A DNA stretch of 64,000 nt from Tubulanus polymorphus (lineage: Eukaryota > Animalia > Nemertea): the NCBI RefSeq assembly GCF_964204645.1, contig NC_134033.1, positions 9,494,655 to 9,558,654 on the forward strand, given 5' to 3'. This document shows positions 1 through 64,000 of this stretch, one piece after another; position 1 is the first letter of the stretch; the number at the start of each line of letters is the position of its first letter. The notes under the pieces are model-generated. The model saw only the letters and a list, made by a program, of their open reading frames with translations. It was not told the origin of the DNA and ran no database searches. The position numbers and the translations under genes are program-made.

Positions 1-669
1 ATTGTATTATCTAGCGTTGTTAAAGATATGGGTTATAAATTATCGAATATATGTTTAGAATATAACACAGTAACTAATGAAAATATTGCTAGCACAATTC
101 AAACTCAATACAATCAAGGATTTTCATTATTATATGATTATATTGATAAATTTAAAACTGTAACTATTAATGCAAATGATGAAATAATTAATGAGAATAT
201 TAACTTTCCTAGAAGATCTATTAAAGGTATATTAATATTTTTTACCATTGCAACATATTCTAATGGCGCAATAAATGTTGATAATTATTATAATCCTGAA
301 ATAACAAAAGTAGAAATAACTATCGAAATAATAGCAAATAAAATATTTTGCCAAGGAATGAGAATGATAGACCAATGGCCAGAAATTAGAAAACATTTTA
401 TGAATGAAAAAGTAAAATCATCTGAAAATTGTAATATTAATCAAATTGATTATTATACCGGTAATAAATATGCATTATGGTTAGATTTTAGAACAACAGA
501 GGATAATTCATTACATGGTTCTGGGAAAAAACTACAGAACACTAAAGATGGAATACAATTATTCATGAAAAAGAAAAAAGGAAGCTTAAATTTCAAAATG
601 CACATTTATATTATATCTGACGCACAATTAAATATTGTAAATTCACAATTAGATAGTATTCAATATTAG
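1..669 (+). CDS. Polinton major capsid protein (double jelly-roll), C-terminal part, 5'-partial
   Basis: Frame open from base 1; YKLSNICLEY, YYNPEITKVEITIE, ALWLDFRT..DNSLHGSG, DAQLNI resemble invertebrate Polinton MCPs; directly upstream of integrase. Confidence 0.7.
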   Translation: MVLSSVVKDMGYKLSNICLEYNTVTNENIASTIQTQYNQGFSLLYDYIDKFKTVTINANDEIINENINFPRRSIKGILIFFTIATYSNGAINVDNYYNPEITKVEITIEIIANKIFCQGMRMIDQWPEIRKHFMNEKVKSSENCNINQIDYYTGNKYALWLDFRTTEDNSLHGSGKKLQNTKDGIQLFMKKKKGSLNFKMHIYIISDAQLNIVNSQLDSIQY

Positions 670-699
670 AAATATAAAGTTAAAATTAAGGATATATAA

Positions 700-1797
700 A
701 TGAGTGGTAAAAAAACTCCTAATACTAAAGAACAATATTTAAGAAATTTATATTACAACCCTGAGAGTTCGGTTGCTTATTCTTCTACTAAAAATATATG
801 GCGTAAAGTAAAACAAGATAAATTAGATAAGATAATCCCACAAAATTTAGTTAAATATAAAGATATAAATGAATTTATGTTAGAACAACCAACGTATACA
901 ACACATAAAAAAATTGTTAGAAAATATAAAACTCGTAAAACTATGGTAAGTTATGTAGATCAACAGTGGCAAGGAGATTTAATTGATATGAAAAATCTTA
1001 AAAAAGATAATGATGATTATTGGTGGATATTGAATATAATTGATATTTTTAGTCGTTATGTATGGAGCTTCCCACTTTATAGAAAAGATGCTGCACAAAC
1101 ATCACATGTTTTAAGAAAATTTCTTTCAGGTGGTAAACTAAAACCAGAAAAAATTCAATTTGATAATGGAAAAGAATTTGATAATTCATTAGTTCATGGA
1201 CTTTTAGATTTTCATAATATTAAATATTTTTCAACAAAATCGGATAAAAAAGCAGCAGTTGTTGAACGATTTAATAGAACATTAAGAACAAGAATGTGGA
1301 AATATTTTACAGCAAATAATACTTTTAAATGGATTGATGTTTTACCAAAATTGATAGAAGGATATAATAATTCTTATCATTCTTCTATTGGAATGAAACA
1401 TATTGATGCTAGAAAACCTGAAAATGCTGAAATTGTTTGGAATAATTTATATGGAGCATTTCTTGTAGATGATTTTGGTGAACCTAAATTTAAAGTTGGT
1501 CAAAATGTTAGAATTTCTAAGTATAAAAAGATATTTGACAAAGGATACGATCGAAATTTTACTAGGGAAATATATAAAATAAAAAAGGTAATAACAACAA
1601 AACCATATGTCTATAGATTAGAAGATTTAGATGGTGAAGAAGTTGATGGATATTTTTACGAAGAAGAATTAAGTTTAACTACTGAAAATCTAGAACAAGA
1701 ATATAAAATTGAAAAAGTACTAAAAACAAAAACTGTTAAAAGAAAAAAATATTCTTTAGTAAAATGGGTTGGATGGCCAGATAAATTCAATGAATAG
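700..1797 (+). CDS. Retroviral-like (rve) integrase with C-terminal chromodomain; premature TAG removes last ~10 codons
   Basis: WQGDLID, IIDIFSRY, IQFDNGKEF, AAVVERFNRTL (DDE core); YKIEKVL..LVKWVGWP chromodomain; frame continues past TAG 1795-1797 to TAA 1825-1827. Confidence 0.95.
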   Translation: MSGKKTPNTKEQYLRNLYYNPESSVAYSSTKNIWRKVKQDKLDKIIPQNLVKYKDINEFMLEQPTYTTHKKIVRKYKTRKTMVSYVDQQWQGDLIDMKNLKKDNDDYWWILNIIDIFSRYVWSFPLYRKDAAQTSHVLRKFLSGGKLKPEKIQFDNGKEFDNSLVHGLLDFHNIKYFSTKSDKKAAVVERFNRTLRTRMWKYFTANNTFKWIDVLPKLIEGYNNSYHSSIGMKHIDARKPENAEIVWNNLYGAFLVDDFGEPKFKVGQNVRISKYKKIFDKGYDRNFTREIYKIKKVITTKPYVYRLEDLDGEEVDGYFYEEELSLTTENLEQEYKIEKVLKTKTVKRKKYSLVKWVGWPDKFNE

Positions 1798-1827
1798 ATA
1801 TTATCAAGTAAAATTAAAAATATATAA

Positions 1828-2436
1828 ATGAATAAGGAATTATTTATATTTGAGCCTCATAATATGTTAATTTCTGGTGTAACAAATTGTGGAAAAACTT
1901 ATTTTATATTAAATTTATTAGAAACTGTTTACAAAAACTATTTTGATAATATAGTATTATTTTGTCCAACATATGAATTTAATCAAACTTATGATAGAAA
2001 CATTACTAGAAATAATAAATTTATTATATTAGATCCTAAAACAGTAAAAGAAAATTTAGATAATTGTATTAAAATAGCAATTGATATTTATAAAGGATCA
2101 AATACATTATTCATTATAGATGATTGTGCTAATCTACATGATTCAAAAGTTAGAGAAAGTGAGTTATGCTATTTAGCTTTCTCTGGGAGACATTTTGGGA
2201 TAACAACTTGGGTTTTAAATCAAAAATATAATTCAATTGTTAAAGACTTTAGAGAAAACATTAGATTTCTAGTTTTATTCTACAATAAAGATAGAAAATC
2301 GATGAAAAATGCACTCGAGGAAAATGATATTATTCCACATGATTTACATAATGAATATATGGATGAGTTGAAAAATATTAAAAGATCAAAATTACTATTT
2401 AGATTACAACACCCATTTAAATATGAATTTATTTAA
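1828..2436 (+). CDS. A32-like (FtsK/HerA) DNA packaging ATPase
   Basis: Walker A SGVTNCGKT, Walker B LFIIDD, GRHFGITTWVLNQ motif. Confidence 0.92.
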   Translation: MNKELFIFEPHNMLISGVTNCGKTYFILNLLETVYKNYFDNIVLFCPTYEFNQTYDRNITRNNKFIILDPKTVKENLDNCIKIAIDIYKGSNTLFIIDDCANLHDSKVRESELCYLAFSGRHFGITTWVLNQKYNSIVKDFRENIRFLVLFYNKDRKSMKNALEENDIIPHDLHNEYMDELKNIKRSKLLFRLQHPFKYEFI

Positions 2437-2439
2437 ATT

Positions 2440-2690
2440 CAATTAGTTTGTTAATCTAGTTGAATTCTAGTTATTAGTAGTTGTAACAAAAATCCAAAAA
2501 TCAAATAGATTTAACAATATTTTAACTAGCTTGTTAATCTATTTTAATTCTAGTTACATTCTAGTTGAATTCTAGTTGTTAGTAGTTGAAACAAAAATCA
2601 ACTAGATTTAACAATATTTCAACTAGCTTGTTAATCTAGTTGAATTCTAGTTACATTCTAGTTAAATTCTAGTTGCAACATCACACAACT
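2440..2690. repeat. Intergenic array of CTAGTTGAATTCTAGTT-type short repeats and imperfect palindromes
   Basis: Repeated ctagtt/gaattc words; ~100-bp direct repeat (about 2490-2560 vs 2593-2660); hairpin caactagatttaacaa...ttgttaatctagttg at about 2599-2642. Confidence 0.8.
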
Positions 2691-2708
2691 AATTTTTTTG
2701 TTATATAA

Positions 2709-3308
2709 ATGGTAGGTGAAAAGAAAATAAAATCTAAAAATGTTCCAATTGAAAAAACTTTAGATGATTTAGGAATAACAGAAAACAAATTAATTCCAGA
2801 TGATGGTGCTTTAAATAATGTTACAACAAATAATAATTATGAATATTATCTTTATTGTAAACATCAATTAGAAATATTAATAGCATCTGGAAAATGTAAA
2901 AATTTAGTCGGTAAAAATTTAACTTATAATGAATTAGATACAATGAAATCAGATGAAATTATTAGATTATTTAAGATTTATGAAGCCGCGAGAACAGCTA
3001 GAATTAATGACGCGATATCAGAAAATGTAGTAAAAGGTTATAGTAAATTATGTAATTATATACTACCAATTGAAGATGAAAATAGATTATATTCCGATTT
3101 AAAAAATGATTATTTAGTTATGACTGAATTAAATAAATGGATTGGATATTTATCATTTCAATTAGGCGGATTTATGACATTATTATCAACTGGGGTTATA
3201 ACATTTTCAAATATTGAAAGTAAAAATATTTCTATAATAAATGAGCGAGGTGAAAGAAGTGAAGGAATTAACTGTGAAGAAAAAACCGAGAACTCAGAAA
3301 CAAATTGA
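2709..3308 (+). CDS. Polinton hypothetical protein
   Basis: 199-aa ORF, TAAATG start, viral base composition, hydrophobic segment near C-terminus. Confidence 0.7.
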   Translation: MVGEKKIKSKNVPIEKTLDDLGITENKLIPDDGALNNVTTNNNYEYYLYCKHQLEILIASGKCKNLVGKNLTYNELDTMKSDEIIRLFKIYEAARTARINDAISENVVKGYSKLCNYILPIEDENRLYSDLKNDYLVMTELNKWIGYLSFQLGGFMTLLSTGVITFSNIESKNISIINERGERSEGINCEEKTENSETN

Positions 3309-3609
3309 ATGGTCTCGACAATTAGGAATTAAATCACAAGAATATAAAAAAGCTGTAAAAGAAAAAATAAGTAATAAAAATGTTAATAAAAATGGTGAAA
3401 ATATTGTTATTTCTACTCCTTCTGATAGTAGAATATTTGATAAATATTTATATTTTACAGTTGGATTTGTAATTGTATTCATTTTGATTGGGTGTAATTG
3501 GTATAAGAAATCAAATAAAATTCATGATATTAGTAATTCTGAAACAACTGCTATCAAAAATGAAAATACTTCTGAAATTCCAAAATTGATAATAAAAAAA
3601 ATGGATTAA
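3241..3609 (+). CDS. Polinton small membrane protein (basic N-terminus, one TM helix)
   Basis: TAAATG start; YLYFTVGFVIVFILIGC hydrophobic stretch. Confidence 0.7.
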   Translation: MSEVKEVKELTVKKKPRTQKQIEWSRQLGIKSQEYKKAVKEKISNKNVNKNGENIVISTPSDSRIFDKYLYFTVGFVIVFILIGCNWYKKSNKIHDISNSETTAIKNENTSEIPKLIIKKMD

Positions 3610-4583
3610 TATTTTAGAAAAAAAGCAAAAAAAAATAATCGAATATCTCACTACTTTTGTCTATCTATGCGGAGCAATTAAATTGTCCAGATAAGTCATT
3701 TCGGATTCTAGATATTCATTATTTTTATTAATTTATTTTGTTTTTATTTGAATATTTGAATTTGTTAAACAATTAACATAGTAATTGATTACTAATTTGA
3801 TTAAAAATTATATCATAATGAAGTTAAAAATACATAATTCATTTATCAGTTTTCATTCTTACATTCTTTTCATTCGGAATAATTTATAATTTCAAATTTC
3901 ACATATTTTTTTAGCACCAACAACATTTACTTAGGTGTTTTAGCTAAGTATATAAGGCAATTCATTCAACCACTGGAGTAGCTCTGGCCAGCAGAGGCAT
4001 TTTGAAAATGCACCTTCGTCCACTCTCCGGGTTTCTCCTTCGGTTTCGAATTTCGAGGTTGGTAGAAATTACATTAGGCGCCTTTAATATAATGTGATTT
4101 CTACCAATCATTGAAGGAGATCCCGGTTGACGTGGGTCTCCGGGGGTGTAAGTAGAAATGACGGGGGATAAGCGTCCCGTGGCGCCTTTCAATAATGGGA
4201 TGCTTATCCCCTGAAAACTCTGTAGGTCGAGGATAGGGCAATTTTGCTAAAACTTACCGTAAAAACATTGAAATATTCCTTTTAATCACGAGAGAATGAT
4301 GACTATCCTCCTGTCGTCACGGCCGAGCTAATTTAAATAAACCTCGTTTTCAGCAACTAATGAAAACGCAGTAATTCAATACCAGCTAACTGGCTTGTGT
4401 GTGTTGTATGTACTGCGTGCTTATTATAACAACAACGTTGTGCAACACCTGTTTGATTAATCAATATTCAAATGAAGCACTCTCTTATAATAATATGTAA
4501 CAGATGTACTGTATGATTGTAGTTGTTTATAAAACGACTAAGGTCATTTTGGATTCTAGATATTCATTATTTTTATTTTTTAT

Positions 4584-4910
4584 TTAATCAACAATTTCTA
4601 AATCATGATGACCGTCTTCATTTTTCCCATGATATATTATTTTAAATCCTACTAAATCTTTCAATTCCTCCATACTCAATGAAACCCATTTATCGGGTAA
4701 AAACACTTTAAATTCTCGTGATGTACTAACATTACAGTAGCTTAAATTAGCTGATACTTTCTCTCCATATTTAGTTTTTATCTTTTCTAATTTCAATATT
4801 TTATGTTCAATTTCTTTTGTAACATCAACTAACTTTTTTATTTCAAATTGTTTTTTTGTTGGTTTTATTCTGTTATTTATTGTTGCTAAGAATGCTTTTC
4901 TATCTCCCAT
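4584..4910 (-). CDS. Small conserved Polinton protein, homolog of 53383-53736 (possibly nucleic-acid binding)
   Basis: Shares KKL..., TKYGEK/NKYGDK, FLPDK/YLPDR and YHGKNEDGHHDLE/YKGKNEKGHHEID with the copy D ORF. Confidence 0.75.
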   Translation of the reverse strand: MGDRKAFLATINNRIKPTKKQFEIKKLVDVTKEIEHKILKLEKIKTKYGEKVSANLSYCNVSTSREFKVFLPDKWVSLSMEELKDLVGFKIIYHGKNEDGHHDLEIVD

Positions 4911-5173
4911 TTATTAGGAAAAAAAATTACTTGTGGTGATGAGTGGTGTCTCGTCCTCTGATCTGAAAACGCCATCTTCTAATTACTCATGTCAATAACC
5001 ATGAGTACGCACCAGTATTTACTGACGCATCCTCCCTCGGCAGGGATTCCAACCTGATGGCATCGCTACACTCAGCCACGACACGAACCCCTGCCACACT
5101 AGACTGGGTGCTCAGGTACATGCGCAGCTTTGCCGCACGAAAACCTGCGGCACCAATCATATTGCTCGTTGTG

Positions 5174-5522
5174 AGTAAGTGAAAGTTGGGGGTTTCATAC
5201 CAGGGGCACAAGGCACGAGGCTAGGTAGGTTTTTGGGTAAAAATGTTGGGTAAAATATATTGGGTAATTTTTTTCTATATAAATGGGAGATAAAAATACA
5301 AGTAAAAATGTTGATAAAAATAGAATATTTTGCAAATATTTGTGATACATATGTCAGTAAATCGAATATATCGCATCATGATAAATCACGTCAACATCAG
5401 AAAAATGTAATTGATGTTGAAAAAATTGATACAGATGAAAAAATTTAAAAAAAAACAGATTCTATTAAACTGAATGACATTTATTGCAATATTTGTGATG
5501 AATATATTTAAAAAAAGAACTA
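5174..5522 (+). pseudogene. Polinton copy B stub: terminal motif plus decayed zinc-finger N-terminus of pPolB (ATG 5283)
   Basis: Starts AGTAAG..GGTTTCATACCAGGGG; SHHDKSRQHQKNVID and YCNICDEYI.KKNY match SHHEKSSNHIKNVID and KCEVCNEFIVKRNY at the start of copy C pPolB; cut at TA|CAGT 5521-5526. Confidence 0.75.
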
Positions 5523-5730
5523 CAGTAGACTTCGCATACCTCGGAGTCATTCACCTCGGAATATTGCTTAGCTCAGATCAAATCAAAAATATTTTTCTTA
5601 ATGCAATTATTTCTTAAATGAAAATCTCCGAGTAGCGCGGAGTTGCATACGTCGGAATATCGCATACCTCAGAATGATTTTTTTAATAAATTGAGTCCTA
5701 AAATCGTGTACCTCGGAAATTCTGAACATC
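5523..5730 (+). mobile_element. Left end of a Tc1/mariner-pogo-like DNA transposon; right end not found
   Basis: TA|CAGTAGAC start, repeated (ta)cctcggaa subterminal words, abrupt composition change. Confidence 0.45.
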
Positions 5731-7568
5731 GTCCCGACAATATTTTTTCAAAAACGCATCCCTAGCCTACTGCATAACAACTTGAAACAGATTAATCAAT
5801 ACCTGTTCTTGGACGCGACGTGAATCAACATCTGTACTGTGTTACCGCGTGTATTGCGATAGATGTGCTGATGATCATAAGAATTGGAAGCGTGCCAGTC
5901 GCGCTAGTTCTCGGCTGTCTTTAATACGAATAGTCAATTGAATGGATGAAGGCAGAGCTATAGACTTGTCACCGCACATCAAACCCACATGTTTTTAAAT
6001 TCTCTCAACTGGGAAGGAGGCTTTACTTGGTGTACTACAGTACGATGTTTTTATATAAAAGATGACAAGTCAAATCTCCCGGGGGATATGAGGTTTTGAT
6101 TGAAATAACAATAAAAACCTGTCAGATATGGTACATATACAATGTTTATTCAACATAGATTAGTATAAATTGCCCATGGGCAGTGTGGTTTACCTTGAAA
6201 GCTAGAGGTTGTTTGTGGTAAGGACATTGCTTGAAAAATCTTTTAAATTCGTGACTTCAAAGTTCTATCTTGTATTTCATCTTTCTCAAAGAATTATTTT
6301 GTAGTCAAATAAGACCAAAAATATACATTTCGTAGGGTACAGGTAGGCGCGGCAGGGAAACTGTTTTATATTTTCAAAGAAATATTTTTCACAATATGAA
6401 AAAATATTCAAATAAAATTCATATGATGTCACATATCAGAGGGTGGCTGAATATTTAGTATTGGAAACCTCTTCCAATGTATGGCCGCGGAATCTAAACC
6501 GACGCAGTAAGAAATCGGCGTATTAGATCGTTTTAAATCCTGGAATTTACTACTACAATATTCAGACCTCGACCTATACTTGTAGTTTGCTACTTAATAT
6601 TTTCAGGTCACAAGAAATTACAATTTCTTATAAATTATATCAAACAGAAAACATAGCGCTTATCTTCTGTTGATGAAATGTCAGACGCGCCAGCCAGCAG
6701 CGTTTACGGTATCACAATAGTAGTGTATACTGTACGAGCGTGAGTTTGTGTATGCAACAGTCTTTAGCACTCTGCGCGCATGTGGAGGCCTTGTGTAAGT
6801 GAATGTTCGCTTGCACTTCAGTGTCAATCAAATCAATCACCGGGTATTAAAATGAAACAATACCTATAATAATAATTACATTCTCATCAGCAATGAGCAT
6901 TTTAAATTTGCACGTAATACGGCACCTAGTCCAATGAAACGTTCGCCATTCTATGGCTTTTCCATAATTATTTTAGTAGCGCCGGAATTCCCCGTATATC
7001 CCAAAAACAGCCAATCACATTCGCTCGTAGAGACAATGCCCCCCAATCGAGGTCATTGCAATTTTATACGCGAGAGCTAAGAATTTTCCCGCCAAAACAG
7101 TTTATCGTAGAATTTTAACAAAAGTTGACCATGTACATCGACGGAGGTTCGTCATGTCTTCAAGCGCATCGATTATACGTCGTTTAACCCGAGAACCAAT
7201 GAAACAAATGCTCACATAAAAAAACGTACCGCGATTTTACATGAAATTGGCTCAATGCCAACTTCATATCGCTCACAAAGGTAAACCAATAAGAAGGATA
7301 ATTTGCCCACGTGTCAGCAACAATTTTTTTTTATGACAAAATTTGCGGACCTTTCAAGGGAATCCATCAAAAATTCGAGGGTGTTTTATGCTAACAAACA
7401 ATTGAAAATTCTGGCAGCCATATGGAATGGCTGCTGACCAGCCTTTCCAATAGGGATAGCCATGAGAGAAAGTTTCCTGAGATATTCAAGTTAGGTGCCA
7501 TATTTATTGGTCAATGACTTCCACTTTTGATTGAGGCGGACATCTCACCTGCCCAGATACTCACACTA

Positions 7569-7885
7569 TAGACCGGGAGCTGGCTCAATTTATTCAAGTG
7601 AAGAGAGGAATACCTGTTTATACCTTCATTTGATTGGTATTATGGCAGGTATACAGGATCAGAACTTCTGCCCATGCGCAGCCTGCTAGTTAGACCCTGG
7701 TGGCAATATTTTGAATAAAAAAAACTTGAATAGAGGCTACAATGTGGGTCTAAAATATTGCCACCTAGCAGGCAGTGCATCGGCAGAAGTTCTGATCCTG
7801 TATACCTGCCATAGTACCAATCAAATGAAGGTATAAACAGGTATTCCTCTCTCCACTTGAATAAATTGAGCCAGCTCCCAGTCTA
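7569..7885. mobile_element. Fold-back MITE with ~140-bp TIRs (TAG...CTA ends, 3-bp CTA duplication; Academ-like)
   Basis: tagaccgggagctggctcaatttattcaagtg... is inverted at ...cacttgaataaattgagccagctcccagtcta; CTA at 7566-7568 and 7886-7888. Confidence 0.8.
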
Positions 7886-8749
7886 CTAGGTTTTAAAAAA
7901 TCTACAAAGAACTATTGCTTCCATTGCGCTAACGAGGTCTGAAGGTGATGGCGCACGGCGGAAACTTAGTAAAATATGATGACGTAACAAATGATACAGT
8001 AGCCTTTTAACTGGAATCAAATGGAACCAGTGATTTTTGTCTGACTAGCTGTAAATGGAAATTAAATTGATTTTACCTGCTACCCTTGATTTATTTTAAT
8101 TTGCTGTTAACAGAAATTGGATCAAATTGCAATAGTTCTAAAATTTCTCTAATTAGTAAAAAAGAACAAACTGTGTTCAATTTTATCACTTTATAGGGTC
8201 CGATCTAAGGAATGTAGAGGCGCAGATCCAGGGCCATACAGTGACTACAGCACAGTGAAAAAGGGCACCAACTTTGAAAGGGCCAGTATTAATGCCCAGC
8301 GAGCGAGTTTGAGTTTGAGTGCAATCATTGGTATCATGCCACTAAATTTGTCTTCACATTCAATTCGCTTTTAGCCTTTTTTAGATATTTGGTCAAAATT
8401 GGCCTTTTCTCGATCAAATTTATAGAGCGACAATAATTTCTTTTTTAGAATAGTGCCCTTTTGAGTAAAAAATGCCTTGGATTGCCTTTTATGATTTTGG
8501 GCAATTTATTTCATTCACATTTCGCTTTAGGCCTTGTACAGAAAGGCAATTATTTTTAATGACGTACAAATTTCGTGCCCTTTTAGTTTTTTCCCGAAAT
8601 TTTCAAAGGCATTTGAAAAGTGCGACTACCGCACGTGCTGCATGTGCGATAGTCTGGATCCGCGCCTGCATCATGCTGAACAAGTGTTTTCATTGGCAAC
8701 CTATGTGGTTGTCTTTATTCGAACCAATTTGAAAGGTTTTTTTGTGCAT

Positions 8750-9751
8750 TTAAACGGTCACTTCTTTGTCTGACAACTTGATCCAATTAGGCATAAAGAA
8801 ATCTTCATATTTAAACATGACATCTGCCCACGAATATTTTTTGCGTGCACTGCCGTAGTAAATGGTCGTACCATTGGCTAAAAATGCTGAAAAAAATCCG
8901 AACGAACCAGTAGTCAAAATTGTGTGGTTGCATTTCGATAATATTGCCATATCAGTTATTTGATCATGTCCCTCAGAGTAAATGGTTCTATCGGCAAGTC
9001 CAACGTTATTTTTACACCACACTATATCATTGCTGCAAACTACAAATACAATATTATTGTATTTGCGTTTCATGATTTCGAATGCTCGATGAAAGTAGTC
9101 ACGTCCTGCAGTTTTCATGCCTCGATTAGTCCACCGTTTATTCATTATATCTCCACGACGAACATGAACCCCTATGTACGTATATGGTTGACTTGATGAT
9201 GGCCCAGCCTCGATTTTTGCAACAGAATTTTGGATGAAATCAGCTGCATTTTTGTCTATGTTATCAACAAATCTGAATTCTTGACGGATGACATCTGCCA
9301 TGTACGAGAAGTATCTCCAAGACTGGAAATATCCATCTAATAATAGAGTTCCTTTTTTTGGCAGCAAAAAATGCTCCCTGGAATATTGACAACAATGTTC
9401 CTTATATGTTGTGTCACCATACATCAGCCATGAGTCATAAAGCCACCGGCTTATCGAACGAGCCTTACTGATCTTAAAATACTTCCACAAAACCGCATCA
9501 TCAACAAGATATATATCTGGTTTTCTCACTGACGACTCATAAGCGATGCCTAACAATGAGGCATACTGGAACATGTTGTTGCCTAGCCTGTCCCTTATCT
9601 TAACTGTCATGGCGTAATCGCCTAGTGATGAATTTTCAAATTCATATTTCCGTTTGTATTTGTGTAGATAGATTGTTGTTAAAAGGGTTACAACAATAAT
9701 GAGAAGAATTAAAGCACGCTTAATCCGACGAGATATCACTATATCATGCAT
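8750..9751 (-). CDS. Galactoside alpha-1,2-fucosyltransferase-like (GT11, FUT1/FUT2 family), host gene, single coding exon
   Basis: Type II N-terminal TM; RLGNNMFQYA, GYFQSWRYF, GVHVRRGD, DMAILSKCNHTI..GSFG motifs; polypyrimidine-CAG splice acceptor at 9779-9795 just upstream of the ATG. Confidence 0.92.
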   Translation of the reverse strand: MHDIVISRRIKRALILLIIVVTLLTTIYLHKYKRKYEFENSSLGDYAMTVKIRDRLGNNMFQYASLLGIAYESSVRKPDIYLVDDAVLWKYFKISKARSISRWLYDSWLMYGDTTYKEHCCQYSREHFLLPKKGTLLLDGYFQSWRYFSYMADVIRQEFRFVDNIDKNAADFIQNSVAKIEAGPSSSQPYTYIGVHVRRGDIMNKRWTNRGMKTAGRDYFHRAFEIMKRKYNNIVFVVCSNDIVWCKNNVGLADRTIYSEGHDQITDMAILSKCNHTILTTGSFGFFSAFLANGTTIYYGSARKKYSWADVMFKYEDFFMPNWIKLSDKEVTV

Positions 9752-10177
9752 GGTTCTTAACTTTAAAATTCAGCATATCTGAAAATGAAAAAGAATTGTA
9801 CATCAGTTTTAACAAAAAACTTGACCCGTTGCTAAGGTTGTTTATAAACTAAATCCTCAGATAAATCCGAAGTTAACAGTACAGATACAATCACTATGTC
9901 AATTATGTTTCTATGCCAACTGCAAAACATGGTCTTGTCCACTCTGTCCGACATATTATCAGTTTAAAACAATATTATCCTGGAGCAGATTCAGGGGCTG
10001 ATTTTGATTGGAGCGCTCAACAAGAGGCCCACGGGCACAGTGGAAGTAGAATGATTCAGTATTCAAGATTTTACAGACAGATGTTACCAAAATGTTCTTT
10101 CTGTTGATATATCCTCACATGAAAAGAAAACAAAGCCAAGCCCATTTTAGCTGCCCCAAAACATTTACAACATGAAA

Positions 10178-10950
10178 CTAGGGGTCCAGGGACACCATGC
10201 CCACTTGGGAAGTGGTTTCAAATGCTCAACAATCTAACAATTTCAATATTCAACGCCCCCTGGTGACCATATACAAAAACCAATGACCTTGAAACTAACC
10301 ACAATCATAGAACATGTCAGCAGCTACGATTTTGTAATTGACTGTGATAACAAAATAAGCCTCGTTACCAATTTAATATGGAAATACTAAGTTATTCAAC
10401 TATTCAACGCCCCCTGGTGACCATATTCAAAACCCAATGTCCTTGAAACTCACCACAATCATTGAACATGTCATGAGCCAAGCTACAACTTTGCAATTGT
10501 TCATGGTAACAAAATATGCCTAGGTACCAATATAATAAGGAAATACTTAGTTATTCTATTATTCAACGCCCCTAGTGGCCATATAGAATAACTAATGTCC
10601 TTGAAACTCACCACAATCATAGACGATGTCATGAGCTACAAATTTGCAATTGATTGTGCTAATAAAATATGCATTGGTACAAATATAATATAGAAATACT
10701 AAGATATTGTATTATTCAACGCCCCCCTGGTGGCAATATACAAAAACCAATGACCTCGAAACTCACCACAATCATAGAACACGTTATAAGCTAGAACTTT
10801 CTAATTCATTGTGGTAACAAAATATGCTAAGGTATCAAGATAATGTCGAAAAACATTTTCCCACCTACGAATGAGTACTGATGACACCAAGATGGCCGCC
10901 AATTGCGTCATAATTGGCTGATCAAAAATACCTAACCCAGGTATAAAACT
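10178..10950 (-). mobile_element. Helentron-associated (HINE/DINE-1-like) non-autonomous element, family 1, 5'-truncated, four ~155-bp internal repeats
   Basis: Same sequence as 38258-39290, 46552-47740 and 61664-63073; abuts Polinton copy C at a deletion junction. Confidence 0.75.
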
Positions 10951-11120
10951 GATAAAGTAACTGCTAATGTTAATTTTAAGATATCATTTATATCAAATCT
11001 ATCAACATTAACACTTCCCATTTTGAATACTTTTTTTAATACCATTGAATAACCAACAGTTCCAACTGATAGTAATGCTCCATTATATAATCCAGTTATT
11101 ATCCACTTATTATCACTCAT
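10951..11120 (-). pseudogene. Small hydrophobic Polinton protein, 3'-truncated (intact at 54866-55087)
   Basis: Near-identical to the copy D gene up to LAVTLS, then joins HINE sequence. Confidence 0.8.
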
Positions 11121-11477
11121 TTATTTATCAAAAAAATTACTATCTTCAAAATATTTAGTTATCTTAGTGATGATTAATTCAACATTTATTTCATTACTAG
11201 TTTGATTTGTATATATTTCAATTATTATTTTTTTAATATCATCGATGAAAAAATCTTCACCTAATTCATAAAATCTTAAAGATTCTCTAATTAAATTAGT
11301 AATCTTTTCTACATTAAAAGTTTCTTTATCTATTGTTTTTTCATACTCAAATGTTGTTTCATTAGAAAATGTAATATTTTTGATATGTGTAATTACATCA
11401 TTAATGTTAAATTTCATTTCTTTCTCACGTTTAAAATCAAATCCAAAACATATACTCGGTCCAACAGTTATATTCAT
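11121..11477 (-). CDS. Polinton hypothetical protein (homolog of 54523-54858)
   Basis: MNITVGPSICFGFDFK...NEINVELII shared by both copies. Confidence 0.75.
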   Translation of the reverse strand: MNITVGPSICFGFDFKREKEMKFNINDVITHIKNITFSNETTFEYEKTIDKETFNVEKITNLIRESLRFYELGEDFFIDDIKKIIIEIYTNQTSNEINVELIITKITKYFEDSNFFDK

Positions 11478-11493
11478 TTATATAATGAAAAAA

Positions 11494-12241
11494 TTACTCT
11501 CTACATCTTATAAATAATTCATATATCACAGGAAAGTTATTCAAATTAATTAAATAACCATTATGATTTCTTATTTCTAATCTAAAATTATTAAAATGTG
11601 GAATACAAGGTTTGAAATCACATTCAGTTAAATTATAATTTATTTGAGTTCCAAATTGTTTGACAATGGTAAAATATTAATAAACCAGAATTACAAATTG
11701 TATCTTTAGTTGCTTCGAATGTTTTTGTAGGATCAATTAAATTACAATAAATATAGTAGTGCGTAAAAGGTATTATATTTGGTGTAGTATAAACATTTGA
11801 ATAAAGTATATTTGGATTAACTCCTAGCATTTTAGCTAATGGTTTTCTTACTGCGAATTTATATTGTTCATTGGTTAAATTTATTCCTATTTTATTAGTA
11901 CTATCAATTTTATTAAATTTAATGTTAAAATTGGAATCACCTCTAATTTGTATTCGTGCTTTTCTATTAATTTCTTGAGCTAATGTTTCTAAATTATATT
12001 ATCCTGGTGTTAGCATAAGTTGAACCCATTTATGATTATTTTTATTAAAAATTAAGAAGACTCTATGGTCATTAGTTTTATCTGATACATTATAAAAAGA
12101 GTTACATAAACTTATATTTACTAATTTCAAATCTACACAATTCTTAAATTCTCTATCTAATTGTACTAATAAATTATGAGATTTATAATTTGTAAGTCTT
12201 CTAGAATCAACAAATATTCTGCATTCTTTTAATTCTACCAT
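11494..12241 (-). pseudogene. Minor capsid (penton-like) protein, frameshifted
   Basis: Fragments 11999-12241 and 11633-11830 plus C-terminal FRLEIRNHNGYLINLNNFPVIY; homolog at 53754-54505. Confidence 0.65.
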
Positions 12242-12299
12242 TATTTATAACATAAAAAAATTACCACTCATCACCACAAGTAATTTTTTTCCCTAATAA

Positions 12300-13575
12300 A
12301 TGGATGAGAAGATACCATGTGAAATTTGTGGTGAACTTCTAAGAAAAAGTAATATGGCTCGACATATGAAAAAACATGATGAAAATTATAAACCCCCTAA
12401 ACTAAACTGTCCAAAATGTAATAAATAATTCTCAAGAAATTATGTTAAAAAACATTCAGAGAAGTGTAAAATTAATGGCGCAACGGCTAATGTTGATAGT
12501 AATGAAAGAAATAGTAATTCTGCTGAAGTTGAACCTGAAGTTATTTGGAAAAGTCCTTTCTTATTCTATGATAAGGATAATATAAAAGATTATTTCTGTG
12601 AGCCTTGTCTAATGAAATATAGCCCTGAAAATATAGAAGATTGGGAGAATCATCAATTTCGTAAAGCACATATAGATAAAATTTCTAATAAATTTGAAAC
12701 TGAATTCAATGAAAGAAAAAATAATTTATTAGAAAAAATAAAATATGAGAAAACGTTACCAGATAATAAAGAAACATTTGAAAAGTTAGAAAAACAATAT
12801 AATGAATTAACAAGAAAAACATATTATTGTAAATATTGTAAATTGATTATTACAACAAGTAATTCAAATCTACATAATAGAACAATAAAACATAAAGAAA
12901 ACGTAAGAAAATACCAGGAGCTTAATGAAGATCTATTACCAATAAATTATAAACGAAAATGTCCACAATGTAGTTATGCGACCTTAAGGCAAGAAGGTAC
13001 TGTGTTATTTTGTAATGAATGTGGATGGCAAAAGAATTTATGGAGTGAAGAAAAAACTAGAAATTTTCTCATAGATCCAAAATTAAATTATCTAGATGAA
13101 ATTTTTAAAATATTTTCTATAGAAGATCATACACCAGAATATATGCAATGGCTTAAAAAAATGAAAATAATAGAAAATAAAAATGGTGAAATAACTAAAA
13201 AAGATATTATAAAAACAATTATTCCGTCAACATTTAACACAAAACAAAAGAAAATGTATTAAAAAATATAAAAAAAATATTCAAACAAATATTAATGTAT
13301 CATTTGGAAAATAGAATAACAGATCAATAAATTATGAATTCTTTTTAAATAAGATTGTAAATTATTTAAACATAGATATTATAATTCCATGTGATGAATT
13401 AACAAACAAAAAGAAACAAAGAGAGCGAGATGAAATGTGGCGCAAGATAGAACTTTATTTAAATAAGAAAAATGAAAAGGAAGAAGAACCTAAACAAATT
13501 ATACAAGAACAATTAAATGAAAATGAAGAAGCCAATAGTGATTTCGATTATGATGATATTGATTTCATGTTTTAA
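12300..13575 (+). pseudogene. Zinc-finger protein fused to a poxvirus VLTF-3 (A2)-like late transcription factor domain; one nonsense codon and three small indels
   Basis: ATG 12300 is in frame with ORF 12612-13262 across TAA 12426-12428; CPQC..FCNECG ribbon, NFLIDPKLNYLDEIF; after frame repair IFKQILMYHLENRITDQINYEFFLNKI...RDEMWRKI; acidic tail; stop 13573-13575. Confidence 0.7.
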
Positions 13576-16500
13576 TGTCCATAAGGTAATGTTTTTATAC
13601 CATCATCTGAAATATGTCTTTTATCATCAAATGGATTTAAACTAGTTTTTTCAACTTCATTAATATACATCTCGTGATCTTCTGATCTTAAACAATTCAT
13701 TTTGTGTTTCATTACAATTGAGTTATATAAACACTTTATATAATCTTGAAATTCTATATGTTTATCAACCACATGTTTTGTTATTCCTTTTAACTTTTTA
13801 GCTTCATGATCTTTTGTTCTATAACTGTACATTTTACTTCTTATCCCAACAAATTCAATCATTTCATCACCCCCTAATTCATCTTTAAACTTACCAGGAA
13901 TCTTTTTTTTATCATTGCTAAATAGTTCATGATCTTTGGGATAATTGCTAAAATCAAAATGATTTTTTAATGTTTTTAAGTCTTTTGTTATGTCATTTGT
14001 CTTGATTTTTAGTATGTACGCGTCAGTATTGAAGCAAATTAATGGAAATCCACAGTTAAATGTACCATCTTCAGTTGATAAATCATAAACATAATCTGAT
14101 GGGTTATATATTTCAAATAAATCTTTAACTTCTTCAGTTAAATCTTTTTCTGTGTGGCTTAGATTAAAGCAATTTGGTTTAGATTTAATCAATCCAATAT
14201 TCATATTGAAGCCTAATGAATTACATAATATATTTAACCCTGATATAGCAACTTTTCCTTTCTGTGCAAAGGTTATCTTTTTATCCTTTGTAAATTTTTT
14301 AGCACCTTCTGCTGCATAGAATCCAATGAAGAACCATTTTCTTAAATTATTTTTTGCATTTAATACATAATCTGGAACTATCTTTTCTTTTGTTGAAGTA
14401 TTACTTTTCACTATTGCATGAATATAGAATTTATCATTATATTTTATAGCAAAATCTTTAGGATTATTTACAAGTAGTCTATAAACTGCTGATGATTTCA
14501 TAACATCCATGATTCTAAATGTTTTATGTGAATAAACTTCTTCACAGAATTTCTTAATTCTTTCTAATAATTTTAAGTCTTGATTGCATAAATACCAACA
14601 ATATTTATTACCCCAAACATAATTATACACACCTGCTCAACCATCACCCATGAAAAATCCTTTGATAAAATATTCTTTTTCTTCTAATGTTTCGGGTTCT
14701 ATATTATAAATATTATCAATTATTTCATCAAATGACATATGATTCATTCTTTGGAAAAATCTTTTATGTAATAATTCATCTCCAATTTTTATATCAGTTG
14801 GTTTTATTTCATCGCCATTTCGTTTAATTAAACTATGATCTTCTGTAACATCTACAAATCCTAATTTAGTTCTAACTCTATAGATTTTCTAATTTGTTTT
14901 ATGCCTTATAATATTCTTTAATTTTTTCCATCCATTTCTTGTCCAAACATCCATTAATCCATTTATTTGTATTAATTCTTTTTCACCATATGAAATATAA
15001 CATTCATTTTGTTTTGGAATTATTTCTGAAATTCTTCTTACCAATATTTTATTATTACATTTTAATAATATTGGGGTGTCAGCTGTTACAGAATCAAAAT
15101 ATAATATTTCAATATGCTTTTCCCCAAAAAGTGGTTGTAAAACATTATAATAAAAATCATACATTAATAATTTTGATACTTCTAAAACAGTTGAACCAAT
15201 AAATATAGGTTTATCAAATTTCATTGACGTTCTTTTTAATTTAACTGCTGTTAAATAATCTTCAAATCTTTTATTTCCTAAATGTCTAGGATTGTAAATG
15301 TCTTAATCTTTCAGAATTATTTACTAATTCAATATCATTTCTATTTCTAATATTTTCACATGTTTTACCATAAAAACTATTAATCATTAATTTGAAGAAA
15401 TCTTTTTCAAAATCTGTTTTAGATATGGTTCTCTGTTGAGTATTGAAATCTATATATTTTTCTAACCACTTTGATTGATTAAATTCAATATATCTATGTA
15501 CTTTCTTTAATTTCATTCCTTGTTTTAGATAAAATTTTAACATTCTATAATGAACAATATAATTGTATTTATTATTTTGAGTAAGTATTAATTTTTCTGT
15601 AAAAACATGATCTTTCGGTTTTATTTTCTTCTGGTATTCACTTAAATAACTATCATCTACAGTTAAATGTTCTGGGCAATAAGGTAAGTTTCTTGTTTTA
15701 AACTTTATTTTTTCAGGATATTCTAAATCAACTACAAAGAAATAACCAATTGGTGCTTCATCATTTTAAACTCGCAATTGCGCTTTCCCAATCAGTTTTA
15801 TCATCATTTTCAACTTCTGTTAATATAAAATTTTTATATGGTTGAGGTTGCATCATTGCCCAGCCATATAAATTATTGGCGTCAATATATAATAATTTAT
15901 ATTCATCATTTGCTTTAAAATATCTATCTCCCATAACACCACTAATTCCACCTCTAATTGATTTTTCAAATAATAAAACCATATCTGGTTCTTTTAATAA
16001 ATCTAATTCTACATTTGTATATTTTAAACCACATTGCCAGGTTAAACCAGGACTTGAATAACAATAACAAGGATCAACATTAAAATGATTTAAATTAACT
16101 TCTCTAAATTTTTCAAATATGTCAGCCAATATCATAACATCTGATTTAAAATATAAATCAACTAATTCACCATGATTTTTCATCTTAAAATGGTTCCAAA
16201 TATTTAATGTTCTATTAAACAGTTCATCTTTCACATACTCCTCTTTTAATTGATCATAAAATTGATCTTTTAATAATTCTGTTACATTAAAATCATTGTG
16301 TGTTTTATAAAATGAATAAGGAATTGCGCCTTTATATCTCAATAATTTAAAATCTTGGTCATTTGGATAATAATATCGAGTTATAACAAAATCATTATCA
16401 ACTAAACTTTTTGATAAATTATCTAATGAACTTGCTAGAAATCTATAAGAATCTAAAAATCTAATGCAACCAAATTGAAATGAAATGTAATTTTCAGATG

Positions 16501-18632
16501 TTTTAGCTAATAGTTTAAAATCATATTTTCTTACATTTACACCATTCATAGCATTATATTCTTCTATTTCTTGATTAATTGAACCCAATTTCCTTGATAA
16601 TTGTTTTATAAATAGATGGGTATCATAACCTGATAAATTATGAAATAATATTGGCACGAAATTAACTTTCTTAGCTTGTAAATTGCAATCTTCATGAGCA
16701 GCTCCACGATATTTTGAATTTAAATGATCATGATCTCTAACTTTTTTATCAAATGAATAAAAACGTTTTTCACAATAACAACAATGAGTTGCATAATTAA
16801 AATCAATTTCATCTTCTTTTGTCATAACTATTCTTTTATTTTTGTTTAATAATTTTGCAAAATCACTTTCTAATTCAATCATTTTATCACAAAAATCATT
16901 AACTACATTTTCACCTCTAAAAGAAATATATTGACTTTCATATAATTCAGGATAATTTCATTTTATATAAATTCCATAAGCAGCAGCTCTTTGATGAACT
17001 TTTTTAATTGTATTTATAATTGGTGGGTCTTGTATTGTGTCTTCATTAAATTCATTTCCTTTATCCATTGATTTTAATAATTGTTTTTTGTTATATATTT
17101 CTTTTCTATCTTGATCAGTTAATTCTTTATTCAACGATTCAAAATCCCCATAAATTACAAATGGAACAATATTCTTAAATTTATGATTAGTAAATTTCAA
17201 TTCATAATCTTTTTCTGTTGGCATTATTAATTTACAAAAATCTTTATTATCACATAATTCTTTATGTTTTAATAATGTATTCTCTGTCATAAATTTAGAT
17301 AAACATTTTCTACATAGATAAATTCTATGATGATGATCACTTTCTGTTCTAAAGAATAAATCAATTTGTTTTAACCACATATAATGTTCATTTTCATCTT
17401 TTTTGTAATATAACAAATCTATAGCATTTTCATCATCATAATATTCTGTTAAATATAAAGCTTCCAATGTATAATCTTTAATATTTTCACCTTTTGTCTT
17501 TGGTAATTGCATTAATTCAAATACATTTATTTTTAAATTATTAACTTTTTCTATTTTAGGAATCATTTTTATAGTTACTGGATATTGATCAATTTTATAT
17601 AATGTTTCATATTTCCGGAAATTTGTTATTCTAAAACTATGCGTCATATCTTCTGTTGGGTGTAAACAACTAATAATTGACCATAGAAAACATTTATTAT
17701 CTTCATTTTGAACATTTATTACTGCTTTTGTTGTAAATGGTAATTTAATATAAGATGATGCTTTAATATCCTTTTCTGTTGTAAAGTTTGAATCATTTTT
17801 AAACATTTTATTACTTTTTGATGTTTTATTCCTTTTTGTATTGTAAACATTTAAATCTAAATATATAATTTCATTCAATGTTAAGCCAGAACCCTCAAAA
17901 TATCTTTCTTCAATATGACGTTAAAATTCATAAAATATTTTTTCTAACTTCTCTTTTATTTGCGTTTTTGAAATTATTTCTTCAGAGAGTGTTTGAATAT
18001 TATAATCCATTTTTTCTTCTGACTTTATAAAACTTACTTTCCCAGAGATACTAATTTTTGGATATTCAACATCTGTTATCAAATCTAGTATTTTTTCTAT
18101 TTTTTCATTAAATTTACTATAATCTTCTATTGTTGTACCTTTAAAAAATCTAAATATAATAGCCGCAGGACCAATTTTACTATGTAATGTTTCTAAAATT
18201 TCAATTGTATCTTTTATTTCTAGTGAATCAATATAATTTCTAACATTTTCCATGTAAGGTTTATTTGAAATGGATTTAGTTTTTGAATTTGTTTTTTTTT
18301 ACTTTTTGAGGTTTATCGTTAAAATAATCTTTTCCTAAAACATTATTACTCAAATTTTGGTGGTGTTTTTGTGATTCGAGATGTCTATTATAATTCCTTT
18401 TTACTATAAATTCATTACAGACTTCACATTTTATTTCATCCACATTCATATTTTCTAATCGTTCTTTTCTTTCATTGGAATTTTCTGAAGTTTCAAAATC
18501 TATAACATTTTTTATATGATTTGAAGATTTTTCATGATGCGATTTTTGAGATTAATCAATGTATTTTTTACAATATGGACAATAATATTGATTTTCATTT
18601 ACATCAATTAGTTCTGTCTTATTCTCTTCCAT
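13572..18632 (-). pseudogene. Protein-primed family B DNA polymerase (pPolB), intein-containing, several stops and frameshifts
   Basis: N-terminal zinc fingers; YGDFES, FHNLSGYD, FLDSYRF exonuclease motifs; DANNLYGWAM, KLMINSFYGK, YFD|TD, KLKGI polymerase motifs; RDHDHL..YRGAAHEDCNL endonuclease VII-like insert. Confidence 0.95.
14028..15092 (-). mobile_element. Intein with LAGLIDADG homing endonuclease in pPolB motif C (1065 bp, 355 codons, two in-frame stops)
   Basis: Block A SVTADTPILL, block B VTEDHSL, FIKGFFMGDG and FFIGFYAAEG, block F YVYDLSTEDGTF, C-terminus ICFN|T; absent from copy D (YFDTDS). Confidence 0.93.
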
Positions 18633-18689
18633 TTATAAGGAAAAAAAATTGCTTGTGGTGATGAGTGGGGATTACTTCCCCTTGTATAT

Positions 18690-18915
18690 AACAAGCACGC
18701 TATTAACCGTTCTCACCCAAGCCTCACAGCATCTATTTATCTGGGCACAGTTGACACGCAATCACTGTACTACTACAGTAATAGCAGACGCGTTAATAAC
18801 CGTTCTCAGTAGAGACTCACTGTATCGATCTATCCACGCGCAGATGTTGTTACGCGCACTCACTGTATATGTGTGTCACAGAGCAATCGTCCGTTCTCAC
18901 TAGAGCCTAGCTGTG
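18690..18915. repeat. Subterminal imperfect ~95-100-bp repeats of Polinton copy C
   Basis: ccgttctcac/ccgttctcag...ctcac recurs at about 18707, 18800 and 18891. Confidence 0.55.
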
Positions 18916-19520
18916 ATGAGTGGTGTCTCAACCTCTCAACCTCTGGTATGAAAGCCCACTTTTCCAATTACTTGCACGTACCCACGTAGGGGGATGGGGG
19001 TTTTAGAAATCCGTACAGGGGGAGGGCAGGGGTGAGCTCAAAGTGTACATACTTCTCTCAAGGGGGGGGTGGGTTATAGTACGTAATTAGTGCACGAAAC
19101 ACAATAGGCCTATGATTTTTACAAATATCCCGTATATTTGTTGGGATTTCCTGGGAATCCCCCCGTCTCGGTCTTTCACTTTGTCGATTCGGTAGGCCTA
19201 CATCGTCATCGGATCTCTAATGAATGCTGGTGATTTTTTACCATGGATCCTGAAAAATTCACTTTTACAGGGAGGGGGGTCATTCATAGAAGTATGACGC
19301 CAGCAGGGTTACAAAAAAAAAAACGTACAGAGAGCGTACATGGTGGGAGGGTTAAAATACCCGGAAGTCAAGCTTACACGTTTTATGCACGGCCTCTAGG
19401 CCTAAATAGGACCGATATTATTTGATTTTAATTTAGCTCCATGGCCTAGGTATATTAGGTTGGGCATACAGCTCACTTGCGCGAGAATATAGGCCTACCA
19501 GACACTGATATCTTTCTTAA

Positions 19521-20095
19521 CCCTTTCGCTACGTGTGACGTTTTGGAAACGTCATATGAGTGACACGTGCTGTGCGTATGACGTTGTAGAAACGTCATGC
19601 ACCTATTGATTTATAACTCGAACGCGTACACAGCAAACAGTATGGAAACGCATGTAAGACAAGATAGTTAGCTTTCTAAACAACAGATGGCGAAAATGCG
19701 TCAGTAGTTGGTGCTGTCAGCCTGTTGAGCACATGGTAATTTGCGCGGGATTGAGATGGCTCCCCACTTACGTACCTCTACCAGCGGAAAAGGATATCCC
19801 ATATCAATTGAATTTCTTTCATCCACACTGTAGCATCAATCACCAAAGACTGAGATAGGCACTTGGGTGAAAAACTGAAAAAAAAAAATTTCTAACCCAT
19901 CCTGACCCCCCCCCCAACACGCCCCCCCCTACAGAAAAGGCTGTTGGTATGATTTTTTACTGATTTTCACTAAATAACATCATAATCTTCGATAAAAACG
20001 CCAAAAATCGGGGTTAAAAACAATTTGAAAAAAATCGAATTTTTCGGAAAATACCTTACGTACGGGGCGGTGCAAGCGTGTACGCAGCGAAAGGG
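19521..20095 (+). mobile_element. piggyBac internal-deletion derivative (MITE) of the element at 26660-30184
   Basis: TTAA|CCCTTTCGCT...AGCGAAAGGG|TTAA; both arms nearly identical to the long copy. Confidence 0.97.
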
Positions 20096-21769
20096 TTAAA
20101 CATCCATCGAGATCATGGCATCACTGCCATTATAACACACACTTAAATACCGGCCCTTAATACCTTGTTCTGCCAATAGGATTTGCTGCCCGAGCAAACA
20201 GACTACGATGCCTTGCTACAACTGGTCTCACTTGTGGTAGCTCATCCAAGTCAATTGGTCTAGTACTATTGCCATTAGTGCTAGAACAAGAAGAGGTAGT
20301 AGGTAGCGTACTGGTATTAGTCGAAGACGTTGTCGTTGTAGACGTATTTGAATTCGTACCCTGCCTCATTAATCCCTACGACAAAGTGTCAAGTGTACTT
20401 CGGATAATGTTTATGGCTTCCAAAGCTTCATGTGGTGAGATTGGAAATTCTGACATGATGAAAATTGACGAATAATAAGAGTAAATTGTAAAGAACGAGA
20501 ATTGTATAGCTGCGCGAAAAGATTTCTGCGACGACCTTGGATGCCACGTCAATTCAATTCAAGCAATATTTATTATCTTTGTAACCGCAATCTGTGGGAA
20601 CCAGTCTATCTTTTGTCATCGTTGCTCGGGTGGATGTCTATCGTTATAATGCTACGCCGTTTGAAAGGGAACCAGTCTATCTTTGATCATCGTTCACTCA
20701 ATGATCATCGTTTTTAGATTAACATCATCAAATGTGATCAAATAATATCGTTAAATGAAGTTTTCTTCATCAATGCATGTTCTATATCGTTTCATAACTA
20801 ATATATATCATCGTTTTGTATGTTTTAGTATCATCGTTTCATATCTTTTTATTATCGGTTTATATCTTTTTAGTCATCATTCAACCTTTTTGTTATGTTT
20901 TGGTGGTTTTGGCCCGCCATATAAAACATCCCTTTCCAAAGAATACCCATCAGCAATTGCAATGAGAAATACCATTCAGCCCCCATCCAAACACACAAGC
21001 ACGTTGGAGAAGTAGTGAATTGTACTGTATGTGACAAACCATGAGTGATGTATTCAAACAAAAAACTTAGTCTGAAAGAAAAGGATCTTATTGAATGTAT
21101 TCCTGAAGGTTTTATCTATTTTTGTGGTATGGTACCGCAAGGAGCCCTAGAGAAAGACGAGATGTCCGAGGAGGAATGCGAAATCTTGAGTAAAGATCAG
21201 TGGCAGTCTGATTCCCATTTGGCACCCTGGGTGCAGCTCCACAGTTCAGAGTTAAGATTTAACTCTGAGTTAACTCATTGAGGTGAACTCACTTAACTGA
21301 GAGTTAACTGTAAATCACAGTTAACTGTAAATCACAACTGTGGAACTGGGTCCTGGGGAACGACTCAATGATTTGTTGGAGTACCTTCCACATGTATCAT
21401 TAGGGGAACCAGCAATTGTGGTCACGCATGGTATAAAACATGCCAGCGAAGGTGGCAGGACAACAGAGGGGTTTGCAGATGTTATGACGCCACTCAAAGG
21501 CACGCACCCTTCTGTCCCTCTTTTCCACCTACAGACCCCTGTCCCTCCCTGCTGGCGTGTGGTGACCACTATCGGGTAAACAACATCAGCCGGGTTAACG
21601 TCTTCTACCACACCTGACCCCCCAGATGGAGCACACTCCACAGTGAAGTTTTTTTCCATTTTTCTTGGAATTATATTTTTCTGCTCTCCAGGATGAGGAA
21701 CAGATTGGCCGTATTTACCTTTCGATGGTATAGATAATCTTGAGTCTCAAGACCGGACTGCCTGGTCGC

Positions 21770-21849
21770 TGATGATGATTGATGATGATGATGATAAACC
21801 AGATATGAAGACAATCAATAGATGTCCGGACTGCCTGGTCGCTGATGAT

Positions 21850-21912
<63 letters not shown>
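21770..21912. repeat. (GAT)n microsatellite with short local duplication
   Basis: Long gat run; ccggactgcctggtcgctgatga occurs twice. Confidence 0.95.
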
Positions 21913-21913
<1 letters not shown>

Positions 21914-22928
21914 AAATCATCATATCATGATTTATCTAACATGATTACGTTTATGTAGGAACGGATGGATGGATATTCAACAAAATGCGTAGCCCCCAGT
22001 AGACTAAAGCGGTTATCTTTTTTTTCTATGAAGCAACAAATTTACAGAATTACTATACTACTCACCAGTCATAGAACACCGACTGAACCCTTCCTCTGAA
22101 TGGGCATTAAGGCAAAACTGAAAGAAACCAATGCATAGAATGAAAATTTTGAAATTAGGCCAAACAAAAATGATACCTTGTTCCATAGAAATGAAACCTC
22201 ATTTTTGTAAAATATGATAAAATTTTTTAAACAGTTCATTTCTACAGCAGTCTGTAATGAATTAAATTGATCACTAATGTATTGATCATTGTAAAATTGA
22301 TCAGTAATGTATAGGGCATATAGGCGGCCAGCCGGGTCAACTTTTAAGCTCAGCAGGGCGGAGAAACAAGGTATCAAATTTTTTAGCCTTGTAATTATTG
22401 GCAATGGATATGAATGAATTCGACACCAATAATTGGTAAAAATCCAATGATAACAAAATCAGGTGTGGAGTTAAGCCTACACATGGATCTGGTCGGTAAT
22501 AACAGAGTTTGAAAGTTTATGGATGCTCAAAATTTGCCTTGGGTTGAAGCTATAGACCTTCACATGTTTTCATAGATATAGACCTATACTACCACATTGT
22601 TTTTGATATTAAGCGCCTCCTACTAAGAAAACCAAACAAAAAGTGAAGGGCCATTCAAAGTGGGTACATTATTTCTCAACAAATCGTGAAGCCACCAGCG
22701 TCGTTCCCAAAAGCCAAAAAAAAATACCTGCAAAGCAGCGATAACGGGTTTTCTGCCGAGTTGGTATAAATGACGTACTTAGATTTGGACAAAATCAATC
22801 TCAAATCAGTAGATAAACGACAGTTTTATTATAGGAGCGCCAACAAGGGACCAACACTAATACCAGATATAGAGATCAATGTGCTTCGCGAAGTACTCCG
22901 TGTACTAAATTTAGTCAAAATAGGATAA

Positions 22929-23212
22929 GGCCAAAGAAAAAATGTATACACGCGCATCGGTCTACAACCCCCGCGTCAAATTTTCTTCTCTGTAACAAAA
23001 ATCGGCTCCAAAATTAGCGCACCGCGTGCTAGCGCCAACTAGTCGCCGACCAGCTACTATACATCCGTTCGGACTTGTTCCTGACGACTAATCCATCACA
23101 CTCAATAGTCAAATGTAGGAACATTGAAAAAAAAAAAAACAACCAAAAAACGGCATCACTGCATCATTTTGTGCAGAAGGGCCTGACCAGAAACAGAATA
23201 TTTTTTTTGGCC
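22929..23212. mobile_element. MITE with GGCCAAA ends and TAA duplication (Zator- or Harbinger-like)
   Basis: taa|ggccaaagaaaaaat ... attttttttggcc|taa. Confidence 0.6.
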
Positions 23213-24971
23213 TAACGATGTAGTGCTAGATATAATTCATGAGCTACATTTTGAAAATTGTTAGATTGATTGGTGGAAACAATTGATCAAAGCGTATTCA
23301 ACATTTCCCATTCAAAACCTCTGCAAAAGTGCCGATTTTGCCGCACTTGACTAAAGTCGGCCATCTTGATTCCGATCATGCTGTAGAAAAGGTTAAGGGT
23401 ACAAACATACATAACTAACTACTAAGACCATACATACAAGCATATCGAAAACTTTTAGAAGACTAACAAAATATCATTTGATTTGAAATAGCGATCATAG
23501 AACAGATTAATAGGATTGTTAAACATGTTCAATAAATACGTCCAATCATTATCCGACAATCGATGAACGGGCTCTATCAAGATAAACTTGTAATTATATC
23601 CATGAAACGACTTAAGACACTTCATGCAACGAAGTTGAATTATAAGATAAGGTTGTTTAAATGTGGTTTCTTTGTTATGACCAGTACTGAATCTGTCCAC
23701 AGGATGACTGGCACATGCGGAGTGTTTAGGTATACAACTAAGTCCTTTCTGTCAAGTGAGTAGTAACGATGCAACCATGGCCCGCATCTGAGGGCCTGCG
23801 GCTGCCGTTGTTCTGTACGCATCATATGCGAAGGAAGGTTTATGCACATGATTTATACCCTCCTCTAAACAAATGACGCAAATCTGAAAGTTTATCAAAC
23901 TATTTAGCTCAAATTCATCAAAGTAATTTACACTGTTCAATGTGTTTAGTAGCCATTATTATCACTTTCCCTGATTGGAAATAATCAGAGCAATCCTCTT
24001 TTTGACTGACGCAGAGACCAATCTCAAGGCCGTCTGGTAAAATAATGAATTTTGGGATTAGTGATAAGCGAATGGCAAATCCTTGATCTAGTTCGGTGTC
24101 TTTTTTTTCGTTGCGAGATTAATTCAACGAAAACATATTCGAAAAATTCTAGCCCACGCATTCAGAGCATTATAATGATCATTGCATTGATTAGAGTATC
24201 TATTACTGATCAGTAGTCGAATCTGAGGATACATATTTTGTCAAAAATATAGTGGATAAATCAGATGCGGATCCAGGGGGTGCTTTGGGTGTTGCAGCAT
24301 CCCCCCTAAAGCCAACCGCACATGTTTGCTATATATTTTATGGTCTAATGCGATCATACGCCGATACAATGGTCATAAGTCATCAATACTTTTCCAATGC
24401 CATCATTTTTCCTGCATCTAAAGCCCGCCGTACACCTTTGCGATTTATTGTATGATCCCTATTTGATCAGATATAAAATGTAGGTTCATTGTATTATCGA
24501 TCATATGCAATTTTTCCATGCGAAAATAATCGTAAATGTGTGCGAGCTTATATTACGTTGTGGATATCTTTATTGAAAGCCATTCAGAATTCTCGATGAA
24601 GCAGTCATTTGGACTAATAGAGGAACCAATAGATGGTACGTGTTTTGTTATTTGAGGTGCAATCAACAGTACAGGAAGGCATAAAGGTCAGATGATATCT
24701 GTAACAATCGTCGCTTAGTAAATTCTGTAGCGCCCATTTTTATTTTCTCACGCTGTTGCCTGACATTCGGGTATCAAATTTCAAATTCAATTCTGTCTGT
24801 CTGGCACGCGCTTTGAGACGACCTCGGGATTCATGCATTTCACTTTAATTGATAATTAGTATTATGTATTAGTAATACACTTATCTATGATGAACTTGAG
24901 CAAGTAAAATAATCCAGTAGAGGCCATCAGTAAGTACTTTTGTGTCCTATTAAACCAGTCGGTCAAAAGAA

Positions 24972-25205
24972 CTAGGGGTCCAGGGAAATCATGCCCACTT
25001 GGGAAGTGGTTTCAAATGCTCAACAATCTAACAATTTCAATATTCAACAACCCTAGGTGAACTACAAAAACCAATGACCTTGAAACTCACCACAATCATT
25101 GAACATGTCAGTTGCTACCATTTGTTAATTGATTGTGATAACAATATACCAATATAATAAGGAAATTCAAAGTTATTCTACTATTCAACACCCCTTGGTT
25201 ACCAT
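24972..25205 (-). mobile_element. HINE family 1 fragment (3' end)
   Basis: ctaggggtccagggaaatcatgcccacttggga end plus about 1.5 internal repeat units. Confidence 0.75.
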
Positions 25206-25364
25206 ATGGAATAAGTTATGTCCTTTCTCACACAGTAACTTTTCGATGTCAGAATTTTCAAAAGTAAAACACCCCCTGGTGAGTGAACGGGGTCCCCAAT
25301 CAAAGATCCATTCAACTTACCCTAAAGGTACCTGTGTTCCATACATCTCACAAAAGTTTAAAGT

Positions 25365-26226
25365 AGTGCCTTGTGGATTTGACAATGATCGGTATGTACG
25401 GTAGGAAACATAGAGTATTATTAAATGGTTGAAGCCCGCGGCCGAATGAAATAATATATTCTTCTAATTATGATACCTCGTCGACACAACAGCTTTTCTC
25501 CGCTACATCTCTTCGGCATGTTTAGTTTAGGCCTACGACTCACCGGTACTCTAATGATTCATCCTAGTACATTGTAAATACACGGTCAATTTGGTTAAGA
25601 AAATTAGGTATTGTTAAACTAACTGTTTGAAGCCCGCGGCCAAATCACTGGTAGTAATAAATTTATTTGTACTTGATTTGATTGTCATAATGAGGAGAAA
25701 CTCACAGCTGATCCCCGGAACGACGATGAAGAGACACACGTCAATTCGTCAATGTTAACGGCTCGTGAGTGCTTTTAACATCTAGAGCAGTAAATTTCCT
25801 GTGTATCAGTAATATGATTTGATGAGGAAAATGGGTATGTGTTAAAAATTACTGTTTGAAAACCGCGGCTGAATGTGAAGCCTTGCGGCAATAAATTAGC
25901 TTATTTACGCTTGAATAATCGAAGTGACGAGCAACCTCCTGTGGATTTCGGGATGACGACTCAGAAAAACATGTCGCCTCAATGAATGGGACCCAATTTT
26001 CGATGTTTACGGCCTGACAGTGCTTTTGTTACATTGATTTAACAAAATAAGCACAGAGTATTTGTAGATCGAAGTGAGCTGAAGGATATCATATGGATTG
26101 TATCGGCAACAGTGGCAAGGTAACAAAGCCTATGTTCTTTTAGTGAAAATAGTGTGACATTAAATAATAATAATAAGAAACACGCGAATCTCAATAGGGT
26201 TTTCTGTGAAGTAACAGAAACCCTAA
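25365..26226 (-). mobile_element. HINE-like family 2 element (inverted homolog of 56224-57085)
   Basis: Terminal hairpin agggttttctg..cagaaaccct next to (TAA)n; internal repeats with gaagcccgcggcc. Confidence 0.65.
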
Positions 26227-26894
26227 AAATCAGTACAATTACAATAGGGTTTCTGCGAAGGCAGCAGAAACCCTAAATACAAGATTCCCACAGATTGGCC
26301 AATATCATTTTCCATACCTTTTCCATATTTTTCCCATACATAGATTATAAATTTTCCATACCACTAAGTTTTACATTGCCAACCTGGGATTTTTCCTCGT
26401 TACACCTAGAAACAGACCGCCCATAAGTTGTTATTCCACCGCGAATTGGCGGCACTCGTTGGATAAATCATGTGAGAAGGGTGATAGAATGCTTCCTCCT
26501 TGGTTTTAATGCCATTCAACAGCATTTGATCAAGGTGAGTACCGTACTATTCTTTCAATGTAATGTCTTCTAGGAATCAATTTTTTCATGTACGCTAAAT
26601 ACTACGAAGCCATCCATTGATTGCTCACTAACTGGCTGTCAAATCATTTGAGGTATTAACCCTTTCGCTACGTGTGACGTTTTGGAAACGTCATATGAGT
26701 GACACGTGCTGTGCGTATGACGTTGTAGAAACGTCATGCACCTATTGATTTATAACTCGAACGCGTACACAGCAAACAGTATGGAAACGCATGTAAGACA
26801 AGATAGTTAGCTTTCTAAACAACAGATGGCGAAAATGCGTCAGTAGTTGGTGCTGTCAGCCTGTTGAGCACATGGTAATTTGCGCGGGATTGAG

Positions 26895-29654
26895 ATGGCT
26901 GCTCGAAAGAAAGTTTTCAGTGCTAATCAAGTTTTAGGCAAGATTTACGCCGACGACGACAGTGAAGATGACGATTTAGATGACGGGGTGATTTCGGACT
27001 GGGCGGAGACGACTCTTGGGACGAAGATGACTATGCCCTTGACCTCGATGCCGATTTCAACTTTGATGAATTCGAGGAGTTGGATCAGCCTCAACCAGGT
27101 ATATGCCTTTAGGCAATCACAAAACTCTATTACATAAAGCTATAATGACGATGATAAGATGACCCGGTTGTTTTATCTATTTATTTTTATTTCAGAAGTG
27201 TGCAGCACTGATGATAACGTATTGGATTTAGAAGAGGAAGGAGACCAGGATATTATACAAAGACAAGAGTGCACTTTCGGTGAGTCATACATATAATTGC
27301 TCAAAAGTGGTACAGCAACTTTAGAGATGAATGAATATATAGATATATAAATGAATACATAAATACACGAATAACAGTTTTATTGTCTTTAAGGCGATGC
27401 CCAACAATCGACATCGGCCCCTCCAGTCTTCAATCTTTTTTCGCCCGACCAACGCAGAGTTCCCGCTGTGCCAGATTCTCCAGAAACTCCAACACCACGT
27501 CCAGTTCAAAAAAGTACTTTTCTTCTTACTCCATGTGGTGCAATTGTTCTGCAAAAAAATAATCATTTTGAAAACAAATAAAAATATTGTGTGTTGAACA
27601 GTTTATTTTTCTCTTCAGAAAAACGTAAAGTCACAACACCACCAGCACCAAGGCCAGAACCTCTGGTGAAGATACGCTGCACAGATACAACACCTGTGAC
27701 CACCGTTTCAGCACTGAGGCAACATCCTCCACCAGTTGCATCACAACCTGTTCCAAGACAGCCCACACATGCTCCACCTGTGGTACAACCAGTTGCCCAA
27801 CAGCCAGCGCCAAGAAAACAAGCTCCCCCTCTGGTACAACCTGTTGCCCAACAGCCAGCGCCAAGACAACAAGCTCCCCCTGTGGTACAACCAGTTGCCC
27901 AACAGCGAGCGCCAAGACAACAAGCTCCCCCTGTGGTACAACCAGTTGCCCAACAGCGAGCGCCAAGACAACAAGCTCCCCCTGTGGTACAACCAGTTGC
28001 CCAACAGCCAGCTCCAAGACAACATGCTCCTGCCGGCCGTCGGATGCGAGCTGATGATGCTCCCTGGTTTTGGGAACGAACTGAAAACTTTCGTCCAAAA
28101 GCCATCCCATTCACTGGGGAAGAAAAACTTCTCGTTGATATGCCACAGGGAGCTAAACCGATTGATTATTTTTCCCTATACCTTACTGAAGAAATAATAG
28201 CACACGTGGTCACCGAAACAAACAGATATGCCCAACAATTCCTGACAGCTAACGAAGACACCCTGAAGCGGCGATCCAGAGCCAGGTTATGGGAGCCAGT
28301 CGAGCAGGCTGAGATGAAGACATTCCTGGCTCTTCTCGTATTACAAGGAATTGTATATAAACCGAGAATCAACATGTACTGGACACAAGAAAAGCTTGTG
28401 GCTACTCCAATTTTTGGTGAATGTATGAGTCGTGATCGGTTTCTGAACATTTTAAAATTCTTACATTTCGCAGATAATGAAGCAGACGGCTATGACCCGA
28501 GAGATCGTGATAGAGACCGACTTTATAAGGTTCGCCCATTGGTTGAAATGTTTCAAACACGATTCCGAGAGGTATATAGCCCGGGTGAAAACCTTAGTAT
28601 CGACGAGTCGCTGTTGCTGTGGAAGGGTCGCTTGAGTTTCAAACAGTTCATTGCCACAAAACGTACACGTTTTGGCATAAAATTTTTTGAATTATGCACA
28701 ACAAAGGGAGTCACCCTTGACCTACTAGTTTACGTAGGGGCAAACACACTCCCTGTACAGCCTCCAGAGATTGCGGCTCTGAACGTTTCCGAGCAAATAG
28801 TCATGCATCTGATGAGAAATTACCTCCAAAAAGGTTACACTCTGTTCATTGATAATTACTACTCATCGCCATCTTTAGCGGCATTCCTGCTGAAGAAAGG
28901 AACGTACGTTGATGGCACGGTTAGAGCGAATCGTCGCAACTTTCCAAAGGAATTGGCAGACCTCCAAATTCAGAAAAATTCATCAGTATTTTTCAAGGCT
29001 CCGGATGAGAACGTTTTGGCCGTAAAATTTCGGGCACATGTTGATAAAGCTAGTGGGAATCCAAAGGTAGTCCATCTCCTCACAACTAGGTTTCCAGCGA
29101 GAGTGGACGATACAAGGAAGAAAACGACGAACGATGTTGCAATTTGCAAACCCACTTGTGTATTGGCCTACAACAAGCATATGGGTGGAGTCGATATGGT
29201 GGACCAGCAACTTCACTACTACCAAGTCATCCGCCGAACGATGAAATGGTATAAAAAAGTAGCAGTCAGGCTGGTGATGCAGGCCCCCCTAAACTCCCAT
29301 CGGATGTTCGAACTACAGGGTAACAAGAAGGATTTCCTTGGGTTTATACATGATGTGCTCGACGTGATGGTTATCACAAGACCAATGATTGCTCGTAATG
29401 TTACCCGTGATGAAGCACTGACCCGTCTCACTGGCCGTCACTTTCCAATGAAGCTTCGACCACTTGGAAGGAAGACCCAACAAAAACGATGCCGCGTATG
29501 CTATGCACGAAATGATCTTGGGCGAACTGGGCGGCCAAAGGACACTATCTGGGTTTGTAAGACTTGCCCTTCTAGACCGGGTCTACACATCGATCAGGAT
29601 TGCTTCGAAGTGTACCACACAAGATTGGACTATTCAACATTTGATGCTGAATGA
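26895..29654 (+). CDS. piggyBac transposase (PGBD4-like), predicted exons 26895-27098, 27196-27279, 27394-27513, 27619-29654; 1-nt frameshift in exon 1
   Basis: SIDES, FIDNYY, GGVDMVD catalytic motifs; C-terminal CRVC..CKTC..H..C..H; GT-AG introns in phase 1; acidic N-terminus. Confidence 0.88.
27725..28030 (+). repeat. 51-bp coding minisatellite (PPVVQPVAQQPAPRQQA, about 6 units)
   Basis: Visible tandem units in DNA and protein. Confidence 0.93.
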
Positions 29655-30370
29655 ATAATTTCTAACTGTCGACTTCGCTAGAAATGATTTGCATGTAGAA
29701 AACACAATATTTGTTTGACTTACCATTATGTTTTGCGGACTGCATGCAAGATGTTTTGTTTTTTTTGTCATTGTAATTACTGTTGCGTTGCTTTTACTGA
29801 AAAATAAAAGATAATTAGTTTGCAAAATCTCAATTTGATTTTTAGCCTCCCCACTTACGTACCTCTACCAGCGGAAAAGGATATCCCATATCAATTGAAT
29901 TTCTTTCATCCACACCGTAGCATCAATCACCAAAGAATGAGATAGGCACTTGGGTGAAAAACTGAAAAAAAAAAATTTCTAACCCATCCTGACCCCCCCC
30001 CCCAACACGCCCCCCCCCTACAGAAAAGGCTGTTGGTATGATTTTTTACTGATTTTCACTAAATAACATCATAATCTTCGATAAAAACGCGAAAAATCGG
30101 GGTTAAAAACAATTTGAAAAAAATCGAATTTTTCGGAAAATACCTATCGTACGGGGCGGTGCAAGCGTGTACGCAGCGAAAGGGTTAATCACGTGAAATA
30201 AAACCTTTGGCTCATTGGCTAAGCCTGGGGGATCCGAATGACGATATCAGTGAGGAAATTCCTTCACTTCACTGATTGGCTTAGCAATTTGTTTGTAAAG
30301 AAGTTTTGACAGATAACACGTGCATTACGTTATCTATACACTTTAAGGTTACGATCTTATTTATTTACAG

Positions 30371-31025
30371 GCTCAGGACACGAACTCAGATTTTTATAAA
30401 TCTAACAGAGCTGCAAAAGCAAAAGCCTCTCTGAAAGTATAAATGTATGGATGTTGCTTCATTTTTTGCTGGATATACTTAAAGTGTTGGCTGTAGTGAG
30501 TTTGAGATTCTAAAAGGAAACAGCAACAATATCTGAAATCACAACCAAGATAGACTCAGCAAAAGAAAATATCACAGTGTATAAAACAAGGTAGGCCAAC
30601 TAACTACTAGCTGGATTTAAAAATAAATGTGAATTAAAATAAAATGGTGTATATTTTATTTATAATTTTTTAAGATATAAATTTACAAAAGATTAACAAT
30701 ATTGAGTGATTACAGAACATAGGCCCATTCATTGTGGTGTAAGTTCTTTTTTTACTGATAAATCTATAAAACACACACAATCTATTTTTGAATTTAAATT
30801 TACATCGTAAATGTTTGATTTAATTTTTTTTCTTTCAGTGACGGTCCACATCTTCGGAGAGGCATCATGAATTTACCGAATAATCTTAAAGGGGATCTGA
30901 GATCTTTTGAATCTCCCAGAGTTAAAATTGTAGATGAACTGATTTCAGCTTTGACGAAACGATACGTTGATTCCTCTGATATCATCAAAGCCAGCGGTGT
31001 TTTCAACTTGCAACTCTTTCCCCGT
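30371..31025 (+). pseudogene. hAT (ZNF862-like) transposase relic, two exons
   Basis: LLHFLLDILKVLAVVSLRF*KE (about 30446-30590), GT donor at 30591, then DGPHL...LISALTKRYVD..IIKASGVFN..FP. Confidence 0.5.
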
Positions 31026-34000
31026 TCTTTCATCACGACTTCATTGTCTTGCCAAGTTGTCAATATCCAATTATACTAGGTGATGACTTTTACTTGACCG
31101 CAGTGTAAAGGTAAAATATTGGCACAATACACCCACACTAACGCTTAGCAATGATACAATTATAGTATACAAATATAGCTGCCAAGCAGCGATGACGGGT
31201 TTTCTGCAAAGCCATTCAGAATGATGGGAATTGTAGTAAATTGAAATACCGATACATAGAATAAAATGCAATGACATATTCGAACCTAATATGCTGTGTA
31301 AACGTCAAATATGATTCAGCTTTGAAACCGAACATACGCGGACGTACAATCACAAATATTAATTTATTTGACCAGGCATTTATTTTGGCATTCAAAAATC
31401 GTGATACTGTATTATCACCATGCTTGAAAATGGATCTGTCCTATTAAGAACTCATCTTAAGCACCTGCTGAGTCGATAGATTGAGTCAATTTACAGATAA
31501 GAACGTACTATGATTTAGAATAGATTTAAGAAGTTAATGTTTTTATTGAAATATTTGAATAAATACATATATTGTAGTGTAGATTCAATCAATAAATTAT
31601 GAATTGATCTGGTCTGGGTTTCCGGCTGATGTTGATTTTGGCTTTTATGGATTACAAATTCTATAGTGATAAACAATTGATACCTGCAACATGTGTGTAA
31701 ACCAAACCTATTCCACTAGTTGCGTGTGTTTCCTAATAAACGGGAGAGTCACTCTTGATCCGAGTTATTAGAACCAGAAAGAAACTTTCCATGATGGGTT
31801 TCTGTGTAATTGTTTCTGTTTCATTCACCGAACTCGCTGTCAAAAAGGCGATTCTCGATATAAATAGTAATGGGTTTTCCCCGCGGGATACCCGCTTTGG
31901 GAAAGGCACCTGAATCGATGCTACGAGTTGGAATCCCAATATTTAGACGTAATTTATTATTCTTTGAAAAAAATTCTTAGAATTTCTTATTATGATAGGA
32001 TGTGCAGGTTTTGATTTGGTAATGATGTTAATAAAAGTTAACCTCTTAAGGTATTGTTTTCTATCTATTATTTGTGACGGATTAGTTTCGATGCTCCTCA
32101 CAACCCGCCCCACCACGTGTCACTTATTCATGGACGCGCGGATTGTATCATTTGTAATAGGTCTACCACATGAAAGAGTCCATGGCCTACCGTAGAATAG
32201 TAGGGCCTACCGATCACGCTATGTGCGATGAAAGAAGTGTTTGAATAAAACAAATTTTTAATGAAATAAACATTATTTATCATAATTAATCAATAGATCA
32301 GGTGCCGCCTAAATAATTGTTTGTTTCGTGAAATTTGTACAAAACTTTGCGACTTCGTCATGTCTTGTGACCCTGAAAATACTAGAAGAATCATCGGTAA
32401 GCTTATAAAACGGCGAGGTCAACATAGTAACAACAACTTCGGGGATTGAAAAAAAAAACTCAAAAGAATTATTTTTTATACTGATGAGTTATACTGATGG
32501 GGAGTAGCGACCGTCATTGACACCGGTTATTTATCCATTCACTATCAAATGTGACGAGCCCAATAAATGATTGCGCATAGATTCGGCCTCTCAGCATTTA
32601 GCACAGCAGTTCCGAGAAGTGTTAAGACCGATCAGCGCGCGCGCTATCTGAAACCGGTGCTAGTACGATCAATATCTACAGGTATATACGTGTTCAGTAT
32701 TACACAGCGAGTACCAGTATGTTGATCGAGCGTCGTCGTAGCAACGCGCTATACAGCGGCTTGAACTAGCGAGTAACGTTAATTATCTTTTAACCAAATT
32801 AGAGCACTTATAACCATCGGAATCAAATATAAACCAAGCTGCACCATCTACATCAAGTAGAGAATACCTGTGTGAAATTACAGAATTGTCGGTCCACACA
32901 AACAGCTTAAATCATGTCATAAAGAAACATCCACAGACGGACAGACAGACATGACGACGATGCCATAGATGGGTTCGTCTGACGACGAAACCCATCAAAA
33001 ATAATGTTCATTTAGTTATAGAAATTCATTGACTTTTTGAAAATTCTGTAATAATATTTGTTCTGTCCTAATTTTTATTACTGTATGAACCAATGATATG
33101 CTTTGTAAATATGATGTAATAAAATAAATTTGAATTTGAATTAAATTTGAACATGAGAATCAAGCATAACTTGTGTTTTTTCAACTTGTCTTTTGTTAAC
33201 AGTTCCAGAGTTTCAATTACAATCAAATCCAAATTGGCTAAAAAGTACATAGGACTAAATGAAATGAACCGTTAGATACTGCAAAGCTATTCCAGGGTTA
33301 TGTCGATCGTGTTGAATCACTTTCCTTGAGTTGAAAGAATCAGATCTTCTATGGTGCAACATCGGCCGAAGAGAGATATCTTGGTGTTGACTGTCCTTGA
33401 CCATCTAACTTCATGCGTTTGACATTGGAATCAGCATCATACCCATTTGAACTGCAAAATATTCATACAACATGAAAACCTACAGTACATGTATACAGTA
33501 ATCAAACTTTCACCGATGTTGGATATTTGAATGAACGTTGGGCTAATTTCAGTATTCTAAAGCAGGAAATAATAAGCCCAATAAATAGGCCCTATTCCCA
33601 TTGGAACAATTGTATAATGCGTACAGCAGCACTTATCAGTCAAGTATGGAGAAATCGGTATACCAAACCTACAAACAGCAAAATGTACAGGCCTACGATG
33701 ATTTCTGGTATACAAGCCGTGACCACATGAACGTTTTGGTTTGACTATTAATGTCAGCAGGTCAGAGAAGGCCTGGCCAAATTTAATCACATGGCTCAAA
33801 TCAATTAGCCTTTCTGCGTGTGAATACTTGACTGTATTGTTTTAAAAATAGGCCTATCGAGTGAATTAGTACAAAGACTGAATTAGACTTTGACTAGTCC
33901 TGACCAAATCCTATCCATGTTATAATTGCACCAGTTATAGTAACATCACTGTAGGGCCGACGAGAGGGAAAAAGTTGTGTTTGTAGTACATAGGCATGGT

Positions 34001-34954
34001 AGGCTTGTCGTACTCACTTAACACTTAAAATGCTGTTGTTACCTGTACGTGACTGTACGGTAATTTCTACAGGTTAGCCGTATGTGAGTACGTTGACGCT
34101 CAGACTTGCAATATTGGGATTCGAAACCAAACGAAAAAAAATCCAGTTGTAGTCCAGTGATTTACCCACGGTGCCACAGAACGTAACTGCAGGGTGGATG
34201 GAATTTGATTTACAAATAGCCTAGCCTCACCTAACCCAAACTCTATTCTTTCACGCATGCGCGTTTGCAGATTATAGGAACTCACGCACGGCGTTAGTAG
34301 GGAACTCACGTACAGTTAACCTGTGGATATCACCGTACAGTCACGTACGCGTAACAACTTCGTTCTTAAAAAATGGTATTGGCTACTATATAATAGGCCT
34401 ATAGACAAATAAATACCGGTAGGCTTTCTTCTTAGCTTCCACACTTCACAACCGAACCAACTGACCAACCAGTATATTTATTCCCAGTACGCACCAACCG
34501 GCACAGGCCTAACACTGTTTGTAAACTGTGTGTACCGTAGTAGGCTCTTGATAATCACCTGATACTTTTCTGTCGTTTGTTTTCTCTCTGAGACGAACGT
34601 AATTCTGCGCCGTAATTCTAATAGCCCTCCGCGACTCAACGACCTTGATTTAAACTTGATCAATTCAAAATCTGTTTATTGACGCTTTTGGTTACATGAA
34701 CTGATCAGCAATATACTTAAATGAAATTACCGGAATAACAAGAAATCAAAAATATTAAAGAGGTAACAAACAAATGCCCGTAAACCTGTCAGACACGCGA
34801 ACGCTGGACTCGTAAACTATTGGACTCGGACCAGCTGAGCAATAAATTCATAAAATTGACTTTGAAATTGATTGTGGAGAAGAGAGGGAATAATTCGATA
34901 GCTCTTCCTCATAAAGAAGAGAGAAATTTCGGAAAGAAAACACAACAATCGTGT

Positions 34955-35335
34955 GCAATCGTATGAATCGCATTTTAGGCTAGTTATATTCAATTCATAT
35001 AATCGAAGAATCGAAAATTCTTTAGAAATGCATGCTATCCTCTTGCGATCATATGCGATCGTAGCTACCATATGAATTGCATTTTACGTTAATGATTTTA
35101 TATTCATATAATTGTCAAATCGTAGAATCGCATGCTATCCTTTTTCGATAGTATGCGATCGTATGAATCGCACTTACATTATAGTGATATTCAATTCATA
35201 GAATCAGGAATGTACAATCGCAAATTCGTCGTATGAATCGCATTTTAAGTTAGTGATATTCAATTCATATAATCGTAGAATCGTGGAATAGCGTTCTGAA
35301 ATCATAGAATTGCAAATTAATAGAATCTCACATTT
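34955..35335. repeat. Degenerate tandem repeat (atcgtatgaatcgca...tattcaattcatataatcg)
   Basis: Four to five imperfect units. Confidence 0.7.
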
Positions 35336-35344
35336 CTTCCTTAA

Positions 35345-38257
35345 CCCGTGCGTACCGTTACCGGAGGTAACAGTCGTTGAACTCTTTGTACTAGCGCGGA
35401 GTTACCTCAGGTAACATTAGTTTTGCTATTGCCCTATAGATGGAATATGCGTCGAGCTTTGAACTTTAAGTTACTTCTGTTATCGCAAGGTGGCCTTGGC
35501 AACACACTGAAGCCGTTCCTATATCGATGGATACAGTTACCAGCTGCTTATGACTCATTGCGCGCGTGTATGTCAGCGCGTCTATTCAGGTCGCATACTT
35601 GACACAGATTACTTGCACTGCGCGTTTCTATCCTATTCATACAATGGCAATAAAAACAACATGTAAACAACTAATAAACGCAGAATACTTTTTTATACTG
35701 CTGAGAATAAAACTAAGAATAAGATCGAGAATAAAACTACGTTATTTGCGAATTTCATTCCAAGTTTTGAGCTTTTGTTTTCATATTCAGATCTGAAATG
35801 CCACAGCAACGGGTGGCCAATAGGCCTGGTTTCAGGGCATCATTCAAAATCAACCCAGCAACTTGATCCTTCCCTATTCATCAATCAAAACTCTTATCAG
35901 TTCGTTTGTTGCAAATAGTTTGTGAGCGACAGTGACGGCTCAGCAACAGTGACGGGCTTCGCTGTATAAATAGACAAGCAGAGTCTCTCGATCATTATTC
36001 ACAGACAAGATGTCGAACAGAAGACGAGTATTTTCAGCAGCAGAAGTAAATCGGATCATCGAAGCAGACGACGACGCCATGAGTGCAGATTCGACCAGGA
36101 TTCTGCCGAGGAATCTGACCATGGACATCAGATTTCTCCAGAGATCTCATCGGATTCAGATACATCCGACGGAGAAAATGAACCACCGGTCGATCCAGTT
36201 CGAGATATAGCGCGTGGGCGTGGCCGGGCACGTGGATGCCCTCGCAGTAGAGCTAGGGCTCGAGGCCGAGCAATTGACGATCCCCCTGCAAATTGGGTGG
36301 ATGTTTCTCGACAAAATCCAGGGCCGACCCTGTTACGATTCCGGCCGCCGACCGAAAGTGGACCGGCCAACTTAGATGGAATTTCCGATGACGATATCGG
36401 CGATCCGCTTGCGTATTTCAAACTGTTTTTCACCGACGAAATCGTTAGCGACATCGTGACAGAAATAAATCGCTACGCGGCGGAAAAGATAGGCGCAGGA
36501 AATCTCAAGCCAAATTCGCGTCTGAGGAAATGGCATGACGTAGATGTGCCAGAATTCTGGACATTTCTTGGCGTGTTACTTCAGATGGGCGTCGTGCGTT
36601 TGCCATCAGTGCAGATGTACTGGAGTGTCAAATGGACTCACTCGGTGCGGTTTTTTCGCGACGTTATGCTACGGGATCGTTTCCTAATCCTGTACCATAC
36701 AATGTTGCACGTGTGCCATTCTGACCCGGATCAGAATCTCGAACGGGGCCACAAGATTACTCCCCTAATGCAGAAAATCGCAGAGAGGTACCAGCACCAT
36801 TACGTTCCATATCGCAAGTTGTTGATGCTACGGGATCGTTTCCTAATCCTGTACCATACAATGTTGCACGTGTGCCATTCTGACCCGGATCAGAATCTCG
36901 AACGGGGCCACAAGATTACTCCCCTAATGCAGAAAATCGCAGGTACCAGCACCATTACGTTCCGTATCACAAGTTGTTGATGGACGAATCAATGATCGGC
37001 TTCAAGGGCCGAATTGCGTATAAACAGTACTGCCCGAAGAAACCCACAAAATGGGGTTTGCTGGCACGTACGATAGCCTGTCCTCATACAGGCTATCTGC
37101 TAAATATAATCCTCTACGTCGGTCGCGACGACAATCTGGTAGTGGAGCCGGGGCTCTCGAGAACATCGCAAATAGTTATGGATATCGCTAGACCGTTTTT
37201 TGGCCGTGGCCATCACATATACTGTGATCGGCTCTATAGTAGCATCGAACTGGATGAAAAACTTTATGAAAATAAGTGCCATTACACAGGCACAATCATG
37301 CTAAATAGGCGGGGCCTTCCGGCGCCAATAAAAACTGCGCGGCGTTTGAATCGGGGTGAAATCGTCGCCTATAGAAAAGATAATGTCTTGGCATTGAATT
37401 GGCAGGATAAACGTCTAGTTTCCGTGATTTCTACATTCAGCTAAGGCGATGAAACCGATGCGGTAAATGTGCGCATCCAACAGGAGCATATAGTGAAACC
37501 GCGAGTCATGCTTGATTATAACAAACACATGTCTGGAGTTGATCTACATGATCAATACAATAAATATTACGATAGTTTGCGTAAATCCATCAAGTGGTGG
37601 AAGAAGGTGTTTTTCTGGTTATTAGAATCCAGCGTGACCAACGCCTACATTCTATGGAAGCTGAATAACGACGACCAGCCGCGAGCTCAGCGAAATTCGC
37701 TCCACTTTCGGGAAGCCTTGTCGAACGGCTCGTTCCGGATGCTCCAGCTGTGGATACGCCGACGCGAGGCCGCCCGTCCCTCGGGCCACCCCGCGAAAGG
37801 CTTGACCGGAAATTTCACAGAGTGATGGCCACAGCGCATGCTTCGAAATCGTGTAAAGTGTGTTCGAATTTTGCTGCAGGAATTCGAAAGCAGACGAAAT
37901 TTTACTGTGGCACATGTTCGGATAAGCATGGATTGCACCACAGGGATTGTTTCAATCTGTACCACACCGCGATCGACTATAAGAACCAGGCTTGACTCAA
38001 AAGATATAATTAGAACTATCGAAAATAGAACAACCACTGTACAATCAATGATAAATAAATTCAAGTTGTTTTTTTTTCATTCAAATTACACTGGTTTTTG
38101 TAACTTTTTTCAAATTTTGGGGGTCGGTTTGACCCCCTGGCATTTTCGGGGTCAGAGATACCCTTCAATATTCGCAAATACCTTGAGGATTACTTTGTTT
38201 CAGCAGCAGGAGAGGATTACCAGCGATTGAGGAGACAAGAGAGGAGATATTGACCAA
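35345..38257 (+). mobile_element. Second piggyBac family, decayed; right end unresolved (interrupted by a HINE at 38258)
   Basis: TTAA|CCCGTGCG left end at 35341-35352; transposase relic inside. Confidence 0.8.
36010..37995 (+). pseudogene. piggyBac transposase pseudogene with frameshifts, a stop and a 159-bp tandem duplication
   Basis: MDESMIGFKGR, YCDRLYSS, MSGVDLHDQ, CKVC..CGTC..H..C..H; duplicated unit starts at 36666 and 36825. Confidence 0.92.
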
Positions 38258-39290
38258 CTAGGGGTCCAGGGACACCATGCCCACTTGGGAAAATGGTTTC
38301 AAATGCTCAACAATCTAACAATTTCAATATTCAACGCCCCCTGATGACCATTTACAAAAACCAACGACCTTGAAACTCACCAAAATCATAGAACATGTCA
38401 GCAGCTACGATTTTGTAATTGATTGTGATAACAAAATATGCCTCGTTACCAATTTAATATGGAAATACTAAGTCATTCTACTATTCAACGCCCCATGGTG
38501 ACCATATTCAAAACCCAATGACCTCGAAACTCACCACAATCATAGAACATGTCATGAGCTACAACTTTCCAATTGATTGTGGTTACAAAATATGCATAGG
38601 TACGAATATAATATAGAAATGCTAAGATATTGTATTATTCAACGCCCCCTGGTGGCCATATACGAAATCCAATTACCTTGAAACTCACCACAATCATAGA
38701 ACACGTTATGAGCTACAACTTTCTAATTGATTGTGGTATCAAATTACGCTTAGGTATCAATATAATGTGGAAAAACTTTTTCCCACTTACGAATGAGTAC
38801 TGGTGACACCAAGATGGCCGCCAATTGCGTCATAATTGGCTGATGAAAAATACCTGTCTGAGGTATAAAACATCCCTTTCCAATGAATACCCATCACAAA
38901 TTGCAATGAGAAATGTTAAACCAGTAGGAAACTACAGGACTCAGAATTTGGGCAAAAAATTAACATTTTTGGGCACTAAAAAGGTCATAGGACGGCCATC
39001 TTGAGTCCGACCGACCCAATTTTTGAAAGTTCAAAAATATGTAAAAAGTGCTGATTTTGGCGAACAACAATGGCTGCCAGTCAGCCATCTTGATTCTGAC
39101 AGGGCCAGTTTTTGGGCTGAAGATGTGTCTAGGGTAGATACACGTGTAACCCAAATATCAAGACGTTACCTTGAAGCGTCTTCAAAACTTTCCAAAATAA
39201 CTGGATTCCGTCTACGGACAGACGAACGGACGGACGACGGACGAAAAGTGAACGCAATAGCCCGCTGGGACTAAAGTCCCAAGTGGGCTA
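38258..39290 (-). mobile_element. HINE family 1, complete, three ~155-bp repeats
   Basis: Subterminal IR gcccacttggga/tcccaagtgggc, adjacent hairpin, (ggac)n microsatellite, inserted in an A/T run without TSD. Confidence 0.8.
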
Positions 39291-39495
39291 AAAAGAAAAA
39301 AAAAAAGAAAAAATTTCAATTTTTTTTACCTTTCGTTGACCTTGAGATATTGACCCTCATAATGACCCCGGGACTCGAAAACTTTTCCCCATGACCAACA
39401 ACAGCCTTAGCTTGGACAAACAAGAGAGTAATAGCCAATTTCTGCCTGATTTCTAATTATCCTTGTCTAATTACTGTAAAAAAACGGCCAATTTA

Positions 39496-40121
39496 CCGTA
39501 TTTTCCGGCCAATAAGCCGATTTTCTAGCCTCAGATTTTTACCCAAAATATCGTGATCGGCTTATTGGGCGGATACAATGACATAAAAAAACACTTCCTG
39601 ATCTATGCCACTCTAATGCTCTCAATGATCGTCAAAATCAAGAAAAGTGGTCGATATTTATTTGAGGTCATTATTTACTACCAATTATAATCTATTTTGA
39701 ACTATTTTATTTTCACTTTGATTGTTCCATCACCGCACAGCGGCAATGGTATACATTTATATAACGCGCGAGTTCATCGTACTACCACGTGTCAGTTCAT
39801 AGATTAGTATATATGCAAATCAGCAGTGAGCCGTGTACTGCGTGTATGGCTGTGTGTATAGTAATCAGCTGAGTGAGTAGTCTATATATAGCACAGTCAC
39901 TCGGCGATGATAGTATACACAGCACTCTCACACATCGGCGGGCGCTACTGTCAGCCTCTTAAATCGTCAATTAAGACGAACTAATTGACAAATCAGTGAA
40001 TTAAAATCTCTGATGAAGGGCCTCGGCTTATTGGGTGAAGCTTTATGAAATCCATGTATTTTAGGCTAAAAAACTGCCCTCGGCTTATTGGCGGAGTCGG
40101 CTTATTGGCCGGAAAATACGG
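39496..40121. mobile_element. Tc1/mariner-pogo-type MITE
   Basis: TA|CCGTATTTTCCGGCCAATAAGCCGA ... TCGGCTTATTGGCCGGAAAATACGG|TA. Confidence 0.92.
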
Positions 40122-40478
40122 TAGTACATGCGACCTTTGGGTGACCTCCTTCTGGGGTCCCCCATCGAACCGCAGATGAAAAAAAATTTCTGAAATGTAG
40201 CTTCTTAGATAGAGTAAGTTGTCCTGAAACAGAAAATATATAGTTTTACTATGTCCCATTTAGTGTAAAGCCCTCAGAAATGGAATATGATGGTATGCTG
40301 AAAATGGTTAAATAAAAATCAGCAAAATCTGAGGGTTTGAAAATAAAAAAATTCGCATGGAAAGAGTTTTAAAATATGAATAGAATCGAAAGGATTGCAA
40401 ATACTGTGCGATTGTGCTATTCAGAAATACCGCACAGTTCTAGCCGTTTAGCACTTACACAAGAAAATAGGCGGTAAA

Positions 40479-41083
40479 AGTGCAGATCCGCACCTCTCGT
40501 GATTGACGCAATCTACTGAATTACAAATCACTGTTCTAACTTCAGAATGTCTCACAGAATCCAATGCAGTGATTTATTTTCTCTTCTAGAAAGCAGATTT
40601 TTGGCCCGGTTTTTATCTCAGAATCGTGACTATCTTTCGATAGGACGCCATATTGGATTAGGAAATCTAAAGTGAAGATTTGTCTTAAGTTATTACTGAA
40701 ACGATGTGAGGGTAATCAGTACATAAAACTAATCAAATTTTTGTCAACTGTCACTGGGGTTATTAATGCTAACCAAATTTCAAGATATCATCGTTGAAAT
40801 AGACAAGAAATTTATATTTTTCTTCCTCAAAATGAGTGGGTCATGAAACATTTTTTCAGCAAACATTCTAAACAAATCTTCACTTTAGATTGACCCATAC
40901 AATATGGTGTCCAGTTGAAAAATCGTGACGATCTCGAGAAAAATTCCAGGCTAAAATGTACTTTCTAGTGTAGATACCATAAAATAAACCAGTGTACTGA
41001 ATTGCTGATGACATTTTGGGTCTGAATCAGTGATATTTAATGTAATTGATGGAACCATTTTTACGAGATGTGCATATCTGCAC
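40479..41083. mobile_element. Old fold-back element with long degenerate TIRs
   Basis: agtgcagat..atctgcact ends; aatctaaagtgaagatttgt inverted as acaaatcttcactttagatt. Confidence 0.65.
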
Positions 41084-41138
41084 TAGGCCTACCGACGAAG
41101 CTGCCTGCGGTAGGCCTAATACAAATCTCTTTCTCATC

Positions 41139-41545
41139 AGGCGCTTTTACGAAATTGAATCTGATTCGGTTTAGCTAAATCCGATTCGATGTCGGAAAAC
41201 AATAGGATTAGTAAATCGAATCGTTTTTCGTAAATGAGTGGAATCAATTTATCAATTTAAAGGTCGCGATTCAAAAGAAAATGGGCGTCAATAGTGACCG
41301 AACTATTGATAGATGATGGTCTGCGATAGATATCTTAAGCCCACGGTCGAGGAGGACGCCATGTTGGATTTCACTGACTAAATCGCCACTAACTTGCTCG
41401 CCGAGCAAGTTAGTCGATTTAATAAATCAATTTACTAAACCGCGTCCATAAACGAGTTGATTTACCAAATCCGATTCACTAAACCGCGTACCGTAAACGT
41501 GAAACTTAAATCGATTTACAAAGATTCAGTTTCGTAAAAGCGCCT
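41139..41545. mobile_element. MITE (Harbinger-like ends)
   Basis: aggcgcttttacgaaattgaatc ... gattcagtttcgtaaaagcgcct. Confidence 0.75.
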
Positions 41546-41613
41546 ATTATGGGTTGAACAGTACAAACCCGACATCACTTCGATGTAGGCCTACAGAGCT
41601 ACCCTTCAGTACA

Positions 41614-43089
41614 CAGTCAGGAACACTTTCCAAAAACGGCAGATTCTGCCAATTTCGGCGTTTTCCGCCAATAACGGCGGAATCAGCCATTTATGGATTA
41701 CTCAGTTTTAAACTGCTTCTGCCAATTTAGCCGAAATCGGCGTTTTCTGCCATCTTTGGCTTGTTCTTAAAAAACGCCATTTCCGCGGTTTTCAGCTGTT
41801 ACAGTTTTTAAACTACATCGCCAGAAACGCGTTTTAGCTTAGATAGTTTTACAGGTGCTATTTATAGTGCTTAGTTCGATGGGAGTCCCTACTATGACAT
41901 CATCGCTTTTCTGCTGGCATACATTTGTATATTTGCGCCGAAAAATCAATCTCATTGATCCATTCCAGGCTTCAAGAAAGAATTAAATATAAATGTATGG
42001 GTTTCCGATGGCAAATGTATTTGAATTCTGTTCTTTCTGTATACCTGTATTCTATGTAATAAATATATACATACATGTATCCCAAATTGTTTCGAAAATG
42101 TTTGTTTTATTTGGAAATGAATCTAGATACAGCTGTATTGATTTTGAGTGTTGTAACGTCATCGGCCACCAATTCATTCAATCACTACCCATCACAAGTC
42201 CAATTAGCTGGGAGGCATCGAAGATGTTAATTACCTTCAATTAACCAACATCATATGCAGTCCAATATAGGCCTATCCCTCAACCATTCTATGCTTTATT
42301 AGGCAAGATAAGACCATGGGCAAAACTTAAAACTAGATTTTTGATACACTAGTTTATACATGATCCATGATTGATTTGTCTTATGAGAATGATAATTATA
42401 ATAATAATTTTATTTTTATTATATAATATTTACACATCCGTTCACCTCAGCAAATTAATTATTTTATTCCGAAAAAAAGTACCGTGTAGACACTAGGGAA
42501 AACGTCTAAGCGGGTGGGGGAATCCTCTTATATAATAAGTGGACTGCCAATAATGGCTTAGGCCTAATAGGCCTAGTTTATGATTATAAAACAAGCTACG
42601 CCAAAAACGGCGGAATACGCCAGAAATGGCGAATGTTTTTATGTGTACCCATGGCAACGTTAAATTGAAAACTTTATAATAGTTTTTAAAACTAGTTCCC
42701 AAATTTATTTCTAACAAAAATCATGATTAATAAACTTGTTTCATGCTGTTGTAGTTTTGAGAGTTTTCCCGGAGTTTTTGGGCTGCATATGACGTAATCA
42801 TTTAGAAAAACGTGAATTTGACCACTTTACCTAGCTCAAAAATTTCCATCCTAGCGTCATATGAAAGCTTATCGTCTGCTCGAGATTATGACGTAATCGG
42901 CAACATGCGCTAATTTGACCGGAAGTGCGCAAAAAACTCGAAACTTAGTGAGCTGAAACTGGCTGATTAAGCCATAAACGACTGTAAAAGTTTCAAAACT
43001 GAGTGATCCATAAACGGCTGATTCTGCCGTTATCGGCGGAAAACGCCGAAATGGCAGAATAAGCCGTTTTTGTGAAGTGTTCCTGACTG
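41614..43089. mobile_element. Non-autonomous DNA transposon with CAG ends and 5-bp TSD (GTACA)
   Basis: gtaca|CAGTCAGGAACACTT ... AAGTGTTCCTGACTG|gtaca; subterminal ggcaga/ctgcc repeats. Confidence 0.85.
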
Positions 43090-44734
43090 GTACACCGAGT
43101 AAAGAATCTGTACCCCGGCAGGCAAAAGGATAGCAAACAAATTCAGTCATATTTTCACATTCATTGGGTCGATATGCAACGCGTATACCCTATTACCGGC
43201 TCCAAGAGTATCTAATACTTACCTTCACAAATGAAATCCTTTATATCAACTGTAATGGTTTGAAATGCCATTCACCGCCAACGGCAAAAGGTAGAAAGTT
43301 TCTAATGTCCGATCGACAGTACCGGTAGCGCCGCTACTTAGCAATAATAAGAACTAATGTTATTGACGATGTTTTGTTAAGTGGAAAGACGCCGAGTACC
43401 AGTATATATCCGATAGGTTCGAATCCCCAATTTCTTCGGAATGATTTGATTTTAAAATAGCGATCGTTTTAATAGATTTGGTGTACCTTATTAAACTTAC
43501 CCACCGTCAACACACCTGCCGGATGTGAAACAGGGGACGTCCCATTCCAATGACGCTAAAGATTTTGTGTTAATTTTATGGTACTGTAACGGCGGTATGA
43601 ATTAAATTCAGCTTAGACTAAGAGAAATATATTTTAAGGCAAACTCTAATGGGCTAACTGCACATCATCGAAAGACTTCTCATCCATCGATACTTGATAA
43701 AAATGAAATAAAACATCTAGTTCCAATTATCTCATGTAAGCATAACATTTATTTTGAAAATCTCAACCTTACATCAAAACATTTTAAAGCCTTCTATATC
43801 AAATGCAATCTTTTGCTAACATAAACAATAGAAAAATGGCCATACCTCTATCATATTAATTATATCACGAATGCTAAATATTGCGATATTAATTGAAATC
43901 GTTCAACCAACAAATGAATTTAGTTAACATAATATCATCACAAACCATTCATATCCTTGGCAAAGGACTTATAAGCTTTTAGAATATCCAAACAGGAAAA
44001 CTTTAGTCTCATTTCTATGCGAGTAGAAATACATTATCATTATAACATCCATATCTTTGCATTATATATAACATCCATATCTGTGCATTATATATATGTT
44101 TATAATGTCATATCTCTTAATAATAATCAATCCAATAATTAGATTAATAATACTAATTTATTTATAAATTCATAATTGATAATTAAACTATCAACTCTGC
44201 TATAATTGAGTTACGCATGAGGTAAAAAAATTATGACATAAAAACTCCTGGCGCTATACGACATTGGACAAAAGAAACTTTCTACCTTTTGCATAATGTA
44301 TATGCCTATGTATAGATTCTCAGTCAACCCGAAATCCATGCATTACATATATTGCATATGTTGGAAATGGCTTCTATCTTCTTATTATGTTTGTACATAG
44401 TTCCATGATTAAAAAAAATTGTGGACGATCCTGCCAAAATCAAACGGGCTTTTAATCTTGAAATGTTTTCGTATAATGCAATATCTTATCTGTGAAGAGT
44501 TTTCTATACATTTTATCGCCGTGAATTCCCAGAAAATGTACCCCTAGTAGAACTCCTGCATTCCATAACAATATGATATCTAACTCAAGATTTAAAATAT
44601 TCAGGTTGTTGAGTACCCCAACATAAACTTAGAAATGTTGTTAAATGTTTATCCATCCATCATGTTATCATTTCCTCATCCTTTCATTGGAGTACTAGCC
44701 TGCTTAGACCTTTTTGATAAATATGTGTCTAGGT

Positions 44735-46105
44735 AACATGGATATGTCGCCAAGATTGGAGAAAATTTATAATGATAAAGAATTAGATTTTTCAAGGTTA
44801 ATTGATGATGATTTTCTGTTTGAATTTTTTGTTTGAAAAATTGTGTCCTTACGTTGAATCATCCGAGCTTGGGCAATATGACTGTATAGGTAGTCTTAAT
44901 GTACTTCATTTGAATATTCATAATTTACCGTCTAAACTAGATGAACTAGAAAATGTAATCAAAAGCTGCCGACAATGCAATTAAGAAATACATGTGATAA
45001 TGTTATGCGAGAAATTTCGAAACGATGTAAATTTTGATCTCTATAATATACCGTAGAATTTTGTAGAACGGCACCGCACTAATCTAATTCGAGAAGGCTC
45101 TATATAAATGATGAAATCGATTTTAAAATTCGAGGTGATCTATCAATTTTTAAAGAAAGGCATTTTGAATCGTGTATCCTCGAAATAAAATGAATAAACT
45201 CTAAAAATATAATACCATTTGAGATCTATAGAATCCCAGGAACAAGTGAAATGGAATTCCTGTCCGACTACAACAACTTGCTTGAAGCTATGTCGAGAAA
45301 ATAAACTTGCTATATTAGGCATGGACCAGAATCTTGACCTAATTAAAATAAATCAGCATAAAAAACTGCGGAATTTTTAAATTCAAATCTTAGTCATAAC
45401 TTATTACCAACTATCATAAGACCTACTAGAGTAACTTCTAAAACAGCACCTTTAATAGATAACATATATATTAGTTCAGAGTTCAATAATTATGAAAGCT
45501 ACATTCTTACTAATCATGTATCTGATCATTTTGCGTGCCTCACTACAATTGATACACAAAAGCATACAACCAAAGTAGTCAATGAACAGTTTTATTATAG
45601 AGATTTATCTGATGCAAATGTCGTTAAAATAAAAAAAAATGTCTAACATAAATTGGAACACTCTGCAAGAATTAAACTGTGAAGCCGGTTATGATTTTGT
45701 TGCCAAAATTTAAAACATTCTGTAGATGAAGTATCTCCTTGCAAACTTAAAACCACTAGAAAACTTAACATTAATGGACCTTGGATGACTAAAGGCCTTT
45801 GTATAGCTTCGCGCACTAAAGATAAAATGTGTTATAAGGTAATAGGACTTGAGAAAACTCACCCACGATTTGTAAACTACTTAAATTATCGGAACAACTT
45901 AAATTATATAAAGCGTAGGGCCAAGAAAACCTACTACGCTGACAAAATTTTATCGTTTGAAAATAATGCAAGAAAGCTGTGGAGTTTTTTGAAAACAGTC
46001 ATAGGTCAGCAAAATGATAAAACATGTGTAACTTCTAGTAATTTCATAATTAAAAGAAAAGTAATGAGTGATCCTGTAGAAATATGTAACTCTAACAGTT
46101 GCATC
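44735..46105 (+). pseudogene. Non-LTR retrotransposon (CR1/L2/Jockey-type) ORF2 relic: APE endonuclease and linker
   Basis: LHLNIHNLPSKLDEL, GMDQNLDL, PTRVTSKTAPLIDNIY, SDHF, PWMTKGL; many disruptions. Confidence 0.85.
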
Positions 46106-46109
46106 GTGG

Positions 46110-46462
46110 ATAATTAAGATGGCAACTCCATTGGTGTTTTTATCGTAGATTACGATAAATTTTATCATTTTTAACACACCAAGGTCAAAGCCCATATTCA
46201 AGTGCCTGTGCCTGGAGACAGTATAATTGTGGATAAAGGGCTTAATGTTGAAGACCTGTTTGTGCCTCAAAATGTTAGTATTAATATTCCATCGTTCTTT
46301 AGCAAGAGAGTGCATGTAGAATGTATCATAGGTTTCGCAAAGACATTTAAGATTTTGACGCAGCCTTTGAACTATACAGAAACGGTGCTGGCAGGAAAAA
46401 TTATAAAAATTTGCTTTTACTTGTGTAATTTTAGACGTTGCATAGCGTCAAGAAATGCCTAA
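46110..46462 (+). pseudogene. ISL2EU/Harbinger-type DDE transposase C-terminal fragment
   Basis: PGDSIIVDKGL, INIPSF, RVHVECIIG..KTFKIL, CFYLCNF. Confidence 0.75.
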
Positions 46463-46551
46463 AACATGTAAAAATGTTTGAAGTAATAAAGTATAAAAAT
46501 GATAATATTCTTTTAAAAAGAAATCTTCTGGATTAGCTTTCAAATGATTTT

Positions 46552-47740
46552 GAGCCCACTTGGGACTTTAGACCCAGCGGGCTATTGCGTTCACTTTTCG
46601 TCCGTCGTCCGTATACGGAATCCAGTTATTTTGGGAAGTTACATGTATCTACCCTAGACACATCCCAAAAACTGGCCCTGTCAGAATCAAGATGGCCGAC
46701 TGGCAGCCATTGTTGTTCGCCAAAATCAGCACTTTTTACACGTTTTTTAACTTTTTGAGGGAAATTTTGAAGCCGCCTTGATCAAAATTACCTTCATCTT
46801 TCGTATATATTTGAACCCCCGAGGGCCCATCAGCATAACAAAAATTGGGTCGATCGGACTCAAGATGGCTGTCCTATGACATTTTAGTGCCCAAAAATGT
46901 AAATTTTGGCCCGAATTCTGAGTCCAGTAGCTTCCTAGTGGTTTGCCATTTCTCATTGCAATTGCTGATGGGTCTTCTTTGGAAAGGGATGTTTTATACC
47001 TGAGACAGGTATTTTTGATCAGCCAATTATGACGCAATTGGCGGCCATCTTGGTGTCATCAGTACTCACTCGTAGGTGGGAAAAGGTTTTTCGACATTAT
47101 ATTGATACCTAAGCATATTTTGTTACCACAATGAATTAGAAAGTTGTAGCTTTATAATGTGTTCTATGATTGTGGTGAGTTTCAAGGTCATTGGTTTTTG
47201 TATATGGCCACCAGGGGCTATGAATAATACAATATCTTAGTATGTCTATATTATATTTGAACCAATGCATATTTTGTTACCACAATCAATTGCAACGCTG
47301 TAGCTCATGACATCTATGATTTTGATGAGTTTTAAGGACATTAGTTATTCTATATGGTCACCAGGGGGCGTTGAATAGTAATATAACTTAGTATTTTCTA
47401 ATTATATTGGTACCGAGGCATATTTAGTTATTATGACCAAGTTGCAGCTCATAACATGTTCAAAGATTGTGGTGAGTTTCGGACATTGGGTTTTGAATAT
47501 GGTCACCAGGGGTGTTGAATAGTAGAATAACTTAGTATTTCCATATTAAATTGGTAACGAGGCATACTTTGTTATCACAATCAATTACAAAATCGTAGCT
47601 GATGACATGTTCTATGATTGTGGTTAGTTTCAAGGTCATTGGATTTTGTATATGGTCACCAGGGTTAAATATTGAAATTGTTAGATTATTGAGCATTTGA
47701 AATCACTTCACAAGTGGGCATGGTGTCACTGGACCCCTAG
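46552..47740 (+). mobile_element. HINE family 1, complete, four ~155-bp repeats
   Basis: gcccacttgggactttagacccagcgggc start, ...ggacccctag|tt end. Confidence 0.8.
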
Positions 47741-48129
47741 TTCAACTTATAATGTTCTGGGAAGTGAGGTTCTTTCTGTGGCCATCCCGCGACGAGTATT
47801 TGTTCTGTTTGTTGTCGTTAAACCCTGAGTGGATACCTTAGGAGTGGTAAAAAAACTGAGTCACTAGCCGTACAGAAAATCGGAACCAGCCGAGTCACTG
47901 CCAGGGGCAAAACTGAGGCACCCTTCACACTTAAACATGCCACCACTCATCACAATCGCTGTCTGTCCAGTGTTGTCGAGATTCGGGAAATCAAGATGTC
48001 GTCTCAGGTCTTCCGTGACGAGTTCTCCTGGAGTTGGTTTAAATGGTAAAAAGGAAAATCAGAAAAACTTGTGCTGCCACCTCTTCCAGTTTAGAATAAA
48101 ACACAATTTTGAAACATTGAATTACATAT

Positions 48130-48381
48130 TTTGAATAATATCTATAGTATAATTTTTCAACCACAATGGGTCTGAAATATGAAATAAAGAACGCGTCTAG
48201 TTTTCCACACATAGTTTTAATAAATTCCGGTTCTCTTTTAACGACTATCATTTGCAAGTCTTTGAATGTATATATCACACAAAATAGCAGATTTCAGCCT
48301 GGGTGCACATCAGCTGTCCTTGATAGTAGTAATCATTGTTTTTTTTTAAGTTGGAGTTCTCCATTAACAAGCGCAAGGTAA
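48130..48381 (-). pseudogene. YqaJ-like exonuclease C-terminal fragment (second gene of ISL2EU-type elements)
   Basis: VIYTFKDL..IVVKREPEFIKTMCGKLDAFF..YF.P; convergent with the DDE fragment at 46110-46462. Confidence 0.5.
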
Positions 48382-48967
48382 AGGCTGAATTATGTCGACA
48401 AGCAACGCGACGCCTACCGATTCCTACCGACGCAACTGAGAGCAACCGCGATCGTAGCCCAGCTTATGTCGACTGCGCTCCGATTCGCAGCAACTGAGGC
48501 CGACTAGCGGGATATGAGATCCTCCCAGTTGCTTCCCTGCTTATGTCGGTTGCGATTACTAGCAACTGCAACGGCTCAAATGGTCACGTGATAAGCATTT
48601 TGAGAATAAATTTGAATTATTAGGAAATATATTTCTATTAGAAAAGCTATTTCTTTAAGACTTTGATCTTTCTGATTCTGTTTTGAATACAACGTGCTAG
48701 CGACATCTATAAAGATGGCCGCTCACACCATAATTCTACCAATTTCGTTTCTAGATCTTCGGTCCAGTCCTCTGCCGTGCTGAAGGTTTGGTTTACGTTT
48801 TGAACTACTTGGATTTGAAAGTTTATGACTAATTACGAATGACGCTAACTAGTGGTGATAATTTGTACTATGTATATGCGGTCTCTCATTGGCTGGAACC
48901 CCTGCGCTCAGTTCCGTCGCGTCGCAGATGAGCTTATGTCGGCTGCGATCGAAAGCAACTGCCCGCC

Positions 48968-49155
48968 AGTAATAGGGATAACAGGCTTTCATACCAAAGG
49001 TCGAAGGGTCGAGCTCGTAAAAAATTAAAATAATAATAATTTACAGTTGAATTAGTAGCGCACACTCCTAATTCAACTGTAAATTATTGTTATTTTCATT
49101 TTTTACTCACTCGCCCCTTCAACCTTTGATATGAAAGCCTATTATCCCTATTACT
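48968..49155. repeat. 188-bp near-perfect palindrome at the left end of Polinton copy D
   Basis: AGTAATAGGGATAACAGGCTTTCATACCAAAGG ... CCTTTGATATGAAAGCCTATTATCCCTATTACT; inner stem aataatttacagttgaattag/ctaattcaactgtaaattatt. Confidence 0.92.
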
Positions 49156-49429
49156 CTTAAAATATTCATATATATGAATAAAATATAAATGAATAACATA
49201 TATAAGTAACGAGTAATTAACAAGCTCTTATAGAATAGATATATAGATAGATATATTTACAACATTATTTCAATATTCATATTTGTATAAGTTAGATTTT
49301 TAAACATTAAAAGTGTTAGTAAAGTGTGATTGAAATAATGCATAGCTGTTTATACTAGAACATGATTCTATTTGAGCCTATATATCATTGAACTTCTAAA
49401 ATCAATTAAAAAAAAAAATTAGTATTAAA

Positions 49430-52400
49430 ATGGAAGCAAATAAGTACTACTGTCCAACATGTAATATCAATATAGATAAATCCCAAAAAGCACGACACAA
49501 TAAAACTAAAACACATTTAGAGAATAAATTGAAACTAGAATATGAAGATGATATATTAGAAACTAAATTAAATGAATTAAAGAATGAAAAAGAAACATAC
49601 AAATGTGATACATGTAATCAATCATTCAGTGATAAAAGATATTATAAAGAACATTTAAAATCTAAAAGTCATATTAGAAATAAGAATAATGATATTTTAG
49701 GTGAAGATTATTTTGATGAAGATAATGATAAGAAACAGAAGACAATTAAAAGCATAAAAAATAAATTAAACAATAAAAGACCATACATGGAAGATGTAAG
49801 AAAATATATTAATTCATTAGATAATAAAAAAGATATAGAGATAACCGAAGCATTTAAAAGTGATATTGGCCCAACAGCTATCGAGTTTAAATTTCATAAA
49901 GGAAAAACATTTAGAAAATATGAAAGAAATAATAAAAATAATTACTGATGTTGAATATCCTAAAATTAGTATATCTTTAAAGTAAAGTTTATAAAATCTG
50001 AAGATAAACCAATATATAATATAAATTCTCATTCACAACATATTATTTTAAAACAACATATAGATGATAAATTAGATAAATATTATAATGAAGTAAAAAC
50101 TAAAATAGAAGAGAAATATTTTTAAGGATCTGGTTTAATATTTGATGAGATAATATTTATGACTTTACATGTTTATAACACAAAATATAATAAGTTAACT
50201 AAATCAAAACCAATTGATGAAAATAATGTATCATATTATAAAGAACAAGATATTGAAGCATCGAGTTATATTATACTACCATTTAAAACTAATGCTGTTA
50301 TAAATGTACAAAATGAAGATGATAAATGTTTTCTATGGGCTATAATAAGTTGCTTACACCCAACAGAAGATATTACACATAGTTTTAGATTAACAAATTA
50401 TAAACCATTTGAAAATAATTATAAGATAGATAAGTGTCCTGTTATAATTAAAAACATCCCAAAGATAGAAAGAGATAATAATTTAAGAATAAATGTATTT
50501 GATTTAATCAAATTACCAAATACAAAAGGTAACAATATAAAACATTATACATTAGAACCTTTATACCTATCAAATGATTATGATTCAAACGATGTTATAG
50601 ATATACTATATTATGAGAATCATTATATGTGGATTAAACAAATAGATTTATTCTTTAGAACAGAAAGTGATAACCATAATAAAATATCTCTATGTAGAAA
50701 ATGTTTACATAGATTCAGTAATGAAAGTACATTATTAAATCATAAACAATTATGTGAAAATCATGATTATTGTAAATTAGTTTTACCAAATGAAAAGGAT
50801 AAAATATTAGAATTCAAAAAATATGATTACAAAAATAAAGTTCCATTTGTTATATATGGAGATTTTGAATCATTAAATAAAGAATTAACTGATCAAGATA
50901 GAAAAGAAATATATTATAAAAGAAAGAAATTAAATTCTAATGAAAATGATTTTTCAGATGAACCACCAATAACAAATACAATTAAAAAGATTCATCAATC
51001 AGCTGCTGCTTTCGGGTTATATATTAAATCTGATTATCCAGAACTTATTAAAAGTGAATTATAAAATTATAATGACAGAAGAAGATAAAGAAGCATTTGA
51101 GTTTTCAGATAAATGTTATTATTGTGAAAAGATATTTAATTATAAAGATAAAACAGTAAGAGACCGTGATCATTTGAATGAAAAGTTTAGAGGCGCTGCG
51201 CATGAGAATTGTAACTTACAAGCTAAGAAAATTAATTTTGTACCAGTTATATTTCATAATCTATCAGGATATGATGCACGTTTATTCATCAAACAGTTAT
51301 GCCATAAAATAGAAGAAATTAATAATGAAATAGAAAGATTAAATTCGAATAGATCAAAAGATAAAATACCAACTTATAAATTTAGAATGTTAGCTAAAAC
51401 ATCTGAGAATTATATATCATTCCAAATTGGTTGCCTAAGATTTATAGATTCATATAGATTTTTAAATAGTTCATTAGATAACTTATCAAATTCATTAGTT
51501 GATGATGAATTAAAAATATTAAAGCAACACTACCCAAATAATGATGATTTTCAATTAATGAGATATAAAGGAGCAATTCCATATTCTTTCTATAAAAATC
51601 ATAATGATTTTAACATAACTGAATTATTGAAAGAACAATTCTATGATGAATTAAAAAATGAATATGTTAAAGATGAAGTCTATCATAGAACATTGAATAT
51701 TTGGATTCATTTCAAAATAGAAAATCATGGACAATTAGTAGATTTATATTTAAAATCAGATGTATTATTATTATCGGATATATTCGAAAGGTTTAGAGAT
51801 GTAAACCTAAAATATTTTAATATTGATCCATGTCATTGTTATTCATCACCAGGTTTAACATGGGATTGTGGATTAAAATTTACAGATATAAAAATGGATT
51901 TGTTAACAAATATAGATCAATTACTATTATTTTAAAAATCTATAAGAGGAGGAGTTTCAGGTGTATTAGCGGATAGATATTTCAATGTAAATGATAACCC
52001 TGGATATAAGTTATTATATATAGATGCAAATAATTTGTATGGTTGGGCAATGATGGAACCACAACCTTATGGAGTATTTGAAATAAGTGAAGTTTTACAG
52101 AATGAAAATAATGATAAATTTGATTGGAAGAAAAGAATCCTAGATATTGCAGATGATTCAGATACTGGTTACTTTATTGTTGTAGATTTAGAATATCCTG
52201 AAGATAAAAAATTTAAATCTAGAAATCTAGCTTACTGTCCCGAACATAAAACTGTAACTCATGAAGAATTATCAAATTACCAAAAAAGAATTAAACCCGA
52301 AAATCATATTCATACAGAAAAGTTAATGGTAACTCAAGAAAATAAATATAATTATGTAGTACATTATAGAATGTTAACGTTTTATCTAAAACAAGGAATG

Positions 52401-53353
52401 GTTCTAAAAAAAGTACATAGATATATTTCATTCAGTCACTCTAAATGGTTAGAAAAATATATAGATTTTAACACCAAACAGAGAACTGAAGCTAAAACTG
52501 ATTTCGAAAAAGATTTCTTCAAGTTAATGAATAATGCATTCTATGGAAAAACTTGTGAAAATATTAGAAATAGAAATGATATTGAGTTAGTCAGTAATGG
52601 TAAAAGGATAAGACATTTACAAACATATCCTAAGTTCATTGGTAACAGAATATTTGATGAAAATTTAGCTGCAGTTAAGATGAGAAGAACATCAATGAAA
52701 TTTAATAAACCAATCTATGTTGGCGCTTCAGTTTTAGAATTATCAAAATTACTAATGTATGAATTCTATTATAATGTATTACAACCTCATTTTAGAGAAA
52801 AACATATAGAAATATTATATTTTGATACCGATTCTTACATATTAAAGATAAAAACTGATAACATAACAGATGATTTAAAAACATTAAAACATCATTATGA
52901 TTTCAGTAATTATCCTAAAGATCATGAATTGTTTAGCAATGATAATAAAAAAGTTCCAGGGAAGTTTAAGGATGAATTAGTTGGTGAAGAAATGATTGAA
53001 TTGGTATTAGATCTAAAATGTATTCATATAAAACTAAAACTCATGAAGCTAAAAAGTTAAAAGGAATAACCAAAAGTGTAGTAGAAAAGAATATTCATTT
53101 CAAAGATTATATCAATTGTATATGCAAAGAAGAAGTTAGAAAACATAAGATGAGATGTTTAAGATCTGAAGATCATGAAATATTTATTGAAGAAATTGAA
53201 AAGATAAGTCTAAACCCATTTGATGATAAAAGATATATTTTAGATGATGGAATTCATACAGTTGCTTATGGTTGTAATTTAGATGAATACTTAAAATTTA
53301 AAAGAGAAGAAACAAAAGAGAACGAGATAATGAAAAGAATTCTAACGTGTTAA
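49430..53353 (+). pseudogene. pPolB, intein-free allele, fragmented
   Basis: Same motifs as copy C, with uninterrupted YFDTDSY; split into five ORF-track fragments. Confidence 0.95.
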
Positions 53354-53382
53354 TCAAATTTTAATAAAAATATGTATTATAA

Positions 53383-53736
53383 ATGGAGAGTAAACAAACA
53401 CACAGTGAGAACAACAAATTATTTCTAGATAGAATAAAAGATACTTCAAATGTCAAATCAGTAGATTATAAATTTAAGAAGTTAACAGAATTAACAATCC
53501 ATAAGAAATATCTAATTACAGATATTGTTACGGTTACTAACAAATATGGAGATAAATTAGTTATACACTTAGAATATGAAGGATTAAAAGGAAATACATA
53601 TAAATTCAGAACATATTTACCGGATAGATTTCATAGATTATCAAGTGAAGATTTAGAAGAATTATGTTCTGGAGATTTCTATTTCGTATACAAAGGTAAG
53701 AATGAAAAAGGGCACCATGAAATAGATTTCGAATAA
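53383..53736 (+). CDS. Small conserved Polinton protein (homolog of 4584-4910)
   Basis: Shared motifs with the copy A gene; TATAAATG start. Confidence 0.75.
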   Translation: MESKQTHSENNKLFLDRIKDTSNVKSVDYKFKKLTELTIHKKYLITDIVTVTNKYGDKLVIHLEYEGLKGNTYKFRTYLPDRFHRLSSEDLEELCSGDFYFVYKGKNEKGHHEIDFE

Positions 53737-53753
53737 GAACATATGTAAAATAA

Positions 53754-54505
53754 ATGGTAGAATTAAAAGAATACATGATATTTGTTGATTCTAGAAGGCT
53801 TACAAATTATAAATCTCATAATTTACTAGTACAATTAGATAGAGATTTCAAGAATTGTGTTGATTTAAAATTAGTTAATATAAGTTTATGTAATTCTTTT
53901 TATAATATATCGAATAAAACTATTGAACATAGAGCCTTTTTAGTTTTTAATAGACACATAGATTCATATATTTAAAACCGGGGTTATATAATTTAGATAC
54001 ATTAGCACAAGAAATTAATAGAAAAGCCTGGCACAAATTAGGTAGTAGTTCTGGGTTTAGTATTAGATTTTTTAAAAGTGATAGTTCTGATAGGATAAAG
54101 AAAAGGTTGTCTAATAGTGAAAAACATAAATTTATGGTAAAAAAACCTATAGCTAAACTGTTAGGAATTCTTCCAGATAGATCTTTTACAAATATTGACG
54201 CTACTACACCAAACTTAATACCTTACACACATTTCTATATTTATTGCAATTTAATCGATCCTACAAAAACATTCGAAGCAACTAAAGATATAACTTGTAA
54301 TTCTGGTTTACTAAACATTTTACCATTGAAGAATGTTAAAGAATTTGGAACGCAAATAAATTATAATTTAACAGAATGTGATTTCAAACCATGCATTCCT
54401 CGTTTTAATAATTTTAGATTAGAAATTAGAAATCATAATGGGCACTTAATTGATTTAAATAATTTCCCTGTAATTTATGAATCAGTTATAAGATGTAGAG
54501 AGTAA
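53754..54505 (+). pseudogene. Minor capsid (penton-like) protein, disrupted
   Basis: IFVDSR, SFYNIS, PGLYNLDTL, FYIYCNLI, FRLEIRN..G.LIDLNN.PV pattern typical of Polinton minor capsids. Confidence 0.65.
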
Positions 54506-54522
54506 TTTTTTTCACTATATAA

Positions 54523-54858
54523 ATGAATATAACTGTTGGACCGAGTATATGTTTTGGGTTTGATTTTAAACATGGTAAAGAAATGAGAATTAAACTAAAT
54601 GACGTAGTTACTGATATAAAAAGTAAATCATTTAACAATGCAACAATGATTAATAAAGAAAATTATAATATAGAAAAAGTAATTGATTTAATTAAATCAC
54701 CTTTAGAATATTATGAATTAAATGAAGATGGAATTATTGATGATATTAAAAACATATTAACCAAAATATATGATAATCATAAAAGTAGTAATGAAATAAA
54801 TGTTGAATTAATCATAAATAAGTTAACTAAACATTTTGATGATAGTAATTTTTTTTGA
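54523..54858 (+). CDS. Polinton hypothetical protein
   Basis: Homolog of 11121-11477. Confidence 0.75.
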   Translation: MNITVGPSICFGFDFKHGKEMRIKLNDVVTDIKSKSFNNATMINKENYNIEKVIDLIKSPLEYYELNEDGIIDDIKNILTKIYDNHKSSNEINVELIINKLTKHFDDSNFF

Positions 54859-54865
54859 TAAATAA

Positions 54866-55087
54866 ATGAGTGATAATAAGTGGATAATAACTGGATTATA
54901 TAATGGAGCATTACTATCAGTTGGAACTGTTGGTTATTCAATGGTATTAAAAAAAGTATTCAAAATGGGAAGTGTTAATGTTGATAGATTTGATATCAAT
55001 GATATTTTAAAATTAACATTAGCAGTTACTTTATCTAATTTAACTATTGATTATTTGGAAAAACAAAAATATATTCCTCCCATATAA
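54866..55087 (+). CDS. Small hydrophobic Polinton protein
   Basis: 73 aa, two hydrophobic helices, conserved in copy C. Confidence 0.75.
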   Translation: MSDNKWIITGLYNGALLSVGTVGYSMVLKKVFKMGSVNVDRFDINDILKLTLAVTLSNLTIDYLEKQKYIPPI

Positions 55088-55111
55088 ATACATAATTATT
55101 TTACTAAATAA

Positions 55112-55534
55112 ATGGCTTCTGCAGTTATAACTATTATAGGATCGGCAATTGTTAACGCTTTAGCATTTACTGGGGGCGGTTATTTATTTAAGCATATTGA
55201 TAGAAATGGATCATTAACAGAACAAAAAAGACATAACTTAGCATTAGAGAAATACAATAAAGCAGCAGAAGAATATAGAGAAAAGAGGCAAAACTATATG
55301 GATTATATTAACAAGGAATTATATGATCAGAAGATTTCACATAGAGATTTTCAATCAGTTGATGATGCAATGAGTTTATATAACGCGGTAACCAATAAAG
55401 AAAAATTACATCTACATAAACCTACAATATCAGATTATTATACCCCAAGTAATGAACAGAAGAAATATGAAATAATATGGATTTTAGGTGGAACAGTTAT
55501 TGTTATATTTGTTGCTTATAAGTTTACTAATTAG
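55112..55534 (+). CDS. Conserved Polinton protein with hydrophobic termini and a coiled region
   Basis: MASAVITIIGSAIVNALAFTGG...EQKRHNLALEK; C-terminal TM; TAAATG start. Confidence 0.75.
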   Translation: MASAVITIIGSAIVNALAFTGGGYLFKHIDRNGSLTEQKRHNLALEKYNKAAEEYREKRQNYMDYINKELYDQKISHRDFQSVDDAMSLYNAVTNKEKLHLHKPTISDYYTPSNEQKKYEIIWILGGTVIVIFVAYKFTN

Positions 55535-55553
55535 TAATTTTTTTGCTAAATAA

Positions 55554-55975
55554 ATGGATGATAAAGTTGATAATATTGATATCATTCCTCATGATATAAA
55601 TAAAACTAAATTAAAAATATATTTAGAAAAACAAATATTAGAATTTGAAAATGATTTAAAAGTTAAAAAGAAAAAATATTTAAAATCTAAAATTATATAT
55701 TATTTGATTATAAGTGGTTCGGTTACAATTAGTTCTGTAATAACATTTCTAGCAATATTCAGCCCATTAACACCTTTAGCTATATCAATTGGTGTATTAG
55801 GATTAAGTTCAAGTGTTTTAACTGGTATAAGTTCAAAATTAAATATAAAAAGTAATAAAGAAAAAAATTAACTAATATAAAAGAAATTAATAAATTAAAG
55901 AATACACTAGATTATATAATAAGTTTAAATGGTCATATAACAGTTGAAGAACAAGATAAATTATTAAAAGAAATT
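55554..55975 (+). pseudogene. Two-TM Polinton protein, probably frameshifted near 55865
   Basis: ORF 55554-55871 with two hydrophobic helices; coding-like continuation after an A-run. Confidence 0.6.
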
Positions 55976-55979
55976 AAAT

Positions 55980-56223
55980 TAAAAGAATTAAATTTTGCTG
56001 TTTATTGTGCAACAAAAGGATGTGGAATTAGTTGGAATGATCATTTAAATAAACCAAGTTTACCATTGATGTTATCACTTTTTAGATTTCATACATATTT
56101 TCAAATAAAATTAATATTAGATGAATTAGAATGTCCTTTACCAGTTTCAAAATATTTTAAAGAATTGAATAATAATATTAATTTTTCTAAGTTTTATAAA
56201 ATATGTAATGAATTTAATATTAA
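55980..56223 (+). pseudogene. Internal fragment of another conserved Polinton gene
   Basis: LNFAVYCATKGCGIS..HL...LFRFHTYF..ILDEL.CPLP...ICNEF; no start, cut on both sides. Confidence 0.6.
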
Positions 56224-57085
56224 TTAGGGTTTTCTGTTATTTCACAGAAAACCCTATTGATATCCGCGTGATTATTATTATTATTATTTTCTTCCACACT
56301 ATTTTTACCAAAAGAACATAGGCTTTGTTACCTTACAACTGTTTCATATACAATCCATATAATATCGTTCAGCTCACTGAGATCTACAAATAGCCCGCGT
56401 GTTTTTTCACGAATCATCGTTACAAAAGCGCTGTCGGGCCGTAAACATCGAAAATTTAGCCCCATTCAATGGGGCGACATGTTTTTCGAGTCGTCATCCC
56501 GAAATCAACCCGCAGGCCGACTGTCACTTCGATTATCAATTCAAGTATAAATGAACTAATTTATTGCCACAGACTTCAAATTCAGTCGCGGTCTTCAAAC
56601 AGTGATTTTAACAATTGCCCATTTTCTTCATCAAATCATATTACCGATACACTGGAAATTTACTACTTTAGATTTTAAAAGCACTGTCCAGCCGTAAACA
56701 TCGACGAATCGACGTGTGTTACTACATCGTCGTTCCGGGGATCAGCTGCGAGTTTCTCCTCATCATGAGAATCAAATCGAGTACAAATTAATTTATTACT
56801 ACCAGTGATTTGGCTGCGGGTTTCAAGGAGTTAGTATAACAATACCTATTTTTCTTCACCGAATTAACCGTGTATTTACTAAGATAAATCTTTAGTGTAC
56901 CGGGGAATCGTAGGCCTAAACTAAACACGCCGAAGAGATATAGCGGAGAAAAGCTGTTATGTCGACGAGGTATCAAAATAAAAGAATATATTACTTTATT
57001 CGGCCGCGGGCTTCAACCTCTATATCAATACCATCAATACTCTATATTTCCTACAGTACATACCGATCATTGTCAAATGCACAAG
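56224..57085 (+). mobile_element. HINE-like family 2 element
   Basis: ttagggttttctgttatttcacagaaaaccct hairpin plus (TTA)n; inverted homolog of 25365-26226. Confidence 0.65.
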
Positions 57086-57418
57086 TTATTTACTAAATAC
57101 AAGTATATAACACACTCCTATCCGTATGCTGGACTCACTTGACATTCGGAGTAAGCGTTCGCTGTGGGGGAAAGGGATCGTTCGCTGTGTCGCTTGAAGT
57201 GTTTATCGAGTTTGACGCGGCTTTAGGCCTACCGGTACTGAGCTTTACTGTATCAAACAAACGCAGTACAATTGTTGCTTTTATTAACGGACTCATTGGA
57301 TTGAACTTCAAAACAAAATTTACGATATTTAGGTGGGTTGTTAAATTCAATAGGCCTACGACCAATCTGTCCGGATGTTAGGCCTACGCATATACATAGG
57401 CCTACATAGGCTAGTAGC

Positions 57419-59677
57419 TATGGTGGCTGATTAGGGCCAAGTTAAAAAAAAAAAATTTCGTGCAATATACCATGCAAAAAATATATTGCTTCGTTTCTGC
57501 GTCCGTTTCTGCGCGGCGCAAAAACGAAATTTACCGCGCTAAAACGCGCCAAAACGAGCGCAGAAACGAAATTTCGTTTTAGCGCCCGTTTTGGCGCGTT
57601 TCTGCGCGGTGATTTCTCGTTTTTGCGCCGCGCAAAAACGAAGTTCGTTTCTGCGTCCGTTTTTGCGCCGCGCAAAAACGAAATTTACCGCGCAGAAACG
57701 CGCCAAAACGAGCGCAGAAACGAACCTTCGTTTTAGCGCCCGTTTTAGCGCCTTTTAGCGCGGTGATTTCTCGTTTTTGCGCCCCGCAAAAACGAACTTC
57801 GTTTCTGCGTCCGTTTTTGCGGGGCGCCAAAACGAAATTTACCGCGCAGAAACGCGCCAAAACGAGCGCAGAAACGAACCTTCGTTTTAGCGCCCGTTTT
57901 GGCGCGTTTTAGCGCGGTGATTTCTCGTTTTTGCGCCCCCCAAAAACGAACTTCGTTTCTGCGTCCGTTTTTGCGGGGCGCCAAAACGAAATTTACCGCG
58001 CAGAAACGCGCCAAAACGAGCGCAGAAACGAACCTTCGTTTTAGCGCCCGTTTTGGCGCGTTTTAGCGCGGTGATTTCTCGTTTTTGCGCCCCGCAAAAA
58101 CGAACTTCGTTTCAGCGTCCGTTTTTGCGCGGCGCAAAAACGAAATTTACCGCGCAGAAACGCGCCAAAACGAGCGCCAAAACGAACGTTCGTTTTAGCG
58201 CCCGTTTTGGCGCGTTTCTGCGCGGTGATTTCTCGTTTTTGCGCCCCGCAAAAACGAAGTTCGTTTCTGCGTCCGTTTTTGCGCCGCGCAAAAACGAAAT
58301 TTACCGCGCCGAAACGCGCCAAAACGAGCGCAGAAACGAACCTTCGTTTTAGCGCCCGTTTTAGCGCGTTTTAGCGCGGTGATTTCTCGTTTTTGCGCCC
58401 CGCAAAAACGAACTTCGTTTCTGCGTCCGTTTTTGCGGGGCGCAAAAACGAAATTTACCGCGCAGAAACGCGCCAAAACGAGCGCAGAAACGAACTTTCG
58501 TTTTAGCGCCCGTTTTGGCGCGTTTTAGCGCGGTGATTTCTCGTTTTTGCGCCCCGCAAAAACGAACTTCGTTTCTGCGTCCATTTTTACCACGTGGTGC
58601 AGTCCCGAGCCGTGCATTCTAGGTCACAACGGCACCACGTGGTAACTACACGCGCACGCCCTACTCTCTTCTCAACCGTGAATATAACCACTATTCTTGA
58701 CGCACTGGCTACCGCATCAAAACGTCAATTTTTACAAATATTTAATTTGAATTTGTTTAATTTTAAGTGAAGGCAGTGCTACTGGCTTTCGTAAAAAATC
58801 AGAAAATCACCGATAAAGGAAGTTTTATTGCGTATAAACGTAACTCTGAAAATTAAATTAATTAGAAAATAATTGGTATAATAATACAACGTTTTAAGGC
58901 CGTAATTAGTATCACGAGATGAACCCTGGCGCCACCATCCGACCAAAATTACCGCGCATGAACGAAGAAACGAAGTTCGTTTTTGCGCGGCGCAAAAACG
59001 AGAAATCACCGCGCAGAAACGCGCCAAAACGGGCGCTAAAACGAACGTTCGTTTCTGCGCTCGTTTTGGCGCGTTTCTGCGCGGTAAATTTCGTTTTTGC
59101 GCCGCGCAAAAACGGACGCAGAAACGAACTTCGTTTTTGCGGGGCGCAAAAACGAGAAATCACCGCGCTAAAACGCGCCAAAACGGGCGCTAAAACGAAT
59201 GTCGTTTCTACGCTCGTTTTGGCGCGTTTCTGCGCGGTAAATTTCGTTTTGGCGCCCCGCAAAAACGGACGCAGAAACGAACTTCGTTTTTGCGGGGCGC
59301 AAAAACGAGAAATCACCGCGCAGAAACGCGCCAAAACGGGCGCTAAAACGAACGTTCGTTTCTGCGCTCGTTTTGGCGCGTTTCTGCGCGGTAAATTTCG
59401 TTTTTGCGCCGCGCAAAAACGGACGCTGAAACGAACTTCGTTTTTGCGGGGCGCAAAAACGAGAAATCACCGCGCTAAAACGCGCCAAAACGGGCGCTAA
59501 AACGAACGTTCGTTTCTGCGCTCGTTTTGGCGCGTTTCTGCGCGGTAAATTTCGTTTTGGCGCCCCGCAAAAACGGACGCAGAAACGAAGCAATATATTT
59601 TTTGCATGGTATATTGCACGAAATTTTTTTTTTTTTAACTTGGCCCTAATCAGCCGCCATACTAATCAGCCACCATA
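57419..59677. mobile_element. Fold-back DNA transposon with TATGG...CCATA ends and 6-bp TSD (IS3EU-like); arms made of 154-bp tandem repeats
   Basis: AGTAGC at 57413-57418 and 59678-59683; ~70-bp unique TIR, then about 7 units (57490-58585) versus about 4 inverted units (58965-59590). Confidence 0.85.
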
Positions 59678-59778
59678 AGTAGCCTCTACTAGGTTAAGCG
59701 TTCGCTGTAGGGGAAAGGAGATCGTTCGCTGTGTCGCTTGAAGTGTTTATCGAGTTTTACGCGACCTTAAGGCTTTAG

Positions 59779-62700
59779 TATGGTGGCTGATAAGGGCCAT
59801 GCGTAAAAGAAACACGTATATGCAAATGAGGGCGACATTATGACAAAACCACAAAACTAAAATAAAGCGACAAAACATTATTTCGGTTTTGTCGCCCGCG
59901 ACAATTTTTTTTTTGTCGCGGTTTTATCACCCGCGACAATTCATTATTTTGGTTTTATCGCCCGCAACAATTCATTACTTTGGTTTTGTCGCCCGCGACA
60001 ATTCAATATTTTGGTTTTGTCGCCCGCGACAATTCAAGATTTTGATTTTATCGCCCGCGACAATTAAATATTTTGGTTTTATCGTCCGCGACAATTCATC
60101 ATTTTGGTTTTGTCGCCCGCGATAATTCATTATTTTGGTTTTATCGCCCGCGACAATTCATTATTTTGGTTTTATATTTTGTTTTTGTCGCCCACGACAA
60201 TTCAATATTTTGGTTTTATCGTCCGCGACAATTCATCATTTTGGTTTTGTCGCCCGCGATAATTCATTATTTTGGTTTTATCGCCCGTGACAATTCATCA
60301 TTTTGGTTTTATCGCCCGCGACTATTCATTATTTTGATTTTGTCGCCCGCGACAATTCATTATTTTGGTTTTATCGCCAGCGACAATTCAATATTTTGGA
60401 TTTATCGCCAGCGGTAATTCATTATTTTGTTTTTATTGCCTGCGACAATTCATTATTTTGGTTTTGTCGCCCGCGACAATTCATTATTTTGGTTTTATCG
60501 CCCGCGACAATTCATTATTTTGGTTTTGTCGCCCCGACAATTCTTTTTTTTTTTGGTTTTGTCGCCCGCGACAATTCATTAGTTTGGTTTTTGTCGCCCA
60601 CGACAATTCAATATTTTGCTTTTATCGCCCGCGACAATTCGTTTCTTTGGTTTTATCTCCAGCGACAATTCATTATTTTGGTTTTGTCGCCCGTGACAAT
60701 TCTTCTTTTTGGTTTTGTCGCCCGAGACAATTCATTATTTTTTTTAAATATTTTGTTTTTGTCGTCCGCGACAATTTTTTTTTGGTTTTGTTGCCCGCGA
60801 CAATTTACCATTTTGGTTTTGTCGCCCGCGACAATTCTTTTTTTGGTTTTGTCGCCCGCGACAATTCATTAGTTTGATTTTATCGCCCGCGACAATTCAT
60901 TATTTTGGTTTTATCGCCCGCGACAATTCATTATTTTGGTTTTTTCGCCCCGACAATTCTTTTTTGGTTTTGTCGCCCGCGACAATTCATTAGTTTGGTT
61001 TTGTCTCCCGCGACAATTCAATATTTTGGTTTTATCGCCCGCGACAATTCATTACTTTGGTTTTATCTCCAGCGACAATTCATTATTTTGGTTTTGTCGC
61101 CCGCGACAATTCATTATTTTGGTTGTGTCGCCCGAGACAATTCATTATTTTGGTTTTATCGCCAGCGACAATTCATTATTTTGGTTTTATCGCCCACGAA
61201 AATTCATTATTTTGGTTTTGTCGCCCACGACAATTCACCATTTTGGTTTTATCGCCAGCGACAATTCATTATTTTGGTTTTATCGCCCGCGACAATTCAT
61301 TATTTTGGTTTTGTCGCCCCGACAATTCTTTTTTGGTTTTGTCGCCCGCGACAATTCATTAGTTTGGTTTTGTCTCCCGCGACAATTCAATATTTTGGTT
61401 TTATCGCCCGCGACAATTCATTACTTTGGTTTTATCTCCAGCGACAATTCATTATTTTGGTTTTGTCGCCCGCGACAATTCATTATTTTGGTTTTATATT
61501 TTGTTTTTGTCGCCCGCGACAATTCATTATTTTGGTTTTATTTTTTTTTTCATTAGTTTCAATTCATTAGTTTGGTTTTGTCTCCCGCGACAATTCAATA
61601 TTTTCGTTTTATCACCCGCGACAATTCATTAGTTTGGTTTTGTCGCCCGCGACAATTCTTTTTCAGTCCACTTGGGACTTTAGTCCCAGCGGGCTATTGC
61701 GTTCACTTTTCGTCCGTCCGTCCGTCCATAGACGGAATCCAGTTATTTCGGGACGTTTTGAAGACGCTTCAAGGTAATGTCTTGATATTTGGTTTATACA
61801 TGTATCTACCCTAGACACATCGTCAGCCCAAAAACTGGCCCTGTCAGATTCAAGATGGTCGACTGGCAGCCATTGTTGTTTGCCATAATCAGCACTTTTT
61901 AAACATTTCCGAAGTTTTCGTGGGAAATTTTGAAGACGCTTTGATCAATTACCTTGATCTTTCGTTTATATTTGAATCTACCAAAGGCCCATCAGCATAA
62001 GAAAATTGGGTCGATCTGACTCAAGATGGCCGTCCTATGACCTTTTTAGTGCCCAAAAATGTCAATTTTGGCCAGAATTCTAGGTCCTGTAGCTTCCTAC
62101 TGGTTTGCCATTTCTCATTGCAATTGCTGATGGGTATTCTTTAGAGAGGGATGTTTTATACCTGGGACAGGTATTTTGATCAGACAATTATGACGCAATT
62201 GGCGGCCATCTTGGTGTCATCAGTACTCATTCGTAGGTGGGAAAAAGTTTTTCCACATTAAATTGATACCTAAGCATATTGTGTTACTATATTCAATTGG
62301 AAAGTTGTAGCCCATAACGTGTTCTATGATTTTGGTGAGTTTCAAGGTCATTGGTTTTTGTATGTGGCCATCAGGGGGCGTTGAATAATACAATAACTTA
62401 GTATCGCTATATTATATTTGTACCAAGGCATATTTTGTTACCATGATCAATTGCAAAGTTGTAGTTCATGACATCGTCTATGATTGTGGTGAGTTTTTAA
62501 GGACATTAGTTATTCCATATAGTCACCAGGGGGCGTTGAATAGTAGAAAAGCTTAGTTTTTCCTTATTAGATTGGTACCTAGGCATAGTTTGTTACCATG
62601 ATCCATTGTTAAGATGTAGTTCATGACATCGTCTATGATTGTGGTGAGTTTTTAAGGACATTAGTTATTCAATATAGTCACCAGGGGCACTGAATAGTAG

Positions 62701-63530
62701 AATGGCTTAGTATTTCCTTATTAGATTGGTACCTTGGCATATTTTGTTACTATGATCAATTGCAAAATTGTATTTCATGACATGTACTACGATTGTGGTG
62801 AGTTTTAAGGTCATTGGGTTTTGCATATGGTCTCAAGAGGGCGTTGAATAGTAGAATAACTTAGTATTTCCATATTAAATTGGTAACGAGGCATATTTTG
62901 TTATCACAATCAATTACAAAATCATAGCTGCTCACATGTTCTATGATTGTGGTGGGTTTCAAGGTCATTGGTTTTTGTATATGGTCACTAGAGGGCGTTA
63001 TGTATTTAAATTGTTAGATAGTTGAGCATTTGAAACCACTTCCCAAGTGAGCATGGAGTCCCTGGACCCCTAGTTTGGTTTTGTCGCCCGCGACAATTCA
63101 TTATTTTGGTTTTGTCGCACGCAACAATTCATTATTTTGTTTTTGCCGTCCGCGACAATTCATTATTTTGGTTTTATCGCCCGCGACGATTCAATATTTT
63201 GGTTTTAACGCCCGCGACAATTCATTATTGTGGTTTTGTCGCCCGCGACAATTCATTATTTTGGTTTTGTCGCACGCAACAATTCATTATTTTGGTTTTA
63301 TCGCCCGCGACAATTCATTATTTTGGTTTTATCGCCCGCGACGATTCAATATTTTGGTTTTAACGCCCGCGACAATTCATTATTGTGGTTTTATCGCCCG
63401 CGACAATTCATTATTTTGGTTTTATCGCCCGCCACAATTCATTATTTTTGTTTTGTCACCCGTGACAATTCAATATTTTGGTTTTGTCACCCGCGACAAT
63501 TCATAATTTTGGTTTTGTCGCCCGTGGTTT
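59779..63530 (+). repeat. 31-bp satellite (ttggttttgtcgcccgcgacaattcattatt) starting ~100 bp after a second TATGGTGGCTGAT terminus; interrupted by a HINE
   Basis: Dozens of tandem units at 59880-61660 and 63074-63530; terminus at 59779 resembles that at 57419. Confidence 0.9.
61664..63073 (+). mobile_element. HINE family 1, complete, five ~155-bp repeats, inserted in a T-run of the satellite
   Basis: caattcttttt|cagtccacttggga...ggacccctag|tttggttttgtcgccc; the satellite resumes after it. Confidence 0.85.
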
Positions 63531-64000
63531 TGTCGGAACATTAAGCTTTTTGGTCGAACAGTGTGTTAAGGTCGTTTTGGAAATTTACTCGGTCTGGTAT
63601 ATTTTGGATTACTGTGTATGTCATTTGTCAGGAGATTAAACAGAAGACGACTTAGGATACTACCTTGCGTGACTCCACTAGTTAGACCGTCTCATTCCAA
63701 GATGAGGCGTTCCGTTGATTTCGGTTACAAGTTTCCGTTCAGAGATAACTGCTGAGCCATTTGGGCGACCTATCATTGATACTGTTTCCTAATAGCCTGT
63801 TTAGTAACGGCTGATGTTGAGCCTTATGAAATGCTTTGTTGAAATCCACCGTTGAACAGGATTCTAAGACTGTGCAGAAAACCCGTTATCGCTGCTTTGC
63901 AGCTATATTTCAAATAAAGATTTTAGAGCAAAAATTGGAACAATGGGTGGATTAGGAATATTATATACTAAAGAATTTGGAAAAATAATGGCAAATTCAG

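Follow-up and report, generated by a model that had tools for sequence, protein, structure and literature searches.

The gene starts of a Polinton family in the nemertean Tubulanus polymorphus carry, almost without exception, a composite motif made up of a T-run, a 5-7 nt spacer and TAAATG, and these motifs are likely to be poxvirus-type late promoters. In the reading that we favour, this capsid-encoding Polinton is probably a virophage-like satellite that would be transcribed by the pox-type late machinery of a helper. The initial annotation had proposed a virophage-like satellite of a large DNA virus, and of the readings weighed here this one is the best.

The window, the whole 64,000-nt stretch of DNA analysed, holds three decayed Polinton fragments (A, B and C) and one stub, and no complete element. 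Fragments B and C are paralogues with 73-83% identity, and the family is present in many copies (tens) in the host species. Polintons are bounded by terminal inverted repeats with AG ends and a 6-bp target duplication; a candidate AG-starting terminus motif was found upstream of three pPolB starts, with four matches in the window and none in 100 shuffles (Table 1). The markers of the Polintoviricetes are present, namely a protein-primed PolB (pPolB), an rve integrase, an A32 ATPase and a double-jelly-roll capsid. The capsid fold is taken from the orthologue at locus L004, whose predicted model (pLDDT 89.6) matches the SGIV and PBCV-1 capsids with a Foldseek E of 2e-16; the capsid profile found no sequence match in the PDB. 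The adenain cysteine protease is likely absent from this family: the protease-like ORFs of loci L001 and L002 have no match in the window or in the ATPase-family loci, which are fragments, and match only L003. Viral contigs scanned with the ATPase, an ATPase alignment and a capsid alignment yielded no relative.

Table 1. Polinton features in the window, with the predicted promoters at gene starts (Tn, run of n T; Nn, spacer of n nucleotides).
Position	Strand	Feature	Basis
1..669	+	Fragment A: double-jelly-roll major capsid protein, C-terminal half only; start outside window	75% to L008 capsid
697..1797	+	rve integrase (gene 700-1797), TAAATG start without T-run	PF00665, 39.6 bits
1825..2436	+	A32 packaging ATPase, TAAATG start without T-run	PF04665
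2693..2711	+	Predicted late-type promoter of c1 (2709-3308), T7-N6-TAAATG	Sequence; c1 is a conserved ORF
3238..3243	+	TAAATG start of ORF 3241-3609, within 3' end of c1	Sequence
4908..4926	-	Start 4910, T8-N5-TAAATG, in block common to 12300+ and 18632-	
5174..5201	+	Putative left terminus motif, AG-starting, upstream of pPolB stub	Motif search
5268..5285	+	Start of pPolB N-terminal stub (fourth copy), T7-N5-TAAATG	71% nt to 18647-18491
11118..11136	-	c5 start, T7-N6-TAAATG	
11475..11493	-	c71 start, T6-N7-TAAATG	
12239..12260	-	c15 start, T7-N6-TAAATAATG variant, back to back with 12300 promoter	
12284..12302	+	Start of zinc-finger/VLTF3-like gene, T7-N6-TAAATG	
12300..13575	+	Zinc-finger gene, broken; CX2CX13CX2C ribbon and VLTF3-like C-terminal part	Pox_VLTF3, E 3e-5
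13572..18632	-	pPolB, fragment B, broken by stops and frameshifts	DNA_pol_B_2
14031..15089	-	LAGLIDADG intein in PolB motif C, disrupted by two stops	Sequence
18630..18648	-	pPolB start, fragment B, T8-N5-TAAATG	
18945..18972	-	Putative left terminus motif, fragment B	Motif search
48968..49155	+	Putative left terminus, fragment C, with inverted second motif copy	Motif search
49426..53353	+	pPolB, fragment C, broken, no intein; TAAAATG variant start 49430	DNA_pol_B_2
53380..53385	+	c72 start, TAAATG	Sequence
53751..53756	+	c15 start, TAAATG	Sequence
54506..54525	+	c71 start, T7-N7-TAAATG	
54849..54868	+	c5 start, T8-N6-TAAATG	
55099..55114	+	c8 start, T4-N6-TAAATG	
55538..55556	+	c74 start, T7-N6-TAAATG	

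The 18 gene starts scored are those listed in the initial annotation; when 551 ORFs taken from 87 related loci were compared with the window by tblastn, no additional Polinton gene with its 5' end inside came up. The start of the capsid gene lies beyond the window edge, and that of c3 is deleted. All 16 starts listed as TAAATG indeed read TAA and then ATG, the two variant starts read as described, and the motif is absent from FUT (9751, minus strand) and from both piggyBac starts (28044 and 36585). Scored as the late initiator TAAAT(G/A) over the start codon, the window has 16/18 starts and one TAAATA variant. The enrichment check that had been suggested was clearly positive: TAAATG occurs at 16/18 starts and at 47/570 first ATGs after a stop (p about 6e-16), and, within these AT-rich regions, at 47/833 of all remaining ATGs. 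Internal in-frame ATGs, which had been proposed as the control, are invalid because a TAA preceding them is a stop. The 18 starts are not independent, owing to the paralogy of B and C and to a duplicated 41-47 bp upstream block shared by 4910-, 12300+ and 18632-; after a pessimistic collapse of related starts, the enrichment is 9/11 (p 8e-9).

It is highly improbable that the motif is no promoter but a translation context, a stop-start coupling or an upstream poly(A) signal in a compact AT-rich genome. At start 11120 the TAA does double as the stop codon of ORF 11121-11477 upstream, it is likewise an upstream stop at 13/146 starts in relatives, and AATAAA is formed at 42/146 of the latter. On the other hand, 133/146 starts are uncoupled, and TAG and TGA are essentially absent (1/160 starts); in the window they precede 0/18 starts, compared with 14/570 and 13/570 controls. 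In addition, divergent first genes carry the motif, the T-run lies upstream at a fixed spacing, and seven AT-rich Polinton loci of other lineages have TAAATG at only 1/74 starts. T at position -3 is the disfavoured Kozak base. The motif is thus explained neither by base composition nor by stop-start coupling, poly(A) signals or Kozak context.

The T-run reported before eight of the starts is borne out, and three further starts (11120, 18632 and 54866) bring the number with a T6-8 run ending 5-7 nt ahead of TAAAT to 11/18. It is present at 10/16 TAAATG starts but at only 1/47 other TAAATG words in the window (p 6e-7). The suggestion that the run is the TTTTTNT early terminator is not supported, in that its spacing to TAAAT is fixed even where no same-strand gene lies upstream. 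TTTTTNT falls within 100 nt past the stop at only 22/151 stops. The run is better read as the core of a vaccinia-type late promoter. TTTTTNT is rare in coding DNA (O/E 0.34) and A-runs are as rare (A7, 0.35), so its depletion was dropped as a sign of terminator avoidance and is regarded as generic homopolymer avoidance.

The match to the poxvirus late initiator is closer than had been claimed, since the T core and the spacing match too. In vaccinia late promoters, a T-containing core lies 5-7 bp before TAAAT(G/A) (PMC5294985), and a conserved T ten nucleotides upstream of TAAAT corresponds to position -13 from the ATG (PMC11980589); the Polinton T peak, at -14 to -12, covers the position where this T falls. 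The likeness was scored against published consensus statements rather than against poxvirus DNA. TAAATG is not exclusive to poxviruses, as it also occurs at iridovirus-like loci and, in the form TAAAAT, in yeast linear elements. With a motif this short and AT-rich, convergence with poxviruses is possible.

The same two-part motif extends to related elements, which have 46-82% ATPase identity and 20-45% GC. In two related clades, TAAATG is found at 42/46 starts (14 loci) and 90/95 starts (20 loci), together 132/141, while the control ATGs reach 5.9% and 5.6%. T occupies 61-87% of positions -14 to -12 in both clades, and T core and TAAATG occur together at 28/46 and 70/95 starts but at 0.5% and 0.8% of controls. 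The TAAATG state is all-or-none for each element and clusters on the ATPase tree, with 8 changes compared with 26.2 after shuffling (0/500 shuffles); for a second tree, the labels were partly derived from the clades, and its support values alone were used. TAAATG persists at 38-45% GC (8/8 starts in L032, 6/6 in L038 and 2/2 in L016), and the AT-rich sister L022 (20% GC) has it at 0/4 starts. In L016 and L017, one palindromic CATTTAAATG serves two divergent genes with 4 nt between their ATGs. A separate, protease-bearing lineage also has the motif (L003, 7/7). Sister clades instead carry TATA, which is asfarvirus-like, or AATAAA, which is iridovirus-like.

A satellite with the same lifestyle might instead have an iridovirus relative, or another non-pox nucleocytovirus with an AAA-type start signal, as its helper. 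A viral-contig motif scan, mostly chance (95/121 loci lacked a TAAATG start), yielded the locus L115 that led to the iridovirus comparison. Iridovirus-like loci have TAAATG at 34/108 starts, and more distant relatives at 84/370; 8/16 TAAATG starts of the window read AATAAATG; and iridovirus-like particles have been reported in marine worms (PMC5923455). However, the word used by the iridovirus-like loci is AATAAA at a variable distance (74/108 starts), 33/34 of their TAAATG starts read AATAAATG, and they show no T peak, with a T fraction of 0.36 at -15 to -12, compared with 0.73 in the Polinton clades and 0.80 in the window. AATAAATG occurs at only 14/42 TAAATG starts in the window clade and 14/90 in the other. 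The iridovirus start motif as measured (AATAAA 0-4 nt before the ATG, no T core) does not describe the window clade; it fits a different sister clade (17/19). A helper of this kind is considered unlikely.

We also consider it improbable that the motif is a compact core promoter which host RNA polymerase II reads without a helper, possibly under the direction of a zinc-finger or VLTF3-like factor encoded by the element, with the pox likeness being convergent or a relic. The tens of family copies in the host need nuclear activity, the element does encode zinc-finger and VLTF3-like proteins, and TsV-N1 shows that some Polinton-like viruses (PLVs) are autonomous (PMC11296320). However, a TATAAA abutting the ATG cannot be the TATA box of that gene, because a TATA box sits 25-30 nt upstream of the transcription start (PMC5294985). 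Coding DNA holds 51 AATAAA in 13,065 nt (O/E 0.97) and is thus undepleted, a weak point, as the host control, with 3 observed and 2.3 expected, was too small for a contrast to show. For host transcription, it would also be unexpected that whole elements switch between three motifs which each resemble that of a different large-virus group. A sigma-70 scan gave only background level (60 vs 70.4).

VLTF3, the other possible steering factor, does not belong to the core gene set of the clade. The initial annotation had cited the VLTF3-like gene and the intein in favour of a pox-like helper; both are real, and neither points that way. The VLTF3-like domain is weak (24.2 bits, under the cut-off of 25), the corresponding gene in L004, the nearest relative, lacks it, and a full VLTF3 is present in L070, a TATA-type relative. 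VLTF3 has already been reported in polintoviruses (PMC11131425). Mimivirus-like and T4-like polymerases are among the non-Polinton relatives of the intein; of the relatives examined, none is pox-like.

It is barely credible that the element has its own RNA polymerase and is autonomous in the cytoplasm, like the yeast pGKL elements, which are not known to have a capsid. The pGKL elements do use a pox-related polymerase of their own, with slippage leaders and TAAAAT as the initiator (PMC6831550). Against this, a search with a strict RNA polymerase catalytic motif found no match in the window fragments or in 85 family loci, which may be partial elements and include contigs of 11-12 kb that span most genes.

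If the satellite reading is correct, the nuclear provirus would be silent, and the Polinton would be transcribed in the cytoplasm upon co-infection by a pox-type large DNA virus, which would not necessarily be a member of the Poxviridae. The T core would be the binding site for the RNA polymerase and late factors of the helper, which would initiate in the AAA, where slippage would add a 5' poly(A) leader. Consequently, A would replace the unfavourable T at -3 in the mRNA. Expression of all genes, including those for pPolB and the integrase, would fall into a single late class. A search for RNA records that contain 53300-56200 gave none, and one sequencing run, presumed to be RNA and compared with a part of the window outside fragments A and B, matched a host repeat only and so does not bear on expression. 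The satellite model leaves unexplained the nuclear steps that are required to integrate and to reach tens of copies.

A broader reading is put forward only tentatively, namely that the members of one widespread protease-less Polinton family may be endogenous satellites of large DNA viruses of animals and may have switched helper by rewriting all their promoters: T-core TAAATG would be pox-type (the worm element and two clades), TATA asfarvirus-type and AATAAA iridovirus-type. On this view, marine lophotrochozoans would be expected to host a pox-type virus that is still undescribed, and animals to have a virophage-like defence that can be induced. Helper-dependent satellite life is known in single-celled hosts and not yet shown for animal Polintons, for which, reportedly, no virion has been observed so far (10.64898/2026.06.19.733378). 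The likeness to the two-part vaccinia late promoter across whole clades bears on how animal Polintons are transcribed and on whether they are autonomous viruses or satellites. The motif would name the kind of helper, so that Polintons could be paired with helper lineages as in protist virophages. Pox-type viruses would then be implied in hosts for which a literature search on pox-like viruses of marine invertebrates returned unrelated results only. An earlier description of the TAAATG motif in Polintons was not found in the literature covered, which excluded most subscription journals and Repbase.

Like the Polinton described here, the mavirus and EMALE virophages encode pPolB and rve integrase. 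Mavirus shares the late motif (TCTA) of CroV, and EMALE types differ in motif; common to these systems and ours are an integrated capsid-encoding element, one motif of large-virus late type before the genes, and related types with different motifs (PMC8547959). Unlike them, the present element belongs to a Polinton rather than a virophage lineage, in an animal host, and has a pox-type rather than a Mimiviridae-type motif.

AHEV_PLV1/2 and CBEV_PLV1 are animal PLVs that co-occur with entomopoxvirus occlusion bodies and were proposed as poxvirus hyperparasites on the basis of co-purification and gene exchange (PMC11296320). AHEV_PLV1 has a cysteine protease, and two of these PLVs have a primase-helicase and a tyrosine recombinase; promoter, motif or TAAAT are not mentioned in the main text (PMC11296320). 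With Maverick-Polintons and adintoviruses, the family has in common pPolB, rve integrase, A32 ATPase, double-jelly-roll capsid, sporadic VLTF3 and multiple copies in an animal genome, and the available parts of these papers describe no promoter motif (PMC8502044, PMC11131425, 10.64898/2026.06.19.733378). Unlike adintoviruses and group 1 Mavericks, no adenain protease was found in the window family.

The yeast pGKL elements are likewise AT-rich linear elements and have a TAAA(A)T initiator, and their pox-type slippage poly(A) leaders are what we propose here; unlike the window Polinton, they are unintegrated and encode their own polymerase and capping enzyme (PMC6831550). With vaccinia and other chordopoxviruses, the Polinton shares TAAAT(G) over the start codon, a T-rich core 5-7 bp upstream that peaks near -13, a rare TAAATA variant and promoters inside neighbouring genes (PMC5294985, PMC11980589, PMC4542343). 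Unlike in vaccinia, the putative promoter motif is carried by an integrating Polinton of the 15-20 kb class in which no RNA polymerase was found, and it stands before nearly all genes, replication genes included.

All starts that the initial annotation described as TAAATG or a variant of it occur in the sequence as written, and the fucosyltransferase (FUT) gene and both piggyBac starts indeed lack the motif. TAA directly abuts ATG at 16 of the 18 starts whose 5' end falls inside the window, compared with 47/570 first ATGs after a stop in the same regions (p 6e-16); among other ATGs there, TAAATG occurs at 47/833, and TAG or TGA directly precedes none of the 18 starts. These starts are not independent, since fragment C is paralogous to fragment B and a duplicated block recurs at three starts; after related starts were collapsed the enrichment is 9/11 (p 8e-9). 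In addition, at 11 of the 18 starts TAAAT is preceded by a run of six to eight T, with a spacer of exactly 5, 6 or 7 nt, and among TAAATG sites this run accompanies 10/16 at starts versus 1/47 elsewhere (p 6e-7). A 41-47 bp block with the entire putative promoter is duplicated ahead of three unrelated genes, so the promoters appear to move as cassettes.

The AT-rich islands (24% GC) lie in host-like surroundings of 39% GC and encode the end of a capsid protein, an rve integrase, an A32 ATPase, small conserved ORFs, two broken protein-primed PolBs (pPolBs) and one PolB stub; no protease was found in the window or the ATPase-family loci. The capsid orthologue of the nearest relative, L004, is modelled as a double jelly roll (pLDDT 89.6; E 2e-16 against the SGIV and PBCV-1 capsids). 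Upstream of three PolB starts lies an AG-starting motif, probably marking the left terminus, with 0 occurrences in 100 shuffles. Fragment C has a depth of about 530-960 in most bins (range 330-1240) of a WGS run labelled as the same species (85% likeness), far above the 16-19 or so of nearby bins (44467-45867), so the Polinton family is put at tens of copies.

Coordinates of features in the window and in related loci
Feature	Locus	Position	Strand	Remarks
AT-rich islands	window	about 1-3730, 4540-5460, 10930-18660, 49200-56224		
Duplicated promoter block	window	4903-4947, 12263-12310, 18622-18668		
GT11 fucosyltransferase	window	8750-9751	-	one ORF between fragments A and B; host-like GC, no motif
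Intein (LAGLIDADG)	window	14031-15089		
Satellite arrays	window	57444-59663, 59787-61380 and onward		154-bp and 31-bp units; 154-bp array broken by an inversion
Further Polinton piece	window	63913-64000		c3 gene, 79% to L004; starts at right window edge
Protease-like domain	L003	2740-4248		fused with rve integrase and chromodomain
Deoxynucleoside kinase	L004	10343-10981	-	110 bits; start with T-run and TAAATG
Palindromic TAAATG	L016	1429-1434	both	
Palindromic TAAATG	L017	1019-1024	both	

An ATPase alignment search supplied related elements, the best 80 of 241 metagenomic relatives and 4 from genome contigs. The motif is nearly all-or-none by locus (L029 11/11, L034 9/9, L032 8/8 and L004 9/10, versus L026 0/11, L025 0/10 and L078 0/7). 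With loci labelled from the motif alone, it switches 8 times on the 80-row tree, compared with 26.2 after shuffling (0 of 500). The loci were grouped afterwards by the same tree, so that the groups are not blind, and near-duplicates (L009, L027, L030, L045, L060, L069, L075) as well as L001-L003, L019, L056 and L087 were dropped. TAAATG is conserved at 42/46 starts in the window's clade (support 98/92) and at 90/95 in a second clade (support 100/100), whose ATPase is about 45-51% identical to the window's; T peaks at -14 to -12 in both (76/61/83% and 87/71/72%). The motif is kept up to 45% GC and absent at 20% GC (L022). In seven Polinton loci identified through PolB it stands at 1/74 starts, and in L003, a separate Polinton lineage, at 7/7 genes.

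The likeness to the poxvirus late initiator noted at first sight holds in TAAATG, T core and spacing. In vaccinia, the core of a late promoter contains T and lies 5-7 bp ahead of TAAAT(G/A) (PMC5294985, partial text). Late promoters, unlike intermediate ones, also conserve a T ten nt before TAAAT (PMC11980589, partial text); this T corresponds to position -13, on which the Polinton peak is centred. TAAATG by itself is not diagnostic. The sequences themselves show the anatomy of the elements, the motif with its spacing and conservation, and its switching between lineages. A search found no RNA polymerase motif in the window or family loci; the promoters would therefore need an outside polymerase, for which mavirus and the EMALEs are the precedent, and an element using its own is extremely improbable. 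It is likely that these putative promoters would be served by an outside pox-type late apparatus, starting transcription within AAA and supplying a poly(A) leader; in poxviruses, the 5' poly(A) leader arises by slippage on TAAAT (PMC4542343, partial text).

That the motif is a translation or 3'-end signal is very improbable. Among 146 TAAATG starts of relatives, 13 take their TAA from the stop codon of the preceding gene and 42 form AATAAA; divergent first genes also bear TAAATG, and divergent ATPase and integrase genes of L016 and L017 share it within one 10-bp palindrome. TATAAA abutting ATG cannot serve that gene as a TATA box, and transcription by host Pol II is quite unlikely. The T-run was not shown to be the early terminator first proposed: its spacing follows the next start, it lies within 100 nt after only 22/151 stops, and coding DNA is depleted of A-runs in the same way as of T-runs.

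A helper that is not pox-like is unlikely. TAAATG also occurs at 34/108 starts of eight invertebrate-iridovirus-like loci (10 duplicates of 41 loci dropped; three records match lengths tabulated in PMC5923455, partial text). However, 33 of these 34 are AATAAATG, and the loci lack the T peak (T fraction 0.36 versus 0.73 in the Polinton clades). AATAAA lies within 12 nt of ATG at 74/108 genes of these genomes (L215-L227), a feature not described in the available parts of PMC5294985 section 9 or PMC5923455. A sister clade (L028, L049, L053, L055, L058, L059, L061; support 99/97) has AATAAA beside ATG at 17/19 starts and resembles the iridovirus-like loci in lacking the T peak. Three sister Polinton groups without TAAATG carry TATA close to the start, no more than 20 nt from ATG at 26/31 (versus 8%; group including 47-49% GC loci), 8/10 and 22/29 starts, counts to which intergenic composition may contribute in AT-rich loci; L092 has it at 13/15. 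TATA-type loci are L020-L026, L035, L040 and L067-L082 (ATPase family), L088 and L092. This TATA lies too near the ATG to be a TATA box and is similar to the late initiator of ASFV, TA(+1)TA (PMC7163114, partial text). A high-GC group has none of the three motifs (0, 0 and 3 of 21).

The VLTF3-like gene and the intein, taken earlier as pointers to poxviruses, suggest contact with large DNA viruses, not poxviruses in particular. The C-terminal part of the gene at 12300 matches Pox_VLTF3 at 24.2 bits (cut-off 25), a full VLTF3 is present in the TATA-type locus L070, and VLTF3 in polintoviruses is already published (PMC11131425, partial text). The intein is a real one, at 34.9 bits (cut-off 35.8), present in pPolB copy B and absent from copy C. 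Among its longer relatives, the best 120 are other pPolBs and family-B polymerases, with mimivirus among them at 37%; a comparison of two with the PDB showed them to be Pol-delta-like and T4-like. At the same motif-C site, relatives occur in other pPolBs (63%, 48%) and giant-virus-like/T4-like PolBs (up to about 40%), suggesting homing across polymerase classes.

Literature searches returned no report of a TAAATG late-type motif in Polintons. The word "promoter" is absent from the available text of 10.64898/2026.10.13.758929, 10.1101/2024.03.23.586382, 10.64898/2026.06.19.733378, PMC11131425 and PMC8502044, and the motifs treated in that of PMC11464507 are mimivirus motifs. The Polinton motif is real and well supported at sequence level, and its putative promoter function is cheap to test. 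PLVs associated with entomopoxviruses are already known (PMC11296320, whose available text contains no promoter, motif or TAAAT), as is satellite/giant-virus promoter sharing in protists: the motifs of mavirus and EMALEs match helper late promoters and differ by type (PMC8547959, partial text).

Follow-up and report, generated by a model that had tools for sequence, protein, structure and literature searches.

Polinton pieces in the window and the broken VLTF3 gene

The window, that is, the whole 64-kb stretch of DNA that was analysed, has a background of host-like DNA with 35-45% GC, from which three islands at about 24% GC stand out by composition. These islands can be identified from their sequence as pieces of one Polinton family. 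PF03175, PF00665 and PF04665 were matched above their Pfam cut-offs in the window, so that the Polinton trio of protein-primed family B DNA polymerase (pPolB), rve integrase and A32-like ATPase is present. The pieces are truncated and no terminal inverted repeats were found flanking them; Rfam gave no match within 10900-18800. The features are as follows (positions are those of the window).

1-4947 (about 1-4950), plus strand: Polinton piece with a presumed capsid-like C-terminus, an rve integrase with chromodomain (700-1797), an A32 ATPase (1828-2436) and further ORFs with TAAATG starts
About 10950-18700, minus strand (VLTF3 gene on plus): Polinton piece with pPolB and neighbours, an island of ~24% GC
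10944-12241, minus: neighbouring element genes, a broken, presumably penton-like gene and then ORFs of the 118-aa and 75-aa type, matched by L002 ORFs in the same order
12263-12302, plus: putative promoter block of the VLTF3 gene (C-rich core, T-tract, TAAATG over the start codon), divergent from the minus-strand gene starting at 12241
12300-12425, plus: VLTF3 piece 1, with a C2H2-type zinc finger (Pfam zf-C2H2, E 3e-4, under the cut-off)
12426-12428, plus: premature stop, a lesion (at 12427, 216 of 245 same-species reads disagree with the window)
12429-13262, plus: piece 2, a 277-codon frame with a U1-type finger (~12819-12914), a C4 ribbon (12960-13022) and the first helices of the VLTF3 core
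13260-13263, plus: frame break by a longer deletion; reads diverge on both sides and P0001 has extra residues at this point
13265-13321, plus: piece 3 in a second frame, helix IFKQILMYHLENRIT, equivalent to the helix that precedes the INY motif in P0001 and in the A2 of poxviruses
13323, plus: frame break, a lesion (indel in 211 of 234 reads)
13327-13575, plus: piece 4, with the INYxFFLxKI block, the conserved Trp and an acidic tail; the stop codon of this piece lies over the end of pPolB
13572-18632, minus: broken pPolB (PF03175, E 1.7e-14) with a TAAATG start, convergent with the VLTF3 gene
14040-15092, minus: broken intein-like insert of about 350 codons (~1 kb) at the catalytic YxD-TD motif of pPolB
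49400-56224, plus: second copy of the family, 73-83% identical, with TAAATG starts kept

The penton-like label of the broken gene within 10944-12241 is our assumption, and Pfam gave no family match for this gene. Similarly, 1-669 and 53754-54505 of the window, and 4824-6071 of L002, a locus described below, were taken by us to be capsid-like; as major or minor capsid candidates they matched neither Pfam nor NCBIfam. An adenain-type maturation protease was not matched by Pfam among the scanned ORFs of L001, L002 and the window, in which the loci are fragmentary and several ORFs unannotated. Two small related ORFs at 53383-53736 (117 aa) and 4584-4910 (108 aa) were without family match.

The intein-like insert is missing both from the pPolB of L001, which is 57-90% identical, in pieces, to that of the window, and from the second window copy. 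Its family matches were weak (TIGR01445, E 0.076; PF14528, E 0.093) and its middle part is LAGLIDADG-like. Around 14040-15092, loose ends and joints were also seen in same-species reads. Homing-endonuclease and intein insertions are known in polinton pPolBs (PMC11161782).

The host-like DNA between two of the Polinton pieces holds a single-ORF glycosyltransferase family 11 gene (8750-9769, minus strand, E 1e-38), the start of which is not TAAATG. PiggyBac-type (PF13843) transposase genes were found at 27591-29654 and 36297-38230, one of them open for 687 aa, and 19517-20102 matches the flanks 26656-26900 and 29847-30191, resembling an internally deleted PiggyBac-type copy. A dispersed repeat with internal units of ~150 bp occurs at 10155-10949, 24970-25225, 38256-39025, 46839-47761 and 62002-63084; one copy of this repeat ends the Polinton piece at about 10950.

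The VLTF3 gene of the window is split into four pieces across three frames, from the ATG at 12300 to 13575. Piece 1 shares 22 of 41 aligned residues with the N-terminus of an intact relative, P0001, and piece 2, which matches zf-U1 (Pfam, E 5.5e-7), is 39-42% identical to it. Piece 2 holds CxxC-x13-CxxC (12960-13022) and NFLIDPKLNYLDEIF, the second frame (13238-13330) carries IFKQILMYHLENRITDQ, and the third (13315-13575) carries INYEFFLNKI, RDEMWRKI and the acidic tail. The motifs thus stand, behind the C2H2 piece, in the order claimed by an earlier, sequence-only reading. Piece 4 is 57% identical to P0001 and reached 22.5-22.6 bits on Pox_VLTF3 (E 1e-4), under the Pfam cut-off of 25.

The lesions of this copy are one stop and two frame breaks. 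About 90% of the same-species reads disagree with the window at the stop and at 13323, and within 13120-13420 the indel at 13323 is the sole one present in at least 5% of these reads. At 13260-13263, 118 reads are unlike the window behind 13260 and 87 are unlike it before 13262/13263, while the junction is covered by about 15. Because the reads diverge on both sides and few span the junction, a longer stretch has been lost here from the window copy. The sequence-only reading had bridged the stop at 12426-12428, rightly, and had postulated three small indels in A-runs near 13252, 13272 and 13326; two frame changes suffice and nothing is listed in the reads at 13252 or 13272. The protein of ~425 aa that it reconstructed has the length of the damaged copy and not that of the intact gene. 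The window copy is a pseudogene, unable to make the protein.

Only 696 of 13,535 aligned same-species reads were at least 99% alike, which suggests a diverged multi-copy family. Read depth over the stretch was about 250 in 1,934 Mb read, a value that stands without a single-copy baseline. A codon-position comparison with L001 gave no clear third-position excess and was uninformative.

An intact relative and the identity of the gene

P0001 is a protein of 697 aa that matched the central window piece with an E-value of 3e-42; its cluster, with three members, was the only true homolog cluster among 1.84 billion proteins. By tblastn, P0001 covers the N-terminal, central and C-terminal parts of the window gene in order. 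At locus L001 its gene is convergent with an intact pPolB, in the same slot as in the window, and at L002 the VLTF3 gene lies beside an integrase and an ATPase (both matched by Pfam), a deoxynucleoside kinase and the same small ORFs. Since an intact relative occupies the same slot by pPolB, the gene is a resident of this Polinton lineage. In the second window copy a 117-aa ORF that is not VLTF3 lies between pPolB and the penton-like gene. As this copy without VLTF3 keeps the same TAAATG starts, the gene can be classed as optional, or accessory, in the lineage.

The kinase gene of L002 (9287-9928, minus strand; PF01712, E 2e-31) is divergent from VLTF3, and two large ORFs at 1943-3271 and 3275-4732 (442 and 485 aa) had no significant Pfam match. 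A word-index homolog search with the window pieces returned nothing, and one with the P0001 core returned its own cluster only. P0002 was discarded as spurious, being a zinc-ribbon repeat protein. When IMG/VR was scanned for loci, none was picked up by the window piece, by P0001, by the ATPase or by the capsid candidate, and no VLTF3 was found in the fetched parts (fragments) of 14 other pPolB loci.

The gene is identified by sequence comparison as a homolog of VLTF3, the poxvirus A2 family, in agreement with the sequence-only reading, which had placed such a gene inside a Polinton; profile, BLASTP, hhalign, Atlas and fold searches concur. The C-terminal 93 aa of P0001 scored 27.0 bits on Pox_VLTF3 (PF04947; E 4e-6; gathering cut-off 25), so the profile check proposed for that reading succeeds with this part of the intact relative; full-length P0001 and its 201-aa core had no Pfam VLTF3 match, and PF08792 was not matched. 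The P0001 core aligned with a chordopoxvirus A2, itself confirmed by Pfam, at a BLASTP E-value of 7e-8 and 21% identity.

Own profiles were built from 22 pox and 24 Megaviricetes-type sequences, and the window copy was read through with X. P0001 scored 25.6 bits on the pox and 0.5 on the Megaviricetes-type profile; the window copy scored 13.1 and 24.3 bits, respectively. The maximum of the shuffle control (200 each) was 7.9 bits. In hhalign comparisons the Polinton VLTF3 reached 96.4% with pox and 95.7% with Megaviricetes-type, and pox against Megaviricetes-type 11%, i.e. the Polinton VLTF3 links to each profile better than these do to one another (96% vs 11%). In the 46-row VLTF3 alignment (alignment A2) the four ribbon cysteines and ten further positions are conserved, the cysteines of the C4 ribbon ahead of the helical core aligning with the pox and the Megaviricetes-type rows. 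Among ESM Atlas hits, 28 of 30 were VLTF3 clusters; the commonest taxon of some of these was Preplasmiviricota, among very few labelled members.

Affinity was assessed with an unrooted tree of 38 rows in three groups, including 24 of 74 full-length Megaviricetes-type sequences (<70% identity), 10 of 22 pox sequences and two divergent rows, and without asfarvirus, entomopoxvirus or mriyavirus rows. The two Polinton rows stand on a long branch of their own outside the pox clade (11 rows, 100/98), with path lengths to pox and Megaviricetes-type that are about equal. A 98/98 split was rejected as evidence for a sister group of pox, since in an unrooted tree of three groups it merely separates the third group. 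Two features judged by eye favour the poxviruses, the short spacing from ribbon to core and the absence of a three-residue insert ahead of the INY block. The profile scores being split, the Polinton VLTF3 appears about equally far from both groups. Capture from a poxvirus, as proposed by the sequence-only reading, is accordingly upheld as to the VLTF3 family and not as to a poxvirus donor or a recent event; the tree places the gene outside the pox clade and, unrooted with three groups, indicates no donor. Because of its deep separate branch with links to both profiles (96% vs 11%), the Polinton VLTF3 may be older than a recent capture.

A structural model was computed from an alignment that contained VLTF3s of pox and Megaviricetes type, which makes the fold matches partly circular; its pLDDT was 82, and the single-sequence fold of P0001 was poor (pLDDT 35). 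The structure check proposed earlier gave cowpox VLTF3 as best BFVD match (E 2e-5, TM 0.71), closely followed by entomopoxvirus, phaeovirus and mimivirus-type proteins, and most named rows of the top 30 were VLTF3. Using VIA-align, the top 14 of 147 chains came from transcription-initiation complexes (Z 8.0-4.3 over ~90 residues, Z of at most 8 being weak for a helical domain), the next, unrelated row scoring 3.9. We take these chains to be TFIIB/TFB/Brf/Rap94. The best PDB match of the family profile was the zinc ribbon of TFIIB (E 4e-4). Foldseek found nothing in the PDB at E 0.001, and no solved A2 structure was found by sequence search. With moderate confidence, given Z-scores that are low for helices, the predicted fold points to a TFIIB-like factor made of a zinc ribbon and one cyclin-like fold.

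A start signal shared by most genes of the lineage

The sequence TAAATG was found at 29 of 30 hand-listed gene starts versus 81 of 908 chance ATGs, the hand list counting the VLTF3 start of L001/L002 twice and omitting two window starts, that at 12241, which deviates by one base, and that at 18632, which matches. Under a uniform rule, TAAATG starts were found for 14 of 17 ORFs in L001 and L002 together and for 3 of 26 in host DNA. In 14 other pPolB loci they were found for 9 of 201 ORFs and for no core gene out of 31. The decayed window pieces gave 10 of 24; on reading, 12 misses were internal ATGs of broken genes and 2 were true starts that deviate by one base. All instances of the motif come from one lineage and from DNA of 24% GC, and many of these starts are orthologous and not independent. 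TAAATG as a stop-start coupling was discarded, TAA being the stop of the upstream gene in only 2 of 29 cases.

The TAAATG starts in L001 and L002 are preceded by a T-tract. Position -18 is A in 97% of starts, positions -14 to -12 are T in 83-86% (T-tract at -14 to -10), and the T at -13, ten nucleotides upstream of TAAAT, is present at 25 of 29 starts. At -3, T is found at 28 of 29 starts; in other pPolB elements this position is mostly a purine (123 of 201).

A block of 41-47 nt, 91-98% identical, is located before VLTF3 (12263-12310), pPolB (18622-18668) and the 108-aa ORF (4903-4947). Shared by these three genes, it is inferred to be a promoter, with a putative function. In L001 and L002, a different C-rich core is common to the starts of the pPolB, VLTF3 and kinase genes. 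Such a core may be an additional element of non-structural genes. At 12241-12300 and at 9928-10001 of L002, the block lies within a divergent intergenic gap of 58-72 bp.

Vaccinia late promoters carry TAAAT(G) over the start codon and a conserved T ten bases upstream (PMC11980589), and TAAATG with T at -13 matches this published consensus, the match being one of sequence only. In the same source, A1, A2, A3 and D13 are tabled as intermediate genes. Among fetched poxvirus A2 neighbourhoods, 36 of 91 ORFs had TAAATG starts versus 20 of 210 ORFs in Megaviricetes-type ones; upstream of these pox starts the DNA is A-rich, not T-rich. Poxvirus-late start motifs in Polintons were not found in print by a literature search with supplements, Repbase and subscription papers outside its scope.

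Proposed transcription of the element and comparison with known systems

Animal Polintons may be nuclear viruses in their own right or may parasitise larger viruses. A lineage-specific start signal of poxvirus-late type on nearly every gene makes the question of autonomy testable and indicates the type of helper to expect.

No RNA polymerase or capping enzyme was found among the element ORFs examined, and no VLTF2 among 396 element frames searched with a pox A1 profile of limited reach (best E 0.21); the polymerase must therefore come from outside. Our favoured reading, held at even odds, is a virophage-like Polinton, transcribed by the polymerase of a pox-like helper that the element's own VLTF3 steers onto the element's starts. 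In the nucleus the element would stay unexpressed, and only once the cell is infected by a pox-like cytoplasmic virus would the post-replicative machinery of the helper start inside TAAAT. Poxviruses use a slipped poly(A) leader. Such a leader would account for the fixation of T at -3, where it is a poor Kozak base. The VLTF3 of the element, with its extra N-terminal zinc fingers, would bias the helper machinery toward element DNA. The sequence-only reading had also suggested that the gene redirects a helper virus polymerase, and this part gains independent support from the poxvirus-late-type gene starts; neither RNA nor a transcript start nor a helper virus was observed, and an RNA run containing the stretch was not found.

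The broader proposal, which we rate at slightly less than even odds, is that an animal-germline Polinton lineage is a provirophage of a hypothetical pox-like virus, keeps all its genes behind poxvirus late-type promoters and brings along a zinc-fingered, TFIIB-like VLTF3 that would draw the helper polymerase to the element genome. If true, these promoters would be a fossil pointer to pox-like viruses in the host group.

A serious rival, though less probable, is that the same gene works with host nuclear RNA polymerase II (Pol II), in which case the TFIIB-like VLTF3 would recruit Pol II to AT-rich starts and the element would be autonomous, as are nucleocytoviricots devoid of a polymerase. The TFIIB-like fold would fit, the element integrates (rve integrase) and a helper is hypothetical. 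Moreover, ariadnaviruses keep VLTF3 without an RNA polymerase, so that VLTF3 need not imply a viral one, and VLTF3 is core in the 35-45 kb mriyaviruses (PMC11253617). Both groups, however, keep VLTF2 as well, which was not detected in the element (396 frames, best E 0.21). Recruitment of Pol II also sits poorly with the use of the same starts by the VLTF3 gene itself and by the copy lacking VLTF3, and with a T fixed at -3 (28 of 29) where a purine is usual elsewhere (123 of 201).

A real VLTF3 that has nothing to do with the motif is unlikely. It would be optional cargo or a decoy, for instance poisoning the initiation complex of a rival virus, and TAAATG would be an AT-driven translation context of the lineage. 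The variability of the slot, filled by another ORF in the second window copy, is in line with cargo, as is the deoxynucleoside kinase that L002 adds alongside, and the correlation of motif and gene comes from one lineage. The spacing of the motif is nevertheless fixed (A at -18 in 97%, T-tract at -14 to -10) and far over background, and a 41-47-nt block common to three unrelated genes is promoter-like rather than a ribosome context. Chance resemblance of a multi-zinc-finger ORF to VLTF3 is scarcely credible and largely refuted: the window pieces alone stay under the Pfam cut-off and full-length P0001 has no VLTF3 match, but the intact C-terminus reaches 27.0 bits, the profile scores lie well above the shuffles, and hhalign, the Atlas and the fold search concur.

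The precedent for such promoter mimicry is the mavirus/CroV system (10.1101/068312), where the promoters of an integrated element resemble the late motif of the large virus and activation by a late factor of the helper was proposed. That system differs in its protist host, in another helper motif and in a factor that comes from the helper; here the factor is element-encoded and the helper hypothetical. Polinton-like viruses (PLVs) carried inside the occlusion bodies of entomopoxviruses (Barth et al. 2024, PMC11296320) are likewise Polinton-type elements proposed to be hyperparasites of poxviruses in animals, but they were found in the occlusion bodies and the main text is without the words 'promoter', 'VLTF' and 'TAAAT'.

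With poxvirus A2/VLTF-3 (PF04947, PF08792) the protein of the element shares the C4 ribbon, the helical core, the INYxFFLxKI block and the late Trp, in order; it differs in an identity of only ~20%, a long additional N-terminal part that bears C2H2 and U1-type fingers, and the acidic tail. Compared with poxviruses, moreover, the element has no VLTF2, polymerase or capping genes that were found, and its motif stands on replication genes too.

VLTF3 has been reported in a polintovirus subgroup of stony corals (Stephens et al. 2024, PMC11131425, citing Krupovic & Koonin 2016), where it is likewise accessory, in Polintons that are integrated in animals and carry pPolB, rve integrase and A32 ATPase. 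The presence of such a gene in a Polinton had thus already been published. The main text of the coral study differs in that 'promoter' is absent and that it gives no fold or mechanism; the comparison with its elements is one of gene content. VLTF2/3 have been called undetectable outside Nucleocytoviricota (PMC11253617), a view that the window locus and the coral data contradict as regards VLTF3. Integrated Polintons carry this marker gene of Nucleocytoviricota in a form missed by standard full-protein Pfam scans.

VLTF3 is also noted in some PLVs (10.64898/2026.06.19.733378; figure legend of PMC8502044). Mriyaviruses (PMC11253617) and the PLVs of the Zephyrvirus cluster (10.64898/2026.06.19.733378) are small double-jelly-roll viruses with VLTF3; mriyaviruses differ in having VLTF2 and an HUH endonuclease too (PMC11253617), and endogenous Zephyrviruses were not detected in the study of that cluster (10.64898/2026.06.19.733378). 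A further VLTF3 gene was met by chance on a 30.5-kb IMG/VR contig (L004, 1691-2767, minus strand), where it forms a long branch among the Megaviricetes-type rows.

Follow-up and report, generated by a model that had tools for sequence, protein, structure and literature searches.

This locus raises the question of whether an intein can reside within the DNA polymerase of a Polinton in an animal genome, when the available text of PMC5874633 states that inteins are absent in multicellular organisms, and, if it can, how it persists there and where it came from. The window, by which we mean the whole stretch of 64,000 nucleotides analysed, contains two copies of a Polinton protein-primed polymerase (pPolB), C and D, and copy C carries an insert at its catalytic motif C (Table 1). 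The reading that we consider rather probable as a whole is that of a LAGLIDADG intein at motif C of pPolB, predicted to excise itself, likely derived from giant viruses, likely persisting by homing and likely situated in an animal genome. It rests on the insert with its site, motifs and fold match, on a multi-copy family with precise empty alleles, and on the finding of one intein clade in five polymerase lineages.

Table 1. Coordinates of the features of the window, with the evidence for each.
Feature	Position	Strand	Basis
Intein of 355 codons that includes a LAGLIDADG endonuclease domain; two stops inside	14028..15092	-	Translation, Pfam/TIGR profiles, PDB search, predicted model
Ser1, N-terminal nucleophile (block A)	15090..15092	-	Translation; Ser in 26/27 complete Polinton relatives
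Stop TAG, intein codon 68, private to copy C	14889..14891	-	218/235 reads differ
Block B VTEDH (TxxH)	14835..14849	-	Present in 27/27 complete relatives
LAGLIDADG helix 1, GFFMGDG	14640..14660	-	Model helix 136-150
Stop TGA, intein codon 152, private to copy C	14637..14639	-	244/245 reads differ
LAGLIDADG helix 2, GFYAAEG	14304..14324	-	Model helix 248-262; 163/164 reads differ at 14307
Block F (YDLST, 14073-14087) and block G (ICFN, 14028-14039, terminal Phe-Asn), then Thr+1	14028..14087	-	Translation, motif parse
N-extein, pPolB copy C, several stops and frame changes	15093..18632	-	PF03175 E 2.2e-14
C-extein, pPolB copy C, begins TDA	13572..14027	-	Translation
T-run and TAAATG at the probable start codon of pPolB; candidate promoter of poxvirus type	18630..18648	-	Motif match; putative function
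Candidate left terminus of element C, starts AGTAA	18940..18972	-	Similar stretch 5174-5206; read depth drops past bin; putative
Downstream genes of element C (penton-like fragment and small ORFs)	10951..12246	-	83% identity to 53748-55035
pPolB copy D, without intein, broken too	49430..53353	+	Translation, Pfam
Empty motif C site of copy D, junction 52826/52827	52809..52856	+	Against intein flanks, 28/30 upstream and 21/30 downstream bases match
Candidate minor capsid gene (penton-like), copy D, fragmented	53754..54505	+	Atlas feature score 0.96 to a cluster in which 59% of members carry PF21507; recognition 2237, under the mark of 2300
rve integrase (700-1797) and A32-type packaging ATPase (1828-2436), neighbouring Polinton fragment	700..2436	+	PF00665 E 6.6e-10; PF04665 E 2.7e-13
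Host-type GT11 glycosyltransferase gene, single-copy reference and scaffold anchor	8750..9751	-	PF01531 E 1.6e-38; depth about 6.6x

Translation of the minus-strand frame that spans the insert and its junctions (15302-13572) shows 1065 bp, or 355 codons, running in frame from Ser to Asn, preceded by EILYFD and followed by TDAYILKIKT, with the insertion point in polymerase motif C (YFD/T). By every sequence criterion save a penultimate His, the insert is an intein: Ser1, Asn355 and Thr+1 stand at the junctions, and both the TxxH of block B and the Asp of block F are present. The initial annotation had described a 1065-bp insert in a single frame, with one TAG and one TGA as its sole stops and a set of intein motifs, and all of this is borne out by translation, each motif being located at the coordinates of Table 1. 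It had also drawn attention to the penultimate Phe in place of the usual, non-obligatory His; the Phe is real in copy C but of minor weight, since other residues are frequent in the allele family, where 45 of the 158 viral members among the best 160 loci listed lack the His (His 113, Lys 40, Ser 3, Phe 1, Gln 1). Phe as a family trait was rejected, His being penultimate in 25 of the 27 complete Polinton relatives (Ser and Lys in one each). With two stop codons inside the intein and a polymerase broken at several points (about 18552, 18293, 17921, 16958, 15763 and 15289), copy C is a dead pseudogene in both parts. The base composition of the intein (GC 0.252 vs 0.234) gave no signal of a foreign origin.

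Pfam searches with the three stop-separated pieces of the intein yielded no intein match. Translated through both stops as X, the intein matched TIGR01445 (E 1.1e-6, 29.6 bits, cut-off 24.5) and the Pfam profile LAGLIDADG_3 (PF14528; E 1.1e-4, 22.8 bits, cut-off 22.5), while Intein_splicing (PF14890; E 1.7e-8, 34.8 bits) stayed 1 bit under its cut-off of 35.8; the search of Hint and LAGLIDADG profiles after stop repair, which had been proposed as a check, thus found matches. The top PDB sequence match was PI-PkoII (phmmer, E 3e-7). A predicted model built on a 12-sequence alignment (pLDDT 87, pTM 0.88) had endonuclease-bearing inteins as its top ten PDB fold matches (Foldseek, best E 1.7e-17) and I-DmoI among its fold matches, and five large-virus DNA polymerases were found among its six top-ranked matches in BFVD. 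The insert is predicted to combine a Hint fold with a two-domain LAGLIDADG fold, and motifs, profiles and predicted fold together support the bifunctional intein that had been claimed. Archaeal PI-PkoII (2cw7), TliVMA (7qsu) and PI-PfuI (1dq3) and yeast PI-SceI share this fold (Foldseek E 1.7e-17 to 1e-9), but at only 10-18% identity, and theirs lie in cellular genes of single-celled organisms.

The insert separates the two motif C aspartates, and the polymerase of intact copies would therefore work only with excision of the intein. Class 1 splicing is predicted, in which an acyl shift at Ser1 would be followed by transfer to Thr+1 and by Asn cyclisation, with participation of the block B Thr/His and the block F Asp; excision would rejoin the aspartates and so restore motif C. 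Copy C itself, whose full-length translation is barred, neither splices nor homes.

Part of the stretch was found in five of the 11 sequencing runs listed, four of them under one species label; a marine metagenome run (share 0.07) was set aside as habitat evidence, and the contig depths of two runs were left out of the copy-number estimate. Raw genomic reads with the same species label but from a different study (about 12% of the run) were mapped at 85% and 80% likeness, with three bins over the GT11 gene (mean about 6.6x) as single-copy reference. Depth over the intein averaged about 216x (range 135-262x, 19 bins) and reached 580-690x on its flanks, a ratio that corresponds, with AT bias left in the depth figures, to ~33 (20-40) intein-bearing copies among up to ~100 related polymerases. 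The reads suggest some 30 copies with the intein, the two stops of copy C being absent from nearly all of them. Precisely empty alleles also exist as DNA, because reads bridge the insert with a deficit of 1065 bases: 20 reads join 14027 to 15093 exactly, skipping 14028-15092, and 47 more join 14018 to 15093 via nine other letters, which amounts to the same deficit, while 102 further reads end loosely at 15093. The initial annotation had called for a count of copies with and without the intein, of which the reads now give an estimate, and it had taken copy D for the empty allele of C. The motif C site of copy D (from 52809, EILYFDTDSYILKIKT) is indeed empty, but the copy belongs to a different subfamily, and the matching empty alleles occur in the reads instead. 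With merely 75% DNA and 72% protein identity to the polymerase of C, copy D was rejected as the direct pre-insertion allele; the empty database protein P0250 is nearer (85% to copy C), and on these identities copy D is a sister subfamily that displays the empty state.

The intein belongs to a family that extends across Polintons. An initial search returned 43 relatives among 1938 candidates, full-length carriers came from a profile search of longer proteins, and parsing covered 27 complete inteins of Polinton type, among them many near-copies. Both helices retain their acidic residue in 27/27, and Thr+1 is conserved in 26/27 (for Ser1 and block B see Table 1). Five lineages with 38-62% identity between them can be told apart, namely that of the window, P0121 (62% identical to the window intein), P0048/P0107/P0109 (including a cluster of 136 members, whose listed contigs reach 1 Mb), P0077/P0124/P0125, and P0200. 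The flank at the intein site varies among YFD, YMD, ASD, SSD, YLD and YGD. Intact copies, a search for which had been suggested, do occur: P0077, P0109, P0121, P0124, P0125 and P0200 have unbroken frames of polymerase plus intein (1476-1693 aa), giving uninterrupted genes in at least four other lineages. A profile search of 1.84 billion representatives returned YGD/TDS polymerases as 118 of 133 new top matches, and the motif parse recognised no further pPolB intein carrier among its top matches.

In a tree of 59 inteins (9 from Polintons, 43 from viruses, 6 from genomes labelled prokaryotic and 1 other; 40 of the viral ones had been chosen by hand among 71 left after de-duplication), the Polinton inteins, including that of P0200, form a single clade (support 100/99). 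The polymerase of P0200 shows a stronger match to PF03175 (E 9e-32) and has no BLAST match to the polymerases of the other carriers outside the intein region; it would correspond to the Alpha class in the available text of PMC8502044. Since the P0200 intein lies within the clade while its polymerase cannot be aligned to the others, at least one lateral move is needed, and a single entry into Polintons followed by at least one move between polymerase classes is, on sequence grounds, well supported. An AU test did not reject a tree with the P0200 intein as sister of the remaining eight (p=0.237).

With regard to persistence, the endonuclease may cut motif C where closely related copies lack the insert, and repair of the break may then copy the intein in from a full copy. 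The most serious alternative, which we regard as unlikely though far from negligible, holds that a genuine intein entered one ancestral Polinton, lost homing in this host and was multiplied as a passenger by transposition of its carrier, the empty alleles stemming from precise loss or older descent. Within the main class, intein and polymerase divergences largely appear to co-vary, as co-descent with losses would give (intein/polymerase identities of 62/57, 70/73, 80/73, 76/73, 46/46 and 39/47%). The intein also seems confined mostly to C-type flanks, because at position 14012 the window is matched by 163/418 reads, a number near the adjacent intein depth of 169; D-type copies are plentiful and empty and differ at 9/30 bases downstream of the site. 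This confinement would be expected of a saturated subfamily next to a resistant one, and equally of amplification by transposition. A passenger would not, however, be expected to keep both endonuclease acidic residues in 27/27 complete relatives, with a mini-intein in none, nor would it readily account for the lateral move that the distant P0200 polymerase requires. On a polymerase tree of 11 full and 21 empty rows, the intein state moreover changes 8 times and is no more clustered than shuffled labels; the 32 rows were picked from 81 parsed ones by de-duplication, with seven added, and a further 53 matches, mostly with a CDS site variant, were unparsed. Empty polymerases at 85-94% identity stand beside four of the intein-bearing lineages. 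With the copy D polymerase as query, which favours empty genes, P0121 was the sole intein carrier among the 120 best matches. The signs that bear on homing are thus indirect and point both ways; that the intein persists by homing between Polinton copies is the likelier reading.

The setting of these copies is a eukaryotic chromosome-scale scaffold, because a 16.5-Mb contig, piggyBac elements and high-copy repeats go together. The GT11 gene lies 1.2 kb from element C, its exact protein is found on one contig of 16,481,795 bases, and a contig from one of the sequencing runs is identical to 8642-10199; an assembly artefact or contaminant contig was rejected on the strength of the genomic reads and the 16.5-Mb scaffold. 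The 60 intergenic ORFs gave transposase matches only. Elements C (about 18972 to 10951) and D (about 48968 to 56224) are both truncated and both their polymerases are broken. pPolB, rve integrase and packaging ATPase are all in the window, the latter two in a neighbouring fragment that may or may not belong to the same element; the penton-like gene at copy D is a lead only. A Pfam scan of the window ORFs found no major capsid gene or maturation protease, single candidate termini were seen but no paired terminal repeats, and a terminus-pattern search gave 0 matches.

We consider the scaffold probably animal, in part on the likeness of its GT11 protein, which has a membrane anchor and motifs that we take to resemble those of animal FUT1/2; no PDB relative of this protein was found. 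That the scaffold belongs instead to a protist, an alga or another non-animal is unlikely. No tRNA, Rfam RNA or animal-diagnostic gene was found in the window, and viral-like polymerase inteins on nuclear scaffolds of Klebsormidium, Tetrabaena and a labyrinthulomycete (section 8 of PMC10710043, in its available text) provide a parallel in endogenised viral polymerases. Against this stand the 16.5-Mb scaffold with its NCBI/UniRef-listed gene, the repeat-rich landscape of 38% GC with piggyBac elements, and the GT11 features just named. The layout of rve, A32-type ATPase and pPolB is, further, like that of adintoviruses as presented in the available text of PMC8502044.

The nearest relatives of the Polinton inteins lie in giant viruses. 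A comparison set of the best 80 viral and best 80 metagenome loci was fetched with a 10-sequence alignment of Polinton inteins, and 158 of the best 160 loci listed proved to be PolB inteins of the form YGD/S...N/TDS, the 2 others being cut off; scanning viral contigs with the single protein P0003 gave no pattern match. The available text of PMC549080 places both the Mimivirus intein and archaeal position III at motif C, which supports the common site that had been pointed out for mimivirus and archaeal PolB inteins. The pol-c inteins of Nucleocytoviricota (Mimivirus R322, in the same source; Mimiviridae sp. ChoanoV1, P0153) share the xxD/T motif C site, Ser1/Asn/Thr+1 and the two LAGLIDADG helices, with lengths of 333-355 aa vs 351 aa and at most 40% identity to the window insert among the best 160 loci listed. 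Unlike nucleocytoviral PolB, the Polinton host gene is the protein-primed polymerase of an integrating element, present in many chromosomal copies beside empty ones.

A tree with NCLDV and archaeal motif-C inteins had been suggested, and in the 59-row tree the Polinton clade falls among giant-virus PolB inteins. It shares a 97/97 clade with the Mimivirus and ChoanoV1 inteins, its exact sister not being settled by the tree, and nested branches (99/99, 99/92 and 97/97, with three distant inteins as root) place it within viral diversity. We deem it quite improbable that the intein is instead an old resident of Polinton polymerases, or archaeal. Such an origin would agree with the AU test, which did not reject a sister position of the Polinton inteins relative to all viral ones (p=0.285), with the stem of the clade (0.45 changes per site) and unsettled sister, and with the archaeal-labelled PolB inteins L161 and L162 (39-41% identity) inside the same larger clade, and the viral rows were retrieved with Polinton queries. 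It is opposed by the three nested branches, by pPolB classes that are too distant for 38-46% intein identity through co-descent, and by the C-terminal signature G[FY]xLI common to Polinton inteins and one viral subclade. A giant-virus polymerase is, on these sequence comparisons, a likely but not proven donor; of the virus origin first put forward, the kinship stands, whereas the direction from virus to Polinton is unproven.

How the two could have met is suggested by a poxvirus-like start motif, which points to a compartment common to Polinton and large DNA virus. ATAAATG stands at the start of 13/33 element ORFs, and a T-run upstream is a late-promoter feature. T-run plus ATAAATG has 25 matches at 12 sites vs 2.0 expected (at most 9 in any of 100 shuffles, which ignore the AT richness of the elements), and 11 of the 12 sites fall within element DNA, one of them at the likely start of the copy C polymerase. 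Plain WTAAATG showed no enrichment across the window (74 vs 69 expected), the signal being limited to the start-codon position and the T-run form. TAAAT serves vaccinia as the initiator of its intermediate and late promoters (PMC6211774, available text). The element genes may accordingly be transcribed by a large-virus polymerase, which would imply shared replication sites where an intein could jump, and the first jump may have taken place where Polinton and large-virus DNA replicate together. We offer only tentatively, and doubt that it will hold in every part, the fuller proposal that Polintons are virophage-like and transcribed by a helper virus via poxvirus-type promoters, and that a motif C intein caught from the helper polymerase in the replication factory homes actively in animal chromosomes and has passed between both major polymerase classes.

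It is highly improbable that the insert is a non-splicing nuclease domain, comparable to the HNH and VSR domains found within Polinton pPolB2 (PMC10748475, available text), or a Hedgehog-type Hint domain, since, for all that such pPolB nuclease insertions are already known, that the Pfam intein score is slightly below cut-off and that the penultimate residue is Phe, it splits a catalytic motif repairable by excision alone, conserves every junction nucleophile, matches entire bifunctional inteins in fold and represents the same allele as that recognised as an intein in Mimivirus (PMC549080, available text). The pPolB2 insertions likewise place a nuclease in a Polinton polymerase, but of other nuclease families, and the available text of PMC10748475 reports no splicing domain ('intein' 0, 'LAGLIDADG' 0 occurrences); pPolB nuclease insertions have been proposed to stem from intein invasions, as possible relics (PMC11071308, available text).

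What we describe is a known intein type in a new setting, a Polinton-wide, multi-copy and polymorphic family in a probable animal genome. In Klebsormidium, Tetrabaena and the labyrinthulomycete, too, a viral polymerase gene has brought an intein into a eukaryotic nucleus, but these hosts are non-animal, whereas the carrier here is a self-multiplying element, and the available main text of PMC10710043 does not contain 'polinton' or 'maverick'. Polintons/Mavericks described as adintoviruses have pPolB, rve integrase and packaging ATPase in common with the window, together with a candidate penton-like gene; the elements here are truncated, with no major capsid or protease gene seen, and the available main text of PMC8502044 has no intein. 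The literature searched, as far as its text was available, contained no Hint-domain intein in a Polinton; supplements, InBase, Repbase or subscription journals might hold a mention.

If the host is an animal, the family would be an exception to the absence of inteins, though in a viral-type rather than a host gene. Because homing requires both DNAs in the same cell, with which the promoter motif agrees, the intein may serve as a molecular marker that animal-type Polintons and large DNA viruses have been in contact, and the dependence of Polintons on a helper virus becomes testable. The abundance of both full and empty alleles within a single genome makes it a rare system for the study of intein homing and loss among paralogues, and the family as a whole offers a case for how one allele crosses between polymerases whose sequences are beyond alignment.

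Relatives of the intein also occur outside Polinton polymerases. Database proteins P0040, P0110, P0372, P0456 and P0493 carry related inteins but no PolB junction; the carrier P0110 is a type II topoisomerase, and others show junctions of the form xxD|S...HN|TD. The same intein allele is present in PolB genes of two archaeal-labelled contigs, one of them labelled Promethearchaeota, and these inteins (39-41% identity) group with viral inteins. At the insertion site, YMDCDS is a common variant, carried by 41 of the 119 intein-free relatives (P0247-P0365), and it could resist cleavage.

Genomic features, by position in the window unless a locus (L) is named
Feature	Position	Remark
PolB gene, same intein allele	L161:8522-9547	archaeal-labelled contig
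PolB gene, same intein allele	L162:10001-11026	archaeal-labelled contig
ORFs starting in ATAAATG, first group	700, 1828, 2709, 3241, 4910, 11120, 11477	
ORFs starting in ATAAATG, second group	53383, 53754, 54523, 54866, 55112, 55554	
Further positions listed with these ORFs	5283, 12300, 18632	
Additional Polinton fragment	4584-5600	
Inverted repeat	7569-7885	121-nt arms
GT11 glycosyltransferase gene	8750-9751	single exon, intact
piggyBac-type transposase	27582-29654	open frame, 690 codons; PF13843, E 1e-79
Second piggyBac-type transposase	35970-38230	broken
Hairpin	48968-49155	two 91-nt arms; directly upstream of copy D polymerase
154-bp arrays	57419-59661	tandem and inverted
Tandem arrays	59866-63524	short period

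The hairpin, which begins with AGTAA and whose arms are 89% complementary with 6 nt between them, is possibly a folded-back terminus. An AGTAA-type end also lies at 5174 within the additional fragment, which further contains the decayed beginning of a polymerase gene near 5283 and, on the minus strand, a homologue of ORF 53383.

The GT11 gene, separated from the element by 1.2 kb, has single-copy depth. In sequencing run X1, over window positions 8500-19500, the contig depths summed across the element exceed the depth of the GT11 contig several hundredfold, a value that does not equal copy number, whereas the raw genomic reads of run X6 give a ratio of about 30-100.

Within the element DNA of the window, ATAAATG marks the start of 13 of the 33 ATG ORFs of at least 60 aa, often preceded by AGTAA and a T-run, while the other 20 are mostly inner pieces of broken genes. 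The vaccinia intermediate/late initiator is given as TAAAT in PMC6211774.
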